64,000 nt of DNA from Promethearchaeota archaeon Loki_b31 (GTDB taxonomy: Archaea > Asgardarchaeota > Lokiarchaeia > Sigyniarchaeales > SOKP01): positions 32,001 through 96,000 of the forward strand of contig NJBI01000003.1 of NCBI GenBank assembly GCA_005222975.1, written 5' to 3'. Numbering within the stretch: position 1 is the stretch's first letter; each line of letters begins with the position of its first letter. This document shows, one piece after another, positions 1 through 64,000 of this stretch. The notes beneath the pieces are model-generated. The model was not told where the DNA came from. It saw only the letters and a list, made by a program, of their open reading frames with translations, and did no database searches. Position numbers and translations under genes: made by a program.

Positions 1-1517
1 ATATCGATTATTTAGAAGACCTTGGATTTCCAGGAAATCCCCCCTTTACGAGAGGTGTATATCCAAACATGTATCGTGGAAGAATTTGGACGATGAGACA
101 ATATGGCGGTTTTGCAGATGCTTCCAAAACAAACGAAAGGTTCAAATATTTAATATCGCAAGGACAAAAAGGACTTTCAATTGCCTTCGATTTGCCAACA
201 CAGATGGGCTATAATAGTGACAATAAAATCTGTTTAGGAGAAGTAGGAAAGGTTGGTGTAACGGTTAACTCCTTGAGAGATTTTGAACAAGTGTTCGAAG
301 GGATTCCTTTAGATAAGGTATCAACAAGCATGACTATTAACGCTCCTACTTCAGTGCTTTTAGCAATGTATATCGTTGTAGGCGAGAAACAAGGAATAAA
401 ACCTGAACAATTAATTGGTACGGTTCAAAATGATATCTTAAAAGAGTATATCGCAAGAGGGACATATATTTATCCTCCTAAACCATCTTTAAGATTAGTA
501 GCAGATGTAATTGAATATTGTTCCAAAAATTTACCCCGTTTTAATACCATCAGCATTAGTGGGTACCACATGCGAGAAGCGGGATGTAATGCTATTCAAG
601 AAATTGCCTTTACGATAGCAGACGGTATCGCATATGTTGAAGAAGTCCTTAGTCGGGGAGTTAATATTGACGAATTTGCCCCAAGATTATCTTTCTTTTT
701 TACAACTCATAATAATTTTTTTGAAGAAATTGCTAAATTAAGGGCAGTTAGAAAGTTATGGGCAAAAATAATGAAGGATAGGTTCCACGCTAAGGATCCA
801 AATTCAATGAGATTACGATTTCATACTCAAACTGCGGGAGTTACTCTAACGGCTCAACAACCTAACATAAATATTATCAGAGTAACCCTTCAAGCGCTAG
901 CAGCAATTCTAGGGGGAACGCAATCGCTTCACACCTGTGGTGCAGACGAGGCTTTAGCAATTCCAACAGAAGACTCTGTGAGATTATCCTTAAGAACTCA
1001 ACAAGTTCTTGCTCATGAATCGGGAGTTACCGATGTTGTGGACCCATTAGGGGGTTCTTATTATATTGAGTACTTAACTTCAAAATTAGAAGAAAAAGCT
1101 TTAGAATATATTGAAAAAATTGACGCAATGGGAGGTATATCTATTGCCATTGAGAGCGGATTCATTCAACGGGAAATCCAAAATAATGCATACTATGAAC
1201 AGAAGAAAATAGAAGCGGGAATTAATCAAGTAATTGGTGTAAATATTTATTGTACTGAAGAAGAGTGTAAAATAAAAACCTTTAAACACGATATTGACGA
1301 GGAACAAAAAATTATATTGTCTCTCGGTGAATTAAAAAAAAGTCGAGATGAGACCTTAGTTGAAAAAAAACTAACTGAATTAAAAAAAGTGGCTGAATCT
1401 GCTAAGAACATTATGCCAATCATGATTGAAGTAGTTAAAACCTATGCTACAATAGAAGAGATTTGTAGCGTCTTAAGAGAAGTTTTTGGCGAATATAAAA
1501 GTCCCCAAATATTTTAG
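1..1517 (+). CDS. Methylmalonyl-CoA mutase, substrate-binding (large/N-terminal) subunit; 5'-truncated by the window edge
   Basis: Frame is open from position 3 (IDYLEDLGFPGNPPFTRGVYPNMYRG). Motifs WTMRQYGGF, QNDILKEYIARGTYIYP, ISGYHMREAG, GGTQSLHT. Specificity Tyr and Arg (Y89/R207 equivalents) retained. No B12-binding DxHxxG domain in this chain. Confidence 0.95.
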   Translation, partial: IDYLEDLGFPGNPPFTRGVYPNMYRGRIWTMRQYGGFADASKTNERFKYLISQGQKGLSIAFDLPTQMGYNSDNKICLGEVGKVGVTVNSLRDFEQVFEGIPLDKVSTSMTINAPTSVLLAMYIVVGEKQGIKPEQLIGTVQNDILKEYIARGTYIYPPKPSLRLVADVIEYCSKNLPRFNTISISGYHMREAGCNAIQEIAFTIADGIAYVEEVLSRGVNIDEFAPRLSFFFTTHNNFFEEIAKLRAVRKLWAKIMKDRFHAKDPNSMRLRFHTQTAGVTLTAQQPNINIIRVTLQALAAILGGTQSLHTCGADEALAIPTEDSVRLSLRTQQVLAHESGVTDVVDPLGGSYYIEYLTSKLEEKALEYIEKIDAMGGISIAIESGFIQREIQNNAYYEQKKIEAGINQVIGVNIYCTEEECKIKTFKHDIDEEQKIILSLGELKKSRDETLVEKKLTELKKVAESAKNIMPIMIEVVKTYATIEEICSVLREVFGEYKSPQIF

Positions 1518-1555
1518 GAAATTTATCAAAATACTAAAAAATCTTAAAGATATTC

Positions 1556-3007
1556 TTAACTTTTTAGTTTTCTCTTATAGTTAGTAATTTTAGGTAATAA
1601 AGGAATGAATTCAAGAGGATCTCCAAATACAGGTACTCTCTTTTTTGCTAATAATCTAGAAATGCGATAACTTTCTTCGGGACGGTGGGCTCTCTCTAAA
1701 ATTGGAATTAATGGTTTATTATGTTTATGCCCTAAATATAAAGCCTCAAGCATATTAACTTCAAAGTTCTCAGCTGGTGTTATGGAATACCCGGGATCAA
1801 AATACCAACTTGGAAGGTCCATAATTAGGGCGTCGATTTTTTCATCGGATAAAGCAAGATCAATTATTTCCTTAATGCTTTGGCTGTAAAATAGTTGTGC
1901 TGCTACATCTAAAGGGTTTTTAGAACTTGTACCACGAATAATGAATTTTTTATCCAATTGTTCTTGAATTTTAGGGCTAAATTGAGGTACATTCATTCGG
2001 AATTTTTCAATTAGATCAACTAAGATAACCCCATAACCTCCACTTAAACTGAAAACAGCAATATTTTGTAAATCATTAATTCCGTAGAAGTCTATTAACC
2101 GCGCAGTATGCATCAATTGTTCTAATGTTTCAACTTCAATAAGATTATGTTGTTTGAAAATAGAATTCCAAATTTGAGTATTACCCGAGAGAGATGCTGT
2201 ATGAGTTCTAGCTGCTAGCGCCCCACTTTCGGATTTTCCACCTTTTAAAACAACAATCGGTTTTTTGTTATCAACAAGAACTTGTCTTAAATCAGCTCCT
2301 CGATTTTCTTTAATACCTTCTAAATAACACAAAATCAAGTCAGTTTCATCGTCGTTGCTAAAAAAATGTAAAATGTCTATGAAGTCTAAATCTGCTCCGT
2401 TCCCAAATGAGAACACTTTGGAAAAATGAATGTCCATTTCTTTCGCAGTATAAATAGCAATATTACATACTCCTCCTGATTGGCCTATAAACCCGATATT
2501 TCCAGGAGTCGTTGGGAATTTTGAACGCCAAGCTATGCCTAATTTTGGGTAAAATATTCCCATCCCATTAGGTCCAAGAATTCTAACTTTGTTTTGAGCG
2601 CATTCTATTATTTCTTTCTCTAAACGACGACCATCTTTAGTTCCTGCATCGGAAAACTCTGCTGTAAAGATGTTGACTAATTTAACACCTTTTTCCACGC
2701 AATCGTCGATAACATCTAATACTTGTAACGCGGGCACTGTAATGAAAGCAAAATCAACTTTTCCAGGAATGTCTTTAATAGAAGAATAAACGTTCGCAAC
2801 TGGAAAATTAGGAATTTCTTTAACTTTGGAATGGACAGCATAGAGATCTCCCTTAAAATTTTCTTGGTGATTCCTAAGGAAAAAGAAGTTTCGTTTCTTT
2901 GAAGGGCCTACAACTGCCATTGATTGAATATCGTTAATAAATGAAATATCTTTAACATTTAAGTTAAAAGTTTTAGATGGCGTCATTAATGGTATAAAAT
3001 TAAGCAT
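1556..3007 (-). CDS. Acyl-CoA synthetase (NDP-forming) alpha-like subunit, CoA-binding
   Basis: N-terminal CoA-binding Rossmann fold (AVVGPS, VDFAFITVP), GPNGMG, GQSGG, FGNGADL, phospho-His motif AARTHTASLSG, NPLD. Confidence 0.88.
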   Translation of the reverse strand: MLNFIPLMTPSKTFNLNVKDISFINDIQSMAVVGPSKKRNFFFLRNHQENFKGDLYAVHSKVKEIPNFPVANVYSSIKDIPGKVDFAFITVPALQVLDVIDDCVEKGVKLVNIFTAEFSDAGTKDGRRLEKEIIECAQNKVRILGPNGMGIFYPKLGIAWRSKFPTTPGNIGFIGQSGGVCNIAIYTAKEMDIHFSKVFSFGNGADLDFIDILHFFSNDDETDLILCYLEGIKENRGADLRQVLVDNKKPIVVLKGGKSESGALAARTHTASLSGNTQIWNSIFKQHNLIEVETLEQLMHTARLIDFYGINDLQNIAVFSLSGGYGVILVDLIEKFRMNVPQFSPKIQEQLDKKFIIRGTSSKNPLDVAAQLFYSQSIKEIIDLALSDEKIDALIMDLPSWYFDPGYSITPAENFEVNMLEALYLGHKHNKPLIPILERAHRPEESYRISRLLAKKRVPVFGDPLEFIPLLPKITNYKRKLKS

Positions 3008-3195
3008 GAATTTAATAGTTTATAAAAATCTAAAAAAGAAAAATTTAAAAAAATTATGTTAAAATAGCGGATAGTCTCTCTAAAAACGAATAATTTAAAA
3101 TTTAAACATTTTTAGGAAAAATTTTCTCTCTGAAATTATATATTTATGTTCTTACTATTTCTATTTTAACAACAAAATTTTTTTTAAATCATAAA

Positions 3196-4128
3196 GTGAA
3201 AACCATTATGATTAGCAAAACCATTTTACATATGATTCACGACTTAAAAACAGATAAAACTTCTGGAGCGAGTGAATTAATAGAAATCGCACTTGAAATT
3301 TTAGAAGCTCAGCTTCATACTATAAAAGATCCTAATATAGATATAAAAGAGGTTATATTTGAAATATCTAAAGAACTATTTAACATTCGCCCAAGTATGG
3401 CTCCTATAATCAATACAATTGGATATTTTATTCATGATTTGGAATTTTTCAGCAAACAAACACTTTTAGAAAAATTAAAGACATTTCCTGCAGAAAGATT
3501 AAGAATAGATAACGCTTTAACTTCCTCGTTTCATTCGTTTTTAGATAGATTTGAAGGGAAAAAACTCAACATAATGTTAATCTCTTACAGTACTACAATT
3601 ATTAAGCATTTGAAAGAAAATATAAAAAACGATTTTACTTTTTATGTTTTAGAATCTCGTCCTTTGCTTGAAGGGCGACGTACCGCCGAAATATTGTCTT
3701 CTAATTTTGAAACACATTTAATAGCAGATTCAGCGATGGGGAAGTTTATCAAAAAAGTTGATATAGTTCTTCTCGGAATTGATAGCGTACTGCGAGATGG
3801 GTCAATAGTAAATAAGATAGGAAGTTATCCTTTAGCATGTATTGCCGCTGCGAATAATAAAGATGTTTACGCTGTTGGGGATTCTTATAAATATAATTTA
3901 AAGAGTCATTATAACCAGAAAGTAATTGTTGAACAAAAGCCAATCTACGAGGTATATTCTAAAAAAATTAAAAAAGAATTGTTTAAAGTCCATAATTTTT
4001 ATTTTGATATAACACCATCTAACTATTTTAAAGAAATAATCTCCGATTTAGGAATATTGACGATGCCCGAGTTTTTGGAGAAAGTCAAAAGTACGCTTCC
4101 ATTAGAATGGTTCAAATCATTTCTTTAA
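3196..4128 (+). CDS. eIF-2B alpha/beta/delta (IF-2B) family protein
   Basis: SGASE, RPSMA, ESRPLLEG, LGIDSV, NKIGS, FDITP motifs. Confidence 0.88.
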   Translation: MKTIMISKTILHMIHDLKTDKTSGASELIEIALEILEAQLHTIKDPNIDIKEVIFEISKELFNIRPSMAPIINTIGYFIHDLEFFSKQTLLEKLKTFPAERLRIDNALTSSFHSFLDRFEGKKLNIMLISYSTTIIKHLKENIKNDFTFYVLESRPLLEGRRTAEILSSNFETHLIADSAMGKFIKKVDIVLLGIDSVLRDGSIVNKIGSYPLACIAAANNKDVYAVGDSYKYNLKSHYNQKVIVEQKPIYEVYSKKIKKELFKVHNFYFDITPSNYFKEIISDLGILTMPEFLEKVKSTLPLEWFKSFL

Positions 4129-4211
4129 AATCCAAGTTCTATTTTTTATTTTTAAACATTTTTGTTGGATAACTATAAATATTTTGTACAAAGAATTTAA
4201 TTTAGGGTACT

Positions 4212-5390
4212 ATGTCAATAGATGAAAATTTAGCTTATGAAATTACTAAAAGATTATCATTTCCTCGATTAGTTGGCTCAGAAGGAGAAAAAAGGGCAAT
4301 CAAAGTAGTCGTAGACGAGTTTGAAAAGATGGGTTATAATACCGTCAATCGCGAGAAATTTAAAACTTCGCTAAACAATTGGAAGAGGATCGAACTTTTA
4401 TTTTTAACTATGGGAATATTATATATCCTTTTAGCGATATCTTATTACAATTTACCAATTTTATCGTTGGTTATCATTACTCTAATTGTAATATGTATAT
4501 TAAAGTTACTTAAGATTTCTGATTCAAATAAGATAAAATTAATGAAGAATGATATCTATAATTTCGAAACTGAAAACATTTATGTAAATTTAAAAAGCAA
4601 GAATTCTTTGGCCAATCTTATCTTTATTGCTCATTACGATTCGAAGTCTCAAGTATACTCATCAATTTTTAGGATTTATTTAATAATGGGCTCAGTTTTT
4701 GGCGGAATAATTCTATTAGTTGTATTTTTCGTCTTAAGCGTTTTAAAGATTATTTTTATGTTTAATAATCTCATCTTGGATAACATCCTTTTGGGCGTCA
4801 GCATAGTAATAGGGATATTAACAATATTAAATTTTTTCAATAAAGTCAGTAATAAATCTCCAGGAGCGACAGATAATGCCACGAGCGTTGGTACAGTTAT
4901 TGCCCTCTCAAAATATTTTAAGAACAATGCTTTAGAAAATATTGATTTTACGTTTTTAATTACGGGTTCTGAAGAACTTAACTTAGGTGGAGCGATTGAT
5001 TTCATCCAGAAACACAAAAATGAATTAGATAAAGACATAACATATTTTATAAACTATGATCTTGTAGGTGCACATGGCGTGCTAAGAAACGTAACATCTC
5101 ACGGAATTCCTAAGAAAACAACCAGTACAAAATTAAACGAGCTATTTAGGAATAGTAGTAAAGATTTAGGGATTGAAATAAAGGAGATATATTTTCCTAT
5201 AGGTGCAGCTGGAGATCATATGCCCATCGTAAACATGGGGTATAAGGCTTGCGTACTTGCTTCCACTGGAAGTATGAAATATGTCCATTCTAAAAAAGAT
5301 ACGATGAGTTTAGTTTCTAAAGAGGGTTTAAATAACATTTTTAGTTTATCAATTGAGGTTGCAAATAGGTTGAATAAAGAATTAACTTAA
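4212..5390 (+). CDS. Membrane-embedded M28 family metallopeptidase
   Basis: AHYDS, GATDNATS, GSEELNLGG, NYD, GDH and VHS zinc motifs, with two inserted hydrophobic hairpins. Confidence 0.85.
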   Translation: MSIDENLAYEITKRLSFPRLVGSEGEKRAIKVVVDEFEKMGYNTVNREKFKTSLNNWKRIELLFLTMGILYILLAISYYNLPILSLVIITLIVICILKLLKISDSNKIKLMKNDIYNFETENIYVNLKSKNSLANLIFIAHYDSKSQVYSSIFRIYLIMGSVFGGIILLVVFFVLSVLKIIFMFNNLILDNILLGVSIVIGILTILNFFNKVSNKSPGATDNATSVGTVIALSKYFKNNALENIDFTFLITGSEELNLGGAIDFIQKHKNELDKDITYFINYDLVGAHGVLRNVTSHGIPKKTTSTKLNELFRNSSKDLGIEIKEIYFPIGAAGDHMPIVNMGYKACVLASTGSMKYVHSKKDTMSLVSKEGLNNIFSLSIEVANRLNKELT

Positions 5391-5415
5391 ATTGCTTCTT
5401 TAAGAAATAATTTCT

Positions 5416-6765
5416 CTAATCTACTTTTTCCGCCATATAAGGCTTCAAAGATATAATCGCTATTGCATACAAAGGAATTACGGATAGTTCGATAAATATC
5501 GAGATCATGAAAGGAGCGCTTGGACCTAAACTATCCCAAGCCAAACCTCCTAGAGTTGGGCCTAAAACAGCACCTAATAAGCTTAACCACTGAGCCGCCC
5601 CAAAAATTTTTCCACGGTGGATTTTTGATATTCGACTGAGGACATTTTGTAAAATTAAGTTCCCCCCCCAAGCAAAAGTTGCGTCAAAAAGTAAAATAAA
5701 ACCAAACATTAATCCCGATGTAGAATTAATTATAAACCAGGTTACTAGCGCCCCTAACCCGCTTACAACTGCAACCCCTAATACGGGATTTACTTTATCA
5801 GCAATCTTACCTAATTTAGGAGCAAATAACAGAGATAAAACCTGAGCGGGAAAACAAATTAACATTACTAGAATAGGCATCTCAACTTTCAATTCTTCAA
5901 TCAAATAAACTTGAAAGAAGGGATACGCTAAAGATTGATTCATACTACTCAACATAAAGGCAATGGTCAACACGCTGAAACCGAAAAAAAATCCCGTCGC
6001 TAAGTTGTTCTTGGGTTTTACAGAAGAATCTGGCATCACTGGTTCTTTAGAAACCATGATTGGTTCGACTGAGGATGGAAATAAATTGAAAATATGCTTA
6101 TCGTATGTAAGTTCTTCGTCGACTTTACGATGAAAAATTATACCTCCAAGAACATTAGATGCAGCAAATAATATCAGTGGACTGTAAACCAAAAAAAGAT
6201 TTTCAGGCGTAAATATAATTGCTAAACCAAAAATAATAACACTAATAATTGATCCAACTAGATTTCCTTTTCCTATCATTCCAGCTCGTTTTCCGAACGC
6301 AAAAGAACGATTTGATTTATTTGACTTCTCAGAAATTAACGTATCTAATGGTGTCCAAAAAAACCCTACAAAAAGCCCTAAAACAAACATCCCAATAGCG
6401 AATAATAATAAAGAAGATAATAAAATACCCAGATACATTAAAATATAGCTTGTCCCACGCCCAAAACTCCCTATTAGGATTAAAAGCTTTTTTGAAACTC
6501 TGTCAGTTAAATAACCAACAAATGGAGCACTGATTAACCCACCCATAGTTTGTATTGAGAATGTAAGCCCCAACACCGTTCCCGTACCTCCTAATAATTG
6601 GATTGTGACGTACGGGATTAAAAATGAGAAAAAAAAGAATCCCATGCTGTTCCAAAAGATAATTCGGATCATAGGAACGAAATCTGGAGTAATCTTCATT
6701 GCGTTTGCTTCTTCTGGCGTACTATCAGAATCAAAATGATTACCGTTATCAAAATTGTGCGACAA
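5416..6765 (-). CDS. MFS transporter
   Basis: About 12 hydrophobic helices; motif A GYLTDRVSKK and GKIADK. Confidence 0.9.
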   Translation of the reverse strand: MSHNFDNGNHFDSDSTPEEANAMKITPDFVPMIRIIFWNSMGFFFFSFLIPYVTIQLLGGTGTVLGLTFSIQTMGGLISAPFVGYLTDRVSKKLLILIGSFGRGTSYILMYLGILLSSLLLFAIGMFVLGLFVGFFWTPLDTLISEKSNKSNRSFAFGKRAGMIGKGNLVGSIISVIIFGLAIIFTPENLFLVYSPLILFAASNVLGGIIFHRKVDEELTYDKHIFNLFPSSVEPIMVSKEPVMPDSSVKPKNNLATGFFFGFSVLTIAFMLSSMNQSLAYPFFQVYLIEELKVEMPILVMLICFPAQVLSLLFAPKLGKIADKVNPVLGVAVVSGLGALVTWFIINSTSGLMFGFILLFDATFAWGGNLILQNVLSRISKIHRGKIFGAAQWLSLLGAVLGPTLGGLAWDSLGPSAPFMISIFIELSVIPLYAIAIISLKPYMAEKVD

Positions 6766-6940
6766 TTAAAAAAGCTCCCCTAAAACTATTATGTTTAATA
6801 AAAATCCATTTCCTAAAAAGTTCGTTATTTTAAGTTTTAACATAAATTTATGGAATAAATGAATAAAACTTAATTTTTTAAGAAGATTTTTCTTAATACA
6901 ACTTATCAATTAGAAAACAAAAATAAATTTTTAGAGAAAA

Positions 6941-7939
6941 ATGTTAACTCCAGAACACGTTAAAGAAATTTTAAAAGATTACACCGTTAATCTTCGATTC
7001 CACGCACGCGGGGGGCAAGGAGGCGTTACTGCTTCTAACCTATGCGTCGAAGCTTTTTATGGCTATGGCGTCTGTCAACCGAGATTTGGAGCAGAACGAA
7101 TGGGAAGTCCCACTGAAAGCTATGTTAGGCTTTCTGCGAACTCAGATTTAGTAAGGTCAAATGAACAAGTGTATGGCCCTCATTTCGTAGCTGTGTTAGA
7201 TGAATCGTTACTCTCAGAAGTAGATGTAACTGCTGGCGTACCTAAAGGTGGTTGGTTGATAGTAAATACCGTAATGGACCAACTAACCATTCAAGAAGCT
7301 GTAAAGAGAAAAGACATAAATATTGCTACAATCGATGCGACCCGAATTGCTCTAGATGTTTTAGGTCGAAATATTACAAATACTATTATATTAGGTGCTT
7401 TAATAAGAATCTCTCACCTCTTTACTCTCGAAGAATTATCTAATGCTATCATGAAGCGATTCAAAGGAGCTATAGCTGGAAAAAATATCGAAGCAATAAA
7501 GCAAGCAATTGAAGAAACTTGCATATTTGACATCGGAGTCGAGCCAGATTTTACCGTTGACACTAAAGTACCGTGGCAACAAATAGATTTAGGCTTACCT
7601 GGATATAAGGAATTAGATAAAGCGGGTGTTTGGTATTGCGACGAAAAAGTAATCCCTGTTGGAAGCGACCAAGTTAATACTGGCTCGTGGGGCGAATGGG
7701 ATATGATTTGGGACGCGGAAACGTGTACAAATTGTGCTCAGTGTTGGTTTATTTGCCCTGATTTTGCCATTATTAGAGAAAAAAGGGAAGACGACAAATA
7801 TCATATGATTGGAATTGATCTACTTCATTGTAAATCATGTTTAAATTGTCTAAATATCTGCCCTGTTCAAGCAATAAGTAAAAAATTGAAACAAGGACCG
7901 GCTGCTTGTGCAGTACCAGAAGAAAGTGGAGGTAATTAA
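6941..7939 (+). CDS. 2-oxoacid:ferredoxin oxidoreductase gamma-delta fusion subunit
   Basis: RGGQGGVTA, FGAERMG, NTIILGA (gamma), followed by two CxxCxxCxxxCP ferredoxin motifs (delta). Confidence 0.92.
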   Translation: MLTPEHVKEILKDYTVNLRFHARGGQGGVTASNLCVEAFYGYGVCQPRFGAERMGSPTESYVRLSANSDLVRSNEQVYGPHFVAVLDESLLSEVDVTAGVPKGGWLIVNTVMDQLTIQEAVKRKDINIATIDATRIALDVLGRNITNTIILGALIRISHLFTLEELSNAIMKRFKGAIAGKNIEAIKQAIEETCIFDIGVEPDFTVDTKVPWQQIDLGLPGYKELDKAGVWYCDEKVIPVGSDQVNTGSWGEWDMIWDAETCTNCAQCWFICPDFAIIREKREDDKYHMIGIDLLHCKSCLNCLNICPVQAISKKLKQGPAACAVPEESGGN

Positions 7940-7940
7940 A

Positions 7941-9167
7941 ATGTCAGTAGAACCAATGAAATTATTTTTCAAAGAGATTAAAGAGCCCATCGAGACGGCA
8001 ATGATTGGGAATTACGCTGTGGCCGGGGGAGTTACCCAAACGGACCCTGATGTAATTTGTGCATTCCCTATTACCCCTCAAACTCAATCCGTTGAGGGAT
8101 TATCTGATGTCGTTCATCAAGGAAGATTAAAAGCGGCTTTCGTTAATGTCGAATCCGAATTAGCCGCTATGAGTTATTCAACGGCAGCTTGCGCTGCTGG
8201 TGCCAGAACTTTTACTGCTACAGCATCACAAGGCTATTTATTAATGACTGAAGCCTTGCCTATGGCCGTAGGTTGGCGCGTCCCGTTAACGATGATGATT
8301 TCAGCAAGAGCTTTTAATGCTCCCAATCTTTCTATATGGAACAGTTGGAGTGATTTCGTTTTGTTTGACGTTGGGTGGAATTGTATCGTTTCAGAAAATG
8401 TGCAAGAAACCTACGATGCAGCAATTTTGTCAGTTATGATGTCTGACAATTCTTTGTTTCCAACTATGTTTGTACACGACGGTTTTATTATTTCTCATTC
8501 CGTTCAGAAATTATGGTTAATTCCAGACGAGATTGTACGGAAATTAACGCCAAAAAAGTCTCGCCACACAATTTCAACTGAGCGTCCTGGTGTATGGGGC
8601 GGTATTGTAACACCAAGCTTTTTCATGGAGGGACGAAAAAATCTTGATGAAGCAAAGAAACCCGTGTTAGATATAATGAAAAAGGCGTTCGAAGAATTCG
8701 GAAAAGCGACTGAGCGCTATTATAACTTAATTGAAACCTACAACTTAGATAACTCTTTAAAAACGGCTTTTATTACTATGGGATCGATGTGTGGAAACAT
8801 CATTAGTTGGATGACAAAAAACAAAGATATAGGATTAATCAAAATCAGAGCATACAGACCTTTTCCTTACGAAGAGTTACAAAAGATTGTCCAAGAGCAT
8901 AACATAGAAAAATTAATTATTCTAGAAAAATCAGATTCGCTAAATAATCTTTTACCACCATTTGCCACTTCAATAGCTACGGCGTTATATCCGCTTAAAA
9001 CTCTATTCAGATGCTATATTGTAGGACTAGGTGGGCGGGATGTTACTCGAGATGAGTTCGCGATCGCAAAGAAGAAAATGGAATCTGTTAACGATATGAA
9101 AGGACAGCTCTATAGTTACCTTGGCGTACGGGAGACCAAAGATAAAATCTATGAGGTGAACAGATAA
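7941..9167 (+). CDS. porA: 2-oxoacid (pyruvate-type):ferredoxin oxidoreductase alpha subunit
   Basis: FPITPQT, VESE, TATASQG, DGF, YRPFP, GLGGRD. ATG at 7941 follows a GGAGGT SD; the ORF track start at 7908 overlaps the upstream gene. Confidence 0.92.
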   Translation: MSVEPMKLFFKEIKEPIETAMIGNYAVAGGVTQTDPDVICAFPITPQTQSVEGLSDVVHQGRLKAAFVNVESELAAMSYSTAACAAGARTFTATASQGYLLMTEALPMAVGWRVPLTMMISARAFNAPNLSIWNSWSDFVLFDVGWNCIVSENVQETYDAAILSVMMSDNSLFPTMFVHDGFIISHSVQKLWLIPDEIVRKLTPKKSRHTISTERPGVWGGIVTPSFFMEGRKNLDEAKKPVLDIMKKAFEEFGKATERYYNLIETYNLDNSLKTAFITMGSMCGNIISWMTKNKDIGLIKIRAYRPFPYEELQKIVQEHNIEKLIILEKSDSLNNLLPPFATSIATALYPLKTLFRCYIVGLGGRDVTRDEFAIAKKKMESVNDMKGQLYSYLGVRETKDKIYEVNR

Positions 9168-9168
9168 G

Positions 9169-10254
9169 ATGTCAAAACCAGAAAGAAATGTAATTAAATT
9201 CGAAGATATCTTAGCAAGAGATGGCAAATGTAACGTTTTATTTTTAAACTACGATAACGAAGCTTTTATGAACACTGGGATTCAAGAATCAGGCGCTACA
9301 CCACCTCACGCTTCGACAACCACTGGACCCGGTGGAGAAAAAATTCCCGGTAAAGTTGGTATAAAACAAGATTTAGTTACTCCTTTTGCTTTTTATGGGA
9401 CAAAATCGTTATTTTTAGCAACGGCAAACCCCGCTTATCCAGCAGATTTTATGGGAAAAGTTGCTGATGCGTTAAAGTCAAACGGATCTGCTTTCATTCA
9501 ATCAATAGCTGATTGCATGAGAGGATGGCGACATCCAGCCGAAGACGCCGTGAAAATTTCAAAATTAGCTACAGATTGCGGTTATTGGCCTCTTTACACT
9601 GTTAGAGTAAAAGATGGCATTCCAACATTTTCTTATTATCGTGGATTAGATATAGATAAGGAGAAATTTGTAGAATACTTAAAATCTATGGGTCGGTTTA
9701 GACATCTCTTTAAGCCACAGTTCTTAGAAAAAGAAATTGACGAATTAATTTACTATACTGAACAACGTAACCTTAAACTAAAAGGGCTTATTGAACAGTT
9801 TGGAGCCGAAAAGCCAATAGACTTTTATCAGGTAAATCGAAGAACTTTAGAACCTCAACAACATCTCCATCCAGGACACGGATTATGCCCAGGGTGTGGC
9901 GCAGGAATGGTCTTGAATCAGATGGCTACAGCAGCTACAGCAGTCGCGGGTAACAACATTATTTATGTGAATAATACGAGTTGCAGTGAAGTATCGACAG
10001 CGAAAGATTTTGTGACTTCTTGGAAAGTTCCTTGGGTTCACCACTTATTTGAAAGCGGAGCTACTATAGCTGAAGGAATAAGCACAACTTATAAAATTCT
10101 TAAATCTAAAGGTTTGTTCAATGGAGAGGTACCGTATGTTATACACATTGCCGGCGACGGTTCTACATACGATATTGGATTTCAATTTCTCAAAGCTGCT
10201 CTCATTCGAACGAGTTCTTTCGTAGAAATGAACGAATACTTGAAACAAAATTAA
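9169..10254 (+). CDS. porB: 2-oxoacid:ferredoxin oxidoreductase beta subunit, circularly permuted
   Basis: All PorB motifs present in permuted order: YDNEAFMNTGIQ at aa 28-39, CMRGW at aa 116, GHGLCPGCG at aa 236-244, TSCSE with C272, GDGSTYDIGFQ at aa 329. Confidence 0.92.
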   Translation: MSKPERNVIKFEDILARDGKCNVLFLNYDNEAFMNTGIQESGATPPHASTTTGPGGEKIPGKVGIKQDLVTPFAFYGTKSLFLATANPAYPADFMGKVADALKSNGSAFIQSIADCMRGWRHPAEDAVKISKLATDCGYWPLYTVRVKDGIPTFSYYRGLDIDKEKFVEYLKSMGRFRHLFKPQFLEKEIDELIYYTEQRNLKLKGLIEQFGAEKPIDFYQVNRRTLEPQQHLHPGHGLCPGCGAGMVLNQMATAATAVAGNNIIYVNNTSCSEVSTAKDFVTSWKVPWVHHLFESGATIAEGISTTYKILKSKGLFNGEVPYVIHIAGDGSTYDIGFQFLKAALIRTSSFVEMNEYLKQN

Positions 10255-10365
10255 TTTTTTTTATTCTTTTTTATTCAAAATTATTGCTATCAAGCTTAAA
10301 ATTTCTGTTTTTTAAAGTAAATAAAAATCTAGAAAAAAAAGTAAAAAGAATAAAAAAGAGATTGA

Positions 10366-10605
10366 TTAAGGTAAAAATTGAGAGAGAATTATAATTGCTG
10401 GATTTAAAATCGAGCTATCACCCTCCCAGAATCTCCCTTTAGAACTTTCTATTCTAAAGCCACTTAGAGAATCGATGGGAAATTCTATTCGTCCTTTTTT
10501 TTGGGTCTCGATAAAAAATGTTTTCTTATATATTCCACACCCAGTTAGCCTAAATATTAACAGAGAATGCTCAGACCCATCCTTCAAGGTAATTATTATA
10601 TCCAT
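10366..10605 (-). CDS. Small hypothetical protein (79 aa), paralogue of 10679-10933
   Basis: AAGGTGG SD upstream; clear similarity to the neighbouring ORF. Confidence 0.8.
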   Translation of the reverse strand: MDIIITLKDGSEHSLLIFRLTGCGIYKKTFFIETQKKGRIEFPIDSLSGFRIESSKGRFWEGDSSILNPAIIILSQFLP

Positions 10606-10678
10606 TTGATCCCACCTTCTTGATTTTAAATTTTATTTTATTTTATATATTGTTTTAAAATTATTTGTATAGAAATAG

Positions 10679-10933
10679 TCATGTCAATTGTTTAGAAAGA
10701 ATTCCAACTGCTGTAATTAAAATCGTCATATTACTCTCATGAAGAAGATATGTACGTGCGGTCTCAATCTTAAAACCATCAATAGAATCAAGAGGAATTT
10801 CAAGACGACCTTCTTTATGGTTTTCAATAAAAAAGTTATTCTCGTTAATACCAGATGCTTTTAATCTATCAATTATCATTTTATATTGAGTCCCATCTTT
10901 TAAGAAAATAATTAAATCCAATAGATTCACCAT
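10679..10933 (-). CDS. Small hypothetical protein (84 aa), paralogue of 10366-10605
   Basis: Shared LKDG, FFIE, GRxExPxDSxxGFxIE, IL motifs. Confidence 0.8.
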   Translation of the reverse strand: MVNLLDLIIFLKDGTQYKMIIDRLKASGINENNFFIENHKEGRLEIPLDSIDGFKIETARTYLLHESNMTILITAVGILSKQLT

Positions 10934-11040
10934 TTTTAAACTTCAATTATGAATATTAATATTAATCTACTTATACTATAAAAAGCTTTAAAAAAAAAAT
11001 TAGTTATTAATGCTATGAAGTCGGAGACTATAATAAAATA

Positions 11041-12273
11041 TCATTTTAGACGAAATATCTTTTTTGGGTTTTCATATAACATTTTATTTCCGATATCTAC
11101 CGCATCGCTAAAAGAAAACTTCTTAGCTTCAATAAAATCAACAAGTACTTCTGCTAAAATGTCCTTGATTAATAATAACGAGCCGCAAGTTCCCTCTAGA
11201 TTTTCACAATCTCCCCCAAAAGCAAAGACTTTATCGGTACAATTCATTTCAATCAGTCCATACAATAATCTTTTAGTAGCAGATTGACTGAGAATAGGCA
11301 TCCAACATAGATCCACGTAGGCATTAAATCTTTGAGTCAAAATACCGGGTATTGTATGATGAAAAGGATAGCCGCCATGAAATATATCAAATTTTACGTC
11401 CGAAAATTTTCTCATTATATCCATAAGATAAAGAGGATTGGTTTCTACCATAGTAGCCAATCCTGTATGAACTTGAACGGGCATTTTTTCTTTTTTTGCA
11501 TATTCTAAAAGAGAGGTTACGACATAATTACCCCATCTTCTCATTTCCTTCTCGTCGATAAAACCTTCTTTTTTCTGAATTTTTTTAAAAATTTCAGTAA
11601 TTTTTCCGTCTTCATTTCTTTCATACAAAAAATGAATTGACCGTTCATAGGCAGATCCTATTTTAATTACATTTGCCATATAGCGCAAAGAGGAGAAATA
11701 TTTTTCAAGAACATCATCAAAATCATCTAGTGTATCAAGCGATTGATTAATATTTTCACCATATAACTCAATCTGATGTTTATAGATCGTAGGGCGATAT
11801 TTATAAGTGTCTACCCTAACAAACGGGAAAGTAACCTCATCAATCCTAATGGTTGTTTGAACGATAGGATGTTTCCAATGTTCCCATAAGTACGGCTTAA
11901 TATCTAGAATTACGTTTGTTATATTTAACTTCTGTGTAAGAGTATCATACATATAGTTTGGGTCTTTATATGCCTCTTTAATTTTGTTATTTAATATTTC
12001 CATTTTTTCAGGTTTTATGGGAAGTATATCAATATCATATAATTGTTTAAATGCTAAGCGAAGTGAATTTAATGCATCTGATCCTATCCTTTTTTGCAAG
12101 GTTCCACAAATATTCTTAATCTTTCTTGGTGAATGTATATAAGCCCCATTTAAAACTTTAGCTAAATCTATAGTTGGTTTTTGAGGATGATAATTCCCCA
12201 CATCACCAAAGTGCTCATGAGTATCAAAAATTTGAACCCATTCTGAAATTAAATTATCTTTTAACATTTTCAA
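11041..12273 (-). CDS. Amidohydrolase-superfamily protein
   Basis: DTHEH, QVHTG, FHGGYP, FGGD metal motifs. Confidence 0.88.
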   Translation of the reverse strand: MKMLKDNLISEWVQIFDTHEHFGDVGNYHPQKPTIDLAKVLNGAYIHSPRKIKNICGTLQKRIGSDALNSLRLAFKQLYDIDILPIKPEKMEILNNKIKEAYKDPNYMYDTLTQKLNITNVILDIKPYLWEHWKHPIVQTTIRIDEVTFPFVRVDTYKYRPTIYKHQIELYGENINQSLDTLDDFDDVLEKYFSSLRYMANVIKIGSAYERSIHFLYERNEDGKITEIFKKIQKKEGFIDEKEMRRWGNYVVTSLLEYAKKEKMPVQVHTGLATMVETNPLYLMDIMRKFSDVKFDIFHGGYPFHHTIPGILTQRFNAYVDLCWMPILSQSATKRLLYGLIEMNCTDKVFAFGGDCENLEGTCGSLLLIKDILAEVLVDFIEAKKFSFSDAVDIGNKMLYENPKKIFRLK

Positions 12274-12412
12274 TCATTTGAAGGTTTGTTTTTAAATAAA
12301 AGTACACTCGAAAAATAAAGTTTATCTAAAGTTTGAGATAAATACTAATGGTTTTTAGGATTAAGTCTAATTAATATCATTCATTTTCATAAGAAAAAAT
12401 GATGGGTTAAAA

Positions 12413-13573
12413 ATGGCATTATCAAAACGTGAACGTGTATTCAAAGCTCTCGAGCTTGATGGAAAACCAGATATGGTTCCTATACATTTGTTTGGCTTTG
12501 AGCAAACAGGGCTTTCTTTCCAAGCTTTTAAAGAATCAGAAGAAAGGAAAAGATATCATAGTTCCGTAAAAAATACGAAATCTAACGTTAAATACTATAT
12601 TACAGAACAACGCTTTTGGAATGCCGATCTTTATGGAATGGACCCATTTGGGGAAAACAAAATAAAAGTGAGATACGAAAACGCACCTCCTGAGTACGCT
12701 GGCTGTCGTCTTAATAGGATGGACGGTAGGTTATATAGAACCGTGAAGCAAGTTAATACAGGTTTGGAATATGCTTGGTATGTTGGTGGTTATTTTACAA
12801 ATCCGGAGATCTTGCACTCTTATTGGGATCAGTATGGAAAACCAACCGAATTGATTAACGATAGGGTTAAATACTCGACTCAAAAATGGGAAGGTTTTGT
12901 TGAAGCTCTTGCACCTTATTTCTATCCAATGGCAAATTTACCCCTAAATCCCTCTGAAGTTTTAATTGGGGGTCTTTCTTTTACTCGTTTTGCTTATTAT
13001 ATACGAAAAAACCCCCGATTTATTCACGAAATTATGGACGAATACACGAAGGTTGATATTGAAATAATTAAGCGGTTAGCTGAAGTAGGCGTTGATATAG
13101 TTATGTTTGGCGATGATTTGGGTTATAAAGACAATGGATTCTTTTCTTTAAAGGTTTTTCGAGAATTTATCCTTCCATATCACAAAAGAATTTACCAAAC
13201 ATGCAAAAAAAGGGGTGTGTTAGTTGTACTACATTCTTGTGGGAAAATTGATCAATACTTACCCGATTTGGTTGATATTGGTCTTAATTGTATTCAATCT
13301 TTAGAAGCAACAGCAGGAGTTGACTTAGCTGGGTTAAAAAAATCGCTAGGGGATCGTTTGTGCTTTATGGGTGGATTGGACTCCTCAGGGGTTTTAACTC
13401 ATGGAACCCCCGAAGATGTGTATGAAAATGTAAGGAGCACAATAAAGAAAGCTGGTAAAGGTGGTGGATTCTTCGTAGGACCTAGTCACGACATCTTAAA
13501 TATGCCGTGGGAGAATGTTTTAGCAATGAGAGCAGCTATAGAGAAATACCGAAAATATCCATTAAACCTTTGA
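12413..13573 (+). CDS. Uroporphyrinogen decarboxylase / MtaA-CmuA methyltransferase family protein
   Basis: RERV...PDMVP, GDDLG, HSCG, GGLD, GGGF, PSH, PWEN. Confidence 0.88.
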   Translation: MALSKRERVFKALELDGKPDMVPIHLFGFEQTGLSFQAFKESEERKRYHSSVKNTKSNVKYYITEQRFWNADLYGMDPFGENKIKVRYENAPPEYAGCRLNRMDGRLYRTVKQVNTGLEYAWYVGGYFTNPEILHSYWDQYGKPTELINDRVKYSTQKWEGFVEALAPYFYPMANLPLNPSEVLIGGLSFTRFAYYIRKNPRFIHEIMDEYTKVDIEIIKRLAEVGVDIVMFGDDLGYKDNGFFSLKVFREFILPYHKRIYQTCKKRGVLVVLHSCGKIDQYLPDLVDIGLNCIQSLEATAGVDLAGLKKSLGDRLCFMGGLDSSGVLTHGTPEDVYENVRSTIKKAGKGGGFFVGPSHDILNMPWENVLAMRAAIEKYRKYPLNL

Positions 13574-13590
13574 GAGTTATTAGCGAAATA

Positions 13591-14847
13591 CTATACGAGG
13601 TTTTTTTCAGTCATAGAACTATTAATCTCCTTAAGCAAATCTTTTTTAAACTTGTTATTTAACTCAATTCCATTTAATATTAAGAACTCCTCTAATTCGT
13701 CTTTCGTTATTTTCTTTTTCCCTTGCTTTTCTATCCAATTCCTTGCTTTAAATATTAATTTGCCATCATTACCGCCCATAAATTTCGGTAAGTAGAGATT
13801 TGTAATAAATTCTGTTCGGTAGAAGGTCCTTACAAATAACCCTTTGCTGTCAAGATTTTTATATAAATTAGAAACTTGCTCTGGCGAGGCATCTATTACC
13901 AAATTTTTACCTACTTTTTGAATTTTCTTATAAAGTGATATCCATATTTCTGATCCCATTGGTGCACTTCCTGCACCTGGAACCCATTGAATCCCCGTTA
14001 TCGCAGGTTCGGCTAATAAGGGATCTAAGTGATGAAGTGCGTTGGGACCATCTAAATGGTAAATTATGTAATCTAAATGTTCTGCTTGAGCTACAAGATC
14101 AGGTAAGGCAAACCTTTTAAACCATTTTGGGTTTAACATCGCACTAAAATCACATTGCATAGGATAACTCCTTTTTCTACACCAGACATTGAGCCAACTA
14201 CTACATCCATTTCCATATTTATCAATAATATCTTGTAATTTATCATAAACATGTAATAGTTTTTCAAGTATGATTGAACGACACGTATCAATAATTTCAG
14301 GCTTTCTCTTCATAGCTAAAATTATATTAGTTGGTCCTAAAAATGCTGAAAGCGTATCTAAAACACCCCCTAAATCAGTTTGTGCTATTGTATAGTTTCT
14401 ACCTGCTCGTTTTGCAGCATATTCAGTAATTCTTAATAATCGTGAATACCATTCATTGTTTTGATTTAATTTGACGCTTTCAAGATATTCTGTTAGATCC
14501 TCTATTTTTATTGGGCGACTAAACCAAACTGTACTCGATTGGAATTTTGGTTTAACTCCAAAAACTGCTGCCACAATTCCAGGACCATAATTCGGGAAAT
14601 AACGAGGCATAGACTCACCCCCATAATATGTAATTTCGGCTCGCTTTTCAAACCCATCAAGAGCATTTTCAATTCCTTCATGGTCTTGTGCTAAATCCCA
14701 ATTTTCACCAACGATATCTAAATACGCACCAAGTTTTCCCCTTTTTTTAGGAAAATAATAACTAAAAACAGGACGATCAATTATTTCTCGATCCCACCAC
14801 GCACTCATTCGCTCTTTCGCTTCATCAATATCCTCTTTATATTCCAT
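13591..14847 (-). CDS. UroD/methyltransferase-like TIM-barrel protein (HLDG subtype)
   Basis: AWW...DRP, QCDFSAM, YHLDGP, IQWVPGAG. ATG at 14847 preferred over TTG at 14871. Confidence 0.8.
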   Translation of the reverse strand: MEYKEDIDEAKERMSAWWDREIIDRPVFSYYFPKKRGKLGAYLDIVGENWDLAQDHEGIENALDGFEKRAEITYYGGESMPRYFPNYGPGIVAAVFGVKPKFQSSTVWFSRPIKIEDLTEYLESVKLNQNNEWYSRLLRITEYAAKRAGRNYTIAQTDLGGVLDTLSAFLGPTNIILAMKRKPEIIDTCRSIILEKLLHVYDKLQDIIDKYGNGCSSWLNVWCRKRSYPMQCDFSAMLNPKWFKRFALPDLVAQAEHLDYIIYHLDGPNALHHLDPLLAEPAITGIQWVPGAGSAPMGSEIWISLYKKIQKVGKNLVIDASPEQVSNLYKNLDSKGLFVRTFYRTEFITNLYLPKFMGGNDGKLIFKARNWIEKQGKKKITKDELEEFLILNGIELNNKFKKDLLKEINSSMTEKNLV

Positions 14848-14998
14848 AAAAGAAATATCAAAACAAAACAAATTAATCTTTACATTTTACAATTCTGTAG
14901 TACACTCAAACTTGAATAGGAGGTTAAAAAATTAAAAAGAGTTGGTTGAGAGAGAAAGACAGAAACCTGAAGATTTTGGAATAGCTTCTTTTTTTCTT

Positions 14999-15901
14999 TT
15001 AATAGAAGGGTTGATCTTTAATATTTGGTAGTTCTATTTGGGGAGCAAATTTTTTAATATATTCAATAGACTTTAATGCTTCGCTTCTTGGTAGTTCAAA
15101 GACTATTGGTCCTGTAAAATTTCTCTGGTGAAGTAAATTTAAAAACTCCGGTGGAAAGTTCTTCCCCGTACCTAAAGCACCATGATCAATAATTCCTTTT
15201 TCAGCGTAGTCTTGTAAATGAATTTCACCTGTGATATCTAAATATTTTTCCGCAATATCAACCAAATCGCATTCTCCCGAGAAACCACCTAGAGTATGTG
15301 CCGTATCAATACATAATTTCGTACCTAATTCCTCAATGATTTTAATTGTAGCTTCAAATGGAAACACGATATTTTCGATCGCAATTTTATTTCTATCTAT
15401 TCCTGTCCTTTTAATAATTTCTTTTATGCTCTGAATTGATAAATCTGCGAACAAATTTGTTGCAACGGGATAGATATCTGGATCCATTATAAAATTCATT
15501 GCATCAGCAATAAATTCGCCCGTTGCATGTAATACATAGACTTCTATATCATCTTCTAATTCGATAAAGGTATTATACGCATCAACTATCGAGTTTATAC
15601 TTCCTTCACGAATGAATTTGTTAGGACTTGCAAGTTCAATGCTTATGAAAGGAAAATGTGCTGAATAAGTAATATCATATTTTTGTTTTATACTCTTAAT
15701 TTTCTCAATTTCTTGCTCTGTTATCTGAATAGGAAATAGTTGGAAGATATCTAGTACAATCTCGCAGTGTTTATATCCCGCTTTAGCAACTCCCTCGATA
15801 AGATCCGAGAGCCTAAATTGTGCTAATCCCGCCAAACCCTTTTCTTTTAGGATTTTATCAATGACAAGATCGAGTGATAAAGGGGAAATTCCAAATCTCA
15901 T
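14999..15901 (-). CDS. Xylose-isomerase-like/AP endonuclease 2 TIM-barrel protein (possibly CbiR-like phosphodiesterase)
   Basis: SAHFP, VLH, IEN, DTAH, IHLQD, DH and FE metal ligands. The CbiR label is inference from family and context. Confidence 0.75.
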   Translation of the reverse strand: MRFGISPLSLDLVIDKILKEKGLAGLAQFRLSDLIEGVAKAGYKHCEIVLDIFQLFPIQITEQEIEKIKSIKQKYDITYSAHFPFISIELASPNKFIREGSINSIVDAYNTFIELEDDIEVYVLHATGEFIADAMNFIMDPDIYPVATNLFADLSIQSIKEIIKRTGIDRNKIAIENIVFPFEATIKIIEELGTKLCIDTAHTLGGFSGECDLVDIAEKYLDITGEIHLQDYAEKGIIDHGALGTGKNFPPEFLNLLHQRNFTGPIVFELPRSEALKSIEYIKKFAPQIELPNIKDQPFY

Positions 15902-16190
15902 ATGAATTAATATGAAATTCTCATAATAAGTTTAATTGAGTTTAAACACTATTAGCAACATGATAAACTGATGGAATTGGTTAAAATTTTTATTAAAAAT
16001 AGCCCTCTATTTTTAATTATCTCCATCAATAACGTCAAGGGAAATAAAATATACTTGACATGAGAGATTATTTATCCAGAGTATTTAAAAGTATTAGGAT
16101 TGAATTTTTACAAAAAACTATATTATTATATTTGAATACAGCAAATATCTATTTACTATATATCTACAATCGGATAAAATTTAGCTAAAA

Positions 16191-16946
16191 ATGTCTAATT
16201 TAAATCTAACACTTTCATTAACACTAAATCATCCAAGCGTACAAAGAGTTATAGAGATCGCAAAAGAGGTAATAAATAATAAAAAAGTGTTAGATACAGA
16301 ATTACTTTATACTTTTGCTAAAAGACAGTTAAAACTTCCCAGAAAAGGGCTCCTAAGCATCATACAATTACTTATTAATAAAAAAGTGTTAGTTGAGGGT
16401 TCAAAATATACTAGAGATGAGGTTCTTAATAATAAGTATAGGTTTAATCTTTATAGATTTTTGACCTCCTATTTAGGAGCTCATTTCTCAACAATAAGAA
16501 AACAAATCATAACAGATAATAGTGGCAACTTGGGAAGTTCCGGCCAGTTGATATGGCATTTGGAAATGCTTATCAAATTCAATTATATTAAAAAGATAAA
16601 AGTTAAAAATTATACTGTTTTTCTTCCGTATGAGATTGATGACGAAATCGGTTTACTTCATTTTGTTTTACGAGATGAAATATACCTAAAAATTATTCAA
16701 TTACTAATAAACAATGAAAAACTTAAAAGAAGTGAAGTCCATAAATTGGTAAATGAAAAAAGAGAGACAGTTTACTATCGAATTAATAACCTTATCGAAT
16801 TTAATATTATTAAATTAAGTGGAGATAAAAATTCTCTCATTCTTAATTCCCGTATGAAAGATGATATAATCTCAATAATAAAGACATTTTCGCAAAATAA
16901 ATCCCAAACTAAAAAATTAAATTTCAATAACGAGAAACGAGGTTAA
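16191..16946 (+). CDS. Multi-winged-HTH transcriptional regulator
   Basis: Tandem wHTH segments (GAHFSTIRK...GQLIWHLEML; RSEVHKL...TVYYRINNL). Confidence 0.75.
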   Translation: MSNLNLTLSLTLNHPSVQRVIEIAKEVINNKKVLDTELLYTFAKRQLKLPRKGLLSIIQLLINKKVLVEGSKYTRDEVLNNKYRFNLYRFLTSYLGAHFSTIRKQIITDNSGNLGSSGQLIWHLEMLIKFNYIKKIKVKNYTVFLPYEIDDEIGLLHFVLRDEIYLKIIQLLINNEKLKRSEVHKLVNEKRETVYYRINNLIEFNIIKLSGDKNSLILNSRMKDDIISIIKTFSQNKSQTKKLNFNNEKRG

Positions 16947-16953
16947 AAATTAA

Positions 16954-18243
16954 ATGACATTGAATTTGACACCTGAGGTTATTGTAGATTTTATCGTAGC
17001 TATTAGTGGATTTGTATTAACTATAACAACTTACATTAAACCAAAAACTAAAAAGATTACCTCATTAAATTACATAAGGTTATCAATCTTCAGTTTTAGC
17101 GTCTTTATTTTTTTAGATGGATTATCTCTCCTCTATATAAGCAAGCTTTTGAGTATCATATCTGGTTTTATTTTAGTCCCATTAACCTTGTCATTAGTAA
17201 TCGGGATAACATATATTATAAAAGAAAATTTTTACTCACCTGGATTTGTAATAGTAATCGGATTGAGTGTTTTATTAATATACCTTGGTTTTCAGCCAAA
17301 TGCCGTCGATATCCAGATACAAGGAGGATATATACGACTACCTTGGACTGGTCTATTTAATGATATTGGAATGATACTTACTGCTATAAGTGAAGTGTAT
17401 ATGCTTTATTGGGGTATAAAAACTCTTAAGAATGCTCCATTTTTGATTAAAAAAGAGGCTTATTTGTTCTTCCTTGGAATTTTCTTTGCTTCGGTTGTAG
17501 CAATGTTTTTTTACGTATTATATTTAATTGACCCTTTTTATATTCTAATTTCTAATTTTGCTTTATTGATTGGTCTCCTAATCGTAACTTTATCGGCAAT
17601 GATTGAACCCAAATTGCTTTATATTTTACCCTTTACAGTTTATAGGATTGTGGTGAAAGATCGCGAGGGATATCCTTTATTTGATCATGATTGGTCGAAA
17701 TCAGAAATAAGTGAAAATATCTTCACTGGATTTATTAATGCCATACAGTTGATGAGTGAAGAAATTATGAATATGGGAGGCTTACTTGATATCCAACTAG
17801 ATGATGGGATTCTAATTTTACACGAATCTGAGAATATTACTGTTGGATTAATAACCTCGAAATCATCAAAGCTACTCAGATATTCTGTAACCAATTTTAC
17901 ATGTGATTTTGAAAATAAATTTGAAAAAATCCTTAAGGAAGGAAATAAAGATATGAGAGAATATGAAAGCGCTCATGAATTAATTGAGAAGTACTTTTCC
18001 AATTTCCCTTCCAGAATAATTTCTCATAAGAGAAAACCTTTACTTTTAACTGAAAGATTATTAAAACTCCCTTTAACATTAGATACAGACCTTAAAAAAA
18101 TTTTCAAAGATGAAGAAGAGTTTAATTTCATCAAATCTGAAATATATCGCACTCCAGAAAGTACCGCAGCAGGCTTTATCTCATTATATAAAGAATTAAA
18201 AAATGAACTAGATGATATAGAAAATGAATATGAAAAAAGCTAA
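16954..18243 (+). CDS. 7-TM membrane protein with C-terminal longin-like domain
   Basis: Seven hydrophobic segments in aa 1-220, then YRIVVKDREGYPLF...IFTGFINAIQLMSEEI...ITVGLIT...FENKF longin-type pattern. Confidence 0.75.
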   Translation: MTLNLTPEVIVDFIVAISGFVLTITTYIKPKTKKITSLNYIRLSIFSFSVFIFLDGLSLLYISKLLSIISGFILVPLTLSLVIGITYIIKENFYSPGFVIVIGLSVLLIYLGFQPNAVDIQIQGGYIRLPWTGLFNDIGMILTAISEVYMLYWGIKTLKNAPFLIKKEAYLFFLGIFFASVVAMFFYVLYLIDPFYILISNFALLIGLLIVTLSAMIEPKLLYILPFTVYRIVVKDREGYPLFDHDWSKSEISENIFTGFINAIQLMSEEIMNMGGLLDIQLDDGILILHESENITVGLITSKSSKLLRYSVTNFTCDFENKFEKILKEGNKDMREYESAHELIEKYFSNFPSRIISHKRKPLLLTERLLKLPLTLDTDLKKIFKDEEEFNFIKSEIYRTPESTAAGFISLYKELKNELDDIENEYEKS

Positions 18244-18419
18244 AATATGGGAAAACGATAAATTTCTTTTTTACATTACCATATAAACATAAACATTTAT
18301 CATGATATTATCAAAAAGAGAAATCTTTAAAATAAGTAAAATTGATTAGTATTAATCAAAATTTTATATAAAGAATTTACATATTAAAAATATCTAACAA
18401 TCTAATTTTAGTAGTTTTT

Positions 18420-19841
18420 ATGGTTGAAAATGATGAAACTGAAACTTCAAGACATTCTATATGGACCTTTCTATCTTTTGGCTCGTACCAGATTACTTGG
18501 ACGATCCCAACTGCAACAATGAGTCTCTTCATGTTCTATTATTATCATACTATAGTTGGTCTTGATCCTCTCTTGATCTTGTTTGTCACTGTCATAAATA
18601 CTGTGTGGGCTTCTCTTAACGATCCCTTAATTGGCTATTTGACTGATCGCAATTTTAAATGGACACAAAAATGGGGAAGGCGCTTTCCTTGGATAATGCT
18701 TGCATTTATACCACAGTCTTTATCTCTCATATTAATATTTTCTGCTCCAGAGCTCGATCCAGCAAATCCTTGGCCAGTTGTATTATGGCTTCTGTTTTCA
18801 CTAGTTTTGTTTGATTTATTTATCACACTTGTAGACATTCACGCTGCTATACTTCGTGCTGATAAATTTCGAACAGAAAAAGAAAGAAGAAAATATTCAG
18901 GATTTTTTGGTGCGTTTGATATGATTGCACAAGTTCTTGGAATGATGCTTCCACCACTTCTGTTGTTTTTTGGAGACACAAGAATGTCGTATACCGTCAT
19001 GGCAGTAGCAATCGGTTTTATTGGAATTATTTTTGGCGTGTTATTTATCCCTGGAGCACGTGAGGATAAGATCATTATAGATCGATATTATTCTAGGGAA
19101 TACGAACGACTGCATATATTTAAGGGTGTAATGATAGTATTAAAACAAAAAAGTTTTATGGCTTTCTATGCAGCGTATGTTGCTTTTCTTTGTGCTACAA
19201 CGATAATGACTGGAATGGTAGCGTATATGACAACATTTATTTTGCAAGAAAGTGAGGATTTTATGACAATCTTTTTCGCAATATTTCTCTTAGGTGCATT
19301 GATTTCAGTTCCGATCTGGCTCAAAATTCTTAAAAAAGTTAATAATAATAAGAAAGTTTATCTAATCGGAAGCTTCTTATTATGTGCTCTTATCGTACCT
19401 CTCGCCTTTTTTCAAGGACCAATTGATTTGGCAATAATAATGTTTTTGGTGGGTTTTGGCACAGGATGTGTGTGGTCTATTGGAATTCCAGTAATGTTAG
19501 CGAACGCACAGGATGATTATGTAGTACGTACTGGGAAAAATCAGAAGGGATTACTTATAGGAACATGGGCAGTGTTAGGACTTATTACGGCTTTTATCGA
19601 TGAACTACTTATAGCTGCTGTTTTTACACTTACTGGATTTGTTCCAGGAATCTCAGATTATGCAGAATTAGTTGCAACTGTTGCAAATGTAGATATGGTC
19701 CTTTTCGGGATTCGTCTCCTTCTAGGAATTATCCCTATGTTGGTCCTGTTAGTGGGTACTTTGATCTTTTGGAAATATTATCCTCTCACCCAAGAAAAAA
19801 TACTAGAAAACAAAGCTAAGCTAAAAGAACTTGGCTTTTAA
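18420..19841 (+). CDS. MFS transporter, glycoside-pentoside-hexuronide (GPH) family
   Basis: NDPLIGYLTDR, WGRRFPW, DDYVVRTGK, YPLT. Confidence 0.9.
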   Translation: MVENDETETSRHSIWTFLSFGSYQITWTIPTATMSLFMFYYYHTIVGLDPLLILFVTVINTVWASLNDPLIGYLTDRNFKWTQKWGRRFPWIMLAFIPQSLSLILIFSAPELDPANPWPVVLWLLFSLVLFDLFITLVDIHAAILRADKFRTEKERRKYSGFFGAFDMIAQVLGMMLPPLLLFFGDTRMSYTVMAVAIGFIGIIFGVLFIPGAREDKIIIDRYYSREYERLHIFKGVMIVLKQKSFMAFYAAYVAFLCATTIMTGMVAYMTTFILQESEDFMTIFFAIFLLGALISVPIWLKILKKVNNNKKVYLIGSFLLCALIVPLAFFQGPIDLAIIMFLVGFGTGCVWSIGIPVMLANAQDDYVVRTGKNQKGLLIGTWAVLGLITAFIDELLIAAVFTLTGFVPGISDYAELVATVANVDMVLFGIRLLLGIIPMLVLLVGTLIFWKYYPLTQEKILENKAKLKELGF

Positions 19842-19958
19842 ATAATCCTCTTTTTTTTATTTAAGATTTAGTTTAGAAATATTATTATATTTTTAATCGA
19901 TATGTTCCATATTTTTAAGAAAAATTTTTTATATCCTTAAGATTAACCTTTAATTACT

Positions 19959-21119
19959 ATGGTTGGTAATTATGAAAAAATAGCAAAAAAAATGGGAGTT
20001 CCTTGGTCAGAAGAAATGGAGAAGATTTTAAAGGCTCTGTATTCCCCTGAGGAAACTGAGATTCTCCTCGTCTTCAACGGACCTTACTTGGATCGTTTTG
20101 ATGCAAAAAAAATAGCGAAAAAACTCAAGCGCTCAATTGATGAGATTGAACCCACATTAAAGGAAATGGCGCGTACTCAAAGGCTCTTTTCTGCTTCAAG
20201 AGGGGATGAAACAACTTATTCAATGTTTCCACTACTTCCAGGGCTTTTTGAACTTTATTTCTCTAACTATGAAAGAGCTATGAGAGAAGAAAAAGAAGTC
20301 TTAGAATTATTCACTGAAGAATATGAGAAATATTATAATCAAGGTCATGTTGTAAACACGGTGAGTTCCTCATATCCTTTCATGAGAGTGTTTGTTGACG
20401 AGAAAGTCATTAAGGATACTATTGAGAGAGGAAAAGGAACTAGTATTGAAGTTGAACAGGAAGTAGAACAATACAAAAATAAAATATTACATTTCGAACA
20501 AGTTAAAAATTTAGTTGAGAAGGCTCGTAGGATCTCTGTTATGGATTGTGCTTGCAGAACTCACATGAAACTACATAATGAGGGTGTTCCCGTAAATGAT
20601 TATCCCATCAATGTATGCATGAGCTTTAATGTGTTTGCAGATTATTGTATAGAAAATGGATTTGGAAGAGAGCTGTCAAAAGAGGAAACTCTTAAAACTC
20701 TGACTGAAGCAGCTAAAGCAGGTTTAGTTCATACCACTCAAAATATGACAGAAAAGATGACATTTATATGCAACTGTGATCGGGATTGTTGTGTAATGCT
20801 ACGAGGAATTCGCCAATTTAACGATCCAAATGTAGTCGCAACATCAAATTTTATACCCGAATATGATAGAGATAATTGTATTTTTTGTTTAAAATGTATA
20901 GAACTCTGTCCCATGAATATTATTGAATTGGTTGATGATGGGAGCGAAGATCAAAGAATTTCAATTAATCTCGATAGATGCATCGGTTGTGGAGTTTGTG
21001 CTTTTAACTGCCCTGAAGAAGCATTAACAATGGTCAAAAAGTATGATAAAATTCCAGTTGAAAACGCGATGTTGATGATGACAAAATCTATTGAGGGTAG
21101 GAAGAATAAAAGTCTTTAG
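19959..21119 (+). CDS. 4Fe-4S binding protein with N-terminal HTH-like region
   Basis: CACR, CNCDRDCC and two CxxCxxCxxxCP motifs. Confidence 0.85.
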   Translation: MVGNYEKIAKKMGVPWSEEMEKILKALYSPEETEILLVFNGPYLDRFDAKKIAKKLKRSIDEIEPTLKEMARTQRLFSASRGDETTYSMFPLLPGLFELYFSNYERAMREEKEVLELFTEEYEKYYNQGHVVNTVSSSYPFMRVFVDEKVIKDTIERGKGTSIEVEQEVEQYKNKILHFEQVKNLVEKARRISVMDCACRTHMKLHNEGVPVNDYPINVCMSFNVFADYCIENGFGRELSKEETLKTLTEAAKAGLVHTTQNMTEKMTFICNCDRDCCVMLRGIRQFNDPNVVATSNFIPEYDRDNCIFCLKCIELCPMNIIELVDDGSEDQRISINLDRCIGCGVCAFNCPEEALTMVKKYDKIPVENAMLMMTKSIEGRKNKSL

Positions 21120-21222
21120 GATAATTTGAATTCTAAAATTGATTAAATTACCTCCTTTTTCTTATAGTTTTGGGTACATTTTTTACACAATACAATGGTT
21201 CAAGAAATAGAATAGTTTTTGT

Positions 21223-22350
21223 TTAAATTGGATATTTTCCATATTTTTTCGTTGCGGAAATCATCGTAAGGACGTTTTCAAGTTTACAAGAATTCGTTAT
21301 GTCTGTGCAAGGGCTCAAAATATAACCCCCACCTTCGCCAGCGTCCCGAATGCACTTTTTCACAGCGCTTACAACTTCGTCTTTTGTGCCATAGGGTAAA
21401 AGTTGAGAAACATCAATATTTCCGATCAAACATAGTTTATCTCCATATTTCTCCTTCAGGAACTTCAAATCCATACCTGCCATCGGCTCCAGAGATTGTA
21501 CGCCGTTGAATCCTGCCTCAATCAGCCCTTCAAAATAGGGTTCAGTGAATCCATCAGAGTGAAAGCACACGTATTTACCCGCTTTCCTTAAAACTTGGAT
21601 GGCTTGCTTATAGGCGGGAATTATGAATTCTCGATGGTATTTTGGGTTTATCATAGTAGTGTTCTTTAAAGCAGAATCATCACATATAAAGAAAATGTCC
21701 AAATCCGTTTCTACGTTTAATTTTGCAGCTGTAATTAGTTTTTTAGCCCTTAGCTCGATATAATGTTTAATTTTACTTTTGTTTTTCCGTATCAACTTAA
21801 TTAACAGTCCTAACCCCAAACCCTCCCAAAGAGGCTCTAAAATTGGGTCAAGATGGCAACATGGTACAAATTCATCGGTTGGGAATTTTTTAAGTCGTTT
21901 ATTAATGTTTCTCGCGAAATCTGGAGCTTCTTCCCATTCAATAGCGAAATATGTATCGTGAAAATAATCTGCTTTTTCTTCAGTATCTATATAATTTCCT
22001 AAATAATAAGCGCCCCCCATATCCATATCTCTTTGTTTTAAATAGATTCTACCGTTAATATCAAGATATTTATTATCATCTGGTAATTTCGGTAAAGGAT
22101 GTTCTTGCATGTGTTTCTGGGGAATGAATGTTGGAAACGAATCGAAGTCCCATGACATATCAAAACCAAGCTTATACTCTAAATTATAATCTCTATAAGA
22201 TAGCTTATACTTCCTCTCTTTGGTGTACGAATCCCCCCAATAATTCAGAAGTTCTCGTTGAAATCCTGGCATGATAATCTGGCAAAACAACGGTATGCGA
22301 TCGGGTTCCTCGTGATTAAACGCCTGTATTACTCTTTTCCGAGCACTCAT
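21223..22350 (-). CDS. Uroporphyrinogen decarboxylase / MtaA family protein
   Basis: MSARKRV...EPDRIP, CDD, HSDG, GNID, GGGYIL. ATG at 22350 preferred over TTG at 22374. Confidence 0.88.
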   Translation of the reverse strand: MSARKRVIQAFNHEEPDRIPLFCQIIMPGFQRELLNYWGDSYTKERKYKLSYRDYNLEYKLGFDMSWDFDSFPTFIPQKHMQEHPLPKLPDDNKYLDINGRIYLKQRDMDMGGAYYLGNYIDTEEKADYFHDTYFAIEWEEAPDFARNINKRLKKFPTDEFVPCCHLDPILEPLWEGLGLGLLIKLIRKNKSKIKHYIELRAKKLITAAKLNVETDLDIFFICDDSALKNTTMINPKYHREFIIPAYKQAIQVLRKAGKYVCFHSDGFTEPYFEGLIEAGFNGVQSLEPMAGMDLKFLKEKYGDKLCLIGNIDVSQLLPYGTKDEVVSAVKKCIRDAGEGGGYILSPCTDITNSCKLENVLTMISATKKYGKYPI

Positions 22351-22447
22351 ATTTTCACATTCTCGCAAATTCAATTATTGTATAAGATAAAAAGAAAAGA
22401 AATAATCCGAAAATAAATTTATCTATTTTCAAATTCTAATAAATTAC

Positions 22448-23218
22448 ATGGCAATATTAATTGAAAAAAATTATCCGGTATTTACCATTGTTATTAATAA
22501 TCCCGAAGTTAAGAACGCAGTAGATGGTCCTACAGCTCAAGAATTAAGTGTTGCATTTAGAAAATTCGAAAACGATAAAGAAGCTTTAGTTGCTGTATTA
22601 TGGGGCTCTAATGGAACGTTTTGTTCAGGTGCAAATCTGAAGGCTATTGCTGAAGGGCGAGGAAATAAAATAGAAAAAGAAGGAGATGGTCCGATGGGTC
22701 CAACGCGGATGTTTTTATCAAAGCCAGTTATTGCAGCTATAGCAGGTTATGCTGTTGCAGGAGGATTAGAACTTGCCTTATGGTGTGATATGCGTGTTGT
22801 TGAGAAGGATGCGATTTTTGGAGTATTTTGTCGCAGATTTGGTGTACCTCTTATAGATGGTGGTACTGTGAGATTACCAAGACTTATTGGATTAAGTCGA
22901 GCTATGGATATGATTCTTACTGGACGCCCTGTGAATGCTGAAGAAGCACTCGCGTGTGGGCTTGCTAATCGAGTAGTTGATATAGGTCGATCGAGAATAG
23001 AAGCAGAGAAATTAGCAAGAGAAATTGCGGCTTTTCCAAAAACTTGCATGAGAAATGATCGCTTCTCCGCTTATGAACAATTTGGATTAGATATTAAAGA
23101 TGCGATGGTAAACGAATTTGAATACGGTTTAAAAACCTTAGAAAGCGGAGAATACATAGAGGGGAGTCAAGATTTTGCTAAAGGTAAAGGTAAGCATGGT
23201 AATTTTAAGAAGATATAA
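22448..23218 (+). CDS. Enoyl-CoA hydratase/crotonase family protein
   Basis: FCSGANLK, KPVIAAIAGYAVAGGLELALWCD, GVPLIDGG. Confidence 0.93.
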   Translation: MAILIEKNYPVFTIVINNPEVKNAVDGPTAQELSVAFRKFENDKEALVAVLWGSNGTFCSGANLKAIAEGRGNKIEKEGDGPMGPTRMFLSKPVIAAIAGYAVAGGLELALWCDMRVVEKDAIFGVFCRRFGVPLIDGGTVRLPRLIGLSRAMDMILTGRPVNAEEALACGLANRVVDIGRSRIEAEKLAREIAAFPKTCMRNDRFSAYEQFGLDIKDAMVNEFEYGLKTLESGEYIEGSQDFAKGKGKHGNFKKI

Positions 23219-23253
23219 AATAATATGATATTGTGATTAGATATGGTGATTAG

Positions 23254-23676
23254 ATGATTATGTTTGAAGAATTTAGAGTAAAAACCCCAGAAAGAGAAGT
23301 TTTACTAGAAATTACAAATGAAATTAGAAAGATTGTAAGGAATTCGGGCATAAATAAAGGTGTCTGCCGCGTATTTGTACCTCATACTACTGCGGGAATA
23401 ACTATTAATGAGAACGCAGATCCCTCTGTTATGAAAGATATTTCTAATTATTTGAACAAATTGATACCAAAAGGCGGAAGTTTAGGATATTCTTTTAGAC
23501 ATATGGAGGGTAATTCAGATGCGCATATTAAATGCTCTTTAACAGGACACTCGTTAGAATTGTTGATTCATGAGGGTAGATTAATGCTTGGAACTTGGCA
23601 AGGAGTGATGTTTGCAGAATATGACGGTCCGCGAAACAGGAAAGTCTTAGTCCAAATTCAAGGAGAATTTAATTAA
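23254..23676 (+). CDS. yjbQ: YjbQ / UPF0047 family protein
   Basis: PHTTAGITINENADP, EGNSDAHIK, LGTWQG, EYDGPR. Confidence 0.93.
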   Translation: MIMFEEFRVKTPEREVLLEITNEIRKIVRNSGINKGVCRVFVPHTTAGITINENADPSVMKDISNYLNKLIPKGGSLGYSFRHMEGNSDAHIKCSLTGHSLELLIHEGRLMLGTWQGVMFAEYDGPRNRKVLVQIQGEFN

Positions 23677-23698
23677 AATAATATCAATAAATTATACT

Positions 23699-24937
23699 TT
23701 ATTTCTTTACTAATTTCAAAGTTATAAAGAATGTAATAACTAATAAACCATTAATTAAGTGAAAGGGTAAAAATGTATCGATTTCCCCTAAAAAACTAAT
23801 AATAATTGGTCCAATTGCGCTACACAAAAATCCTATAGCGTTGTTAAATCCGATGCCTGTACCTTTTAAATCCGGATCAATTTTTTCTATAATATTTAAT
23901 AGTAATGTGTTTCCCGCTGGTTCGTACAACGCTAACCCTATCCCAACTAATGTCGTAATAATTAAAAACACAATCAGATTAAAAACAATACTAGTCAAGA
24001 ACGAAAGAGAAAAAATGATAACAATTATCCGCCCCACCAACATCATTTTTCTTGGGCTATGACGATCTGTTAATCTACCAGAGATAACCACAAAAGTTAT
24101 GTAAGCCGCTACGATAAGAATTAAAACATAGCTCGTTTGAATTTCGTCCAAAATAAATTGGACTTGTAAGACCCAAATTAAATATGCCATAATTCCTCCA
24201 AATATAAACCACCTTACGCTATTTAAAAATATATTAATTATAAAGTGCCTTTCTTGTAATAAGATTTTTACATTTGCTAAATTTAGCGACATTTTATTCT
24301 CATTTTTGGGACTTTCTAAATCGGTTTTCACTTTTTTGTTTCCCTTTTCTTTCAAGAAAATAATCATAACTACCCCCGATATTATTGTTAAAATGCCCGA
24401 AATAGAAAATATATTCCTAAACCCGAAATATGAAGAGATGTATCCCCCGATAACGATGCCTCCAAAAGTACCTAAGGACATCGATAACGCGTATAACCCC
24501 ATTCCTTTTCCGTGCTCTTCTTTCTCGTAAATATCACCAATAATTGCTTGTAAAATGGATGTATAAGCTCCTGCCCCTTGAATTGCTCTAAAGATTATAA
24601 GTTGAACAATGTCCTGAGCGATAAAACATAAAAAAGTTCCAATTATGTATATAATCAATCCGATAAATACAACTAATCTTCTACCATACTTATCAGAGGC
24701 ATCAGCGAATGGAAATTGAAACAGTGCTTGCGTTACAGCAAAAATCCCTATTACGATTCCATAAGCGGTAAGTGTTCCAGAGAGGTCTATAATAAAAGAT
24801 GGTAACCCAATATTAACCACGCTTATTCCTAAATTTCTAAAAAATACTCCCATTAAGACAACAAAAAGTAAAATTTTTACGTGCTTTCCAAAATTGCTCT
24901 TTGAACGCTTTAAATTATCCTCAGTTTTAATCCCCAT
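23699..24937 (-). CDS. MFS transporter (DHA1-like)
   Basis: SDKYGRR, FRAIQGAG, about 12 TMs. Confidence 0.9.
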   Translation of the reverse strand: MGIKTEDNLKRSKSNFGKHVKILLFVVLMGVFFRNLGISVVNIGLPSFIIDLSGTLTAYGIVIGIFAVTQALFQFPFADASDKYGRRLVVFIGLIIYIIGTFLCFIAQDIVQLIIFRAIQGAGAYTSILQAIIGDIYEKEEHGKGMGLYALSMSLGTFGGIVIGGYISSYFGFRNIFSISGILTIISGVVMIIFLKEKGNKKVKTDLESPKNENKMSLNLANVKILLQERHFIINIFLNSVRWFIFGGIMAYLIWVLQVQFILDEIQTSYVLILIVAAYITFVVISGRLTDRHSPRKMMLVGRIIVIIFSLSFLTSIVFNLIVFLIITTLVGIGLALYEPAGNTLLLNIIEKIDPDLKGTGIGFNNAIGFLCSAIGPIIISFLGEIDTFLPFHLINGLLVITFFITLKLVKK

Positions 24938-25047
24938 TTATTTTAGAAATTAAGAAATAAATTTAAAGTTATTTTTCGCAATATTTTAAACTTTTAATAC
25001 TCATATTTACATAATCTTAGTTATTATTTTGGAAAAAAGGGATAATA

Positions 25048-26229
25048 ATGGAGTTTGGATTTAATTCTTTATCAAATTTAGCCCAGATTAGGAAAGATGT
25101 GAAGAGAAAAAGAATTTCTAGTTACGATAAAACAGGGGCAAATGCTGATTTCTTTACATTCAAAGGCAATGAAATAAGGGAAATTTGTAACATAGAAGGC
25201 GCTGGAATGATAAAACACATCTGGATGACGATTGCCTCGGGAGATCCTTATTACTTGAGAAAAACAGTTATTAGAATGTGGTGGGATAACGAAGAGCACC
25301 CTTCAGTAGAGTGCCCAATAGGAGACTTTTTTGGGGTAGGCCACGCAAAGACCGCAAATTTTTGGAGTCTGCCGCTTTCTATGGGGCCAGAGGACGGAAA
25401 AGGATTTAATTGTTTTTTCCCAATGCCGTTTTCAAAACGCGCTCGAATAGAAATTGAAAATGAAAGCGATATCGCCTTGGTAGTTTATTTTTATGTTGAT
25501 TACGAAGAATATCACTCGTTAGACTCTACTTATGGTAGATTTCACGTTTTTTGGAATCGCGTAAATCCATGTGAAGGAAGCGATTATGTCAAAAAGAAGA
25601 AAGTGGAATTCAATTTTAAAAAGAATCCAACACACGAGAAAGATTATTTTGTCATGGACGCTGAAGGTGAAGGCCATTTCGTTGGATTTCATTTAGATAT
25701 TCATAATTTATATGAAACTGAGAAGCACAATTGGCCTGGAGAAGGAGACGATTACATAGAGATCGATGACGGTGAAATTATTCTTTATGGAACTGGCACT
25801 GAAGATTATTTTTGCACATCGTGGTGCCCAACTCAATACTATTGCTCACCCTACTTTGGAATTCCATTGCCGGGAGGTAAAAATTGGAGCGGAAAAATAT
25901 CCTATTATAGGTATCACATTGAAGATCCAATATATTTTCACAAAAATATTAAAGTAAAGATAGAGCACGGTCACGCGAATCAAAGGTCAGACGATTGGTC
26001 TTCAACAGCTTACTGGTATCAAGCAGAGCCACATCAGAAATTTAAATCTTTTCCGGTAGTTAACGATAGATTACCTAGAGAAGAACCTAAAGAGATAATA
26101 AATAAAATTTTCACTACCGAAGAACTTCTAGAAATGCCAACCATTTCGCAAGGAACAGCTGAAAGCATAGAAAAGGATATTGAAGAAGAAATGAAAATAC
26201 AAGAGAAATTGACAAATGAAGAACATTAA
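25048..26229 (+). CDS. DUF2961 / glycoside hydrolase family 172 protein
   Basis: SSYDKTGANAD, IKHIWMT, PIGDFFG, GEGDD, GTGTEDYF, EHGHAN. Confidence 0.9.
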   Translation: MEFGFNSLSNLAQIRKDVKRKRISSYDKTGANADFFTFKGNEIREICNIEGAGMIKHIWMTIASGDPYYLRKTVIRMWWDNEEHPSVECPIGDFFGVGHAKTANFWSLPLSMGPEDGKGFNCFFPMPFSKRARIEIENESDIALVVYFYVDYEEYHSLDSTYGRFHVFWNRVNPCEGSDYVKKKKVEFNFKKNPTHEKDYFVMDAEGEGHFVGFHLDIHNLYETEKHNWPGEGDDYIEIDDGEIILYGTGTEDYFCTSWCPTQYYCSPYFGIPLPGGKNWSGKISYYRYHIEDPIYFHKNIKVKIEHGHANQRSDDWSSTAYWYQAEPHQKFKSFPVVNDRLPREEPKEIINKIFTTEELLEMPTISQGTAESIEKDIEEEMKIQEKLTNEEH

Positions 26230-26240
26230 GCCTTTAATAA

Positions 26241-26274
26241 TTACTCTAAAGAGATCGAACCTTAAAAATAAAAA
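26241..26274 (+). repeat. 34-bp direct repeat, copy 1
   Basis: TTACTCTAAAGAGATCGAACCTTAAAAATAAAAA; one mismatch to 27075-27108. Confidence 0.9.
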
Positions 26275-26295
26275 TAAAATTTTTTTTTAAAAATT

Positions 26296-26367
26296 TTATA
26301 AACTCTTTAATTTAGTCAAATGTTCTTCGTGAAGTTCACTTAACTTTTTTTGTTGCTCTATGAAATT
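26296..26367 (-). pseudogene. 3'-terminal remnant of a paralogue of the GPH transporter at 27128-28492
   Basis: Minus strand reads NFIEQQKKLSELHEEHLTKLKSL-stop versus RFTEQQEKLKVLHEERLRKLK-stop; an in-frame stop lies just upstream. Confidence 0.8.
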
Positions 26368-26472
26368 TATATAAAACTATGGCGAGTCTAAGGATATACA
26401 AAAAAAGTAAAAATTTAAGAGAAAGATAAGAGTTTATAATAGTGAGAATTATTATATTAATGATGGTGAATT

Positions 26473-26685
26473 ATGAGTAGAAGCATGATTGAGAAAATTT
26501 TAACTCTGATAAAAGAACTTCCAGAAAATACCCATCCCGAGGATATGGATGAGGCAATGTACCAGCTTTTCGCAAAAAAAGAAATTCTTAAAGGTTTGGA
26601 AGACAGTAGAAAAGGAAATATTATTAGTATAGAAGAATTTAAGAAAAAAATGGCGAAAAAATGGCTGATAGAGAATGGACAATAG
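26473..26685 (+). CDS. Putative type II antitoxin
   Basis: 70 aa, IKELPE...GLEDSRKGNIISIEEF pattern; overlaps the toxin start. Confidence 0.8.
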   Translation: MSRSMIEKILTLIKELPENTHPEDMDEAMYQLFAKKEILKGLEDSRKGNIISIEEFKKKMAKKWLIENGQ

Positions 26686-26978
26686 AATTGTCAAAAAGCG
26701 CAGAAGATAATATGGATCAAATTCTTTTACATATCTCACAAAAAATCTCACACCAACAAGTTCAAGCTTTTTTAAGAGGATTCTATGATACTTTAGAAGA
26801 TATTAAACGCTTCCCAAGAATGTATGCTAAACTATTGGATTTAGATAACCCCAATATTCGTCATTTTATTTATAATAAATACCGGATTGTCTATGAATTA
26901 ATTGAAACAGAAAGGGTAATTAGAATCTTAACAATCTTTCATTCACGACAACAATTAAGATTAAGCAATATCATCTAA
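26661..26978 (+). CDS. RelE/ParE family toxin
   Basis: IELSKSAEDNMDQI, FPRM, YRIVYE, ILTIFHSRQ. Confidence 0.88.
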   Translation: MADREWTIELSKSAEDNMDQILLHISQKISHQQVQAFLRGFYDTLEDIKRFPRMYAKLLDLDNPNIRHFIYNKYRIVYELIETERVIRILTIFHSRQQLRLSNII

Positions 26979-27074
26979 TTTCTCATATAAATCGCTTTCT
27001 GCTTTTGGAGACCATTCTATTTTAATTAATGAAATATATTGGACTCGACAATGATTGATGTCCATTATCTAAAG

Positions 27075-27108
27075 TTACTCTAAAGAGATTGAACCTTAAA
27101 AATAAAAA
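27075..27108 (+). repeat. 34-bp direct repeat, copy 2
   Basis: TTACTCTAAAGAGATTGAACCTTAAAAATAAAAA. Confidence 0.9.
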
Positions 27109-27127
27109 AAGAAAATTTAGACTAAAT

Positions 27128-28492
27128 TCACTTCAATTTTCTCAATCGTTCTTCATGAAGTACTTTTAACTTCTCTTGCTGCTCAGTGAATCTTTTGTAA
27201 TTTAGGGGAAAGAATTTAAAAATTATTAGCCCAATTAATAGACCAATAGCAGGAACAATTGACATTGAAAGTCTTAACCCAATTATTGCTTCAGATGTTT
27301 GAGTTTCTAATTGAGGATCAAATCCGCTAATTAACTGAACAAGTATTAAGGCTAAAGCAGAAAGAATCATTGATAATCTAGCAATAAAGGCTCCAATTCC
27401 ACCATATGTTGCTTCTCGTCTTTTTCCTGTCTTTATTTCATCATAATCAATTGCCGCGGAAATTACTGGTTCAGTCATTAATACTCCACTAATTCCCATT
27501 CCAGGAAAAAGTCCAATAATTGTTAAACTAATAAAATCTTCTGCTAGAAAGAGTGGTACCATACCAATACAAAATATGATCATTGAGAGAGTTAAGCCAA
27601 ACTTTGGCCCTTTTTTTCCATAAATTTTCCACCATAATGGGATGCCACCAAGAATTCCTAATGCTACTCCAATCATCGCAAAACCTTCCATTCCCTCCTC
27701 CATATTTAGAATAAATTTTGCATAAAGAGGAAGAATCATTAAAGTAAAACCAAAACAAAAATCAAGCATTGCGTATGTAATTGATCCAATTAAAAATGGT
27801 TTGTTCGAAAAACATTCTTTAAATGCCTTAAATATAGGTGATGGTTCATCTATTTGAAATTCTTTCCTCTCTTTTGTTCCTAGGAGAGAGAGATACATTG
27901 TAATTGGAATAGTAACCCCCATAATAACTCCCGCCATTGCCCAACTACCTAGTGCAACAGCGATCATTGAAGGAATCATGACTCCAATCATTGACGATAA
28001 AAATGCAATCGTATCGTTTATAGCTACTACTGAAGCTCTTTCCATCTCATCTTCATACATTTCCGTATATAAAGCGCTCCAAGCGGTTATAACTATTGTA
28101 AATCCCGTATCGAATAAAAACAGCATTAACAAACCGTGAAGAAAGACTAAACCCGTATCAGAATATGGGACCCACCACAGTACCATAAAACCTATCGTCA
28201 TTGGAATTGTTCCATAGATAATCCATGGTACCCGACGCCCTCGTTTTGGCTTCAATTTATCCATATAGTAGCCAATTAAAGGGTCGTTGATAGCATTCCA
28301 TATTCCATAGAACATGAGTAGAAGACCAAATTGAATAAGGGAAAGTCCAGCGTATATAGTATAAAAAGTTAATAACCAAGAACCGATCATGTTGTATGGA
28401 AGGGCAGAGGGTACTGCGCCTAATGAATACAGTAAATGTCCTAATCGCGAATGTATTTTATTTCCATCAGATTTTTTAACAGATTCCGTCAT
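27128..28492 (-). CDS. MFS transporter, GPH family
   Basis: WNAINDPLIGY, GRRVPW, IDYDEIKTGKRREATY. Confidence 0.92.
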   Translation of the reverse strand: MTESVKKSDGNKIHSRLGHLLYSLGAVPSALPYNMIGSWLLTFYTIYAGLSLIQFGLLLMFYGIWNAINDPLIGYYMDKLKPKRGRRVPWIIYGTIPMTIGFMVLWWVPYSDTGLVFLHGLLMLFLFDTGFTIVITAWSALYTEMYEDEMERASVVAINDTIAFLSSMIGVMIPSMIAVALGSWAMAGVIMGVTIPITMYLSLLGTKERKEFQIDEPSPIFKAFKECFSNKPFLIGSITYAMLDFCFGFTLMILPLYAKFILNMEEGMEGFAMIGVALGILGGIPLWWKIYGKKGPKFGLTLSMIIFCIGMVPLFLAEDFISLTIIGLFPGMGISGVLMTEPVISAAIDYDEIKTGKRREATYGGIGAFIARLSMILSALALILVQLISGFDPQLETQTSEAIIGLRLSMSIVPAIGLLIGLIIFKFFPLNYKRFTEQQEKLKVLHEERLRKLK

Positions 28493-28498
28493 TTTTAA

Positions 28499-30700
28499 TA
28501 GAGATTTTTCGTGTCAAAAATAAACATGTTTTTTTTGATTAATACTCTTTTTCCACAGCTCTTTTTAAGTACCCTTCCTAATTTGACTTGAATATTTTGA
28601 ATATTTATATATTAAAGGATTAAAATGATTATCGCTTAGAGCAGCATATCAAAAACTCTAAATACTCTATTTGATTACAATATATAAATGAATACAAGAA
28701 TAAAATAAAAGATATATTAGGTGAAAAGGAATATGGTTTATAAAATTATTAGGAATGGTAAGGTCTACATCGTACATGAAATAAATGACTATATTGACCA
28801 CCCCGTCCAGGAAACAATTGATTGTGAAACAAAGGAGGGAATGAACCGCTATAAAAAGTTATTTACCCCGAAGAGAAGGAAGAGGAAAAGCCAAAGATCG
28901 CCACAGCACCTAAGGACTCGACAAACAACGTTGGATGAGTTCTTTTCTTTCAATTGTTCTAACCCACATGAGGATGTCAAGGTCTTAACTCCTGCGGTTG
29001 AGCCACCAATATGTTCAGAAGAAGGCAGAGATCGAGACATTCTCTCGCTTCCAAAGAAGGAAATGATTATAAATCATGTTAAAAAGCTTAAGGCAGACCA
29101 TCAATCATTTGGGCACAGTCGCATTAAAAAAGAGTTACCTGAGTATATGGAGTGTTCCGAAGCTACTATCAGCCGTATCTTACGCGAACATCAGCTCCAA
29201 AACCCGCCCAAACGATTGGCATCAGAAGTTAAAATAGGTATTTGGTGTCCTTCTTTAGCTTCTCATACCGGAGAAAGTTTTTCACTGGAATGTGATGCCA
29301 AAAATGGCATGATTTTAATTTTATTCCTATTTCAACAAATATTGGAGCCATTAATTAAACCTTTTCTAACAGAGAAAGAGATAAAACACGTCCTTGCGTA
29401 TAGTTTAGGGATGCTCTCTGAGAAACCCGTTTATCAGTGCTTGGAGGTAATCCCTCCAAGAATAATGGAGCTCCTTGAATTTGATAAGGTGATAAAGTTA
29501 AAGAATATCCCTGCAATATTAAAAACCTTAGGTTCTCACAAAGATGGCATTACTTCAGAGAAAATTCGCAATAGTAAACCAAATAAGCTGGCACTGGACG
29601 AAAAAGTAATAGAACGGTATTCTAAAAAAGCGCACATTGACACGCACGACGACACCTGTCAAGCAGGATACTTTTATTGTTCGCGGAGGAATAAGAGCGT
29701 GCTGGCGGAGTCTATAGAAGTAATAGCAGATATTAGTCAAGAAGGGATTGCATTACCGCTATATTTTACATTTACTCCGCATTCGCTCACCAAAAAGGAA
29801 CAAGCCATGTTAGCAGAACGCGATATACCTCAGCAATCAGGAACACATCTCGCTTCTCTTGATACCAAAAATAATTCAAGCCTTTCCAAACCTGCTAAAG
29901 GTAAAAGGGCAAAGACGGTGTTTTTGTTATTGGATGTTATTTCAAGCACCATTGGGCAACTACCGCTACGTTTTGACAATAATTACGCACAGAAAGAGTC
30001 CATCCAGCGCCTTCAAGCCGAAAACTGGTCATTTATCGGGCATGGTAAGTCTAATTTAATCGTTGGGAAGTCGTTAAAAAAGCGGATGAAAAAGGAGAAA
30101 TTAAAATACGCCTGCGAATCGATTGACTCCGCTGATCATGGCGGATCTATTAATGTGGTGGGTTATCAAAAAAATGGGCGGGTACATCTTTATCTGACCA
30201 ATGAAACCGATCACGAGTCCACCAAGTCCATTATTGAAGAATATAGACATCGTTGGCGTCTCGAAAATACATTTAAATGGACCCCCTCCATTACACTATT
30301 GAGCGGAAGTGATCCGATAGTTCATATAGGGCAATTAATTATTGCCTTGTACTTCCTATCCTATCTCGTCCATTATTTCCGCGCCGCCACTCCCACCATT
30401 GTCTCTCTACTTGAACATCCTGCGAGCGTGCACTACGAAAATAACATTTTAATCATCACATTTCCCAAGATCCGCAAGTATTTTTGGAATAAATTGGTTA
30501 ATCTTCAGCAAAAGCTGCATGAAACCCATTTTTCTTGCGTTCAAATTAGTTACGAGAATAAAGGACGATAAATTTTTCTTTTTCATGATATTGATTAATT
30601 TCCTCGGTGAAGATACCCTTCCCTCCAACATTTCTTGTTAACGAAGAAGCGATTTCAAGATTTAAAAAGTTTTAAATATTTTTGACACGAAAAATCTCTA
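28499..30700 (+). mobile_element. Complete insertion sequence (2202 bp), IS4-superfamily-type DDE, 24-bp perfect TIRs, probable TTAA target duplication
   Basis: TAGAGATTTTTCGTGTCAAAAATA (28499-28522) is the exact reverse complement of 30677-30700; TTAA at 28495-28498 and 30701-30704; single long ORF inside. Confidence 0.92.
28721..30571 (+). CDS. DDE transposase with HTH and PIP-box-like motif
   Basis: LALD293EK, RFD419NNY, Y508RHRWRLE515NTFK (IS4-like YREK signature), HTH FGHSRI...SEATISRIL, QTTLDEFF at aa 68-75. Confidence 0.88.
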   Translation: MKRNMVYKIIRNGKVYIVHEINDYIDHPVQETIDCETKEGMNRYKKLFTPKRRKRKSQRSPQHLRTRQTTLDEFFSFNCSNPHEDVKVLTPAVEPPICSEEGRDRDILSLPKKEMIINHVKKLKADHQSFGHSRIKKELPEYMECSEATISRILREHQLQNPPKRLASEVKIGIWCPSLASHTGESFSLECDAKNGMILILFLFQQILEPLIKPFLTEKEIKHVLAYSLGMLSEKPVYQCLEVIPPRIMELLEFDKVIKLKNIPAILKTLGSHKDGITSEKIRNSKPNKLALDEKVIERYSKKAHIDTHDDTCQAGYFYCSRRNKSVLAESIEVIADISQEGIALPLYFTFTPHSLTKKEQAMLAERDIPQQSGTHLASLDTKNNSSLSKPAKGKRAKTVFLLLDVISSTIGQLPLRFDNNYAQKESIQRLQAENWSFIGHGKSNLIVGKSLKKRMKKEKLKYACESIDSADHGGSINVVGYQKNGRVHLYLTNETDHESTKSIIEEYRHRWRLENTFKWTPSITLLSGSDPIVHIGQLIIALYFLSYLVHYFRAATPTIVSLLEHPASVHYENNILIITFPKIRKYFWNKLVNLQQKLHETHFSCVQISYENKGR

Positions 30701-30830
30701 TTAATAATTCACATATAAATAAAATTTTTAAAAATCAATTTTTAATTAATATTTTGTTATTCAGTCTTTTAATATTTACATTTTAATGTAATAATATCTA
30801 ATAAAAAAGCTTACGAGTACGAAGTTAAAC

Positions 30831-32339
30831 TTATTTATCATCTTCAACTATTTCTAAACCTAAAATTTTCGCTCCGTTTATGAAATCTTCCTTCCAATCC
30901 CCTATGAAAGTTACCCTATGCCATCCAAATGCGTCCCAATCATAGTTTTCCATAATCTTTTCAACATCGCTCTCAACTAACATTTTAGAAACGCAGCCTT
31001 TTTCATCCACTATATTATCTATTATTTTTCCCGTACGGATTGAGATTTTTTTTTCAAAAACGCTGATTTTAATAGTCGTTACTGGTTTCCCTATTGGAAA
31101 TTTAACGCGAGGTGAGGCACCTAAAAAATGAGTTTCACCATGGTATACGATATCATAAGGCGCTTGTGGACCCTCTGGACCTTGTAAATTACATGGAGCT
31201 ACACAATGCATATACGTGATTTGATTTTTTTTGATATCAAAAGTGTGGTTGGACACATATCCCGGTCTACCAGTTAAGTACAGGCCAAAAAGAAAGCTTA
31301 TGGTCGAATCCATGTCGGACTCACATATGCCGTATTTTCCTTCGTTACTTAATTCGAAAAAAGCCATGCAAGGATAAGCGGGAAACGCGCCGCACAACAA
31401 GAATGTGCCACAATCGGGAGTAAAAATGTCAATGTCTTTATCTTTCAAGATATTTTTAAAAGCTAGATATAGTTTTGCGGAATTTAAAATGGTTTTTTCC
31501 GTGGGTTCTACTAAAGAAGCATTTTCCATCCATTTTTGAGCGATCTTTTTTGCTTGGTCCGTGTTAACCTCATTATAATATTTGAGAATCTCCTCTGGAT
31601 CTCCTCTAATCATTTCTATATCGAATACATTTTTTAAAATTTCTTTATAGAGCGCTTCATCCTTTCTCCACTGGTGTGCTTGATCAAGACCAACTGTATC
31701 GGTATAAAATTCAAATTCCTCATCGTTACTCATTTTACCTACTTGATCCAAAAACTCTGGATGATTTTTAGCTATTCGCATCCGTTCGGGATTAAACAAC
31801 CCTAATATAACCTCCCAGTTCATTTTGATGACGTCCTTAGCGTAAACCAAGACACTTTTTCCTCTCAAACGCACGAGATTAAACATATTCCCAAACATCC
31901 TGTCAAAATCTTCTAAATTTTTTGAAGATAAAATAGATAGTTGATAATTCTTGTCTTTAACACTTGAGAATATTTTTGTGAATGTATGGTCTCCAGCATA
32001 AATATAATTGGCTAATATCACCGGTTTTTTGCTTTCTATAAATTCAATGCCAGCTTGAACAATCCCGGGGTCTCCATAATGCCCTATCGTAAAAACTATA
32101 GCTCCGTCAGCTGCTTTGATATCCGTTTTAATCTGGTTAACTAATTCTTTGTCGTATGTTGTAATAATCTCACTATAGTTAAACTCAATTTTATTAAATT
32201 TCTCGCTTAGATGTTTTCTAATGGAATCTATCGTTTTGTTATTGTCATATCCCAAATAAGGCCATCCAGCTTCCCATTGTGGTTTTCCTATAAACACAAC
32301 TTCTATTTTTACATCTTTATAATTCAATTTAAAATTCAC
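30831..32339 (-). CDS. L-fucose/L-arabinose isomerase-like protein
   Basis: PDC, YPCMAF, CESDMDS, YMHC, GKPVT, FGWHRV resemble the FucI/AraA superfamily. Confidence 0.7.
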   Translation of the reverse strand: MNFKLNYKDVKIEVVFIGKPQWEAGWPYLGYDNNKTIDSIRKHLSEKFNKIEFNYSEIITTYDKELVNQIKTDIKAADGAIVFTIGHYGDPGIVQAGIEFIESKKPVILANYIYAGDHTFTKIFSSVKDKNYQLSILSSKNLEDFDRMFGNMFNLVRLRGKSVLVYAKDVIKMNWEVILGLFNPERMRIAKNHPEFLDQVGKMSNDEEFEFYTDTVGLDQAHQWRKDEALYKEILKNVFDIEMIRGDPEEILKYYNEVNTDQAKKIAQKWMENASLVEPTEKTILNSAKLYLAFKNILKDKDIDIFTPDCGTFLLCGAFPAYPCMAFFELSNEGKYGICESDMDSTISFLFGLYLTGRPGYVSNHTFDIKKNQITYMHCVAPCNLQGPEGPQAPYDIVYHGETHFLGASPRVKFPIGKPVTTIKISVFEKKISIRTGKIIDNIVDEKGCVSKMLVESDVEKIMENYDWDAFGWHRVTFIGDWKEDFINGAKILGLEIVEDDK

Positions 32340-32434
32340 TACGAATCGATAAATTATATTACTTATCTATTAGATTTTGAAGTTTAAAAACTTTAAAAAT
32401 AAGATTTTTATAAAAACCTTTTTGAACTAATTTA

Positions 32435-33892
32435 TTAAATGTTTCTTTCACGTTTCCAATTGGCATTATCGCTAGTTCTTAGATACCATCTTAAAAGTTT
32501 CTCTTTAAGATCGGCTTTAATTTTGTCGTAAGCGTATATATCAATTAAATTACTAGCTTCATTTGGGTCGTACATTAAATCGTAAAGCTCTTCCTTCCCA
32601 CTATCTCGAATAACGAGTTTCCATGTTTTGGTTCTGATCATAGCAGATCGAGCTACGGTTGATAGATTCTCTTGAGGTATATTAGTTTTATCGTAATAAA
32701 TACCAATGCCTGGCATTTCAGGATTTTTAACAACCGGTTCAAAGCATTGAGGTTCGCGAGGGTTATATCCTCCCTCAGCAAAAACAGCGTCTCTTAGTTT
32801 CAGCAAGCGTCCTTCTAGAAAAGGAATTAAATTCTTGCCAAAGTGAGTATATTGAGTTTCAATTTTAGCAATATTCAATACTGTAGGAAAAAGATCAATA
32901 GTTTGAACAAATTGATCGTATAGATTTCCTTTTGATTCAATACCAGGTATTTTAGCAATTAACGGAACATTGATAAGACAATCTTGGAACGCGTTAGGCC
33001 ATTTTTCTGCTAATCCATAATCTCCAGTATAATCTCCGTGATCAGCAAAGAAGAATATTGCACTGTTTTCATAGGCTCCGATACCTTTTAACTTATCGAT
33101 TATTTGCCCAAATTGGTAATCTACGCGAGAAACCATTCCATAATATGTAGCGATAATTTCTTTAAAATCATCTTTATCTAAATTGTTCAACCCGTACTTT
33201 TCTTGAATTAAACGCATAAATTCTGGCTTATCGGCCAATTTAGGCGGTACTGGGGCCGGTACTAATTCTCGATCGTACATAGAAAAGTAAGGCTCCTCAA
33301 CCGTGTAAGGAGGATGAGGAAAGTTCAAGGCTATGTATAGGCAAAAAGGATTTTCATGATCAGAATTTAAGTAGTTAATTGCTTTTTGAATAATGTTATA
33401 ATCACTATCTTTTGATTCCTCTATTGTTCTTTCACCATAATAAAAAGATTTTCTCATAGGATGATCTAAGGGATAGGGATTAGTTTTCCAAGCACCAGTT
33501 TTCGTTCTTAACCTTTTCGTTACGCTTTCTTTAATAGCATCTTTGCTAAAAAGATCGTTTCTTCCTAGCCAAACGACTTCATATCCCTTAACTTTTAAGA
33601 ATTTGAATAAATTTTCCTCGTGTGGTTGTAGTAATTGGTAAAGGCTTCTGTGCCCATTCGAGTGTACATATTGACCCGTAAAAGTACAACACCTCGAAGG
33701 TCCACAAACGGGATTAACAGTAAAACAATTAGTAAAGGCAACGCCGTCTTTAGCAAGTTTATCAATATTTGGCGTTTTAATAACGGGGTTTCTTCGACCA
33801 TCAAAAGAAACGCAATCTCCACGCATTTCATCTGCTACGAAAAAAATAATATTAGGAAGCAGTTTCTCTTTTGCTATTGCCATGTTTAACAT
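32435..33892 (-). CDS. Sulfatase (Cys-type, formylglycine-dependent)
   Basis: PNIIFFVADE, CGPSR (CxPxR), PHPPY, ADHG, ELYDL. Confidence 0.93.
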   Translation of the reverse strand: MLNMAIAKEKLLPNIIFFVADEMRGDCVSFDGRRNPVIKTPNIDKLAKDGVAFTNCFTVNPVCGPSRCCTFTGQYVHSNGHRSLYQLLQPHEENLFKFLKVKGYEVVWLGRNDLFSKDAIKESVTKRLRTKTGAWKTNPYPLDHPMRKSFYYGERTIEESKDSDYNIIQKAINYLNSDHENPFCLYIALNFPHPPYTVEEPYFSMYDRELVPAPVPPKLADKPEFMRLIQEKYGLNNLDKDDFKEIIATYYGMVSRVDYQFGQIIDKLKGIGAYENSAIFFFADHGDYTGDYGLAEKWPNAFQDCLINVPLIAKIPGIESKGNLYDQFVQTIDLFPTVLNIAKIETQYTHFGKNLIPFLEGRLLKLRDAVFAEGGYNPREPQCFEPVVKNPEMPGIGIYYDKTNIPQENLSTVARSAMIRTKTWKLVIRDSGKEELYDLMYDPNEASNLIDIYAYDKIKADLKEKLLRWYLRTSDNANWKRERNI

Positions 33893-34015
33893 TTATCATT
33901 TAAGATTTAAAAGTTTAATAATTAAGAATTCAAGGTTATTTTAAAATAACCAAAATCTAATATAAATATCCCAACACTTTTAATTTTCGAAAAATTATTC
34001 AAAAGGATAGAAACT

Positions 34016-35176
34016 ATGAACTCAAGGGAAAGAGTAAATACAACTTTAAATCATAAAGAACCCGATAAAGTCCCGATTGATTTAGGAGGAAATCAATCAA
34101 GTATTCATATTAAAGCGTACAAAAAATTATTGGATTACCTTGAAATTGAAGATGAGAACATTCAATACGCTGATTTTGTCCAACAAATCGTACGCCCATG
34201 TGATAAAGTCTTAGAAAGATTTAACATTGATGTAAGATATGTTCAACCTTTAGGCGGGATGGTTAGAGTTCAAGAAATGGAACCTCAATATGAGGGTAAA
34301 TATGTGGGCTTATATGACCAGTTTGGTGTGTTTTGGGGGAACGATGCTAAAAAAGATTTAGACGAGATATTATATTACGATCCTGTTATTCATCCTTTTG
34401 CTGATTTTAAATCTGTTAGCGATATAAGAGATTTTGACTGGCCTAATGGGAGGGATAAAACACCCTTTAAGGGATTGAAGGAATATGCTAAAGGTTTACG
34501 CAATAATACTGATTTTGCTTTATCAACTCCTCCAGTTGGATGCATTTATGAATATTGCACGTTTTTATTTGGTTTTACAAAAACATTAAGATATTTAAGA
34601 ACTAAGCCAGAATTCATAATTGTAACAATGGAAGAACTTCTAAACTATTGGACTGATTATGTTACGACCTTTTTAGACGAAGTTGGAAGTTATTTAGATG
34701 TTACATGCATTAACGGTGATATTGCGGAACAAGCAGGGCCTATAATGAGCGTTAAGCTTTACGAAAATATGATAAAACCGATAGAAAGGAAATTATCAAA
34801 AAAAATTCACGAATTAGTAGAAACGAAAATAAACTATCATTCTTGCGGTTCAGTTTCGCTATTTATACCCCATTTTGCTGAGATTGGGTACGATGTTATT
34901 AATCCAGTACAAATAAGTGCTTACGATATGGAGCCTTGTTCCCTAAAGAAGCGATTTGGAGATATAATGTCGTTTTGGGGTGGTTTATGCAACTCTCAAA
35001 GTACATTACCCTTTGGAACGCTTAAACAAATCAGGGACGAGGTACGAAGAAATTTCGAATGTTTGAAACCCGGTGGAGGTTTTATTGCGTCTAACATCCA
35101 CAATATAACTGCCGAAGTTCCTCCTCAAAATATCGTAGCCATGTTTGATGCCGCTAACGAGTTTGGAAATTATTAA
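34016..35176 (+). CDS. Uroporphyrinogen decarboxylase / MtaA family protein
   Basis: MNSRERV...EPDKVPIDLGG, HSCG, NPVQ, FWGG, GGGF, HNI. Confidence 0.9.
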   Translation: MNSRERVNTTLNHKEPDKVPIDLGGNQSSIHIKAYKKLLDYLEIEDENIQYADFVQQIVRPCDKVLERFNIDVRYVQPLGGMVRVQEMEPQYEGKYVGLYDQFGVFWGNDAKKDLDEILYYDPVIHPFADFKSVSDIRDFDWPNGRDKTPFKGLKEYAKGLRNNTDFALSTPPVGCIYEYCTFLFGFTKTLRYLRTKPEFIIVTMEELLNYWTDYVTTFLDEVGSYLDVTCINGDIAEQAGPIMSVKLYENMIKPIERKLSKKIHELVETKINYHSCGSVSLFIPHFAEIGYDVINPVQISAYDMEPCSLKKRFGDIMSFWGGLCNSQSTLPFGTLKQIRDEVRRNFECLKPGGGFIASNIHNITAEVPPQNIVAMFDAANEFGNY

Positions 35177-35261
35177 TAAGAGAGTTTTTTTACAATCAAT
35201 GTTTTAATAATAAAATATTAACGTAATTTTTTCTTAAAAATTAATAAATCAGAGGATTTTT

Positions 35262-36521
35262 ATGTCTAAAGCTGAAAAAATATCTACAAAGATAAAATGG
35301 TCAATTATCCTTCTAAGTTTTGCTGGTCAACTTGCTTGGGCTGTAGAAAACCAGTATTTTAATCTTTTCTTATATAACGAAATCGCTCCCGTGCCTATGT
35401 ATGTTTCTTTATTAGTTGCCATAACCGCGGTTGCTTCCACGGTAACAGCAATTTTTATGGGAGCTTTAAGCGATGTAAAGGGAAAAAGAAGAATTTTTAT
35501 GTTAATCGGCTACTCGTTGTGGGCATTTACAACTGCTATGTTTCCATTAGCAGGTTTTTTTCGACCCGTTGTGCTTGCTGTTACGATTGCAATACTTTTT
35601 GACAGCATTATGACATTCTTTGGTGCTATGGCTAACGATGCCGCATTAAACGCGTATGTTACCGATGTTACTAACACTCAGAATCGAGGAAAAATCACAT
35701 CTCTAATGGAAATTATGTTCCTTATTGCTACATTAATAATTTATGGATTTGCAGGATTCATAATTGAAGCAGTGGGATATTATATATTTTTCTATATTGT
35801 AGGTGGATTAGTAGCGTTAATTGGAATCCCTGGTGCGTTGATTGCTCCTGAGCCCGAAGATTTAAGACCATCAACCTTGGGCTATTGGGAAACTATTAAA
35901 AGTACCTTTACTCGAACTGCAATTACCAATAACAAGAATATTTTCCTTATTTTGCTTGGTTCGGCGTTGTGGGGTATTGCGTTTAATGTCTTTTTTCCAT
36001 TCGTTTTAATCTATCTTGAACATTTTTTGGACATTCCAATTTTTGAAGCATCAATTGTAATCTTCGTAGCATTATTGATTTCAATTATCGCAGCCTATCC
36101 AGTGGGAAAATTAGTTGATAAGTTTGGCAGGAAAAAAATAGCTATAGGAGCAGTCTTTCTAGAGTCTGTATCCTTGTTTCTTTTTGCGTTTTCTGAACTC
36201 ATTGTATTCGTTGCCATAACAGCAGCAATTTGGGTATTTGCGATGGTCACTTGGGATATAGCTTCAAAAACTTGGGTAAGAGATTTATTACCAGACGAAA
36301 AGAGAGGACAATTTTCTGGTTATTTTATCCTATTTAATGTCTTAATTGGAATGACGATTGGGCCGCTAATAGGTGGTATAATCTCAGAAGCATACGGCAC
36401 ATCTATAGTAATTGATGGAATAGCTGGTTTTATTCCCCCGCCTTTAATCTTCATTGTAGCCGCTTTCTTAATGTTACTAGTACTGATTCCTCTAGTTAAA
36501 GCGAAAGAATTAGAAAAATAA
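35262..36521 (+). CDS. MFS transporter
   Basis: AWAVEN, GALSD, GKLVDKFGRK, about 12 TMs. Confidence 0.9.
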   Translation: MSKAEKISTKIKWSIILLSFAGQLAWAVENQYFNLFLYNEIAPVPMYVSLLVAITAVASTVTAIFMGALSDVKGKRRIFMLIGYSLWAFTTAMFPLAGFFRPVVLAVTIAILFDSIMTFFGAMANDAALNAYVTDVTNTQNRGKITSLMEIMFLIATLIIYGFAGFIIEAVGYYIFFYIVGGLVALIGIPGALIAPEPEDLRPSTLGYWETIKSTFTRTAITNNKNIFLILLGSALWGIAFNVFFPFVLIYLEHFLDIPIFEASIVIFVALLISIIAAYPVGKLVDKFGRKKIAIGAVFLESVSLFLFAFSELIVFVAITAAIWVFAMVTWDIASKTWVRDLLPDEKRGQFSGYFILFNVLIGMTIGPLIGGIISEAYGTSIVIDGIAGFIPPPLIFIVAAFLMLLVLIPLVKAKELEK

Positions 36522-36615
36522 CAATATAAATGTAAATTTTTAATATATTTTTTTGATTTTTTAATTTAAAATAAAATAAAATGAATTTGAATATCCAAAT
36601 TGCTGGTGAAAAGAT

Positions 36616-37479
36616 ATAAAAAGTAAGAATTTTAAAATTTTTGACGCTCATCTTCATACCTATGGCACATTTCTACCTAAAAATGAAGATTTAATTAGTT
36701 ATCTGGAAAAATATAACATCGAAAAAGCAATTATTACTACAGTTAATAGAGCAGCAAGCTCTAAAATCTATGTTAATAAAGATAACACTGAAGAAAATAA
36801 CACTTCTAACAATAATATCGTAAAGAGAGCGTTTGAAAACTTAAGGAAGTTAACAAAAGGTCAATTGGACCATCAAGATGTTATTAACATATCAAACAAA
36901 GATCCCGAAAGATTTTACAAATTCTTCTGGTTCAACCCAAAAATCAAGCCTGAGGATGAGGACAGCGATTACAAAGTCTTAGAAAATCATTTTGACTTAG
37001 GTTTTTGTGGGGTTAAGATCCATTCCGGTATTCACTTAATAAATATTCCAAGAGACATCATAAAACTAGTTTCTTTTATGCAAGATTATAACAAAAAATT
37101 TCCGTTATTCATTCACTTTACACCAAAATTTTCTGCTTTTGGAGGGATAAGTAGTAAAGATATATCAAAATTAGCAAAAAATTATCCAAATTTGCGTATC
37201 ATTATTGGACATGCTGCGTTGGCGATGGAGTTTGCGATAGATCTTGGATTGAGCTTAAAACAATATAAAAATGTATTTTTTGAAACTTCTTGTTCTATAC
37301 CTTACGGGATACTAAGTTTGATAAAAATAGTAGGGCATAAACGTGTTTTATTTGGAACAGATTCGCCAGTCACTAATCCAATAAAACTTGAAATTGATAA
37401 AATATTATGCTTACCAATTACCGATGATCAAAAACGTGATGTTTTTTTCAACAACATTGACAGCATAATTAGAAATTAA
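36616..37479 (+). CDS. Amidohydrolase_2 family protein; N-terminus extends upstream of the ORF-track start (probable ATA start)
   Basis: Frame is open from 36610 and encodes IFDAHLH (metal HxH) about 75 codons before 36865; also GVKIH, IH, GHA, FGTDSP. Confidence 0.85.
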   Translation: MKSKNFKIFDAHLHTYGTFLPKNEDLISYLEKYNIEKAIITTVNRAASSKIYVNKDNTEENNTSNNNIVKRAFENLRKLTKGQLDHQDVINISNKDPERFYKFFWFNPKIKPEDEDSDYKVLENHFDLGFCGVKIHSGIHLINIPRDIIKLVSFMQDYNKKFPLFIHFTPKFSAFGGISSKDISKLAKNYPNLRIIIGHAALAMEFAIDLGLSLKQYKNVFFETSCSIPYGILSLIKIVGHKRVLFGTDSPVTNPIKLEIDKILCLPITDDQKRDVFFNNIDSIIRN

Positions 37480-37700
37480 ACCATTATTTTTCAAAGGTTT
37501 TAAATTTTTTTAGATTATCTTTCAAATCTTCCACTAACATTTTATCAATATTAACTAATTAATTAATTTTGACTTTAAAATTATTGTCGAGAAAATTATT
37601 ATAGATTAAGGCGATTATTTCTGTTTTAATAATAGAATATATAAACGTAGTTGTGTAATTTTTTATTATAATCTTGTAAAAATTTATTCGAGTTGATACA

Positions 37701-38246
37701 GTGAAAAATTTAGGGGATGATAATTACTACAAAGAGAACAATAATTGGGATGTCATAGAAGTTTCAAAGGTTAACGACAAAATTATTAAAAAGCTTTTAA
37801 ATTATCTGAAATATGATATATCAGAAAACTTCTTTATTTCCTTTGAAAGCCTTTTAAAATTAGGAAATAAGGTTCCAGAAGCTACAATTCAAAATATTAT
37901 CAATGAGTTAGACCAAACTCACAATTTCAAAAAGGATTTGTTTCGCTTTATTTTAAGCTTTGTAAAAAATGGTACGGTAGAATTTCACTTATTACCTCAA
38001 ATATATAGCCCAGATTTCATCGTTAGGGCTCGAGCCATAATGAAAATAAAACAAAACAACGATACAAGATATCTAAAGTTCCTACTCCCGTTATTAGACG
38101 ACCCTGACGATTCCGTAAGATGGAGCGTGATAAAATTTTTGGCTAAGCATAAAAATAATCCAATAATCTTTAATGAATTAAAAAATCACTTGAATAAGGA
38201 GTTAAATCCTATAATTTATAGTAATTTGAAGGAAATATTTGAATGA
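37701..38246 (+). CDS. HEAT-repeat protein
   Basis: SPDFIVRARAI, LLDDPDDSVRWSVIKFL. Confidence 0.8.
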   Translation: MKNLGDDNYYKENNNWDVIEVSKVNDKIIKKLLNYLKYDISENFFISFESLLKLGNKVPEATIQNIINELDQTHNFKKDLFRFILSFVKNGTVEFHLLPQIYSPDFIVRARAIMKIKQNNDTRYLKFLLPLLDDPDDSVRWSVIKFLAKHKNNPIIFNELKNHLNKELNPIIYSNLKEIFE

Positions 38247-38546
38247 AAGCATAAAATTAGAGAATAAAGAATAAGAGAACATAAAAAATACAACTTAGAA
38301 TTACATCTATTTTTAAATATCTTGGTGCTCTTTAACTTTTTTATTTAGAAATTCACTGCTAAATTTTGTTAGTTCAAGACTTATCTTATTTAATAAAAAA
38401 GTAAAGAATTAAAAAAGACATTTTTAATTATATATATATCTGAAATTAAGACCCAAAATTTAAAATTTCGATAAAATCTTAGTTGTATAACATTTTATTT
38501 ATCAAACTTGAGGTATTAAATAAATTTCTAAAAAAGGTGTTATGTA

Positions 38547-39077
38547 ATTCCATCATATGATTTTACTTTCAAAATCTTGCTTTTAGGCGATGCATCTGTA
38601 GGAAAAACATCGTTTACTAAACGATTTTGCTATAATCTCTTCAATCCCTCAGAAAGGCTAACAATTGGCGTAGACTTCCATGTTAAGACAATTAATATAC
38701 ATGGTAAAAAGATAAAATTGCAAATCTGGGATGTTGGAGGGGAAGAGCGCTTCAGATTCTTATTACCCACTTATTGTCTCGGTGCTAATGCGGCATTTTT
38801 GCTTTATGATGTTACCAGATCTCAGACCTTAGACAATATTACTGAATGGACCAATATCGTTCGCCAAAAGGGTGGCCCTATTCCAATCATGCTCGTAGGC
38901 GCGAAAATCGACTTAGGAGACGCTCAACGTGAAGTTCTTCGAGAGTACGGAATTCAAGTAGCTGAAAAAAATAACATGGCTTCTTTTGGCGAAATATCGA
39001 GTAAATCAGGTCAAAATGTAGACAAAACCTTTGAAGTTCTCACAGAGCTTACATTAGATAAAATTGAAAATAGGTGA
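38547..39077 (+). CDS. Rab-like small GTPase (probable ATT start)
   Basis: YDFTFKILLLGDASVGKTS, TIGVDF, KLQIWDVGGEERFR, LLYDVT, GAKID, ISSK; no C-terminal Cys motif. Confidence 0.92.
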   Translation: MPSYDFTFKILLLGDASVGKTSFTKRFCYNLFNPSERLTIGVDFHVKTINIHGKKIKLQIWDVGGEERFRFLLPTYCLGANAAFLLYDVTRSQTLDNITEWTNIVRQKGGPIPIMLVGAKIDLGDAQREVLREYGIQVAEKNNMASFGEISSKSGQNVDKTFEVLTELTLDKIENR

Positions 39078-39081
39078 TTAA

Positions 39082-40044
39082 ATGGTCGAACGTGAATTTT
39101 TGACTCTTAACTCTTTATTTGATTCTATAGGACTTATCGAAAAAGGTATTGAAAAAGTTTATCACTATTTATTACAACACCAGAAAATTGATAATTTAAA
39201 GGAAGTCAGTACGGAATTTAATCTTACATTGAAAAGAGGCTATAAAATTTGTGCCGTTTTAAACGACTTAGGATTAGTTCAAATTTACGATAGACCAATG
39301 AAAATACATTTATCTACTCCACCTGTGGCGATTTGGCAAAGAATTATAAACGAGCGTATTGTGGAGTTATCACAGCTTTTTCAAGAAAAAAAAGAGGACG
39401 CGGAAAACGCGTTAAAAGAATTCATAAAAACTTATAACTTTATCGAACAAATAACTCAAGAATTCGTAGAGTTTATTAGTTACGACCTAACCAACTTCGA
39501 TGAAACATATCATTCATTTCTAGCAGAAAAAGAATGTAAAATAGCCTTAGGAATAAGATATGAAAATGATTTAACTTCAATTATAAAAAAATATGGAATT
39601 TCGAATATTCCAGAGGATTTAAATAAATCCATGAGAGCTGGGATGATTAAAATTAAAGAAAATCTAATAAATATCAATATTCAAGTTATATTTAGTACCG
39701 AGTTGATTAATGAATTATTATCAAACGAGGAATTTAACCTTATTTCAAAATACATTGATTTATATGATTTAGAATTTAAAAGTATTGATGTACATGTCAC
39801 TGACGAAGTTTTTAGTAATTTTAGTTTAACTGATAATGAATTAATTCAACCCAGTTTTGATCCAACTAATAAATTGTTTGGATCTTTTATCTCGCGAAAT
39901 GCGAATATTTACCAAATTTTTTACGATAAATTTAATGAATTGTACGAAAAAGGAATTCCCTTGGTTCAATTTTTAAAAGAGCATAAATACATTACGATTG
40001 ATTCTTTTTCTGAGAGCCAACTGTTTGGATTATGTTTGTTATAA
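39082..40044 (+). CDS. TrmB-like transcriptional regulator
   Basis: N-terminal LFDSIGL...EKVYHYLL...GYKICAVLNDLGLV wHTH, then a coiled coil and a C-terminal effector-like domain ending FYDKFNELY. Confidence 0.7.
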   Translation: MVEREFLTLNSLFDSIGLIEKGIEKVYHYLLQHQKIDNLKEVSTEFNLTLKRGYKICAVLNDLGLVQIYDRPMKIHLSTPPVAIWQRIINERIVELSQLFQEKKEDAENALKEFIKTYNFIEQITQEFVEFISYDLTNFDETYHSFLAEKECKIALGIRYENDLTSIIKKYGISNIPEDLNKSMRAGMIKIKENLININIQVIFSTELINELLSNEEFNLISKYIDLYDLEFKSIDVHVTDEVFSNFSLTDNELIQPSFDPTNKLFGSFISRNANIYQIFYDKFNELYEKGIPLVQFLKEHKYITIDSFSESQLFGLCLL

Positions 40045-40207
40045 AAAAACAAAAACAGTATCAAAGGTAATTATATAAATTTAATTTATTTAGATAATAA
40101 TTTTATAAATTAAACTCTAAATTGTTGTTTTGAATTAATAAGAAAAATTTTTTAAATTTCTAAGACAATTTAGTGGTAACTATTGATTTTTTCAATTTCA
40201 AGAAGAA

Positions 40208-41194
40208 ATGAAAAACTTCTTATCGCCAGATAAAATTTATTCTAACGTGGAAAATGGAAAATTTAGTAAAGCTATAGCTGCTGAGCTGTTGATCTCATTA
40301 ATCGAAGGAAGCGATAACCCAACAACTCGTGCTGAATCAATTAAAATTTCTGAGAAATTGAAAATTCACGATCAAAAAATCTTTAAAATCTTACAAAATT
40401 CTCTATTATCCGACGAGAGCCCATTAGTTAGGAAATCAGCTGCGAAATTCATTGGACAAATTTTTTTAAAAAAAGGTTTAAACACGCTAATATGGGTTGT
40501 ACAGCACGATAAATCTCCACGAGTTCTAAAAGCTATTTCTGATTTGAATAGCAGACTTAATAAAGCCCGATTTAAGTCGTTAAGTAAAGAAATAAATATG
40601 TATTTGGCAGAAGTAGCGTTATCCGTTGGTATAGTTCAAAATGAAGCAAAATTTATATTAGATTTGGAGGCTTTATTTGCTCAAAACGAAACTGATTATG
40701 AGCTTGAGTTAAAAACTTATCAATTCTACAAAAAATTAAAAGATAATAAACTTGGAGAATCTTGGCTTACGATAAGGAATAAACGCATTGAATCCTTGAG
40801 TTTCAATTATTATAATTGGAAATATTTGAAAGAAATCCCTAGTATGTTTAGCTCAATTTCTAAATTGCAAGATCCCCTGGTTTATTTAAATTACTTAGGA
40901 AAGATTGGTCTTAAAAGCAATAAAATTCTCAAAATACCCGACTCACTAGCGTTACTCACAAATCTTAAAAAATTGAATATTAGTAGAAATAATATTAAGG
41001 AATTTCCAAAATCAATTTTATCACTTTCTTATCTTAAGTATTTAGACATAAGTCATAATAAAATTTCTGATATACCTGTGGAAATTAAAGATTTAAACTC
41101 ATTGGATGTTCTGAGAATTCACCATAATAAATTTCGAAATATCCCAAATTACTTAAGAGAATTCTTGCTTACACTTCAAGATTTTAAAATTTAA
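40208..41194 (+). CDS. HEAT + leucine-rich-repeat protein
   Basis: LLSDESPLVRKSAA HEAT repeat; four LxxLxLxxNxI repeats at the C-terminus. Confidence 0.85.
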   Translation: MKNFLSPDKIYSNVENGKFSKAIAAELLISLIEGSDNPTTRAESIKISEKLKIHDQKIFKILQNSLLSDESPLVRKSAAKFIGQIFLKKGLNTLIWVVQHDKSPRVLKAISDLNSRLNKARFKSLSKEINMYLAEVALSVGIVQNEAKFILDLEALFAQNETDYELELKTYQFYKKLKDNKLGESWLTIRNKRIESLSFNYYNWKYLKEIPSMFSSISKLQDPLVYLNYLGKIGLKSNKILKIPDSLALLTNLKKLNISRNNIKEFPKSILSLSYLKYLDISHNKISDIPVEIKDLNSLDVLRIHHNKFRNIPNYLREFLLTLQDFKI

Positions 41195-41281
41195 ATATTT
41201 CTACACTTTTATCTGAGATAATTATTTAAGGAATAAAATAGAAAGTAAAATAAAAATAAATTTAGAATTATGGTGTGAAAT

Positions 41282-42994
41282 TTGGAAGAAAAGAAAAAAG
41301 TATTGAATGGTGGCGATGTTCTAATAAAATGTTTACTCGAAGAAGACATTAAATATCTGTTTGGAATTATTGGTGGGCAATTCTTAAATATGTTTGATGC
41401 AATTTACAGATGGGGTAAAGAGAAGGGCATTGAAACCGTGATGTTTAGACATGAACAGGCTGCTGCCCATGCAGCCGATGCTTGGGCAAGAGTAACTAAT
41501 AAACCAGGAATCTGTTTTGGAACAGTTGGTCCGGGCGCAACTCAACTCGTTCCGGGTGTTGGTGCGGCATGGAGCGATAATATGCCTATGATTGTAATTG
41601 TACCTCAAGTAAATAGTAAATTTGCAGATTCCTTCACTTTACAAGGAAACCTCGACCAAATTACAATGTTCAAACCGATTACTAAATACCAAAAAAGTAT
41701 TAGAACAATTGAAGAAATTCCTAACGCCGTCCAAAAATGTTTTAGAGAAGCTACAAGTGGTCGTCCAAGACCTGTCTTATTGGAAATATACGAAGATGCT
41801 TTTCTTGCTGAGGCTGAAGAAGACAAAATTTCTATTCTCACTTCAAATAAATACAGGGCTCTTGTGAAACCTGCTGTTGATAATGCATTAATTAAAGAAT
41901 CGTTGGAATTACTATTAAAAGCAGAAAAACCTTTAATTGTTGCTGGAGGGGGTGTTTCTCGAGCAGAAGGAGGGAACGAGCTTCAAGAATTTGCTGAGTA
42001 TTTAAAAATCCCTACGCTAACATCTATTATGGGTATGGGTACTATTTCAAGCGATTCAAAATCTTTTGTCGGATCAACTATAGCTGGTGCTGGTTTAAAA
42101 GCAGCCGCAGAAGCAGATGTAGTTTTAGTTCTTGGTTGTAAATTTACTCATATTATGGCCCATGGTCAGGAACCATTTTGGAAGGATTCACAAAAAATGA
42201 TCCAAGTCGATATCGATCCAACCATTATAGGTCGAGCTAAACCAATTACTTTAGGTATTATAGGAGATTGCAAGCAATTTTTAAAACAGATCCTTGAAGA
42301 AGCAAAGAAAGCGCAAAAAATTGAACAAAGAGATTGGTTGGAAGAAATGGTCAAAGCAAGAGAAAATTACATAACGACTATGATAAAAAAGGCATCGAAA
42401 GATAAAATACCAATTGTTCCTCAACGATTAATAAAAGATGTTTTAGAAAGTATAGATGACGATGCAATTTTAGTTTTAGATGGCGGAGATATTGTATGCT
42501 ACGCTATGGAACAAATAGATATTCACAAACCAAGGCCTCCACTTTCTACTGTAGAAGCAGTCGGTATGGGCCATTTAGGTACTGGAATTCCTTACGGTAT
42601 TGGTGCTAAATTAGCAAAGCCTGATAAACAAGTTGTAGCAATAACTGGAGACGGATCATTTATGATGAACATTCAGGATCTTGAAACAGCCGCTAGATTG
42701 GGATTAAAAAACCTAATATACATAGTTGCCAATAACAGTGCGTGGGGCATGCTTAAATCAGGGCAAAAGCTCTTCGTAGGTAAGCGTTATATCGATGTGG
42801 AACTCCCACCTTTTGACTACGCTAAATGTGCCGAAGGATTTGGTTGTTATGGAGAAGTAGTTACCGATCCTAACGAGATTAAACCCGCCTTCGAGAGAGC
42901 AAAAAACTCGGGGAAACCTGCTGTAATAGATATAAAGATAGCTTGGAGTATTCCCGATTCAACTAAGCTTTTAGGTAGTATGGGAATTTTATAA
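41282..42994 (+). CDS. Thiamine-diphosphate enzyme, acetolactate synthase / 2-hydroxyacyl-CoA lyase family
   Basis: RHEQAA, GPGAT, SGRPRPV, GDGSF...NN. Confidence 0.92.
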   Translation: MEEKKKVLNGGDVLIKCLLEEDIKYLFGIIGGQFLNMFDAIYRWGKEKGIETVMFRHEQAAAHAADAWARVTNKPGICFGTVGPGATQLVPGVGAAWSDNMPMIVIVPQVNSKFADSFTLQGNLDQITMFKPITKYQKSIRTIEEIPNAVQKCFREATSGRPRPVLLEIYEDAFLAEAEEDKISILTSNKYRALVKPAVDNALIKESLELLLKAEKPLIVAGGGVSRAEGGNELQEFAEYLKIPTLTSIMGMGTISSDSKSFVGSTIAGAGLKAAAEADVVLVLGCKFTHIMAHGQEPFWKDSQKMIQVDIDPTIIGRAKPITLGIIGDCKQFLKQILEEAKKAQKIEQRDWLEEMVKARENYITTMIKKASKDKIPIVPQRLIKDVLESIDDDAILVLDGGDIVCYAMEQIDIHKPRPPLSTVEAVGMGHLGTGIPYGIGAKLAKPDKQVVAITGDGSFMMNIQDLETAARLGLKNLIYIVANNSAWGMLKSGQKLFVGKRYIDVELPPFDYAKCAEGFGCYGEVVTDPNEIKPAFERAKNSGKPAVIDIKIAWSIPDSTKLLGSMGIL

Positions 42995-43050
42995 CCAATA
43001 AAAATATATTCTATTTTTTTTTAAATTATAATTAATAGAGTGTGAGATAT

Positions 43051-44070
43051 ATGAAAGGAGCAGTATTTGTAGGAAAACATCAAATTGAAATAAGAGACGA
43101 TATACCTAAACCAGAGGTTCTTTCTGACGAGGTATTAATAAAGGTAAAATATTGCGGTATATGTGGTTCTGGAATTGAATCTTACGAATCTGGGGGGATG
43201 TATTTGCCTGGAATCGTTATTGGTCACGAGTTTTCGGGAGAAATCGTGGAAATAGGCGATAATGTAAGAAAAAGGAAAATAGGTGATCGAGTAACGGTAA
43301 ATCCTAATGTTCCGTGCCACGATTGTTATTGGTGCAACCATTACCAAGAAAATATGTGCAAATTAAGTAATAATGGTTTAGGTACGACTCAAAATGGTGG
43401 AATGGCAGAATTCATAAACTTAAAGGCGGAGCGGTTACACGCCTTACCAGACTCAATGTCGTTCAAAGCAGGAGCTACAGTAGAACCATTAGCAAACTGT
43501 GTGTACGCAGTTCAACAATCGGGTTTAAAAATTGGTGATAGCGTTGCAGTTATTGGAGCGGGAACAATAGGATTAATGACGATTCAAACGCTAAAAGTTG
43601 CCGGTGCTGGTAGTATTTACGTAATAGAACCCGTTGAATCAAAACAAAAAAAAGCGCTTGAAGTAGGTGCAGAAAAGGCGTTAAAACCAAACGCTTGGAA
43701 TAAGATCGTTAGATTAACTAATAAAATTGGACCTGATCACGTTTTTGATTGTGTAGGGCTTCCAGAAACTTATATGACATCAATGAATTTAGTTAAAAGA
43801 GGAGGCCAAATAACACTTATTGGAATACATGTAGAATCTTTCGAAATGAAAGGGTTTATGCAGCTAATGCTCAAAAACATTTCAATGAAAGGAGTGTTTA
43901 GTTTTAACCAAGAAGTTTTCGCAACCTCGTTAAATTTAATCGCTGAAAGTAAAGTAAATGTAGACCCAATAATTACAAAAACGATAAAAATAGACGAAGT
44001 ACCCGCAATGTTTAAAACATTAGCTAATCCGCCACATGAAGAGATAAAAGTACTTGTAGAGTTCGATTAA
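43051..44070 (+). CDS. Zn-dependent alcohol/polyol dehydrogenase (MDR family)
   Basis: GICGS, GHEFSG, structural CxxCxxC...C, GAGTIG. Confidence 0.92.
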   Translation: MKGAVFVGKHQIEIRDDIPKPEVLSDEVLIKVKYCGICGSGIESYESGGMYLPGIVIGHEFSGEIVEIGDNVRKRKIGDRVTVNPNVPCHDCYWCNHYQENMCKLSNNGLGTTQNGGMAEFINLKAERLHALPDSMSFKAGATVEPLANCVYAVQQSGLKIGDSVAVIGAGTIGLMTIQTLKVAGAGSIYVIEPVESKQKKALEVGAEKALKPNAWNKIVRLTNKIGPDHVFDCVGLPETYMTSMNLVKRGGQITLIGIHVESFEMKGFMQLMLKNISMKGVFSFNQEVFATSLNLIAESKVNVDPIITKTIKIDEVPAMFKTLANPPHEEIKVLVEFD

Positions 44071-44164
44071 TTTTTAATTAATTATTATTTTTCCTATTTT
44101 TTTAGTTATTATTTTCAATCGAGCTATAGAAAAATTTTATAAATTCCCAAAATAATAATAACGA

Positions 44165-44204
44165 TACTTATTGATTTAGGAAATATCAAATCAATATGTA
44201 AGTA
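44165..44204 (+). promoter_or_regulatory. Inverted repeat upstream of the fatty-acid-CoA ligase gene (operator or 5'-UTR hairpin)
   Basis: TATTGATTT-N10-AAATCAATA (44169-44196), extendable by TACTTA/TAAGTA, about 25 nt downstream of a GAAAAA-TTTTATAAA BRE/TATA. Confidence 0.45.
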
Positions 44205-44227
44205 AAAAAAAAAGGTGTTAAATAAAA

Positions 44228-45960
44228 ATGCAAAATCAAAAATCTCCATATGATTCAAAAATATGGTTAAAATCTTATGATAAGCATGTTAAACCCACTT
44301 TAGAATATCCCAAAGAAAGCCTTGGCAAATTATTCGATAACGCAATGGCGAAATTTCCTGAAAGACCTGCCTGCTTTTTCATGGAAAGAGAAATGCCTTT
44401 TAAAGAGCTTAGAGATTATGTACATAGATTTGCAACTTTTTTACAGAAAAATGGTTTGAAAAAGGGAGATCGTGTTTGTATAAACTTACCTAATTGCCCT
44501 CAATATTTAGCGGCACACTTTGGAACATTATTAGTTGGTGGTGTAGCCTCAGGGTGTTCACCTCTTTTAAGTCCTCCTGAAATTGCTTATCAAATAAATG
44601 ACAGTGAAGCTAAATTTTTCGTAACTTTAGATGCGGTATATGCGAAGGTATTAATAAAAGTCTTAGAAAAAACACCAAATCTTAAGTGCATCATAACCAC
44701 TAATATCGCAGATTATATGGGACTTCCTAAAGTCAAAGTAATTCTTGGTAAATTAATAGGAAAAATTCCAAAAGGAAAAGTTACACCATATGAAGGAAAA
44801 ATGGTTATTGATTTCCTAGAAGTGATGAAAACACCAATCGATTTTAAAGAAGCAGAAATAGATGTGAAAAAAGATCTTGCTTTACTTCAATATACTGGTG
44901 GAACTACAGGGCTGCCTAAAGGTACGGAACTTACTCATGCCAACATAGCAGCTAATATAGTTCAAGTTGCAAATTGGCTTGATACAGATGAAGCAAAAGA
45001 GGGAGAATTTAATTTATCTGCTTTTCCACTCTTTCATTTAGCAGGTCTATTTATGGGTATGTCAACCCTGTATACTTCAGCTGGGCAAATATTAATTGCT
45101 AACCCTAGGGATACAGACCATATTATAAAAGAAATGATGGATAAAAATCCTAAGATAGTGGTGAATGTACCAACATTATTTTTAGCTATAAAAAATAATC
45201 CAAAAATAAAGGATGTTTCCAAGTCCACCTTTGATAATGTTGATGTTTATGTTTCTGGTGCTGCACCATTTCCCGCGGAAGCAATTCACGATTTCGAAGA
45301 TTCGATGTTTGCGAAAAACAAATTATTGGAATTATATGGTATGACCGAAACATCACCCGTGCTTACCATGAATCCTTTTTATGGTAAAAAAAAAATAGGC
45401 ACTGTTGGTTTACCAATGCCAGATACCGAAATACGCCTTGTTGATGTTGAAACTGGAGAACAAGTGGAGCTTGGCAAACCCGGGGAAATAATTTGCAAAG
45501 GGCCTCAAGTTATAGAGGTTACTATAACAAACCAGAAGCAAATGCTCAAACTATTATTGATGGATGGCTTCATACTGGAGATGTTGGTGAAATGGATGAA
45601 GACGGATTCATTACAATTGTAGATCGAACTAAAGATATGTTAATCGTAAGCGGATATAAGGTTTATAGCGTTCATGTTGAGGATATTTTAACAAAACACC
45701 CAGACATCGAATTAGTTGCCATCATTGGATTAAAAGATCCCGATCGACCGGGTAGTGAAATTGTCAAAGCAGTCGTTCAACTTAAAGAGGGGATCGAACC
45801 AACTGATTCTGTAAAAGAGACTTTAAAAAAATATGCTTCTGAACATCTCTCGAAATATGAAAACCCTAGAGTTTGGGACTTTAGAGAAGAGTTACCTCTC
45901 ACATTAGTGGGTAAAATATTAAAAAGAGCACTTCGAGAAGAAGAAACTAAAAATGATTAA
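44228..45960 (+). pseudogene. Long-chain fatty-acid-CoA ligase split by a -1 frameshift at about 45513
   Basis: YTGGTTGLPKG and YGMTETSP in one frame; RGYY, GWLHTGD, DRTKD, GKI in another. GTT AT AGA GGT lacks one base of GPQV-M-RGY. Confidence 0.88.
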
Positions 45961-46051
45961 TTAAAACTTTTTTTTTCTATTTTTATAAAATTATTTTAAG
46001 GACTTCATCAAATACTAAATATAGTTATAAAATTATTTCTAACTCAAAGAG

Positions 46052-47344
46052 TTGATGTTATTGAATAATAAAAAAGGACAAGTTCAATGTATAAATGATG
46101 AAATTCTCGAAAAAATGCAACTAAAATTTCGATATAAATTTCTAAACAATAATTTAATTGCCGTATTAAAACCAGAGGATTATAAATTTCTTCGAGAGGT
46201 TGAGAAATTTTATATTAATTTTGAAAAAAAATATAATATTACTCATAATGAGGATTTTTACGAGTGGTTTCCAGAAATAGGTAAAGCAGGGCTTCTCACA
46301 AGAATAAATCATTTCAACAATTTTGATTTAAATTATGAGCCATATGGATTGAAGGCAGAATTTCTAAGATTGCTTGCAACTGATTTTTTTGATCCTCAAA
46401 TGACGATGAGCATGGGAGCATGCGTTCTTGCAGTAAATCCACTCTTACTTCACAATGAAGGTGTTGATGTTCGTTTAAAAGCACTTAAAGAATTGGTAAC
46501 TGGAGAGAAAATAGGCTGTATTTGTATTACAGAACCAGAAAGAGGTTCCGATGCCGTTCATATGGAAACTACCTGTGATGAACAAGAAAATGGGGATTAT
46601 TTAATAAATGGTCAAAAGATTTATCAAACAAATGGACCCAAAGCAGATTGGGCAATTATTTATGCATGTTCAGAAAAAGATAATGGAAATACAATGGCTC
46701 AATTTTTAGTAGATACATCATGGGAAGGATGGAATGTTGAAAAAATTAATATTCCTTGGGTACCAAGAATATCTCTTGGAAAAGAGACATTTAAAAATTT
46801 AAAAGTACCTAAAGAATATGTTTTGGGAGCACCTGGTTTAGGGCGTGAATATCTTTTTGAAGGTTTAAATTTAGAGCGATTAGGAGGTTGTTCTTTATAT
46901 ATTTCGGAAGCTTGGAACGCTGTTACACACGCAGTAATTTATACTAACATGCGAAAACAATTTAACCAAGAAATCTTAAAATTCCAAGGAGTTGGATTTA
47001 CATTATCAGATTTATGGGCAAAAACAATGAATTTAACTTTAGCTCTCTTATATATATCTGAACTGGTTGATAATACTCTAAAAAAAAATGATGGAATCCT
47101 TCCTAAAGCTTTTAACTTATCTTTAGGAGTTTATGTGTCTCAACTAAAGTATCAATGTGCAAAGTTAAGTGAAAGAGTATGCTATGAATCTGCAAATCTT
47201 ATGGGTGGAGCGGGAGTCTGTGATAATACATTAATGCAAGATTTGCTCGGAATCTCAAGAATACAGGAAATTGGGGCTGGAACAAGACAAATCCAACAAT
47301 ATATTATGAGCTATAGCTTAAGAAGGCTATTTAAGATGCTTTAA
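46052..47344 (+). CDS. Acyl-CoA dehydrogenase
   Basis: CITEPERGSD, INGQKIYQTNG, RKQF, MGGAG, EIGAGTRQIQ; exact start uncertain. Confidence 0.92.
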   Translation: MMLLNNKKGQVQCINDEILEKMQLKFRYKFLNNNLIAVLKPEDYKFLREVEKFYINFEKKYNITHNEDFYEWFPEIGKAGLLTRINHFNNFDLNYEPYGLKAEFLRLLATDFFDPQMTMSMGACVLAVNPLLLHNEGVDVRLKALKELVTGEKIGCICITEPERGSDAVHMETTCDEQENGDYLINGQKIYQTNGPKADWAIIYACSEKDNGNTMAQFLVDTSWEGWNVEKINIPWVPRISLGKETFKNLKVPKEYVLGAPGLGREYLFEGLNLERLGGCSLYISEAWNAVTHAVIYTNMRKQFNQEILKFQGVGFTLSDLWAKTMNLTLALLYISELVDNTLKKNDGILPKAFNLSLGVYVSQLKYQCAKLSERVCYESANLMGGAGVCDNTLMQDLLGISRIQEIGAGTRQIQQYIMSYSLRRLFKML

Positions 47345-47519
47345 TGTTTTTATTGATTGAATTTCTTTAAAAATAATTTTATTCTTCTCTTCTTTTTTTT
47401 CTTTTGGCTAAGATTAAACTTAGATTACTTCTAAATTCAAGTTGTAAACAATTATAAATGAAAAAATCTAACTCTATATATTATAAGTTTATTCAAATTA
47501 ATCATTTTGAGAATTTTAA

Positions 47520-48341
47520 ATGAAAATCGAAGATATTCAAGATATAATCTATGAAAAGGAAGAAAACGGAATCTGTACCGTTACAATTTACCAACCCAAA
47601 AGGAAAAATGCAATGTCATTTGTAACCTTTTTAGAAATTGAGACGGTGTTAGCAGATATGGAATCTGATAAAAATGCTAAAGTTTTAATTATTACTGGCT
47701 GCGAAGAAGCTAACGCGTTTTCGTCAGGTGGATATTTCAATATGAATATGATAACTTCAATTCCCAAAGAAATATTGGAAGAAATTGATTTAACAGATAT
47801 CGCGATAAAAAGATTGTCTATGAAATTTTGGAATTTTTCTAAACCGGTAATCGCTGCTATAAACGGATTAGCGGTAGGTGCGGGTTTTACTATGCCCTTA
47901 ATAGGGGCTGATTTAATTTATATGTCTGAAGATGCTTGGATTGGTTTTTATTTTATAAGACGCGCAGTAATAGCGGAATTCGGCGCCGATTTTTTACTTC
48001 CTTTTTACATTGGTTTTCAGAAAACCAAAGAATTGCTTTATTTTGGTAAAAAGATAACTGCTCAAGAAGCCTACGAGCTTGGACTTGTAAATAAAGTTTT
48101 ACCAAAAGAAGAATTGATGCCATTTGTTAGAGAACAAGCGTTGAAACTTATTCCTCCTAAAGGTCCGTCTTTATCGTTAAAATTAATGAAAAAAACTATG
48201 CACGATTATTTTAAAGACATTTTATCAAGAACGCTAGACCTTGAAAACGAAGGTCTCAGAACTCTTTTAAAAACCCACGACTTTAGAGAATCGTTGAAAG
48301 CATTAATTCAGAAACGAGATCCAACTTTTAAAGGAAAATAA
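47520..48341 (+). CDS. Enoyl-CoA hydratase/isomerase family protein
   Basis: AFSSGG, KPVIAAINGLAVGAG, AQEAYELGLVN, KRDPTFKGK. Confidence 0.92.
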   Translation: MKIEDIQDIIYEKEENGICTVTIYQPKRKNAMSFVTFLEIETVLADMESDKNAKVLIITGCEEANAFSSGGYFNMNMITSIPKEILEEIDLTDIAIKRLSMKFWNFSKPVIAAINGLAVGAGFTMPLIGADLIYMSEDAWIGFYFIRRAVIAEFGADFLLPFYIGFQKTKELLYFGKKITAQEAYELGLVNKVLPKEELMPFVREQALKLIPPKGPSLSLKLMKKTMHDYFKDILSRTLDLENEGLRTLLKTHDFRESLKALIQKRDPTFKGK

Positions 48342-48386
48342 TAATTAAAGTCATAAAAATTGTTTTTACTAAGTTAGATTTGGACT

Positions 48387-49907
48387 ATGACTATTGATAA
48401 AATTGGTTTTGATAACGAAAAGTATCTAAAAGAACAATCTAAGAGCATCTTAGATCGATCAGCTCAATTTGGAAATAAATTATATCTTGAATTCGGCGGA
48501 AAGCTGGTCTATGATTATCATGCTTCGCGAGTCCTTCCAGGTTTCGACCCAAATGTGAAAATGAAGCTTTTGAAGACTCTAAAAGATAAAATTGAAGTTA
48601 TTATTTGTATATATTCTGGAGATATAGAAAGAAGGAAGATTCGCGCAGATTTTGGCATAACATATGATAATAATGCACTGAAATTAATCGACGATCTTCG
48701 AGATGGGGGTATTAACATATGTGCCGTGGTAGTGACGCGTTATAATGGTCAACAAGTAGTAAAACAATTCATGAATAAACTGGAACGCCGTGATATAAAA
48801 GTAGTTACACATCACCTAATTAGAGGTTATCCAACCAACATTGATTTAATTATAAGTAAAGAGGGGTATGGTTCAAATGATTATATTGAAACATCCAAAC
48901 CTATAATCATAGTCACTGCACCCGGACCGGGTAGTGGAAAATTGGCAACTTGTCTTTCTCAAATGTATCACGAGCATATAAGGGGGATAGATGCGGGTTA
49001 TGCAAAATTTGAAACTTTTCCAATTTGGAACTTGCCGTTAAAACATCCTGTAAATATGGCATACGAATCGGCGACTGCTGACATCGGGGATTTTAATCAA
49101 GTTGATCCCTTTCATCTTGAAACTTATAATATTACCGCAATAAATTATAACAGAGATGTTGAGATTTTTCCGGTGGTCAAGAAAATTATGCTAAGGATTA
49201 TGGGTAAAAAATTAGTATATAAATCTCCTACTGATATGGGTGTAAATAAAGCAGGCTTTGCTATAATTAACGATGATCTGGTGCAGCAAGCAGCAAAACA
49301 GGAATTGATCCGAAGATATTTTCGGTATAGCTGTGAATATGCAATGGGTGTTGCGGAAAAGAAAACTGTACAGAGAGCGGAATTGTTGATGAAAGAATTG
49401 AACCTCACAGTATTTGATCGAGAAGTGGTAAAAGAAGCTCGTCAAGCGTCTATAGATGCCCAAAAAAATGGTAAAGGAAATGAGGGTGTATTTGCTGGAG
49501 CTGCGTTACAATTGAGGAATGGAAAAATAATGACTGGTAATAATTCTCCACTGATGCATGCTGCTTCCAGTTTAGTCTTAAATACGATCAAAGAATTAGC
49601 TGGTATCCCTAAAAACATTCATCTTTTGTCTCCAAATATTTTAAAATCCATAAGTTATTTAAAATCGGAGATTTTTAATAACAAGCGATTGAGCCTTAAT
49701 CTTGAAGAGACTCTTATAGCCTTAAGCATAAGTGCCGATTTCAATCCTTCTGCTAAAGTTGCAATAGAAAAACTTAAGGAACTTTATGGTTGCGAAACGC
49801 ATTCGACCCATATACCCACTCCAGGAGACGAAGCTGGCTTGAGAAGATTAGGACTTAATATAACATCAGATCCAAATTTTTCATCGAGAAGTCTTTTTAT
49901 AACCTAA
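48387..49907 (+). CDS. DUF1846 (UPF0371) family protein
   Basis: KLYLEFGGKL, APGPGSGKLATCLSQ, YAKFETFPIWN, SPTDMGVN. Confidence 0.9.
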   Translation: MTIDKIGFDNEKYLKEQSKSILDRSAQFGNKLYLEFGGKLVYDYHASRVLPGFDPNVKMKLLKTLKDKIEVIICIYSGDIERRKIRADFGITYDNNALKLIDDLRDGGINICAVVVTRYNGQQVVKQFMNKLERRDIKVVTHHLIRGYPTNIDLIISKEGYGSNDYIETSKPIIIVTAPGPGSGKLATCLSQMYHEHIRGIDAGYAKFETFPIWNLPLKHPVNMAYESATADIGDFNQVDPFHLETYNITAINYNRDVEIFPVVKKIMLRIMGKKLVYKSPTDMGVNKAGFAIINDDLVQQAAKQELIRRYFRYSCEYAMGVAEKKTVQRAELLMKELNLTVFDREVVKEARQASIDAQKNGKGNEGVFAGAALQLRNGKIMTGNNSPLMHAASSLVLNTIKELAGIPKNIHLLSPNILKSISYLKSEIFNNKRLSLNLEETLIALSISADFNPSAKVAIEKLKELYGCETHSTHIPTPGDEAGLRRLGLNITSDPNFSSRSLFIT

Positions 49908-50029
49908 TTATATATCAATAATTTAATTTTTTATAATCTCGAAATTCTTATAAAATGTGGTTGCTATTTAATATATTTATAAAGACCAATTAATAATTAT
50001 TATAAAAATCGGAGATGTGAAATATAGAA

Positions 50030-51715
50030 TTGACAGATGCCAATGAGAGTAATACACGTTTTATATTCATTACGGGAGGTGTAATGTCTGGTATTGGTAA
50101 GGGAGTTGTTACCGCTAGTATAGGAAAGGTGCTCCAATTCCGGGGGTTCAATATTTCGGTGGTTAAGATCGACCCTTACCTAAATGTTGATCCAGGAACG
50201 CTTAATCCAATTGAACACGGTGAATGTTTTATTACAGAAGATGTATGGGACTTTACACCTGTGCCAGAGTCAGACGAAAGATGTTATAAAATTTCTGAGA
50301 TAGATCAGGACTTCGGGACTTACAGCAGATTTTTGGGTATCGAGATGCATCCTTCACATAATATAACTTCTGGCCAGATCTATTTATCAACTATCTTAAG
50401 AGAAAGAAAAGGTAAATTCTTAGGAAAAACTGTACAATTAATCCCTCATGTGACTAGTATTATAAAGAAAAGATTAATGGAAATTTCAGAAAGTGAGAAT
50501 TTAGATGTATTATTAATAGAATGCGGCGGAACTGTAGGTGATTTAGAATCAAGTATCTTTTTGGAAGCTTTTCGACAAATTAAATTGGAGTACCCTCATC
50601 GTACGGCTTTAGTTCATGTAACTCTTGTTCCTTATTCTCGGGCAGTTGGTCAACAAAAATCAAAACCAACGCAACATTCTGTTAAAATGCTTCAAAGCGT
50701 GGGATTACAACCAGACATAATAATAGGTCGGACTGAAAAACCTTTAGCTGACGATATAAAATCGAAAATCTCCCTTTACTCAAACATTCCAGAAGACGCA
50801 GTAATTTCAAATCCTGATTTAGATGTCGTATACGAATTACCTTTATTATTTGAGGAACAAGGATTAGGGGATTTTCTTTGTGAACTTATAGATTTAAAAG
50901 CAAAACTGGTTTCGAAACCAGTTTATTCCGAATGGGTAAAAATGGTAGAATTATACAAAAACGCTAGTAAAACAGTAAGAATTGCGATGCCTGGCAAATA
51001 TTTTAACATATCTGATTCGTATATTTCCATCAACAACGCCTTAGAACACGCAGCGGCTCACCAAGGGTATAGGACTGAATTGAAAATGATAAATATTACC
51101 GAAGACACCAATATTGAAGAAGTATTAAGAGATTGTGATGGTATACTATTAACACCTGGTTTTGGAGAGAGGGCTGTTGAAGGGATGATTAAATCGGCGG
51201 AATATGCTATGGAAAAGAAAGTACCATTTTTAGGTATTTGTTTTGGTGCTCAGTTGTTTTACATTGCCTTCTGTAGAAAATATTTAAGATTAACTGGAGC
51301 AAACTCCTCTGAAATAGTTCCTGATACGCCATATCCTGTGGTTGATCTTTTAGAAAGCCAGAAAGACGTGACTGAGAAAGGAGGAAGTATGAGATTAGGT
51401 TCTCATAAAATAATTGTTGAGAAGAATACTAAACTCTTTAACGCTTATAACCAAAAAGAAATTAAAGAAAGGTTTAGGCATAGATATCATATTCAAGAAA
51501 GATTTATTACAGAAGAAGCCAAACTAAAAGGAATGATTGTATCAAGTAGAGATGAAACCGGGAAAATAATAAATAGCATTGAATTAAATCGAGACGACCA
51601 TTGGATGGTTGGAACTCAATTTCACCCCGAATTTAAATCAAGACCATACGCTCCTAGTAAGTTATATTTTGATTTTATAAAAGCGTGTGTTGCTAAAAAA
51701 GCTGGAAATAAGTAA
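50030..51715 (+). CDS. pyrG: CTP synthase
   Basis: TGGVMSGIGKG, KIDPYLNVDPGT, GGTVGD, KSKPTQHS, GICFG, RHRY, QFHPE. Confidence 0.97.
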   Translation: MTDANESNTRFIFITGGVMSGIGKGVVTASIGKVLQFRGFNISVVKIDPYLNVDPGTLNPIEHGECFITEDVWDFTPVPESDERCYKISEIDQDFGTYSRFLGIEMHPSHNITSGQIYLSTILRERKGKFLGKTVQLIPHVTSIIKKRLMEISESENLDVLLIECGGTVGDLESSIFLEAFRQIKLEYPHRTALVHVTLVPYSRAVGQQKSKPTQHSVKMLQSVGLQPDIIIGRTEKPLADDIKSKISLYSNIPEDAVISNPDLDVVYELPLLFEEQGLGDFLCELIDLKAKLVSKPVYSEWVKMVELYKNASKTVRIAMPGKYFNISDSYISINNALEHAAAHQGYRTELKMINITEDTNIEEVLRDCDGILLTPGFGERAVEGMIKSAEYAMEKKVPFLGICFGAQLFYIAFCRKYLRLTGANSSEIVPDTPYPVVDLLESQKDVTEKGGSMRLGSHKIIVEKNTKLFNAYNQKEIKERFRHRYHIQERFITEEAKLKGMIVSSRDETGKIINSIELNRDDHWMVGTQFHPEFKSRPYAPSKLYFDFIKACVAKKAGNK

Positions 51716-51721
51716 AGCACT

Positions 51722-51913
51722 ATGATAGAAAAGAAATCAATTGATTACTGTTACCTTATAAGGAGCGGCCAATCATGCATAAAAGCACAAATATCAAAAA
51801 AATACTTACCTTATTACGAATGCGAATTATGTATATGGCGTATTCGGTCTGATAACCCACGTCATTTAAAAAGTCTTCAAAGAATTTATGAAAAATATAA
51901 TCCTAATCTCTAA
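51722..51913 (+). CDS. Small Cys-rich hypothetical protein (63 aa)
   Basis: ATG 6 nt after the pyrG stop; C10, C19, C34xxC37. Confidence 0.55.
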   Translation: MIEKKSIDYCYLIRSGQSCIKAQISKKYLPYYECELCIWRIRSDNPRHLKSLQRIYEKYNPNL

Positions 51914-52127
51914 TTAATTTTTCTTGTAGTATCAACTAAATTTCTATAAACATATTCTCTAAAAGCCAGTTTTTTTAAAGAACATTTTTGTCTTAACCTA
52001 GAGGCGAAAAAAAGTTATTAATTATTTACCAAGCAGTTTTTATTTAACAGCTTAATAAATATTCTTAAAAGAAATTAATAGCTATTTTTAATTTAAGGAT
52101 ATAAAATAAGAAGAATATATTTGTACA

Positions 52128-53273
52128 ATGCTTTATAAGAAAGAAAGACCCGCAATTTTAATGCTTAAAGATGGTCGGTATTTTCAAGGAATTGGGTTTG
52201 GTGCGACAAAAACAATTTATGGCGAAATTGTATTTAATACTATAACGGGGGCAGGCTATAATGAGACTTTAACGGACCCCTCTTATAAAGGACAAATCGT
52301 TGTAATGACACACCCACTTGTTGGAAATTACGGAGTTCCAGCCTGGGAAAAAGACGAATGTGGCATTAACAAATATTTTGAATCAGATTCAATTAAAGTA
52401 AGTGGATTCGTTGTAAACGAGTGTTGTAAAAATCCGAGCCATTACGAAAGCGTAAAGACCTTAAACGAATTTCTTTTAGAGGAAGATGTTCCTGGAATAG
52501 AATGGATAGATACTAGAGCGATAACTAAAATCTTAAGAGAAGAAGGTGTTCAAGTTGGATTACTTGCGGTGTTTAATCCGGGTGAAAAACCCAAAATTGA
52601 TGAGTTAAAAATAAAAGCCAAAAATGTGGCCGATCCGAATCTTAGACATTTAGCAAGCGAAGTTTCGACTAAAGAAGTCAAGAAATTTACCCCTCCTAAT
52701 CCGAAAGGAAAAGTAATTGTAATTGATTTGGGAGTAAAACATAACATTCTTAGAAATTTAGTTAAAAGGAAAATAGAAGTAATTTTAGTTCCATATAACT
52801 ATTCTTACGATCAAATTATGAGCTATAAACCAAATGGCGTACTCATATCCAACGGGCCAGGAGATCCAGCCATGTGCAAGAAAGCAATTGAAGTCGCTCG
52901 TAATTTAATCAAAAATAATATTCCAACAATGGGCATATGCTTGGGGAATCAAATAATTGGTATAGCTGCCGGCGGATATTCTTATAAGTTAAAATACGGT
53001 CATAGAGGTGGAAACAAAACTGTTATTAATCCAATAACTAAGCAATGTTATATTACATCTCAAAATCATGGGTTTTGCGTAAAAGACTTTGAAAAGGGAG
53101 GTTTTAGCGAATTTCTTACTAACATAGATGATAAATCAAATGAGGGTATAATTCACGATAGTAAACCCATTTTTGCCGTTCAATTTCACCCTGAAGCCTG
53201 TCCAGGACCCTTAGATTCGTTGTATCTATTTGATAAATTTATCGAACAAATGGAGTTAAGATTATGCCATTAG
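52128..53273 (+). CDS. carA: Carbamoyl-phosphate synthase small subunit
   Basis: GEIVFNT, LTDPSY, SNGPGDP, GICLG, TSQNHGF, QFHPEA. Confidence 0.97.
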   Translation: MLYKKERPAILMLKDGRYFQGIGFGATKTIYGEIVFNTITGAGYNETLTDPSYKGQIVVMTHPLVGNYGVPAWEKDECGINKYFESDSIKVSGFVVNECCKNPSHYESVKTLNEFLLEEDVPGIEWIDTRAITKILREEGVQVGLLAVFNPGEKPKIDELKIKAKNVADPNLRHLASEVSTKEVKKFTPPNPKGKVIVIDLGVKHNILRNLVKRKIEVILVPYNYSYDQIMSYKPNGVLISNGPGDPAMCKKAIEVARNLIKNNIPTMGICLGNQIIGIAAGGYSYKLKYGHRGGNKTVINPITKQCYITSQNHGFCVKDFEKGGFSEFLTNIDDKSNEGIIHDSKPIFAVQFHPEACPGPLDSLYLFDKFIEQMELRLCH

Positions 53274-56200
53274 ATAAATCGATAAAAAAAGTTTTAATTT
53301 TAGGCTCTGGGGGCATCCGAATTGGGCAAGCTGGAGAATTTGATTACTCCGGAAGTCAGGTTTTAAAAGCATTAAAAGAAGAAGGTATAGAAACAATATT
53401 AATTAATCCGAATATTGCTACTATTCAAACTGACCCTACATTATCTGATAGAGTATATTTACTTCCCATTAACGTAAAATATGTTGAGGAAGTAATAAAA
53501 AAAGAGAAACCAGATGGTATTTTACTGGCATTTGGAGGTCAAACAGCTCTAAATGTCGGTGTGGAGTTAAAAGAACTTGGCATTTTGGAAAAATATAACA
53601 TAAGAGTCCTTGGAACTCCTATAGAGGCAATTGAGGTCACTGAAGATCGGGAATTATTCGTAAAGGCTATGAATGAAGCAGATGCAAAAGTGTGTCAAAG
53701 TAAAGCAGTAACATCATATAAAAAGGCGATTGAAGTAGCTCAAGAATTTGGTTTTCCTTTAATGCTCCGAGTAGCTTATACTTTAGGAGGTAGAGGTTCA
53801 GGTATCATTGATAATATGAAAGATTTCGAAAGAATGGCAAAAAAAGGGTTAGCCCAATCGAGGATTAATCAAATCTTAATCGAGGAATCCGTATGGGGTT
53901 GGAAAGAAGTTGAATACGAAGTGGTACGAGATTCTGCGGATAATTGCTTTATAAACTGTAACATGGAAAATTTCGATCCTGTGGGAATTCATACAGGAGA
54001 GAGTATAGTGGTAGCACCGAGTCAAACATTAACTAACGAAGAATACCACATGCTTCGGTCTGCTTCAATTCGAGTTATTAGGGGTCTTGGGATCATCGGC
54101 GAATGCAACATTCAATACGCATTAAATCCTTTTTCAAAAGAATTTCGAGTTATTGAAGTCAATGCTCGCCTTTCGAGATCTTCTGCGTTGGCCTCAAAAG
54201 CTACTGGGTACCCTTTAGCGTACATAGCTGCCAAATTAGCGATAGGATATACCTTACCAGAGCTTAAAAATAAAATAACGGGTATAACAACCGCTTGTTT
54301 TGAGCCCGCATTAGATTATTTAGTTCTAAAAATTCCACGATGGGATTTGACTAAATTTCAAAAAGTTGATAGACGCATTGGCTCTCAAATGAAAAGTGTA
54401 GGGGAGGTTATGGCAATAGGAAGAACATTTGAGGAAGTTCTTCAGAAAGCTATAAGGATGCTGGATATTGGAATGAAAGGATTAGTAGCAAATAATTTAG
54501 AACCAATTGAAGATGTCAATGAATTAAAATATACTTTAAGAAATCCTACGGATTTACGGCTATTTAGAATCGCTGAAGCAATTAAAATAGGAATTTCAAT
54601 CGATGAAATTTATCGTTTATCAAGAGTAGATAAATGGTTTTTGTATAAATTAAAAAATATAATAGATCTTAACCGTCAAATCCAGGATATTGAATTGCTC
54701 GAATCAGATGATAATGAGAAAAAATATTGGTTAGAGCGCGCTAAAAGATTCGGCTTTTCAGATGGTCAAATTGCTAAGATTATGGGCGTTGATACAATAT
54801 TCATCCGACAAATGAGAAGAAGACTAAATATTCATCCGTATGTTAAAAGAATTGATACCTTAGCCGCCGAATGGCCCGCAGTGACTAATTATCTATATTT
54901 AACATACAGCGCATCGGAGCACGATATTAATTTTGAAAAAGAACATAATTCTAATCTTAAAAAAGTTATTGTATTGGGCTCGGGGACATATCGTATTGGC
55001 GCTTCTGTAGAATTTGATTGGGGCTCGGTCAATTGCTTATGGGGATTAAAGAAGTTGGGAATCGACCAAGCAATAATGATTAATTATAACCCTGAAACAG
55101 TATCAACTGATTACGATATTTCAGATAAGCTTTATTTTGAGGAATTATCCGGAGAAAGAGTGTTAGATATCTGCGAACTCGAGAAAGCAGACGGTATCGT
55201 AGTATCCGCAGGGGGACAAATAGCTCAAAACTTAGCTTCAAAATTTTCTAAATATTCTGAAATCTTTCGTAAAACAGGTATAAATATCTTGGGAACTCAT
55301 GGAACCCGAATCGATATGGCGGAAAATAGGAGCAAATTCAGCACCTTATTAGATCAATTAAATATAAAGCAACCTGAATGGAATGCATTGACAACAAACG
55401 AAGGAGCCATCGCTTTTGCGCAGAAAGTGGGGTATCCGGTACTCGTTAGACCTTCATATGTATTAAGTGGTGCAGCTATGAGAGTTTCTTACGATGAAAA
55501 TACGCTAAAAGATACTCTTGATCTCGCCGTATCCGTATCAAGTGAATACCCCGTTGTCATAACTAAATTCTTTACAAATGCTAGGGAAATAGAGTGTGAT
55601 GGTGTATGCGATGGTGAAAATGTATTTATCGGTGCTATTGTAGAACACATCGAGAATGCAGGAATCCATAGTGGAGATGCTACCATGACAATCCCTCCTC
55701 AAACAGTTTCCAATGAGGTTATTTCAAAAATTGAAAATTATACGAATAAAATTGCCTTAGCATTAAAAATTCACGGTCCTTTTAATGTTCAATATCTCGT
55801 TAAAAATAGCGAAGTTTACGTAATTGAATGCAATTTAAGATCTAGTAGAAGTATGCCCTATGTTTCGAAATCTCGAGGCATAAATTTAATGAGACTTGCA
55901 GCTGAAGTTATAATGGGAGAAAAGATTCCAAAAAGATTAATGAAACTTCCTATTGGAGATTATGTATCAATAAAAGCTCCCATGTTTTCTTTCATGAGAC
56001 TTGATAAAGCAGATCCGATACTTGGAGTTGAAATGGCGAGTACGGGAGAGATCGGTGTAATTGCAGATGATTTTCCAGATGCCTTAATTAAAGCTCTTGA
56101 AGCAACGGAACAAATAATACCTATAGAAGGGGGAAACATTCTAATTTCAGTTGGTGGAAACAAACTCAAGAAAGAAATTATTCCCTTAGCCAAAAAAATA

Positions 56201-56575
56201 AAAGATTTAGGTTTTACGATTTTTGCTACAGAGGACACGAAAAAAGCTTTAAACAAAAATGATATTAAAGCTGTGAGACTTTATAAGGTCCATGAGCATG
56301 GATTGGAGCCTAATATCATGCAATGTCTGCAAGATGGGCGTATTGATATGGTCATAAACATTCCTTTACCAACTACAATCGAGGAGAAATTTAAAACCAT
56401 TATGGAAGACGAATATAAAATTAGACGCATGGCAGTAGACTACAATATTCCTGTAATAATTAATTTACAGCTAGCAAAAGCAGTTATCGACGCTATTAAA
56501 AACATGCGTGAAAAGAAAATTGAAATAAAGTCGCTTAACGAGTATCATCAAACGCTAAAAGAAGTGTATTGGTAA
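53264..56575 (+). CDS. carB: Carbamoyl-phosphate synthase large subunit
   Basis: IGQAGEFDYSG, duplicated ATP-grasp domains, VNARLSRSSALASKATG, C-terminal MGS domain. Confidence 0.98.
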   Translation: MPLDKSIKKVLILGSGGIRIGQAGEFDYSGSQVLKALKEEGIETILINPNIATIQTDPTLSDRVYLLPINVKYVEEVIKKEKPDGILLAFGGQTALNVGVELKELGILEKYNIRVLGTPIEAIEVTEDRELFVKAMNEADAKVCQSKAVTSYKKAIEVAQEFGFPLMLRVAYTLGGRGSGIIDNMKDFERMAKKGLAQSRINQILIEESVWGWKEVEYEVVRDSADNCFINCNMENFDPVGIHTGESIVVAPSQTLTNEEYHMLRSASIRVIRGLGIIGECNIQYALNPFSKEFRVIEVNARLSRSSALASKATGYPLAYIAAKLAIGYTLPELKNKITGITTACFEPALDYLVLKIPRWDLTKFQKVDRRIGSQMKSVGEVMAIGRTFEEVLQKAIRMLDIGMKGLVANNLEPIEDVNELKYTLRNPTDLRLFRIAEAIKIGISIDEIYRLSRVDKWFLYKLKNIIDLNRQIQDIELLESDDNEKKYWLERAKRFGFSDGQIAKIMGVDTIFIRQMRRRLNIHPYVKRIDTLAAEWPAVTNYLYLTYSASEHDINFEKEHNSNLKKVIVLGSGTYRIGASVEFDWGSVNCLWGLKKLGIDQAIMINYNPETVSTDYDISDKLYFEELSGERVLDICELEKADGIVVSAGGQIAQNLASKFSKYSEIFRKTGINILGTHGTRIDMAENRSKFSTLLDQLNIKQPEWNALTTNEGAIAFAQKVGYPVLVRPSYVLSGAAMRVSYDENTLKDTLDLAVSVSSEYPVVITKFFTNAREIECDGVCDGENVFIGAIVEHIENAGIHSGDATMTIPPQTVSNEVISKIENYTNKIALALKIHGPFNVQYLVKNSEVYVIECNLRSSRSMPYVSKSRGINLMRLAAEVIMGEKIPKRLMKLPIGDYVSIKAPMFSFMRLDKADPILGVEMASTGEIGVIADDFPDALIKALEATEQIIPIEGGNILISVGGNKLKKEIIPLAKKIKDLGFTIFATEDTKKALNKNDIKAVRLYKVHEHGLEPNIMQCLQDGRIDMVINIPLPTTIEEKFKTIMEDEYKIRRMAVDYNIPVIINLQLAKAVIDAIKNMREKKIEIKSLNEYHQTLKEVYW

Positions 56576-56602
56576 AATAAAAAAATCTAATTATTTGAAT
56601 CG

Positions 56603-57088
56603 TTAATTTAGCGATTTTATTCTAAAATCTGTTTTAAATTTTTTAATTAAAATTTTTAAAATTTCTTCTTTTGATTTCATTTTACCGTCATAAAAAATTT
56701 TGAACATTTTTTGTTGCGGATAGTATTCTATAGGATACTTAGAGCGATTGATATCGAAATAGAGCTCTAAATCTTCATAAATTCTTTTTATTATATATGT
56801 CCGATTTTCTATAGGTATTGGATTTAAAATTTCGAATTCTAAATCTTTTTTCTTTATAAGATTCTCTAAAAAATGTTTTTCTTTCCTACTTAACCTTATT
56901 GACCTAAATTTCCAAAAATGCCCTATAGTCCACCAGCTAAAAGTATAAAGCAAAATAATCCATAAAGAAGTAATATAAGCAGTTATTGGTGCACCCAAAT
57001 TGAATAAGATCCAGTTAAATACGCCAAGGAAGAATCCACTAAAAACATAAGCTTTTATCGTCCACCATTTTTTCGACCTTTCCATCAA
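56603..57088 (-). CDS. Hypothetical membrane protein (2 N-terminal TMs)
   Basis: Two hydrophobic segments then a basic soluble domain; no motif recognised. Confidence 0.6.
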   Translation of the reverse strand: MMERSKKWWTIKAYVFSGFFLGVFNWILFNLGAPITAYITSLWIILLYTFSWWTIGHFWKFRSIRLSRKEKHFLENLIKKKDLEFEILNPIPIENRTYIIKRIYEDLELYFDINRSKYPIEYYPQQKMFKIFYDGKMKSKEEILKILIKKFKTDFRIKSLN

Positions 57089-57401
57089 CGAGTTCCCTCT
57101 ATTTGTCGTTCTATATATTTCAAATTTAAGTTTAAATTTATTCCTTGCTTTTTAAATAATATTATATCGGTTTTCTAATATTTATTAGTAAACCAAACTA
57201 TTTATTTGTTTACCAAAAAAGAAACTTAAGGGTCTTTTTTTCATTTCGATTTTGGGTATTTGATAATTGGTGATAAAAGTATCTTATTTTATTGGATATG
57301 TTCTTTGAATAAGGCTTTGTCACGATCTTCATTCATTAAATTGTCAAATTGATAAGAAAAATAAAAATTTTTATTTTTTTTTTCTTAGCATTTTTTTAAA
57401 T

Positions 57402-57416
57402 CGAAATCTTTTTAAG
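57402..57416 (+). promoter_or_regulatory. Archaeal BRE-TATA promoter for the putative ncRNA
   Basis: CGAAA-TC-TTTTTAAG; no + strand CDS follows. Confidence 0.55.
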
Positions 57417-57434
57417 GTTATGGTTTATTCTATG

Positions 57435-57812
57435 TGTTAGTTATTCAAAGTCATTCAAGCTAACAAATAATTTTGGTACGCCCCAGGTGTGGCAGATACC
57501 TCTGAAAAACATTGGCAGGACGGCGACAGAATGGACACCCTCCCATATCTTAAAACACTAGGCCATCGCTTTAGCGAGGAGCTTATAAATAAAAATTAGG
57601 GCACGACCCAGAGAGGCCGTCTAGTGGCTTTATAACTGATTCCATTTATATAATGGAATTTTTCGAAACATTGGCGCATGAGGGTAAGGATAAGGTAAAT
57701 TTCAAACTAGGATTTACGGATGTAGCGGTAGCTATCAATTTTTTGAGGTTACAGCTCGTTTCAATCTAAGAAAAAAAGTTTAGTGATTAGAAGCGAACTT
57801 TAGTTCGCAAGG
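57435..57812 (+). ncRNA. Unidentified structured ncRNA (about 380 nt)
   Basis: GC-elevated ORF-free segment with about ten nested or serial stems. G-U pairs work on the + strand only. Promoter upstream, hairpin plus T17 downstream. Confidence 0.65.
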
Positions 57813-57830
57813 ATTTTTTTTTTTTTTTTT
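57793..57830 (+). terminator. Hairpin plus oligo-T terminator
   Basis: GCGAAC-TTTA-GTTCGC followed by 17 T (57814-57830). Confidence 0.65.
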
Positions 57831-58857
57831 ATTGTTTTGACTTATTTAATTTAATCAAAATAAACGGCACCAGATACGATAGAATGAACCCAATTATAGC
57901 ATATCTTATATATCTGTAGAAAACTGAATCAAATACGCCTCTAAAAGCTTCAAGAGCAAAGTAAACTACAAAAATAATAACTAAACCGATTATTAAATTT
58001 ATAATCTTCCATTTTAAAGTTAATTTACTCGGTTCGTAATTAATGTACTCATTCTCAAGTACATATCCGATTCCAAGTCCTAACATTACTCCACAAACCT
58101 GAGCAAATCTACCTGTATCGGTAAAAGCAGGAGGTGTTGGAAGAAGGTTCAGATAGGATGTGGGAAATAAAAGTATCCCCAATAAAAAGAGAAATAAAGA
58201 GGTTATAATAACTATTATCAATTTCACTGGTAGATTTAATTTATTGAATTGTTTCGATCCATAAGGCTCTAAATTAATAAATAACACTAAAATTCCTAAT
58301 CCTATTAAAAATCCACCAATAACATCTTCAAGGTCATGCACGCCTATAATCATTCTTGATATTGCAATTAGGAAAATGAGGATCCCCATAACTATAACGA
58401 AATAAAGCTTTTCTCGAAATTCATATGCGATATAGCCCCATGTTGCTACAGCAGATTGAGTATGTGCTGAAGGAAAACCGTAGGAAGTTTCTATTAATCC
58501 ATCAGGGTTTTCTGGTGTGATTTCTCCAGGATCAGTATTAGATAATGGTCGTGGATCCTGGAAAATATTCTTTAGGAATTCATTCAAATAGACAGTATAT
58601 AATAAGCTCAATGCTAGATTTTTCGCAAATCGCTTATCATAGACGATAAAGAAAATTGCCACCATTACTATGAATACAATTGGGTCTCCAAGAAAAGTAA
58701 TTACTTTGAAAATAGAACGTACCGTAGAGGATTCACTATAAAACGCTTCATTGAAACCCAAAGCAAGAAATATAATTCCTATAATTAACACTGCAATAAA
58801 GATTACTCCAATAGTTATTAATTGTCTCTTACTTAGAATTTTATTACTTTCAGACAT
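57829..58857 (-). CDS. PAP2-family membrane phosphatase
   Basis: KNIFQDPRP, GFPSAH, SRMIIGVHDLEDV. Confidence 0.92.
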   Translation of the reverse strand: MSESNKILSKRQLITIGVIFIAVLIIGIIFLALGFNEAFYSESSTVRSIFKVITFLGDPIVFIVMVAIFFIVYDKRFAKNLALSLLYTVYLNEFLKNIFQDPRPLSNTDPGEITPENPDGLIETSYGFPSAHTQSAVATWGYIAYEFREKLYFVIVMGILIFLIAISRMIIGVHDLEDVIGGFLIGLGILVLFINLEPYGSKQFNKLNLPVKLIIVIITSLFLFLLGILLFPTSYLNLLPTPPAFTDTGRFAQVCGVMLGLGIGYVLENEYINYEPSKLTLKWKIINLIIGLVIIFVVYFALEAFRGVFDSVFYRYIRYAIIGFILSYLVPFILIKLNKSKQ

Positions 58858-59154
58858 AATTAATACCTTAATTTACATTGGTAAAATTAAATTGTTATAA
58901 GGATTAATAAATGTTTTGCAAAATAGATGAATAAAACAGAAAAAAAAGCTAAAACAATTATTAATAGTTGGATTTTAATCGTTATTATATTTTGCCAACA
59001 TTGAATTTTGTGTCCAATTCAAAATTTCTGCTTAAAATAAAAAACATTTTTATCGTTAATAGAAAGTTTGAAAAAGATTGAAAAATTAATAAAATTTTGC
59101 GTAAGTTAACGGTTTAAATATGAAGTAAAACAAAAACTATCAGGTGTCAGGCTA

Positions 59155-59436
59155 ATTTACTATCGTGGATACATCTTAATTCGCTTGAAAATTATTGGAA
59201 CGCAGTGGAAGATCGTAGAAAAATTAAATAATTTACAACCCAGAAAAGGTGAAGATTGGAGGATTACTTACGCATCCCCTACTTATGGCGGTTGGGATTT
59301 AATTGTAGAATGTATTTTTAATAATTTAGAAGATTTGGATAAAATCGTGTCCTTCTGTCGAACTGATGAAGATTTAAAAGAGTGGATCGATGCTACAACA
59401 ACTCTGATCAGCACAAAAAGAAATTTTGAAGAATAG
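59155..59436 (+). CDS. Small Lrp/AsnC ligand-binding-like (ferredoxin-fold) protein; probable ATT start
   Basis: YYRGYILIRL first strand lies upstream of the ORF-track TTG; TYGGWDLIVE, LEDLDKIV, TTTLI. Confidence 0.7.
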   Translation: MYYRGYILIRLKIIGTQWKIVEKLNNLQPRKGEDWRITYASPTYGGWDLIVECIFNNLEDLDKIVSFCRTDEDLKEWIDATTTLISTKRNFEE

Positions 59437-59459
59437 AGGTTTGTTTCTTATTTTATAAC

Positions 59460-60470
59460 TCAAATCAAATTATTAATAATTATCTCGGAAATGTCTGACG
59501 AGTATTCACCTGTTCTCCTGATGCTTTCAATTATAAATCCGATTTCAACCAGATACTCTGAATTTGGATTAATTTTTATGGTATTACAGGCTTTTGTTAA
59601 GTTTTCAATGGATTCAATATTTTCATTTGCTAAATTTAAGTCATTTTGAAGCCATGCATCTAAACTCATATTTAATAAGTCCAAAGATATTTTACTTGCA
59701 TTCATAATGTTTTTGTATAATCCCTTATCGATTTTTTGGTAATCTATAAGTAAAACATTTCGCGCGATTTTTACGGCGTGGTCCGCAATTCGCTCTAGAA
59801 ATCGGCTTATGAATTTATAATTACTGGCATCTTCTAATGTAATATTTAATTTTTGGCACAATATAATATCTCGTAATACAATATGAGCCTGACGCTCGAC
59901 TAGCCAATTCAATCGATCAATTTCATCGTCACTTTCAATTACTTTTTCCGCTAGCCTTTTATCCCCAGTTTCCAAGGCTTTAAGTGCGTCCTCGTGCATA
60001 CCATTAGATAGGATATACATCCTCCTGATCGTTTTTTCAAATGGCATTTCTTTTGGGTCGAGTAAATCTTTTATTATAATATTATTATCTGTTTCCTCCA
60101 TTATTTCAGTCCCTATTGTAATTTTTCTGAAATTTCTTATAGTATCTCTTATTTGTGACTCAATCTTTTTACTAGATTTCACTTCTATAATGTTATACCC
60201 CATGATATAAGCCCCAACTAATAATCGAAACAAGAAATCAGAGTCTTTAATCTCGTCAACATCGAACTTCTTTTCTCTTACAAGTTTTTCTGAACTTATG
60301 TAAGGAGTAATAAGCAAATTACCATCTGGTTGTGAAAGGATTCCAATAGTATCTTTAGCCTGAATTCCGTGCTTATCAATCCATTCCCTTGGTAGACTAA
60401 CGATATAAGTAGACCCACCCGTTTTTTGTACTTTTCTTGTTTCAATATTGAACGACATAACTTTTTCCAC
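59460..60470 (-). CDS. phoU: Archaeal phosphate uptake regulator (AbrB-like N-terminus + PhoU repeats)
   Basis: RKVQKTGGSTYIVSLPREW, DDEIDRL, LERIADHA. Confidence 0.92.
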   Translation of the reverse strand: MEKVMSFNIETRKVQKTGGSTYIVSLPREWIDKHGIQAKDTIGILSQPDGNLLITPYISSEKLVREKKFDVDEIKDSDFLFRLLVGAYIMGYNIIEVKSSKKIESQIRDTIRNFRKITIGTEIMEETDNNIIIKDLLDPKEMPFEKTIRRMYILSNGMHEDALKALETGDKRLAEKVIESDDEIDRLNWLVERQAHIVLRDIILCQKLNITLEDASNYKFISRFLERIADHAVKIARNVLLIDYQKIDKGLYKNIMNASKISLDLLNMSLDAWLQNDLNLANENIESIENLTKACNTIKINPNSEYLVEIGFIIESIRRTGEYSSDISEIIINNLI

Positions 60471-60714
60471 TCAACATGTGTTTTATAAATATTATATTTA
60501 TATAGATAATAAATATTTTTTATATATTCTATATATTTTTTGGTAGCATAAAAAAAGATGGTTTTTACAACACTTTTCCTCAAGAATTTATAGATTTGTT
60601 TTAATTTACAATTTATATTTTATATTATAAATTCTATTAATGAATGATTAATTTTGATATTTAGAGTTAAAACATCGATTTTAGCTTTTTTAGATTAATA
60701 ATTTCTGACATGTT

Positions 60715-62550
60715 ATGGTGTTTAATAAGAAAGTATTAACAGCTGAGCCTGTGGTGGAGTTTTCTTCGGGAAAAGATCCGTATGTAAAATCGCGGAAAAA
60801 GGGGTCTACTAGATGGATTTTAGCTCATGTATTTCACGGCTCGAACAAGTTGTTTATAATTATTATAATTATTATAATTATCCTTGGTGCTAATATATCC
60901 TCTATTACATATATTATAATAGGCGAAACAATATCAGCACTGTTGAGTGGAAAGACGGCTTTACTAGGAAATTATATCTTAACTTTATTTCTATTGGGGA
61001 TAAGCGGTCCCGCAATGAGAATTGTGAGCCGAATGTTAATAGAGATTTTAGCGCAGAGGTTAGAAAGAGACGCACGAAGAGAGTTCTTCACAAATCTATT
61101 AGGAAAAAGTCAATCGTTTCACGACAGACAAAAAATAGGAGAGTTAATGGCAAGGGTTACAGATGATGTTAGGATGCTGAATTTCTTAATCAGCCCGGCT
61201 TTATCGTTAATTATAGAATCTTTTACATATCTATTTATCCCTATTATTTATATTGTTATGTATTTCCCTTTTCAGTTAATAGTTGAACCTGTATTCTTTT
61301 CTATTTCATTCCTTATCTTATTGAAGTCTTATTCACGTAAAATTGGACCTGTAACGGCCCGTTTAAGGGCAAATTTTGGTTTAATGACTGCTTCTTTAAG
61401 TGAGACCTTATCGGGCATCGAAGTAGTTAAGGCTACAGTCCAAGAAGAAAAAGAGATGAAAAAGTATTCTACACATGTAGAAAATTATAAAAAGGCGTTT
61501 ATTGAGCGAGGTAAGCTACAAGCAAAGTATCTCCCGATTTTAGTTCTAGCATTAGTTATAACAGCAGGTTTTACTCATAGTATTGTGCTATTCAATTTCG
61601 GATTAATGAATATCGGGCAAATTATTGCTTTCTTAGGAATTTTGGGATTGCTCCGTTTTCCTACCAATATCTCTATGTTTGTTTTTGCTATCTTTAAATT
61701 AGCAGGATCGAGTGCAGATAGACTGCTCGAGTTAATGAATAAAAAAACTGAGATTGACGAGAATAAAGAAGGTAAAAAGAAAGTTTTTAATGGTAATATA
61801 ATATTTGAGAATGTGGATTTTATCTACCCTGATGGTAAGATCTCTGTGTTAAAAGATATCTCGTTTGAAGTTAAACCTGGGCAGACAGTTGCGATAGTTG
61901 GTACAACTGGATCTGGAAAAACTACGCTAACTAAATTAATCTCGCGGCTATACGATGTTTCTAAAGGTAGAATTTTAATTGATGGGAGCGAAATTCGGGA
62001 TTATGCTTTACAAACTTTGCGAGATCAAATTTCTTATATTGAACAAGATGTATTCTTATTCTCTACAACCATTTTTGATAATATATCTTTTGGGCGAGTA
62101 AGTTCATTGGAGCAAGTTATTAATGTAGCTCAACAAGCACAAGCACATGATTTTATCAGAGAGTTGCCTGAAGAATATCAGTCGAAGGTAGGAGAAAGAG
62201 GAGTTCAGCTTAGTGGAGGTGAAAGACAAAGAATTGCCATAGCACGAGCTTTTTTATCCGATCCTCGGATTCTTATTTTAGACGATTCAACTTCAGCTAT
62301 TGACTCTAACACAGAGGACAAAATTCAGTTTGCAATTAAAAACATTTTGAAAAATCGCACTACAATTTTAATAACACACCGATTATCGCAAATTAGATGG
62401 GCTGATTTAATTATAGTTTTAAAAAATGGTGAAATCGCAGCTAAAGGGAACCATGAAGAATTACTAAAAACATCTGAAGAATATCGCAAAATTTTCGTTA
62501 AGAAATTCGATATCGAAGAAGATCAATTACTTAAGGAGGTGAGAAAATAG
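60715..62550 (+). CDS. ABC exporter, TMD-NBD half transporter (subunit A)
   Basis: GTTGSGKT, LSGGERQR, LILDDSTS (degenerate Walker B), ITHR. Confidence 0.95.
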   Translation: MVFNKKVLTAEPVVEFSSGKDPYVKSRKKGSTRWILAHVFHGSNKLFIIIIIIIIILGANISSITYIIIGETISALLSGKTALLGNYILTLFLLGISGPAMRIVSRMLIEILAQRLERDARREFFTNLLGKSQSFHDRQKIGELMARVTDDVRMLNFLISPALSLIIESFTYLFIPIIYIVMYFPFQLIVEPVFFSISFLILLKSYSRKIGPVTARLRANFGLMTASLSETLSGIEVVKATVQEEKEMKKYSTHVENYKKAFIERGKLQAKYLPILVLALVITAGFTHSIVLFNFGLMNIGQIIAFLGILGLLRFPTNISMFVFAIFKLAGSSADRLLELMNKKTEIDENKEGKKKVFNGNIIFENVDFIYPDGKISVLKDISFEVKPGQTVAIVGTTGSGKTTLTKLISRLYDVSKGRILIDGSEIRDYALQTLRDQISYIEQDVFLFSTTIFDNISFGRVSSLEQVINVAQQAQAHDFIRELPEEYQSKVGERGVQLSGGERQRIAIARAFLSDPRILILDDSTSAIDSNTEDKIQFAIKNILKNRTTILITHRLSQIRWADLIIVLKNGEIAAKGNHEELLKTSEEYRKIFVKKFDIEEDQLLKEVRK

Positions 62551-62551
62551 C

Positions 62552-64000
62552 TTGTGGGTGGGTCTTGAAGCAGAAGAATACGATCGCAAATATCAAGATA
62601 AAGTTTTACTGAAACGGATTTTATCTTATTTCTCGCCTTATAAACGAGCAATGTTTCTTGTAATTTTCTTTCTTACTATCTCATCGCTTACTACCGCTTT
62701 TCAACCTATTATAGCTTCTCTAATTATTAGTAATTTAGAAACTGCTCCAGATTTAATCTATGTTTTATTCTTAATCTTGATCATTTTTTTTTTTAATATT
62801 TCAAGCTGGGTTTTTAATTATATTAGACAGATATATTCTAATCGAGTAATTGGAAGCATAGTATTAGATATAAGAAAAGACGCTCACAAATCGGTTGTTA
62901 ATCACGATTTGTCTTTCTTTGATAAAAATCCCTTAGGAAAAATATTTTCAAGAATTAACACAGACTCAAGAGACTTCGGAGAAACTGTTGGGTTGTCAAT
63001 TGATGTAGTTTCCTCTGTTGTAGTCTTAGTTCTTTTAGTAATTGTGATGTTTACTGTGAATGTGGTTTTAACTCTCGTTCTCCTTATAACGCTCCCATTA
63101 TTTTTCGTAGCAGCGTTGTCATTTAGGAAATTTGCGAGAAAGATGACTCTTCTTGGACAGCGTGCCCTAGCTTCAGTAAACGCCTATACAAAAGAAAGTT
63201 TTTCTGGCATCCAAATAGCAAAAACATTTAGGCGAGAAAAAAAAGTTTACGATGACTTCCTTCAAGTGAATAATCAATCCTATAAGGTAAATTTAAAAAG
63301 AGCTTTCTTGTTGAATGCTATCTTTCCTACTCTTGGTTTAATTCAAGGTTTTGTTACGATGTTATTAATTCTAATAGGCAGTAACTTGGTAATAGAAGGA
63401 TTTGTTGGAGTAGGAGAATTAGTTCTCTTCATTCAAAGCATAAATCTATTATTTTTTCCCTTACTTATTATAGCATCTTTCTGGCCTATGTTTCAAACTG
63501 GTATGGCAGCTTCGGAGAGAATTTTTGCAATAATTGATACTCTCCCTCTTGTTGTTCAAAATGACAGCATTAAACCTTCAAAACTAAAAGGTGAAATTGA
63601 ATTCAAGAATTTATCATTTCGATACGATAAGGCTAAATTAGTATTTGATAACTTCTCACTGAAAGTTAACCCAGGAGAATCAATTGCTCTCGTTGGCCAT
63701 ACTGGGGCTGGTAAATCTAGTATTGCTAAATTAATCTCTAGATTTTACGAATTCCAAGGTGGAGATATTATAGTTGATGGCAAGAGTATTAGAGATTACG
63801 ATCTTAAAGAATATAGGAAGCACATAGGTATTATCCCACAAACACCGTTCTTATGGGCTGATACTGTAGAAAACAATACCAAATATGGACATGAATCTGC
63901 GACAAAAGAGGAAGTTATCAAAGCTTTAGAAATAAGTGGGGGATCTGAATGGATCGAGAGCCTTCCTGACGGTTTAGAGACAAATGTTAGAGAAAGAGGA
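62552..64000 (+). CDS. ABC exporter, TMD-NBD half transporter (subunit B), 3'-truncated by the window edge
   Basis: Not in the ORF track. Frame reads LWVGLEAEEYDRKY...GHTGAGKSS...IPQTPFLW...VRERG; TTG at 62552 follows GGAGGTGA. Confidence 0.9.
   Translation, partial: MWVGLEAEEYDRKYQDKVLLKRILSYFSPYKRAMFLVIFFLTISSLTTAFQPIIASLIISNLETAPDLIYVLFLILIIFFFNISSWVFNYIRQIYSNRVIGSIVLDIRKDAHKSVVNHDLSFFDKNPLGKIFSRINTDSRDFGETVGLSIDVVSSVVVLVLLVIVMFTVNVVLTLVLLITLPLFFVAALSFRKFARKMTLLGQRALASVNAYTKESFSGIQIAKTFRREKKVYDDFLQVNNQSYKVNLKRAFLLNAIFPTLGLIQGFVTMLLILIGSNLVIEGFVGVGELVLFIQSINLLFFPLLIIASFWPMFQTGMAASERIFAIIDTLPLVVQNDSIKPSKLKGEIEFKNLSFRYDKAKLVFDNFSLKVNPGESIALVGHTGAGKSSIAKLISRFYEFQGGDIIVDGKSIRDYDLKEYRKHIGIIPQTPFLWADTVENNTKYGHESATKEEVIKALEISGGSEWIESLPDGLETNVRERG

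Follow-up and report, generated by a model that had tools for sequence, protein, structure and literature searches.

A class-wide and apparently undescribed circular permutation in the beta subunit of a 2-oxoacid:ferredoxin oxidoreductase from Lokiarchaeia

Among the thiamine diphosphate (ThDP) enzymes, the order of the PYR and PP domains differs between transketolases, decarboxylases and 2-oxoacid:ferredoxin oxidoreductases (OFORs). These rearrangements indicate that the fold tolerates a rewired connectivity of the chain, and it is whole domains that have been moved in them. The beta subunit described here differs from such cases: its chain is interrupted within the PP domain, at a point separating the two parts of the GDG-x(24-27)-N signature.

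Three groups of described systems can be compared with it. PorB from the four-subunit PFOR of Methanosarcina acetivorans (9bt4 chain C; NF008819) is homologous to both halves of the new chain (E 4.5e-45 in total), with 32% identity in the structural match, and the two proteins have in common the four cluster Cys, the GDG and DNE half-motifs and the place in the operon after porA. However, the order of the lokiarchaeial chain is exchanged at a loop within the ThDP motif, three pieces are additional (a strand and a helix at the N-terminus, a connector of about 40 residues and a tail of 14), and gamma and delta, its partners, form a single fused chain. In the PDB, the sequence that matches best (2e-46) is the beta subunit of the oxalate oxidoreductase (OOR) from Moorella thermoacetica (5c4i, 5exd, 5exe), an enzyme with which the three-subunit layout (alpha, delta, beta) is shared, domains III and V being fused in one chain. 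Nevertheless, the Moorella beta subunit is collinear, the operon described here falls far short of the cut-offs for OOR (194.6, where 590 is required), and its alpha subunit keeps a Thr (T56) in the PITP motif, at a position where the Moorella enzyme presumably has an Arg. The closest canonical beta subunits for both halves (41-42% identity) are those of Por/Vor operons from archaeal metagenome-assembled genomes (MAGs), namely the clusters P0129 (Bathyarchaeia), P0128 and P0132. All three are collinear and belong to classical four-gene operons (gamma, delta, alpha, beta) with separate gamma and delta genes, which argues that the gamma-delta fusion is derived as well.

The gene is located in a window of 64,000 nucleotides (the whole stretch of DNA analysed) from Promethearchaeota archaeon Loki_b31. 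The class-wide conserved circular permutation of this subunit of a central metabolic enzyme is genuine and apparently undescribed: neither a permuted OFOR beta subunit nor a permutation inside the PP domain of a ThDP enzyme was found in the full-text literature, in which subscription journals were not covered. Related to this, permutation is not mentioned in those passages of the Prometheoarchaeum paper that deal with 2-oxoacid:ferredoxin oxidoreductases (PMC7015854), where these enzymes are proposed as the energy-yielding step of amino-acid fermentation in Asgard archaea and are thus central to energy metabolism.

The operon and the order of its beta chain

The genes at 6941-10254 very probably constitute a three-gene operon (fused gamma-delta, alpha and beta) for an OFOR of the Por/Vor type (Table 1). 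The gamma-delta protein is matched by the NCBIfam PorC/PorD models and, over residues 52-313, by OxalOxreddelta, whereas the alpha subunit reaches 297.8 bits with PorA_Arch, whose cut-off is 550. The open reading frame (ORF) of alpha opens at a GTG at 7908, which gives it a 32-nt overlap with the gamma-delta gene. A Met at 7941 (M12 of this ORF) is invariant in the alignment of relatives and lies 1 nt past the gamma-delta stop, just as beta begins 1 nt past the stop of alpha. Alpha probably starts at 7941 and is then a protein of 408 aa.

The beta ORF begins with an ATG, 1 nt past the stop of the porA-like gene, and its start is not in doubt because the frame is open upstream for only 3 codons. 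An intact beta ORF at this distance from porA had already been reported in an earlier note on this DNA, and the re-reading of the sequence gave the same result. Just downstream, on the opposite strand, lies a tandem pair of small paralogous ORFs (79 and 84 aa), each of which reads ..LKDG....L.I.RL...GI....FFIE....GR.E.P.DS..GF.IE..

Table 1. Genes, signals and beta-chain segments of the operon and its surroundings (positions of the window)
Feature	Position	Strand	Remarks
Fused gamma-delta subunit, 332 aa	6941-7939	+	PorC domain aa ~17-198, two-[4Fe-4S] PorD domain aa ~240-315; Pfam POR and Fer4
Alpha subunit, PorA-like, PYR domain and domain II	7941-9167	+	Pfam POR_N 5.5e-54, PFOR_II
Shine-Dalgarno-like GAGGTGA	9153-9159	+	9 nt 5' of the beta start codon, within the porA end; read from sequence
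Beta subunit, permuted, intact ORF	9169-10254	+	361 aa and stop
Beta, new N-terminal segment, aa 1-21	9169-9231	+	AF2 model: strand at 6-10, short helix at 11-15
Beta, old C-terminal half, aa 22-188	9232-9732	+	YDNEAFMNTGIQ, C116 (fourth cluster Cys) in CMRGW, YWPLY, RFRHL
Beta, connector from old C-terminal helix to old N-terminus, aa 189-228	9733-9852	+	modelled helix 187-211 and strand 212-221
Beta, old N-terminal half, aa 229-347	9853-10209	+	GHGLCPGCG, TSCSE, HHLFE, GDGSTYDIGFQFLKAALIR
Beta, C-terminal tail, aa 348-361 (TSSFVEMNEYLKQN)	10210-10251	+	canonical profile extends to q352-353
T-rich tract, terminator-like for an archaeon	10255-10280	+	after the beta TAA; function inferred from the letters only
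Small ORF, 79 aa	10366-10605	-	
Small ORF, 84 aa	10679-10933	-	

The first part of the beta chain contains NVLFLNYDNEAFMNTGIQ (aa 22-39), with YDNE at 28-31, and the CMRGW motif with C116; the second part contains C240 and C243 (CPGC), C272 (SCSE) and GDG at 329-331, followed by a stretch that finishes in ALIR at residue 347. All the motif residues had been numbered in this way in the earlier note, and each was found at its position in the 361-aa chain. When the chain was compared with solved proteins (phmmer against all PDB chains), two swapped, internally collinear matches were obtained: residues 229-347 correspond to 13-127 of 5c4i_C and to 6-115 of 9bt4_C, and residues 22-188 correspond to 130-291 and 119-282, respectively, with E values of about 1e-17 to 1e-25 for each half-match. 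A profile built from 35 canonical beta subunits gave the same picture, since its positions 120-282 align with residues 21-198 of the chain and its positions 5-123 with residues 224-352. These limits put the chain break at about profile position 119/120. It falls inside the ThDP/Mg signature, in the loop that connects the helix after GDG..DIG with the strand finishing in YDNE. As a result, the half-motifs GDG and DNE are about 300 residues apart and in reversed order, instead of 24-27 residues apart.

Judged by these alignments, the protein is a homologue of the OFOR beta subunits of the Por/Vor type (NF008819/NF008818) but not a collinear member of the family. Two segments, each collinear with the reference but swapped, are found in one intact ORF, as is required of a circular permutant, and 9169-10254 is a true circular permutation of a PorB-type beta subunit.

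The permutation defeats routine annotation, and the standard models barely recognise this beta subunit of the class. NCBIfam PorB (NF008819) matches it in two swapped stretches with 216.3 bits, for a cut-off of 405, and Pfam PF02775 (TPP_enzyme_C) covers only residues 20-111, a quarter of the chain, with 23.5 bits, which is 1.6 bits above its cut-off of 21.9. Among the matches listed, all the NCBI-sourced names of the family are "hypothetical protein", and many clusters have no precomputed Pfam hit. As a consequence, the enzyme can be counted as incomplete when metabolism is reconstructed.

Assembly and taxonomic distribution

The genome is a MAG of 99 contigs with 6% contamination, and it could be argued that two porB fragments were joined chimerically during assembly or binning. 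Practically no credence can be given to this explanation. The contig X7, a DNA contig from an independent subsurface metagenome, spans 9247-10087 with 3 differences, and the contig X16, from an RNA library and belonging to a relative about 95% identical, spans 9060-9920, which includes the porA/porB boundary and the connector; both cross the internal junction without joints. The RNA-library contigs demonstrate contiguity but not transcription, as DNA carry-over is possible (the relatives are about 95% identical). Besides, the 361-aa architecture is present in more than 100 independent clusters, and the best 120 matches in a search of 5.8 billion proteins are all permuted (105 of them cover the full length, and 15 are fragments compatible with that order). 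The artefact is ruled out by the bridging contigs together with the occurrence of the swapped order throughout the class, closed genomes included, and the opinion of the earlier note that the permutation is natural was borne out.

The permuted beta subunit was found in 130 of the 161 genomes of the Loki-type class, belonging to all 7 of its families; 35 of the 40 high-quality genomes have it. The carriers include single-contig genomes of 3.3-6.0 Mb (G213, G309, G312, G337 and G380 are single-contig carriers). In a sample of the phylum consisting of 301 genomes, it is present in 58/68 genomes of family f1, 6/7 of f2 and 1/1 of f3. The gene order gamma-delta, alpha, permuted beta is kept across these three families, with the gamma-delta fusion upstream of alpha in their loci, and in its taxonomic distribution the cognate alpha agrees exactly with the permuted beta. 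The source names of the homologues are Lokiarchaeota, Promethearchaeota, Helarchaeota and similar ones.

Outside the class, only one of about 220 other Asgard genomes, G211 (family f24), has a permuted beta. This copy (L023, G211:C23:1-2801) is located on a 2.8-kb contig, it is 86% identical to f1 sequences and it comes from a bin with 8% contamination; a second alpha is located on another short contig of the same genome. It is most likely that this operon is mis-binned DNA and not the product of a transfer. At E<=1e-70 the cognate alpha had no match in the other families searched, except for these contaminant-like contigs. When 1.84 billion representative proteins were searched, 130 of the 150 best matches were canonical, and the only permuted sequences among these 150, P0121 and the truncated P0122, belong to this same family. 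The suggestion that the permutation could be a lineage marker is consequently well supported by the survey: all 7 families of the class have it and the other Asgard families searched do not, apart from the G211 contig. It offers a clean, discrete phylogenetic marker of a class that holds the closed single-contig genomes of the survey, which are probably those of cultured Asgard archaea.

In one Helarchaeota-named MAG the permuted gene is represented by a pair of neighbouring ORFs of the P0121 cluster, P0271 (223 aa) and P0272 (104 aa); a frameshift, an error in the sequencing or a true split of the gene could each explain this.

Origin of the permuted gene

Once de-permuted, the family forms a single group in the tree (SH-aLRT 100). 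Its stem measures about 1 change per site, and it stands apart from the 36 canonical representatives and from the paralogues of the genome itself. The best canonical relatives (P0126, P0128, P0129 and P0132) are shared by both halves, which speaks against a chimera of two different paralogues; the negative rank correlation obtained in this comparison is a selection effect of listing by summed score. According to the scheme proposed here, the permutation would have arisen once, at or before the base of the Loki-type class and together with the gamma-delta fusion or near it in time, and it would have been kept since then by purifying selection.

With regard to the route, a tandem duplication followed by the loss of both outer halves is inferred to be the most likely one, although it is only weakly supported. 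The earlier note had proposed duplication and trimming, and had pointed to ILAR and ALIR as a short terminal redundancy. The support for this redundancy is weak: in the HMMER alignment the C-terminal part passes the break by 4-5 profile positions only, and a longer overlap is seen only when extension is forced in hhalign, where residues 6-21 and 348-360 are both placed, with low posterior, on canonical positions 110-137. Such degenerate overlapping ends are what duplication and trimming could leave behind, but this route has not been demonstrated, and no tandem beta-beta intermediate was found in the best 150 representatives (the "longer" length class was outside this search). In the N-terminal segment, where I9 is more than 90% conserved in the family, a profile-profile extension of low confidence reaches canonical positions 110-119, and residues 1-21 are possibly, to judge from this likeness, a degenerate relic of the post-GDG helix. 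In the same way, the tail (residues 348-361) may possibly be what is left of a second copy's strand and DNE, since its low-confidence hhalign extension reaches 'iYiCyDNEA'.

The gene could also have undergone fission at the GDG/YDNE loop into two ORFs, which then swapped their order and became fused again without any tandem duplication or trimming. This route is rather unlikely, although the absence of a tandem intermediate among the best 150 representatives and the weakness of the terminal redundancy are in accordance with it, as is the presence of the gene as the adjacent ORFs P0271 and P0272 in the Helarchaeota-named MAG. However, that split falls within the already permuted order, the apparent proteins with only the C-terminal half are contig-end fragments or are located on short contigs, and the extra residues at the two ends, whose low-confidence alignments fall on one and the same canonical stretch, are what duplication with imperfect trimming predicts. 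Candidates for a naturally split PorB at the break site (P0209, P0225 and P0226) turned out to be uninformative, because they are contig-end fragments or are located on a 1.2-kb contig. Tandem duplication with loss of the outer halves thus remains the preferred route.

Conservation, structural models and proposed activity

The permuted beta subunit is heritable and is kept under purifying selection. In 36 family members, with identities down to 52%, the residues Y28, D29, N30, E31, N35, T36, G37 and Q39 of the first half-motif are invariant, and so are C116, C240, C243, C272, E274 and G329-D330-G331; the four Cys of the proximal [4Fe-4S] cluster are thus all present and invariant. Pairwise dN/dS values with unsaturated dS are 0.08-0.11, and both halves and the connector are constrained. 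In the connector, whose own values in the unsaturated pairs are 0.04-0.37, L207 and Y220 are invariant. The cognate alpha is also conserved: T56 (in PITPQ), E82-S83-E84 and R134, to which we assign roles in substrate binding and cofactor activation by assumption from PFOR, are invariant in the alignment.

The AF2 model of beta, for which the input alignment consisted of the permuted family and canonical halves, has a pLDDT of 95.6 and a pTM of 0.94 without any weak segment (91-98 in the connector), and besides the helix and strand of the connector it contains two new elements at the N-terminus. PFOR and OOR rank first for this model with both Foldseek and VIA-align, and the latter superposes it on domain VI of PFOR and on the beta subunits of OOR and PFOR with Z values of 15.5-17 and an rmsd of 1.9-3.1 A over 178-190 residues, in support of the part at aa 22-188 as the old C-terminal half. 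Both aligners are sequential and superpose no more than about half of the chain (TMq 0.42-0.46), as is expected when they are applied to a permutant.

The predicted complex of alpha and beta passes its controls, with an ipSAE of 0.79 against 0.00 for the best control; 58 of 80 solved complexes and 2 of 110 mismatched pairs attain this mark. The contact agreement between model runs is at least 98% and the partner pLDDT is 87. In the modelled interface, alpha 81-99 (including the invariant E82-S83-E84) would face beta 285-311 and 339-358; residues 262-347 make most of the contact with alpha, and the tail takes part in it through residues 351, 355 and 357-358. Nevertheless, like complexes have been solved and the result may reflect memory; the model should be taken as a likeness to solved OFORs and not as a proof of binding.

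On this basis, the chain would start at the YDNE strand, with the Mg/diphosphate half-motif, and would run through the fourth cluster Cys to the old C-terminal helix; it would then continue along the connector of about 40 residues to the old N-terminus (CPGC, SCSE, HHLFE) and end at the GDG strand and helix. In the folded subunit, GDG and YDNE are inferred to meet as they do in canonical PP domains, with ThDP-Mg at the interface with the PYR domain of alpha, and C116, C240, C243 and C272 would hold the proximal [4Fe-4S] cluster. This spatial reunion of the half-motifs is an inference from the confidence of the fold and not a measurement. The enzyme would convert a 2-oxoacid and CoA into acyl-CoA and CO2 with the reduction of ferredoxin.

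Whether such an enzyme is catalytic at all can be asked, because the genome contains two further operons of the Por/Vor type, on contigs C75 (L024:2436-5026) and C94 (L025:1576-4710), whose beta subunits are collinear (299 and 313 aa) and reach 369-401 bits with the PorB/VorB models, just below the cut-offs. The permuted beta could be a decayed paralogue, that is, a scaffold or regulator without ThDP, with catalysis left to the canonical enzymes; the long stem branch of the family and the scores of the permuted operon's subunits, far under the equivalog cut-offs, would agree with this. It is nevertheless a very improbable explanation: all the ThDP/Mg and cluster ligands are invariant in the family, dN/dS is about 0.1, the cognate alpha keeps T56, E82-S83-E84 and R134 without change, and the full operon is retained in 130 genomes. 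That the permutation is functional, as the earlier note had supposed, looks right in view of the invariant ligands, the low dN/dS, the confident fold, the kept operon and the predicted interface. Function is strongly implied, with activity being inferred in the absence of biochemical data.

If the permuted enzyme is active, its substrate may be other than pyruvate, as the bit scores suggest (216 against 405 for beta, 298 against 550 for alpha), but its specificity remains unresolved because of the two canonical Por/Vor operons of the same genome. A more speculative and doubtful idea is that the permutation is not neutral. Both ends of the chain would lie at the ThDP/Mg loop and the alpha interface (in the model, tail residues 351-358 touch alpha), where they might change the loading or retention of the cofactor or the assembly of the heterodimer; along with the fused gamma-delta gene and the length of the stem, the permutation might then mark an OFOR specific to Lokiarchaeia, with a substrate or regulation unlike those of the two canonical enzymes. 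In any case, it is a rare natural permutation that cuts the textbook cofactor signature and is yet under strong selection, and it provides a ready-made test of the importance of chain connectivity for ThDP sites.

A subgroup of the family (for example P0093-P0108 and P0120) has, according to the alignment, a conserved YC.DNYCE tail with two extra Cys, which are not present in the beta subunit of the window.

Follow-up and report, generated by a model that had tools for sequence, protein, structure and literature searches.

Three genes headed by ATA or ATT codons

The window, meaning the whole stretch of DNA analyzed here, comprises 64,000 nt from Promethearchaeota archaeon Loki_b31, an uncultured Asgard archaeon of the Loki type (NJBI01000003.1, positions 32,001–96,000; GCA_005222975.1). 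It carries genes for an amidohydrolase, for a Rab-like GTPase and for a small conserved protein, each headed by an ATA or ATT codon located 7, 7 and 8 nt, respectively, from the last G of a GGTG Shine–Dalgarno (SD) sequence. At all three sites, the conserved N-terminus is encoded downstream of an in-frame stop and upstream of the first ATG, GTG or TTG, which follows the ATH codon by 83, 10 and 10 codons, respectively. Applied over the whole window, a 5-mer SD rule returned exactly these three sites. The coordinates, SD sequences and ATA/ATT codons given in the original prediction were confirmed on the sequence, as were the out-of-frame codons nearby (ATG-TAA at 38542–38547, GTG at 36606 and GTG at 59144). 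The features are as follows.

36605–36609, + strand: SD of the amidohydrolase gene, GGTGA; the TGA within it (36607–36609) is an in-frame stop marking the 5′ limit of the open reading frame (ORF) head
36616–37479, + strand: amidohydrolase (PF04909) coding sequence; predicted ATA start at 36616–36618, spacer 7; stop at 37477–37479
38535–38539, + strand: SD AGGTG of the GTPase gene; the GGTG block is retained in most genus orthologues, with variable flanks
38542–38547, + strand: out-of-frame ATG-TAA mini-ORF, 2 nt past the SD; its final A doubles as the A of ATT
38547–39077, + strand: Rab/Ras-family small GTPase coding sequence; predicted ATT start at 38547–38549, spacer 7; stop at 39075–39077
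59142–59146, + strand: SD AGGTG of the small-protein gene; the (G)GGTG block is the sole invariant upstream stretch in 18 orthologues
59155–59436, + strand: small conserved protein coding sequence, 93 aa; predicted ATT start at 59155–59157, spacer 8; stop at 59434–59436

In the amidohydrolase gene, the TGA stop is followed by AAA GAT, the ATA codon and then KSKNFKIFDAHLH. The SD fits the GGAGGTGAT-type SD learnt from 1356–1660 unambiguous ATG starts. The Amidohydrolase_2 domain (PF04909) was matched with E=2.1e-13 and 51.1 bits against a Pfam cut-off of 26.4 bits, and the first canonical codon falls after the conserved FDAHLH/HxH metal motif, whose D-A-H-L-H residues are shared by 46 of 47 related loci.

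The open frame of the GTPase gene starts at 38532, and the ATT codon is followed by PSYDFTFKILLLGD. The product has a full G domain, with the P-loop GxxxxGK[ST] present as GDASVGKT, and matches Pfam Ras (PF00071) with E=1.4e-43 over profile positions 1–158 of 162. Profile position 1 corresponds to residue 14 of the open frame, two residues ahead of the first canonical codon (TTG 38577), which lies within strand beta-1 of the Ras domain.

In the third gene, ATT is followed by YYRGYILIRL, with a TTG as the first canonical codon. This product had been described as Lrp-like, a label that we could not establish: the Lrp/AsnC RAM domain (PF01037, AsnC_trans_reg) scored below the cut-off (E=0.028, 14.7 versus 25 bits), and stand-alone AsnC-like PDB chains were matched at E of about 0.6 only.

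Start columns in orthologues and competing explanations

Orthologous DNA was compared among independent MAGs of the same genus from different studies, together with distant Promethearchaeota. In this alignment, a check proposed with the original prediction, ATH shares a column with ATG or GTG in the Rab-like and amidohydrolase genes. The GTPase column contains ATT in five genus MAGs, ATA in one, ATG in five and GTG in one. The amidohydrolase orthologues of the genus carry ATA at spacer 7 in 8 of 17 cases and ATG in 6 of 17; three members of this set (L020, L022 and L023) lack ATH at spacer 7 and have ATC/ATT at spacer 4 or GTA/TTA at spacer 7, so the start rule for this gene is imperfect. The amidohydrolase SD is kept in five close orthologues and found in many distant ones, and distant Promethearchaeota also show ATH at spacer 7. 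For the small protein, 17 of the 18 orthologues from the genus have ATT and the remaining one has ATC. Stop codons directly 5′ of ATH were observed in several genomes, including TAA before ATC or ATT in distant amidohydrolase genes (L072 and L074) and TAG before the small-protein ATT in five genomes; the GTPase genes of L007 and L012 have a TAA in frame one to two codons 5′ of ATT.

A coding signature begins right after ATH, with third-position variability far above that of the second position, while upstream the SD alone is invariant. For the GTPase, variability after the start column is 0.30, 0.15 and 0.07 at codon positions 3, 1 and 2, respectively; for the small protein, it is 0.13, 0.00 and 0.34 at positions 1, 2 and 3.

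These columns bear directly on the caveat that single-base errors had produced the unusual codons. Sequencing or assembly indels could in principle hide an ordinary ATG (38542) or GTG (36606 and 59144), since each site has an out-of-frame ATG or GTG only a few bases away and an A5 run is present at the amidohydrolase. However, the same ATT or ATA recurs in the same frame in independent MAGs from different studies, and the A-run is broken in L015 and L075 (ATA GAA AGT) with the frame unchanged. The out-of-frame ATG and GTG codons, which sit inside the SD or 2 nt away from it, are not conserved in other orthologues, and random errors could not enrich particular codons at one fixed distance from the SD. 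With recurrence of ATT/ATA on one side and unconserved out-of-frame codons on the other, we reject the caveat and assign such errors a negligible probability.

Initiation at the next canonical codon (TTG 38577, the small-protein TTG or codon +83 of the amidohydrolase), with the upstream stretch serving as a leader, is the call that a standard gene finder would make. Internal starts are indeed found in 48 of the best 120 public amidohydrolase calls, and a TTG is available 10 codons on in two of the three genes. The skipped stretch, however, is conserved as protein with variability at third positions, and it holds either the HxH metal motif or the start of Ras strand beta-1 ahead of the P-loop. 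The TTG codons move or vanish among orthologues, as seen for the small protein, in which the downstream TTG position varies, and they have no SD, whereas a conserved SD precedes ATH. Downstream initiation is therefore very improbable.

Recoding offers a third explanation, in which a short out-of-frame ORF (ATG-TAA or GTG...TAA) is translated and followed by a programmed frameshift or by termination–reinitiation at TAA/ATT. All three host sites do contain a short out-of-frame NTG...TAA ORF, and the TAA overlaps ATT in the GTPase and small-protein genes. The required shift would nevertheless be inconsistent, +1 at the amidohydrolase versus −1 at the other two sites, and the NTG of each mini-ORF is inside the SD or 2 nt past it, too near for SD-led initiation. 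Most orthologues that keep SD and ATH have no mini-ORF; the ATG-TAA of the GTPase gene is limited to its own genome and the nearest relatives L002 and L003, and the GTPase start is thus independent of it. Across the genome, near-cognate candidates do not cluster where genes are coupled or overlap: only 16% lie within 20 nt of the end of an upstream ORF, versus 46% of ATG starts with an SD. We regard recoding as extremely unlikely.

Sequence anatomy, orthologue columns, domain completeness, shortened public gene calls and the genome-wide enrichment described below make it highly probable that the amidohydrolase ATA, the GTPase ATT and the small-protein ATT are the starts of intact genes and that initiation of this kind is a property of the whole organism.

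Probable near-cognate starts across the genome

The spacings of 7, 7 and 8 nt, noted as similar from the outset, match the genome's SD-led ATG starts, which peak at spacers 7 and 8. A scan for SD plus ATH, which had also been proposed, was run over the ORF heads of the genome. A 5-mer SD at spacer 6–9 was found before 251 of 42,499 ORF-head codons (0.6%). When all 61 codons were ranked, in an unbiased test, by their enrichment at such positions, the top five were ATA, ATT, ACG, ATC and CTG. ATH was found behind a 5-mer SD 68 times versus 30.8 expected (2.2-fold, p=2e-10), while control spacers of 13–20 were flat. About 45% of the SD-plus-ATH candidates correspond to expected background, and single candidates that lack an orthologue or Pfam check are therefore uncertain. 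In this Lokiarchaeial family, ATT, ATA and ATC, with rarer ACG and CTG, are predicted to head some 45 genes or more, a share of at least about 1.3%, and such putative near-cognate starts make up about 17% of the starts that have a strong SD.

The candidate genes include those for uS4, uS8, two V-ATPase subunits and the initiation factor aIF1. Eighteen further candidates were compared with Pfam, and in at least 11 a domain begins before the first canonical codon is reached (uS8, AOR, AcnX, GD_AH, IF-2B-like, RagA-like GTPase, AAA_5, HTH_3, V-ATPase C, DCD-like and ABC2). Orthologues of uS4, uS8 and the IF-2B-like protein in other families carry ATG or GTG exactly at the host's ATC or ATA; in the uS4 column, the host has ATC versus ATG elsewhere. 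The orthologue columns, the codon-specific enrichment and the Pfam extents together support the proposed lineage habit of SD-guided ATT/ATA initiation. A genome of another family (G026) gave a marginal ATH signal (13 versus 7.9, p=0.047), indicating that the order does not share the habit uniformly.

The expected consequence for annotation, systematic shortening, is visible in the amidohydrolase family: 48 (40%) of its 120 best public calls are <275 aa and have no N-terminal, catalytic HxH. Gene finders restricted to ATG, GTG and TTG shorten or miss such proteins, and annotation of Promethearchaeota genomes calls for a start model specific to the lineage, with ATH, ACG and CTG among its codons.

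Start-codon stringency and comparison with known systems

Fidelity factor aIF1 itself has a weak start codon on its own mRNA, conserved in evolution. Throughout the host family (f1), this start is ATT or ATC behind GGTTGTGA, with a stop two to three codons upstream; it is ATA in f5, f7 and f2-g5 and TTG in f2-g2 and f6. The SD spacing of 10 nt from GTGA is sub-optimal. The initiator tRNA gene encodes a canonical-looking molecule, with CAU as its anticodon, three G:C pairs and A1:U72. The 3′ end of 16S rRNA was not found in the host MAG, and we accordingly infer the anti-SD.

A mechanism consistent with these features would have SD/anti-SD pairing 7–8 nt upstream set the near-cognate codon in the P site, where it would presumably be read as methionine by the canonical initiator tRNA with a third-position mismatch. 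The most likely cause, judging from start-codon usage, would be weak discrimination against near-cognates in this lineage, and AT-biased mutation could convert ATG to ATA or ATT at little cost where a strong SD is present. The combination of weak discrimination, AT-biased mutation and a strong SD may explain why ATG and ATH are freely exchanged in the Rab-like and amidohydrolase genes. In a few genes, such as those of the small protein and aIF1, the weak codon may instead be kept by selection. The idea that these codons could be regulatory accordingly divides by gene: strict conservation of ATT in the small protein and aIF1 favors it indirectly, whereas in the other two genes ATT or ATA is freely exchanged with ATG.

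That aIF1, the expected start-codon police, itself begins with ATT suggests a feedback loop of the type known for IF3 (AUU) and eIF1 (poor context). It is possible, although we lean against it, that stringency in one Lokiarchaeia family is constitutively relaxed, with as many as roughly one in six SD-led genes on AUH, ACG or CTG and the extent set by an aIF1 loop acting from its conserved AUU. Were this so, habit strength should track the aIF1 start codon, being strong in the host family with ATT and weak in G026 with TTG.

Routine near-cognate starts of main ORFs are unusual among prokaryotes. In the archaeon Haloferax volcanii, initiation-site ribosome profiling found about 30% of putative alternative sites to be near-cognate, and the authors put these sites aside as possible false positives (PMC7261190). 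They differ from the host's in being alternative sites rather than the sole starts of conserved main ORFs, and Haloferax is mostly leaderless. The only prior mention found in the literature searched is a single-gene remark on the tubulin AtubA from an Asgard (Kariarchaeaceae) MAG, described as having a 'rare ATT start codon' at a plausible distance from an RBS (PMC13394414, Methods). As in the present genes, the deposited AtubA protein was too short, ATT lay upstream at RBS distance and the extension completed the fold; the difference is that AtubA is one gene of another Asgard lineage, treated as an oddity without genome-wide or comparative analysis. Asgard small GTPases, actin, tubulin and ESCRT proteins are much used in structural and evolutionary work on eukaryogenesis, and truncation of a first beta-strand can ruin expression or folding, exactly the case met in the recent tubulin paper.

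Among bacteria, Escherichia coli infC, encoding IF3, is described in work cited in PMC3326321 (Butler et al. 1987, Sacerdot et al. 1996) as having an SD-led AUU start with translational autocontrol, and the degenerate triplets AUU and AUA were studied in PMC5499595. The host resembles infC in its near-cognate AUH at normal SD spacing, in the presumed reading by initiator tRNA and in the weak codon (ATT) carried by the gene of a fidelity factor, aIF1. Unlike bacteria, in which a handful of genes are concerned, dozens appear to be involved here, among them those for ribosomal proteins and for subunits of the ATP synthase. In addition, the machinery is of archaeal/eukaryotic type (aIF1/aIF2) instead of IF3, and autocontrol, known for infC, is a candidate here.

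In eukaryotes, eIF1 autoregulates through an AUG in poor context, and eIF1 and eIF5 levels tune non-AUG (CUG and AUU) initiation (PMC3326321; reviewed in PMC4705826). The host counterpart of eIF1 is its homologue aIF1; the weak initiation signal that the aIF1 mRNA bears, combined with the broad use of near-cognates, would fit the same stringency logic. The host differs in that the SD positions the codon, in place of scanning and Kozak context, and in that eukaryotic non-AUG starts of main ORFs are rare, mostly giving N-terminal extensions or uORFs. It thus combines eukaryote-type initiation factors with SD-guided start selection, and aIF1 on ATT provides a testable link from the bacterial IF3 loop to the eukaryotic eIF1 loop. 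If the relaxed-stringency reading is true, the 'stringency thermostat' of IF3 (AUU) and eIF1 (poor context) would extend to the archaeal relatives of eukaryotes.

Start regions of three genes in the window

The Loki_b31 genome (3.52 Mb in 99 contigs, 31.5% GC) has relatives deposited as Promethearchaeota, Loki-type Asgard metagenome-assembled genomes (MAGs). At three sites in the window, ATA or ATT behind a Shine-Dalgarno (SD) sequence was confirmed at the head of a conserved protein, and the SDs, codons and N-termini read as first described:

36605-36609 (+), SD GGTGA of the amidohydrolase gene (site 1), which includes an in-frame TGA
36616, ATA start of the amidohydrolase after AAA GAT, followed by KSKNFKIFDAHLH, the N-terminus of a PF04909 amidohydrolase
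38535-38539 (+), SD AGGTG of the Rab-like GTPase gene (site 2), followed after 7 nt by ATT at 38547 and then PSYDFTFKILLLGD, belonging to a GTPase of the Ras/Rab family (Pfam Ras, E=1.4e-43)
59142-59146 (+), SD AGGTG of the small-protein gene (site 3), followed after 8 nt by ATT at 59155 and then YYRGYILIRL of a conserved 93-aa protein

The first in-frame canonical codon (ATG, GTG or TTG) lies 83, 10 and 10 codons downstream of the ATA or ATT at sites 1, 2 and 3, respectively. The Lrp-like identity proposed for the site 3 protein was not established by Pfam and PDB sequence searches.

An SD model was trained on 1356-1660 open reading frames (ORFs) with the first ATG no more than 10 codons from the upstream stop. 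The words enriched ahead of these ATGs are fragments of GGAGGTGAT, and the last G of GGTG is most often 7 nt upstream of the ATG (range 5-11, genome-wide training ORFs); the spacers at sites 1, 2 and 3, counted in the same way, are 7, 7 and 8. The out-of-frame ATG (38542) and GTGs (36606 and 59144) fall within the SD or 2 nt past it, a spacing unused by the genome. The 16S rRNA was sought in this MAG and is absent, so that the anti-SD is not directly readable. At 50024-50032 (+), the head of the CTP synthase ORF reads ATA GAA TTG after GGAG/GTGA, with ATA 50024 and TTG 50030 as possible starts.

Start columns among orthologues

Orthologues were compared across independent MAGs of the same genus with 63-96% protein identity. 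The Rab GTPase start column contains ATT (five), ATA (one), ATG (five) and GTG (one), mostly 6-7 nt behind a GGTG-type motif, so ATT and ATA share a column with ATG and GTG; at two loci (L007 and L012) an in-frame TAA stands 1-2 codons upstream of ATT. For the small protein the column is ATT in 17 of the 18 orthologues, the other having ATC, and in five genomes no other start is available because TAG immediately adjoins the ATT on its 5' side. Past the start column, variability at codon positions 1/2/3 is 0.13/0.00/0.34 for the small protein, in which YYRGY is invariant with its codons changing synonymously, and 0.15/0.07/0.30 for the Rab GTPase. Upstream of the column, the SD block alone is invariant in both.

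In the amidohydrolase, ATA (8/17) and ATG (6/17) alternate among genus orthologues, with ATA at spacer 7. The ATG-bearing relatives encode M-I-S-R-N-D-F-K, the ATG lying on, or adjoining, the ATA, ATT or ATC (ATH) codon of the others. Across 47 Promethearchaeota loci, with identity down to 50%, many have ATH at spacer 7, and L072 and L074 carry TAA immediately 5' of ATC or ATT. The remaining three genus orthologues (L020, L022 and L023) have no ATH at spacer 7. L020 (the same as L056) has TTA at this position, which in L022/L023 is taken by GTA, with ATC or ATT at spacer 4; in all three there is no NTG between the in-frame TGA of the SD and FDAHLH. Either spacing is more flexible at these loci or still weaker codons are in use.

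These orthologue columns, combined with the coding signature, exclude three rival explanations. Single-base errors, which the original prediction allowed for in individual cases, are ruled out by recurrence of the same ATT/ATA starts in independent MAGs. Initiation at the downstream canonical codons is ruled out by the start columns and codon-position variability; the downstream TTG of the Rab gene shifts in position or is missing among orthologues. A conserved frameshift or reinitiation device might be read from an ATG-TAA start-stop at 38542-38547 (+), 2 nt past the Rab SD, the final A of which is the first base of ATT, but this mini-ORF occurs only in this genome and its two nearest relatives and is not conserved. 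It might modulate initiation of the Rab gene.

The expectation that such starts would truncate annotations was borne out. Among the best 120 public amidohydrolase-family gene calls, 72 are at least 275 aa with an N-terminal D-x-H-x-H motif, and the other 48 (206-269 aa) start at an internal TTG, ATG or GTG and lack it. For the closest relatives (90-94% identity), the public calls are 258 and 209 aa.

Genome-wide codon test and further candidate genes

From 3803 stop-to-stop ORFs with a length of 100 codons or more, all head codons that precede the first canonical codon by 4 or more codons were taken (42,499); 251 of these had a 5-mer SD at spacer 6-9. All 61 sense codons were tested against head composition, and the top five were exactly single-mismatch neighbours of AUG.

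Table. Codons behind a 5-mer SD: observed versus expected counts
ATA: 26 versus 11.2
ATT: 29 versus 15.0
ACG: 7 versus 1.5
ATC: 13 versus 4.6
CTG: 4 versus 0.8

Pooled ATH codons numbered 68 versus 30.8 expected (p=2e-10), and control spacers of 13-20 gave no enrichment. From a background of 12%, the ATH share rose to 41% and 27% at spacers 7 and 8, respectively. The near-cognate excess is ~46 genes versus 225 canonical first-in-head starts with the same SD, and therefore ~1.3% of genes and ~17% of strongly SD-led starts; the former is a floor, as the full total hinges on the number of near-cognate starts with weaker SDs. With a 4-mer SD, only ATC, CTG and ATT rose weakly, and this version was too noisy because of many chance matches within ORF heads. 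Translational coupling was rejected as an explanation: an upstream ORF ends no more than 20 nt away for 16% of near-cognate candidates versus 46% of ATG+SD starts, a comparison that is only indicative because the candidate set includes background.

Twenty near-cognate candidates were scanned against Pfam and 18 had a match. At least 11 have a domain that begins before the first canonical codon, 1-40 residues past the proposed start, with the match opening at or close to profile position 1. These were uS8, aldehyde:ferredoxin oxidoreductase (ACG), AcnX, galactarate/altronate dehydratase, IF-2B-like, a RagA-like GTPase (a canonical start would drop the P-loop), AAA_5, XRE HTH (CTG), V-ATPase subunit C (ACG), a dCTP-deaminase-like protein and an ABC-2 permease. 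In five genomes from four other families, uS4 begins ATG-GGx-GAT-CC (M-G-D-P), where the Loki_b31 gene has ATC-GGx-GAT-CC; in the same genomes, uS8 and IF-2B-like have ATG or GTG at or near the position of the Loki_b31 ATA. Candidates on other contigs of this genome include:

C17:20004-20504 (-), uS4 (ATC)
C59:20103-20483 (+), uS8 (ATA)
C13:24960-26018 (+), V-type ATPase subunit C (ACG)
C13:30670-31305 (+), V-type ATPase subunit D (ATT)

Highly expressed housekeeping genes would therefore be affected too. The orthologues, the genome-wide test and the Pfam domains support the relaxed start-codon selection originally suggested for this lineage, with SD-led near-cognate initiation as a probable habit of the family. 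Such starts may also have a regulatory role.

Initiation machinery, reach across the order and known systems

Two components of initiation are encoded outside the window:

C88:29424-29774 (-), aIF1 (SUI1), compared with loci L097-L179
C55, about 287-393 (-), initiator tRNA, found by an anticodon-arm regex

The aIF1 gene of this genome has no ATG, GTG or TTG ahead of the zinc knuckle. Across the family it reads GGTTGTGA, 9-10 nt, ATT (ATC in one genus) and AAA GAC, with TGA or TAA 2-3 codons upstream of the ATT/ATC. Elsewhere among Lokiarchaeial families, the start is ATA in f5, f7 and one f2 genus (f2-g5), and TTG in f6 and another f2 genus (f2-g2, that of genome G026). The initiator tRNA has an anticodon stem closed by three G:C pairs, A1:U72 and a T-loop intron of about 28-30 nt; its anticodon is CAU, so an altered anticodon does not account for the relaxed start usage. 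ARAGORN, run on the MAG with and without introns, returned only 14 tRNAs, finding no tRNA-Met and missing the initiator.

The same 61-codon test was applied to G026, from another family of the order, over 1.6 Mb (G026:C1:1-1600000, L198-L277) of its single 4.36-Mb contig. The GGTG-type SD profile is the same as in Loki_b31, and alongside 98 canonical SD-led starts the ATH signal (13 versus 7.9 expected, p=0.047) is marginal, for which reason the habit is not claimed for the whole order. It is strong in the Loki_b31 family and varies within the order. That the weak signal in G026 goes with a TTG rather than an ATT start of aIF1 is at least suggestive, and aIF1 may be subject to feedback through its own start codon.

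The open-access papers and preprints that were searched contained no systematic account of near-cognate starts in Asgard archaea; the only mention there was a Methods remark on the 'rare ATT start codon' of an Asgard tubulin gene (PMC13394414). A 2020 review remarked of the first Loki genome only that SDs did not seem prevalent there (PMC7531240), and ribosome profiling in Haloferax detected near-cognate alternative sites, which were then set aside (PMC7261190). Single-gene cases of such initiation are well known, among them E. coli infC, whose AUU start is linked to autocontrol, and eukaryotic eIF1 with its poor-context start (PMC3326321, PMC5499595, PMC4705826).

Follow-up and report, generated by a model that had tools for sequence, protein, structure and literature searches.

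The DNA between positions 57368 and 57813 of the window is very likely a miniature, non-autonomous element of the IS110 family, which carries its own bridge RNA and from which the recombinase gene was deleted. The window is the whole stretch of 64,000 nucleotides that was analysed, from contig NJBI01000003.1 of the Promethearchaeota archaeon Loki_b31 (positions 32,001 to 96,000). An earlier note on this DNA had read the same place as a stand-alone non-coding RNA, possibly a new class. That reading had to be given up. The unit is multicopy with unrelated flanks, its copies in relatives are the 5' RNAs of IS110 elements with a DEDD recombinase, and the copy in the window keeps both ends of an IS110 element with the ORF lost, while a loop of its RNA covaries with the terminus of the element. 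The parts of the element are collected in Table 1.

Table 1. Parts of the miniature IS110-family element and of its RNA, in window coordinates
Feature	Position	Strand	Remarks
Whole ORF-less IS110-family element	57368-57813	+	about 446 bp; from T-rich TTTTTATTTTTTTTTTC... at the left to ...GCAAGGA at the right
Left junction	57367-57376	+	candidate core AT (57367-68) and right-donor motif TTTTATTT (57369-76)
BRE/TATA-like promoter motif in left end	57402-57418	+	read from the sequence; predicted start near G57434-G57436
Closing helix P1 around both guide arms	57436-57640	+	57436-44 with 57632-40
Candidate target-binding arm	57459-57516	+	basal stem 57459-63/57512-16; stems covary
Target arm, 5' loop strand	57464-74	+	candidate left-target guide
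Target arm, hypervariable hairpin	57475-57500	+	
Target arm, A-rich 3' loop strand	57501-11	+	candidate right-target guide for the T-run
Donor-binding arm	57518-57622	+	stem 57518-24/57616-22 closes the multiloop
Donor-arm hairpins	57528-50, 57559-85, 57599-609	+	
Donor guide AAAUAAAA(AU)	57587-57596	+	covariation of guide and terminus
Pseudoknot	57537-57685	+	hairpin loop ACCCUC (57537-42) with GAGGGU (57680-85)
3' domain of the RNA	57639-57734	+	shared by miniature and full-length elements up to the ribosome-binding site
Hairpins of the 3' domain	57639-59, 57695-717, 57723-34	+	second variable; third conserved, UAGC-GGUA-GCUA
AAGGAU in the 3' domain	57686-91	+	identical to the right-end terminus; may be a left-donor guide
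Deletion scar	57745-57790	+	GAGGT remnant of the ribosome-binding site (57745-49), junction, last ~20 nt of the recombinase ORF
Remnant TAG stop codon of the recombinase	57788-90	+	from alignment of miniature and full-length elements
Right end	57793-57813	+	hairpin GCGAAC-TTTA-GTTCGC (57793-808) and AAGGA (57809-13)
T17 tract	57814-57830	+	probably pre-existing target poly-T, now predicted transcription stop

The element lies in an ORF-poor gap of 740 bp (57089-57828) between two minus-strand ORFs, 56603-57088 and 57829-58857, and no ORF longer than 40 aa was found between these two, just as the earlier note had described. The GC content is 0.40-0.51 at 57400-57624 and 0.19-0.29 on both sides. 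On folding, the + strand gave -101.5 kcal/mol with a z score of -2.73 relative to shuffles, while the - strand was unremarkable (z -0.67). Together with the strong covariation in relatives given below, this bears out the claim of a structured RNA on the + strand. The BRE/TATA-like motif and the terminal GCGAAC/GTTCGC hairpin with its T17 tract, both pointed out before, are present too, and the region of the promoter motif is the best-conserved part of the unit (95-100% among copies). The RNA has a promoter-like motif of its own, and the earlier note was also right that this + strand RNA is not a UTR of its minus-strand neighbours.

Does the RNA belong to a known family? The Rfam search that had been proposed for this purpose gave 0 matches at gathering thresholds over the whole window, and a permissive E-value scan of 57000-58000 gave only chance-level matches (SprC, SraG and LLnc147; E 2-5), in agreement with the statement that the RNA resembles no tRNA, 5S rRNA, SRP RNA or common riboswitch. 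The archaeal RNase P and SRP RNAs (RF00373, RF01857) were considered and rejected: neither has a match in the window and both were found on other contigs of the genome, the RNase P RNA on C91 (125 bits) and the SRP RNA on C65 (45.6 bits), with no similarity to the element. The SRP RNA itself (G000:C65:10873-11177) scores below the gathering score of Rfam Archaea_SRP, 96.5, and would be missed by standard annotation.

A covariance model was built on the core of the RNA, 57468-57632. At least 28 of the order's 151 genomes have homologues of the core, with 1-5 copies in each; these genomes represent 15 of 24 genera and 3 of 4 families. The counts are lower bounds, with few candidates scored per genome. 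The named records among the matches are Promethearchaeota/Promethearchaeia MAGs, one short Woesearchaeota-labelled contig and one 'uncultured archaeon'. The Woesearchaeota-labelled contig (CAZAZO010000172.1, L154; 2.1 kb) matches the RNA family of the window with 127 bits and is probably mis-binned, or else transferred. A DNA pattern used to scan a contig collection proved too loose: of 80 loci, only 9 were accepted by the covariance model, and most of the matches were chance ones in bacteria, which fail the model.

In the core, 97.9% of the cells are paired in an alignment of 6 sequences and 91% in one of 28 sequences. Double changes were seen in 22 of the 33 pairs of the 28-sequence alignment, against 4-15 in controls with slid partners. 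The extended structure was then compared over an alignment of 23 sequences. For the closing helix P1, the cognate 5' and 3' segments form helices of 7-10 bp whose sequences are wholly different in relatives (for example GACCGCAUCU/AGAUGCGGUC), with a mean length of 8.0 in cognate pairs and 6.1 in non-cognate pairs. The stem 57518-24/57616-22 is 97.5% paired with double changes in 5 of 7 pairs; GGACGGC, for which the earlier note had offered GCTCGTTT as partner, pairs here with GCCGTCT (57616-22) instead. The long-range stem ACCCTC/GAGGGT claimed before covaries in relatives and forms a pseudoknot with a hairpin loop (86% of cells paired, with compensatory forms such as ACUCUUC/GAAGAGU in G038), and covariation was likewise seen for the claimed TCGC/GCGA, GGG/CCC and ATTCCATT/AATGGAAT stems. 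The hairpin 57475-57500 varies between species by fully compensated changes. It had been drawn as AGGTGT/ATACCT: a hairpin is indeed there, only the register was wrong, and the conserved pairing is GGTAC (57475-79) with G-ATACC (57495-500). Three further stems of the earlier drawing can be read in the letters but do no better than shuffles, namely TGTTAGTT/AGCTAACA (57435-65; 61% of cells paired), TGTAGC/GTTACA (57721-53; 42% paired) and CACTAG/CTAGTG (57556-626), which is weak with 77% paired and one double change.

What, then, is the RNA a part of? In relatives, the RNA core is followed at 9 of 28 loci by a same-strand ORF of 440-490 aa, at a distance of 20-130 nt; the ORF carries PF01548 (DEDD_Tnp_IS110) and PF02371 (Transposase_20). 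The recombinase of the relatives matches the solved bridge recombinases IS621 and ISCro4 with E values of 8e-8 and 2e-7, respectively. Because this recombinase ORF is directly 3' of the RNA in relatives, the RNA can be assigned as the left-end non-coding RNA of an IS110-family element; a bridge RNA is encoded at just this position, in the non-coding left end upstream of the recombinase gene (PMC11208160). A group II intron, an omega-RNA and a retron had also been considered for the multicopy unit, and were dropped as the linked ORF is an IS110 recombinase. At one locus (L050, G133:C11, 2298-3448), the recombinase gene that follows the RNA is broken into two overlapping frames of 162 and 243 aa, which looks like a frameshifted, decaying full-length element.

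Comparison with full-length elements tells how the window unit was formed. In the closed genome G038 and in G079, the recombinase stop of the full-length elements is followed by a short hairpin, AAGGA(A)T and T's, the same arrangement as at 57793-57814 of the window, and their left ends also read as a T-run and then C; thus both ends of the window element match those of full-length elements in relatives. Miniature and full-length elements share their sequence from the core to the ribosome-binding site, and the similarity resumes about 20 nt before the stop codon. Where full-length elements have GAGGTGAT and then ATG, the miniatures have the remnant GAGGTTAC, and the miniature of G102 and the full-length element of G079 have the terminal codons and the stop in common. 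It follows from this alignment that the window unit is a near-exact deletion of the recombinase ORF. Miniatures of three genera have the same ORF-less layout, their right end following the core at a distance of 157-182 nt. At the protein level, tblastn of element and genome gave nothing significant for a remnant of the recombinase ORF in the miniature, and its last ~20 nt are seen only by nucleotide alignment. An intact recombinase gene, which an autonomous IS110 element requires, is absent from the window element.

Nor was any IS110-type recombinase found in the rest of this assembly (99 contigs): PF01548 and PF02371 gave no match, and the best hit of tblastn with the recombinases of four relatives had an E value of 0.29, which should be read with the MAG being 92% complete and repeats often failing to assemble. 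In the mini-carrying congeners G023, G005 and G017, no IS110-type recombinase was found either. At the genus level, full-length and miniature forms co-occur in g12 and g15.

By BLAST and nhmmer of the whole assembly, the unit has at least 4 copies in this genome, each with unrelated flanks. Besides the window copy there are one full copy on C38 (91% identity) and 5' pieces at contig ends on C40 and C93; these three are 99-100% alike over the ~130 nt of the 5' part that C40 and C93 contain. In the congener G023, a full copy (85%) and a shortened one were found. The flanks are ordinary and differ from copy to copy (carB/PAP2; amidohydrolase/GH20; aldehyde:ferredoxin oxidoreductase; MFS/carbonic anhydrase), and a search of several kb around each copy in this genome and in G023 turned up no transposase, reverse transcriptase, TnpB or IscB. 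The RNA unit is present in 4 of the 42 genomes of the genus, and the window locus is without it in G017, G005, G049 and G004.

Did these copies move recently? In G017, G005 and G021, the sequence to the left of the C93 copy continues into that to the right of the C38 copy, and between the two there is just one T8-9 A T8-9 tract. This is the empty site. That three copies are nearly identical, and that three congeners lack an insertion at this site, speaks for recent movement. Comparison of copies places the start of homology at about 57362-57368 and its stop at the T-run, with unrelated sequence outside. Since the T-rich start at the left is identical in all copies while the T-runs at the right differ, the element was placed at 57368-57813, and the T17 tract is probably target DNA outside the element. 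An AT can be read at each junction (...A|AT|TTTTATTT at the left, ...AAGG|AT|TTTT at the right), which makes this dinucleotide a candidate for the core. In sum, the insertions are site-specific and oriented, at an A|T step that precedes a poly-T tract, with discrete ends and no terminal inverted repeats, and with an empty site in relatives.

For the window copy itself no simple empty site was found, as the entire 56582-57841 is an insert relative to G002, G047 and G050. This insert consists of a 161-aa ORF (56603-57088, no Pfam family), a spacer and the miniature; in the three genomes without it, carB abuts the PAP2 gene at a distance of about 35 bp. In G049, G004 and G051 the same slot holds a different insert, which ends with a duplicate of the 3' end of carB (window 56354-56465). 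The carB/PAP2 slot looks like an insertion hot spot. Some further arrangements were noticed around other copies. The sequences on either side of the C38 copy (L011:7690-8151) are on different contigs in all close relatives, and the C40 and C93 copies (C40:1-127, C93:8922-9047) are at contig ends; C38 is either an assembly chimera through the repeat or the product of a rearrangement mediated by the copies. On contig C111 of G023 (L015, ~1720-2600, minus strand), only the 5' half of the RNA is found, after a small ubiquitin-like-looking ORF ending in ...QAGGF, and ~65 bp comprising the last codons of this ORF and the T-rich start of the element are repeated about 570 bp downstream, so that they bracket the fragment.

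If the RNA is a bridge RNA, it should contain guides for the ends of its own element. The single-stranded segment 57587-57596, between the second and third hairpins of the multiloop, is complementary at 10 of 10 positions to the DNA at 57367-57376, i.e. the AT of the junction and the first 8 nt of the left end. Its polarity is that published for the right-donor guide, and in orientation and strand it follows the rules of the published bridge-RNA model (PMC11208160). In relatives, the loop 8-mer (57587-57594 in the window) and the left terminus (57369-57376) covary in five classes, which pair AAAUAAAA with TTTTATTT, AAAUUAAA with TTTAATTT, AGAUAAAA with TTTTATCT, AGAUUAAA with TTTAATCT and AAAAUAAA with TTTATTTT; two positions vary independently and both are compensated. 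The exact complement stands where it is expected in 17 of 21 cognate pairs, as against 12.8% of pairs from different classes, counts that are inflated by relatedness. The loop thus behaves in these comparisons as a bridge-RNA donor guide would.

The target arm has an internal loop between its basal stem and the hypervariable hairpin. Where the empty site was verified, the 5' strand of this loop is the same as the left flank of the copy over 11 of 11 nt (CAATTAATTTT), and informative matches of 7-8 nt were found in the distant members L036 and L018. Over the whole family, the match of this strand to the left flank is 6.1 versus 5.05, a weak difference in low-complexity A/T sequence, and the flank of the window copy matches its own target guide poorly. 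The strand 57464-74 may be the left-target guide that the model predicts, for which these matches give partial support, and the A-rich strand 57501-11 would be the partner of the poly-T tract. The donor loop yielded no convincing guide for the left donor. The motif AAGGAU, which has the sequence of the right-end terminus, is invariant and sits in the 3' domain outside the donor loop; it may take this role.

These features give a scenario for the origin and movement of the unit. An internal deletion very likely removed the DEDD recombinase gene almost exactly. What it left over is the left end with its internal archaeal promoter, a complete bridge RNA of about 300 nt, the remnant of the ribosome-binding site, the last codons of the ORF with the stop, and the right end with its hairpin and AAGGA. 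A transcript of about 385-395 nt is predicted, beginning near 57434-36 and ending in the T-run downstream. In it, the closing helix holds the bridge RNA's two arms, and the strands beside the hypervariable hairpin would read the target, an A/T step and then poly-T, as the flank matches in part suggest. By analogy with the mechanism of IS621, an IS110 recombinase provided in trans and guided by this RNA would cut the unit out as a circle, whose RE-LE junction would join ...GCAAGGAT to TTTTATTT..., and by the same analogy the circle would insert at poly-T tracts in intergenic DNA.

A bolder idea is that the miniatures are hyperparasites consisting of a guide RNA only: the donor guide names the ends of the unit itself, so any compatible IS110 recombinase that comes in would be reprogrammed to move the miniature, and some copies have perhaps been co-opted by the host. 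We put this forward as speculation and think it unlikely. If it were true, a full-length element, a plasmid or a virus would be the source of the recombinase, miniatures could persist and spread through Asgard archaeal genomes without a recombinase of their own, and some copies might serve the host in RNA-guided rearrangement or regulation.

Is the miniature still active, or is it only the remains of one? It is possible, though we doubt it, that the miniatures are inert fossils, the decaying relics of a past IS110 invasion, which are no longer transcribed or mobilised and have their structure by inheritance. A recombinase gene was indeed not found in the four congeneric genomes that carry miniatures, and some members are shortened or degenerate, such as those on G023:C111 and on G005:C77, the loop of which no longer matches its terminus. 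However, relics would hardly be expected to include three copies of 99-100% identity over the ~130 nt of the 5' part that C40 and C93 contain, one of them at a site empty in three congeners, nor to have the promoter region as their best-conserved part or a hairpin (57475-57500) in which every change between species is compensated.

Recurrence of the ORF-less layout in three genera, persistence in genomes without detectable recombinase, and the possession of a promoter-like motif and a stop signal might also be explained by domestication, the unit being a host gene for a regulatory or guide RNA whose job is unrelated to transposition. Against this, copy number and position vary among close relatives, no orthologous conserved locus was found, and the unit is missing from the window locus in four congeners and from most genomes of the genus. 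The donor guide, moreover, has kept its match to the end of the unit itself, as a mobile element requires. We therefore consider domestication improbable. Far less credible still is the view closest to the earlier note, that the RNA is a new stand-alone class of cellular RNA, or a paralogue resembling the specificity domain of RNase P, with no relation to mobile DNA. It draws on the absence of Rfam matches and on the large, GC-enriched and structured nature of the RNA, but in relatives the RNA physically belongs to IS110 elements, it occurs in several copies and has an empty site, and the genome has its own RNase P RNA (125 bits) and SRP RNA elsewhere, without similarity to it. A miniature IS110-family element that lost its recombinase gene remains the explanation we prefer.

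What does this mean for the study of RNA-guided recombination? Bridge RNAs and archaeal IS110 recombinases are already known (PMC11208160; bioRxiv 10.1101/2024.06.21.599552, in which 496 Asgard genomes were screened), and varied bridge-RNA architectures have been catalogued beside recombinase genes (bioRxiv 10.64898/2026.10.21.760802). In a limited search of the literature we found no description of an IS110 miniature consisting of the guide only. The analysis removes a false lead, as the window RNA is not a new Asgard class of cellular RNA, and documents an archaeal clade of IS110 bridge RNAs with closing helix, multibranch donor loop, pseudoknot and poly-T target, for which there is no Rfam model. 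RNA-only derivatives are common in Promethearchaeia, even where a recombinase is undetectable, which bears on the question whether bridge RNAs act in trans in nature. For the study or engineering of bridge recombination, there is a compact natural guide scaffold with a cognate recombinase clade in relatives. The relevance is moderate and concerns mainly the natural history of RNA-guided recombination in Asgard archaea.

Among known systems, the bridge RNA of IS621/IS110 (Durrant et al. 2024, PMC11208160; Hiraizumi et al. 2024, PMC11208158) is similar in lying in the left non-coding end, upstream of the DEDD/Tnp recombinase and on the same strand, in its two arms, and in belonging to elements without terminal inverted repeats that insert site-specifically in one orientation. 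The window family differs from IS621 in being archaeal (Promethearchaeota), in an RNA of ~300 nt instead of 177 nt, and in the helix P1 closing both arms, the multibranch donor loop of three hairpins and the pseudoknot to the 3' domain; moreover, the promoter of the window element is inside the left end, its target is an A/T step with poly-T, and its recombinase gene is deleted. The seekRNA of IS1111 (Siddiquee et al. 2024, cited in PMC12288879) is also an RNA guide working with a DEDD recombinase of the same superfamily, but its gene comes downstream of that for the recombinase, within a right end that is long and has subterminal inverted repeats, whereas the window RNA is upstream and the right end is short. 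A MITE in the strict sense was rejected, for the window ends are not inverted repeats (T-run and C at the left, hairpin and AAGGA at the right) and the unit is MITE-like only in being small and non-autonomous. Another known system is MITEPpu9 with the ssr9 gene of ISPpu9 (Pares-Guillen et al. 2025, PMC12288879), a small RNA-gene module with IS110-type ends that occurs elsewhere in its genome without the transposase gene, forms circles and is held by its authors to be mobilised in trans. This is a MITE-like module with an RNA gene, moved by an IS110 transposase, but its RNA is not the guide: Ssr9 is encoded downstream of tnp, is not a bridge RNA and is dispensable for transposition, while the window miniature carries the guide itself and arose by deletion of the ORF. 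Finally, compact recombinase-only IS110 elements without a 5' UTR have been reported and taken to imply guides in trans (bioRxiv 10.64898/2026.08.14.744561). In both cases guide and enzyme are at separate loci, and the window element is the mirror image, keeping the RNA without the enzyme.
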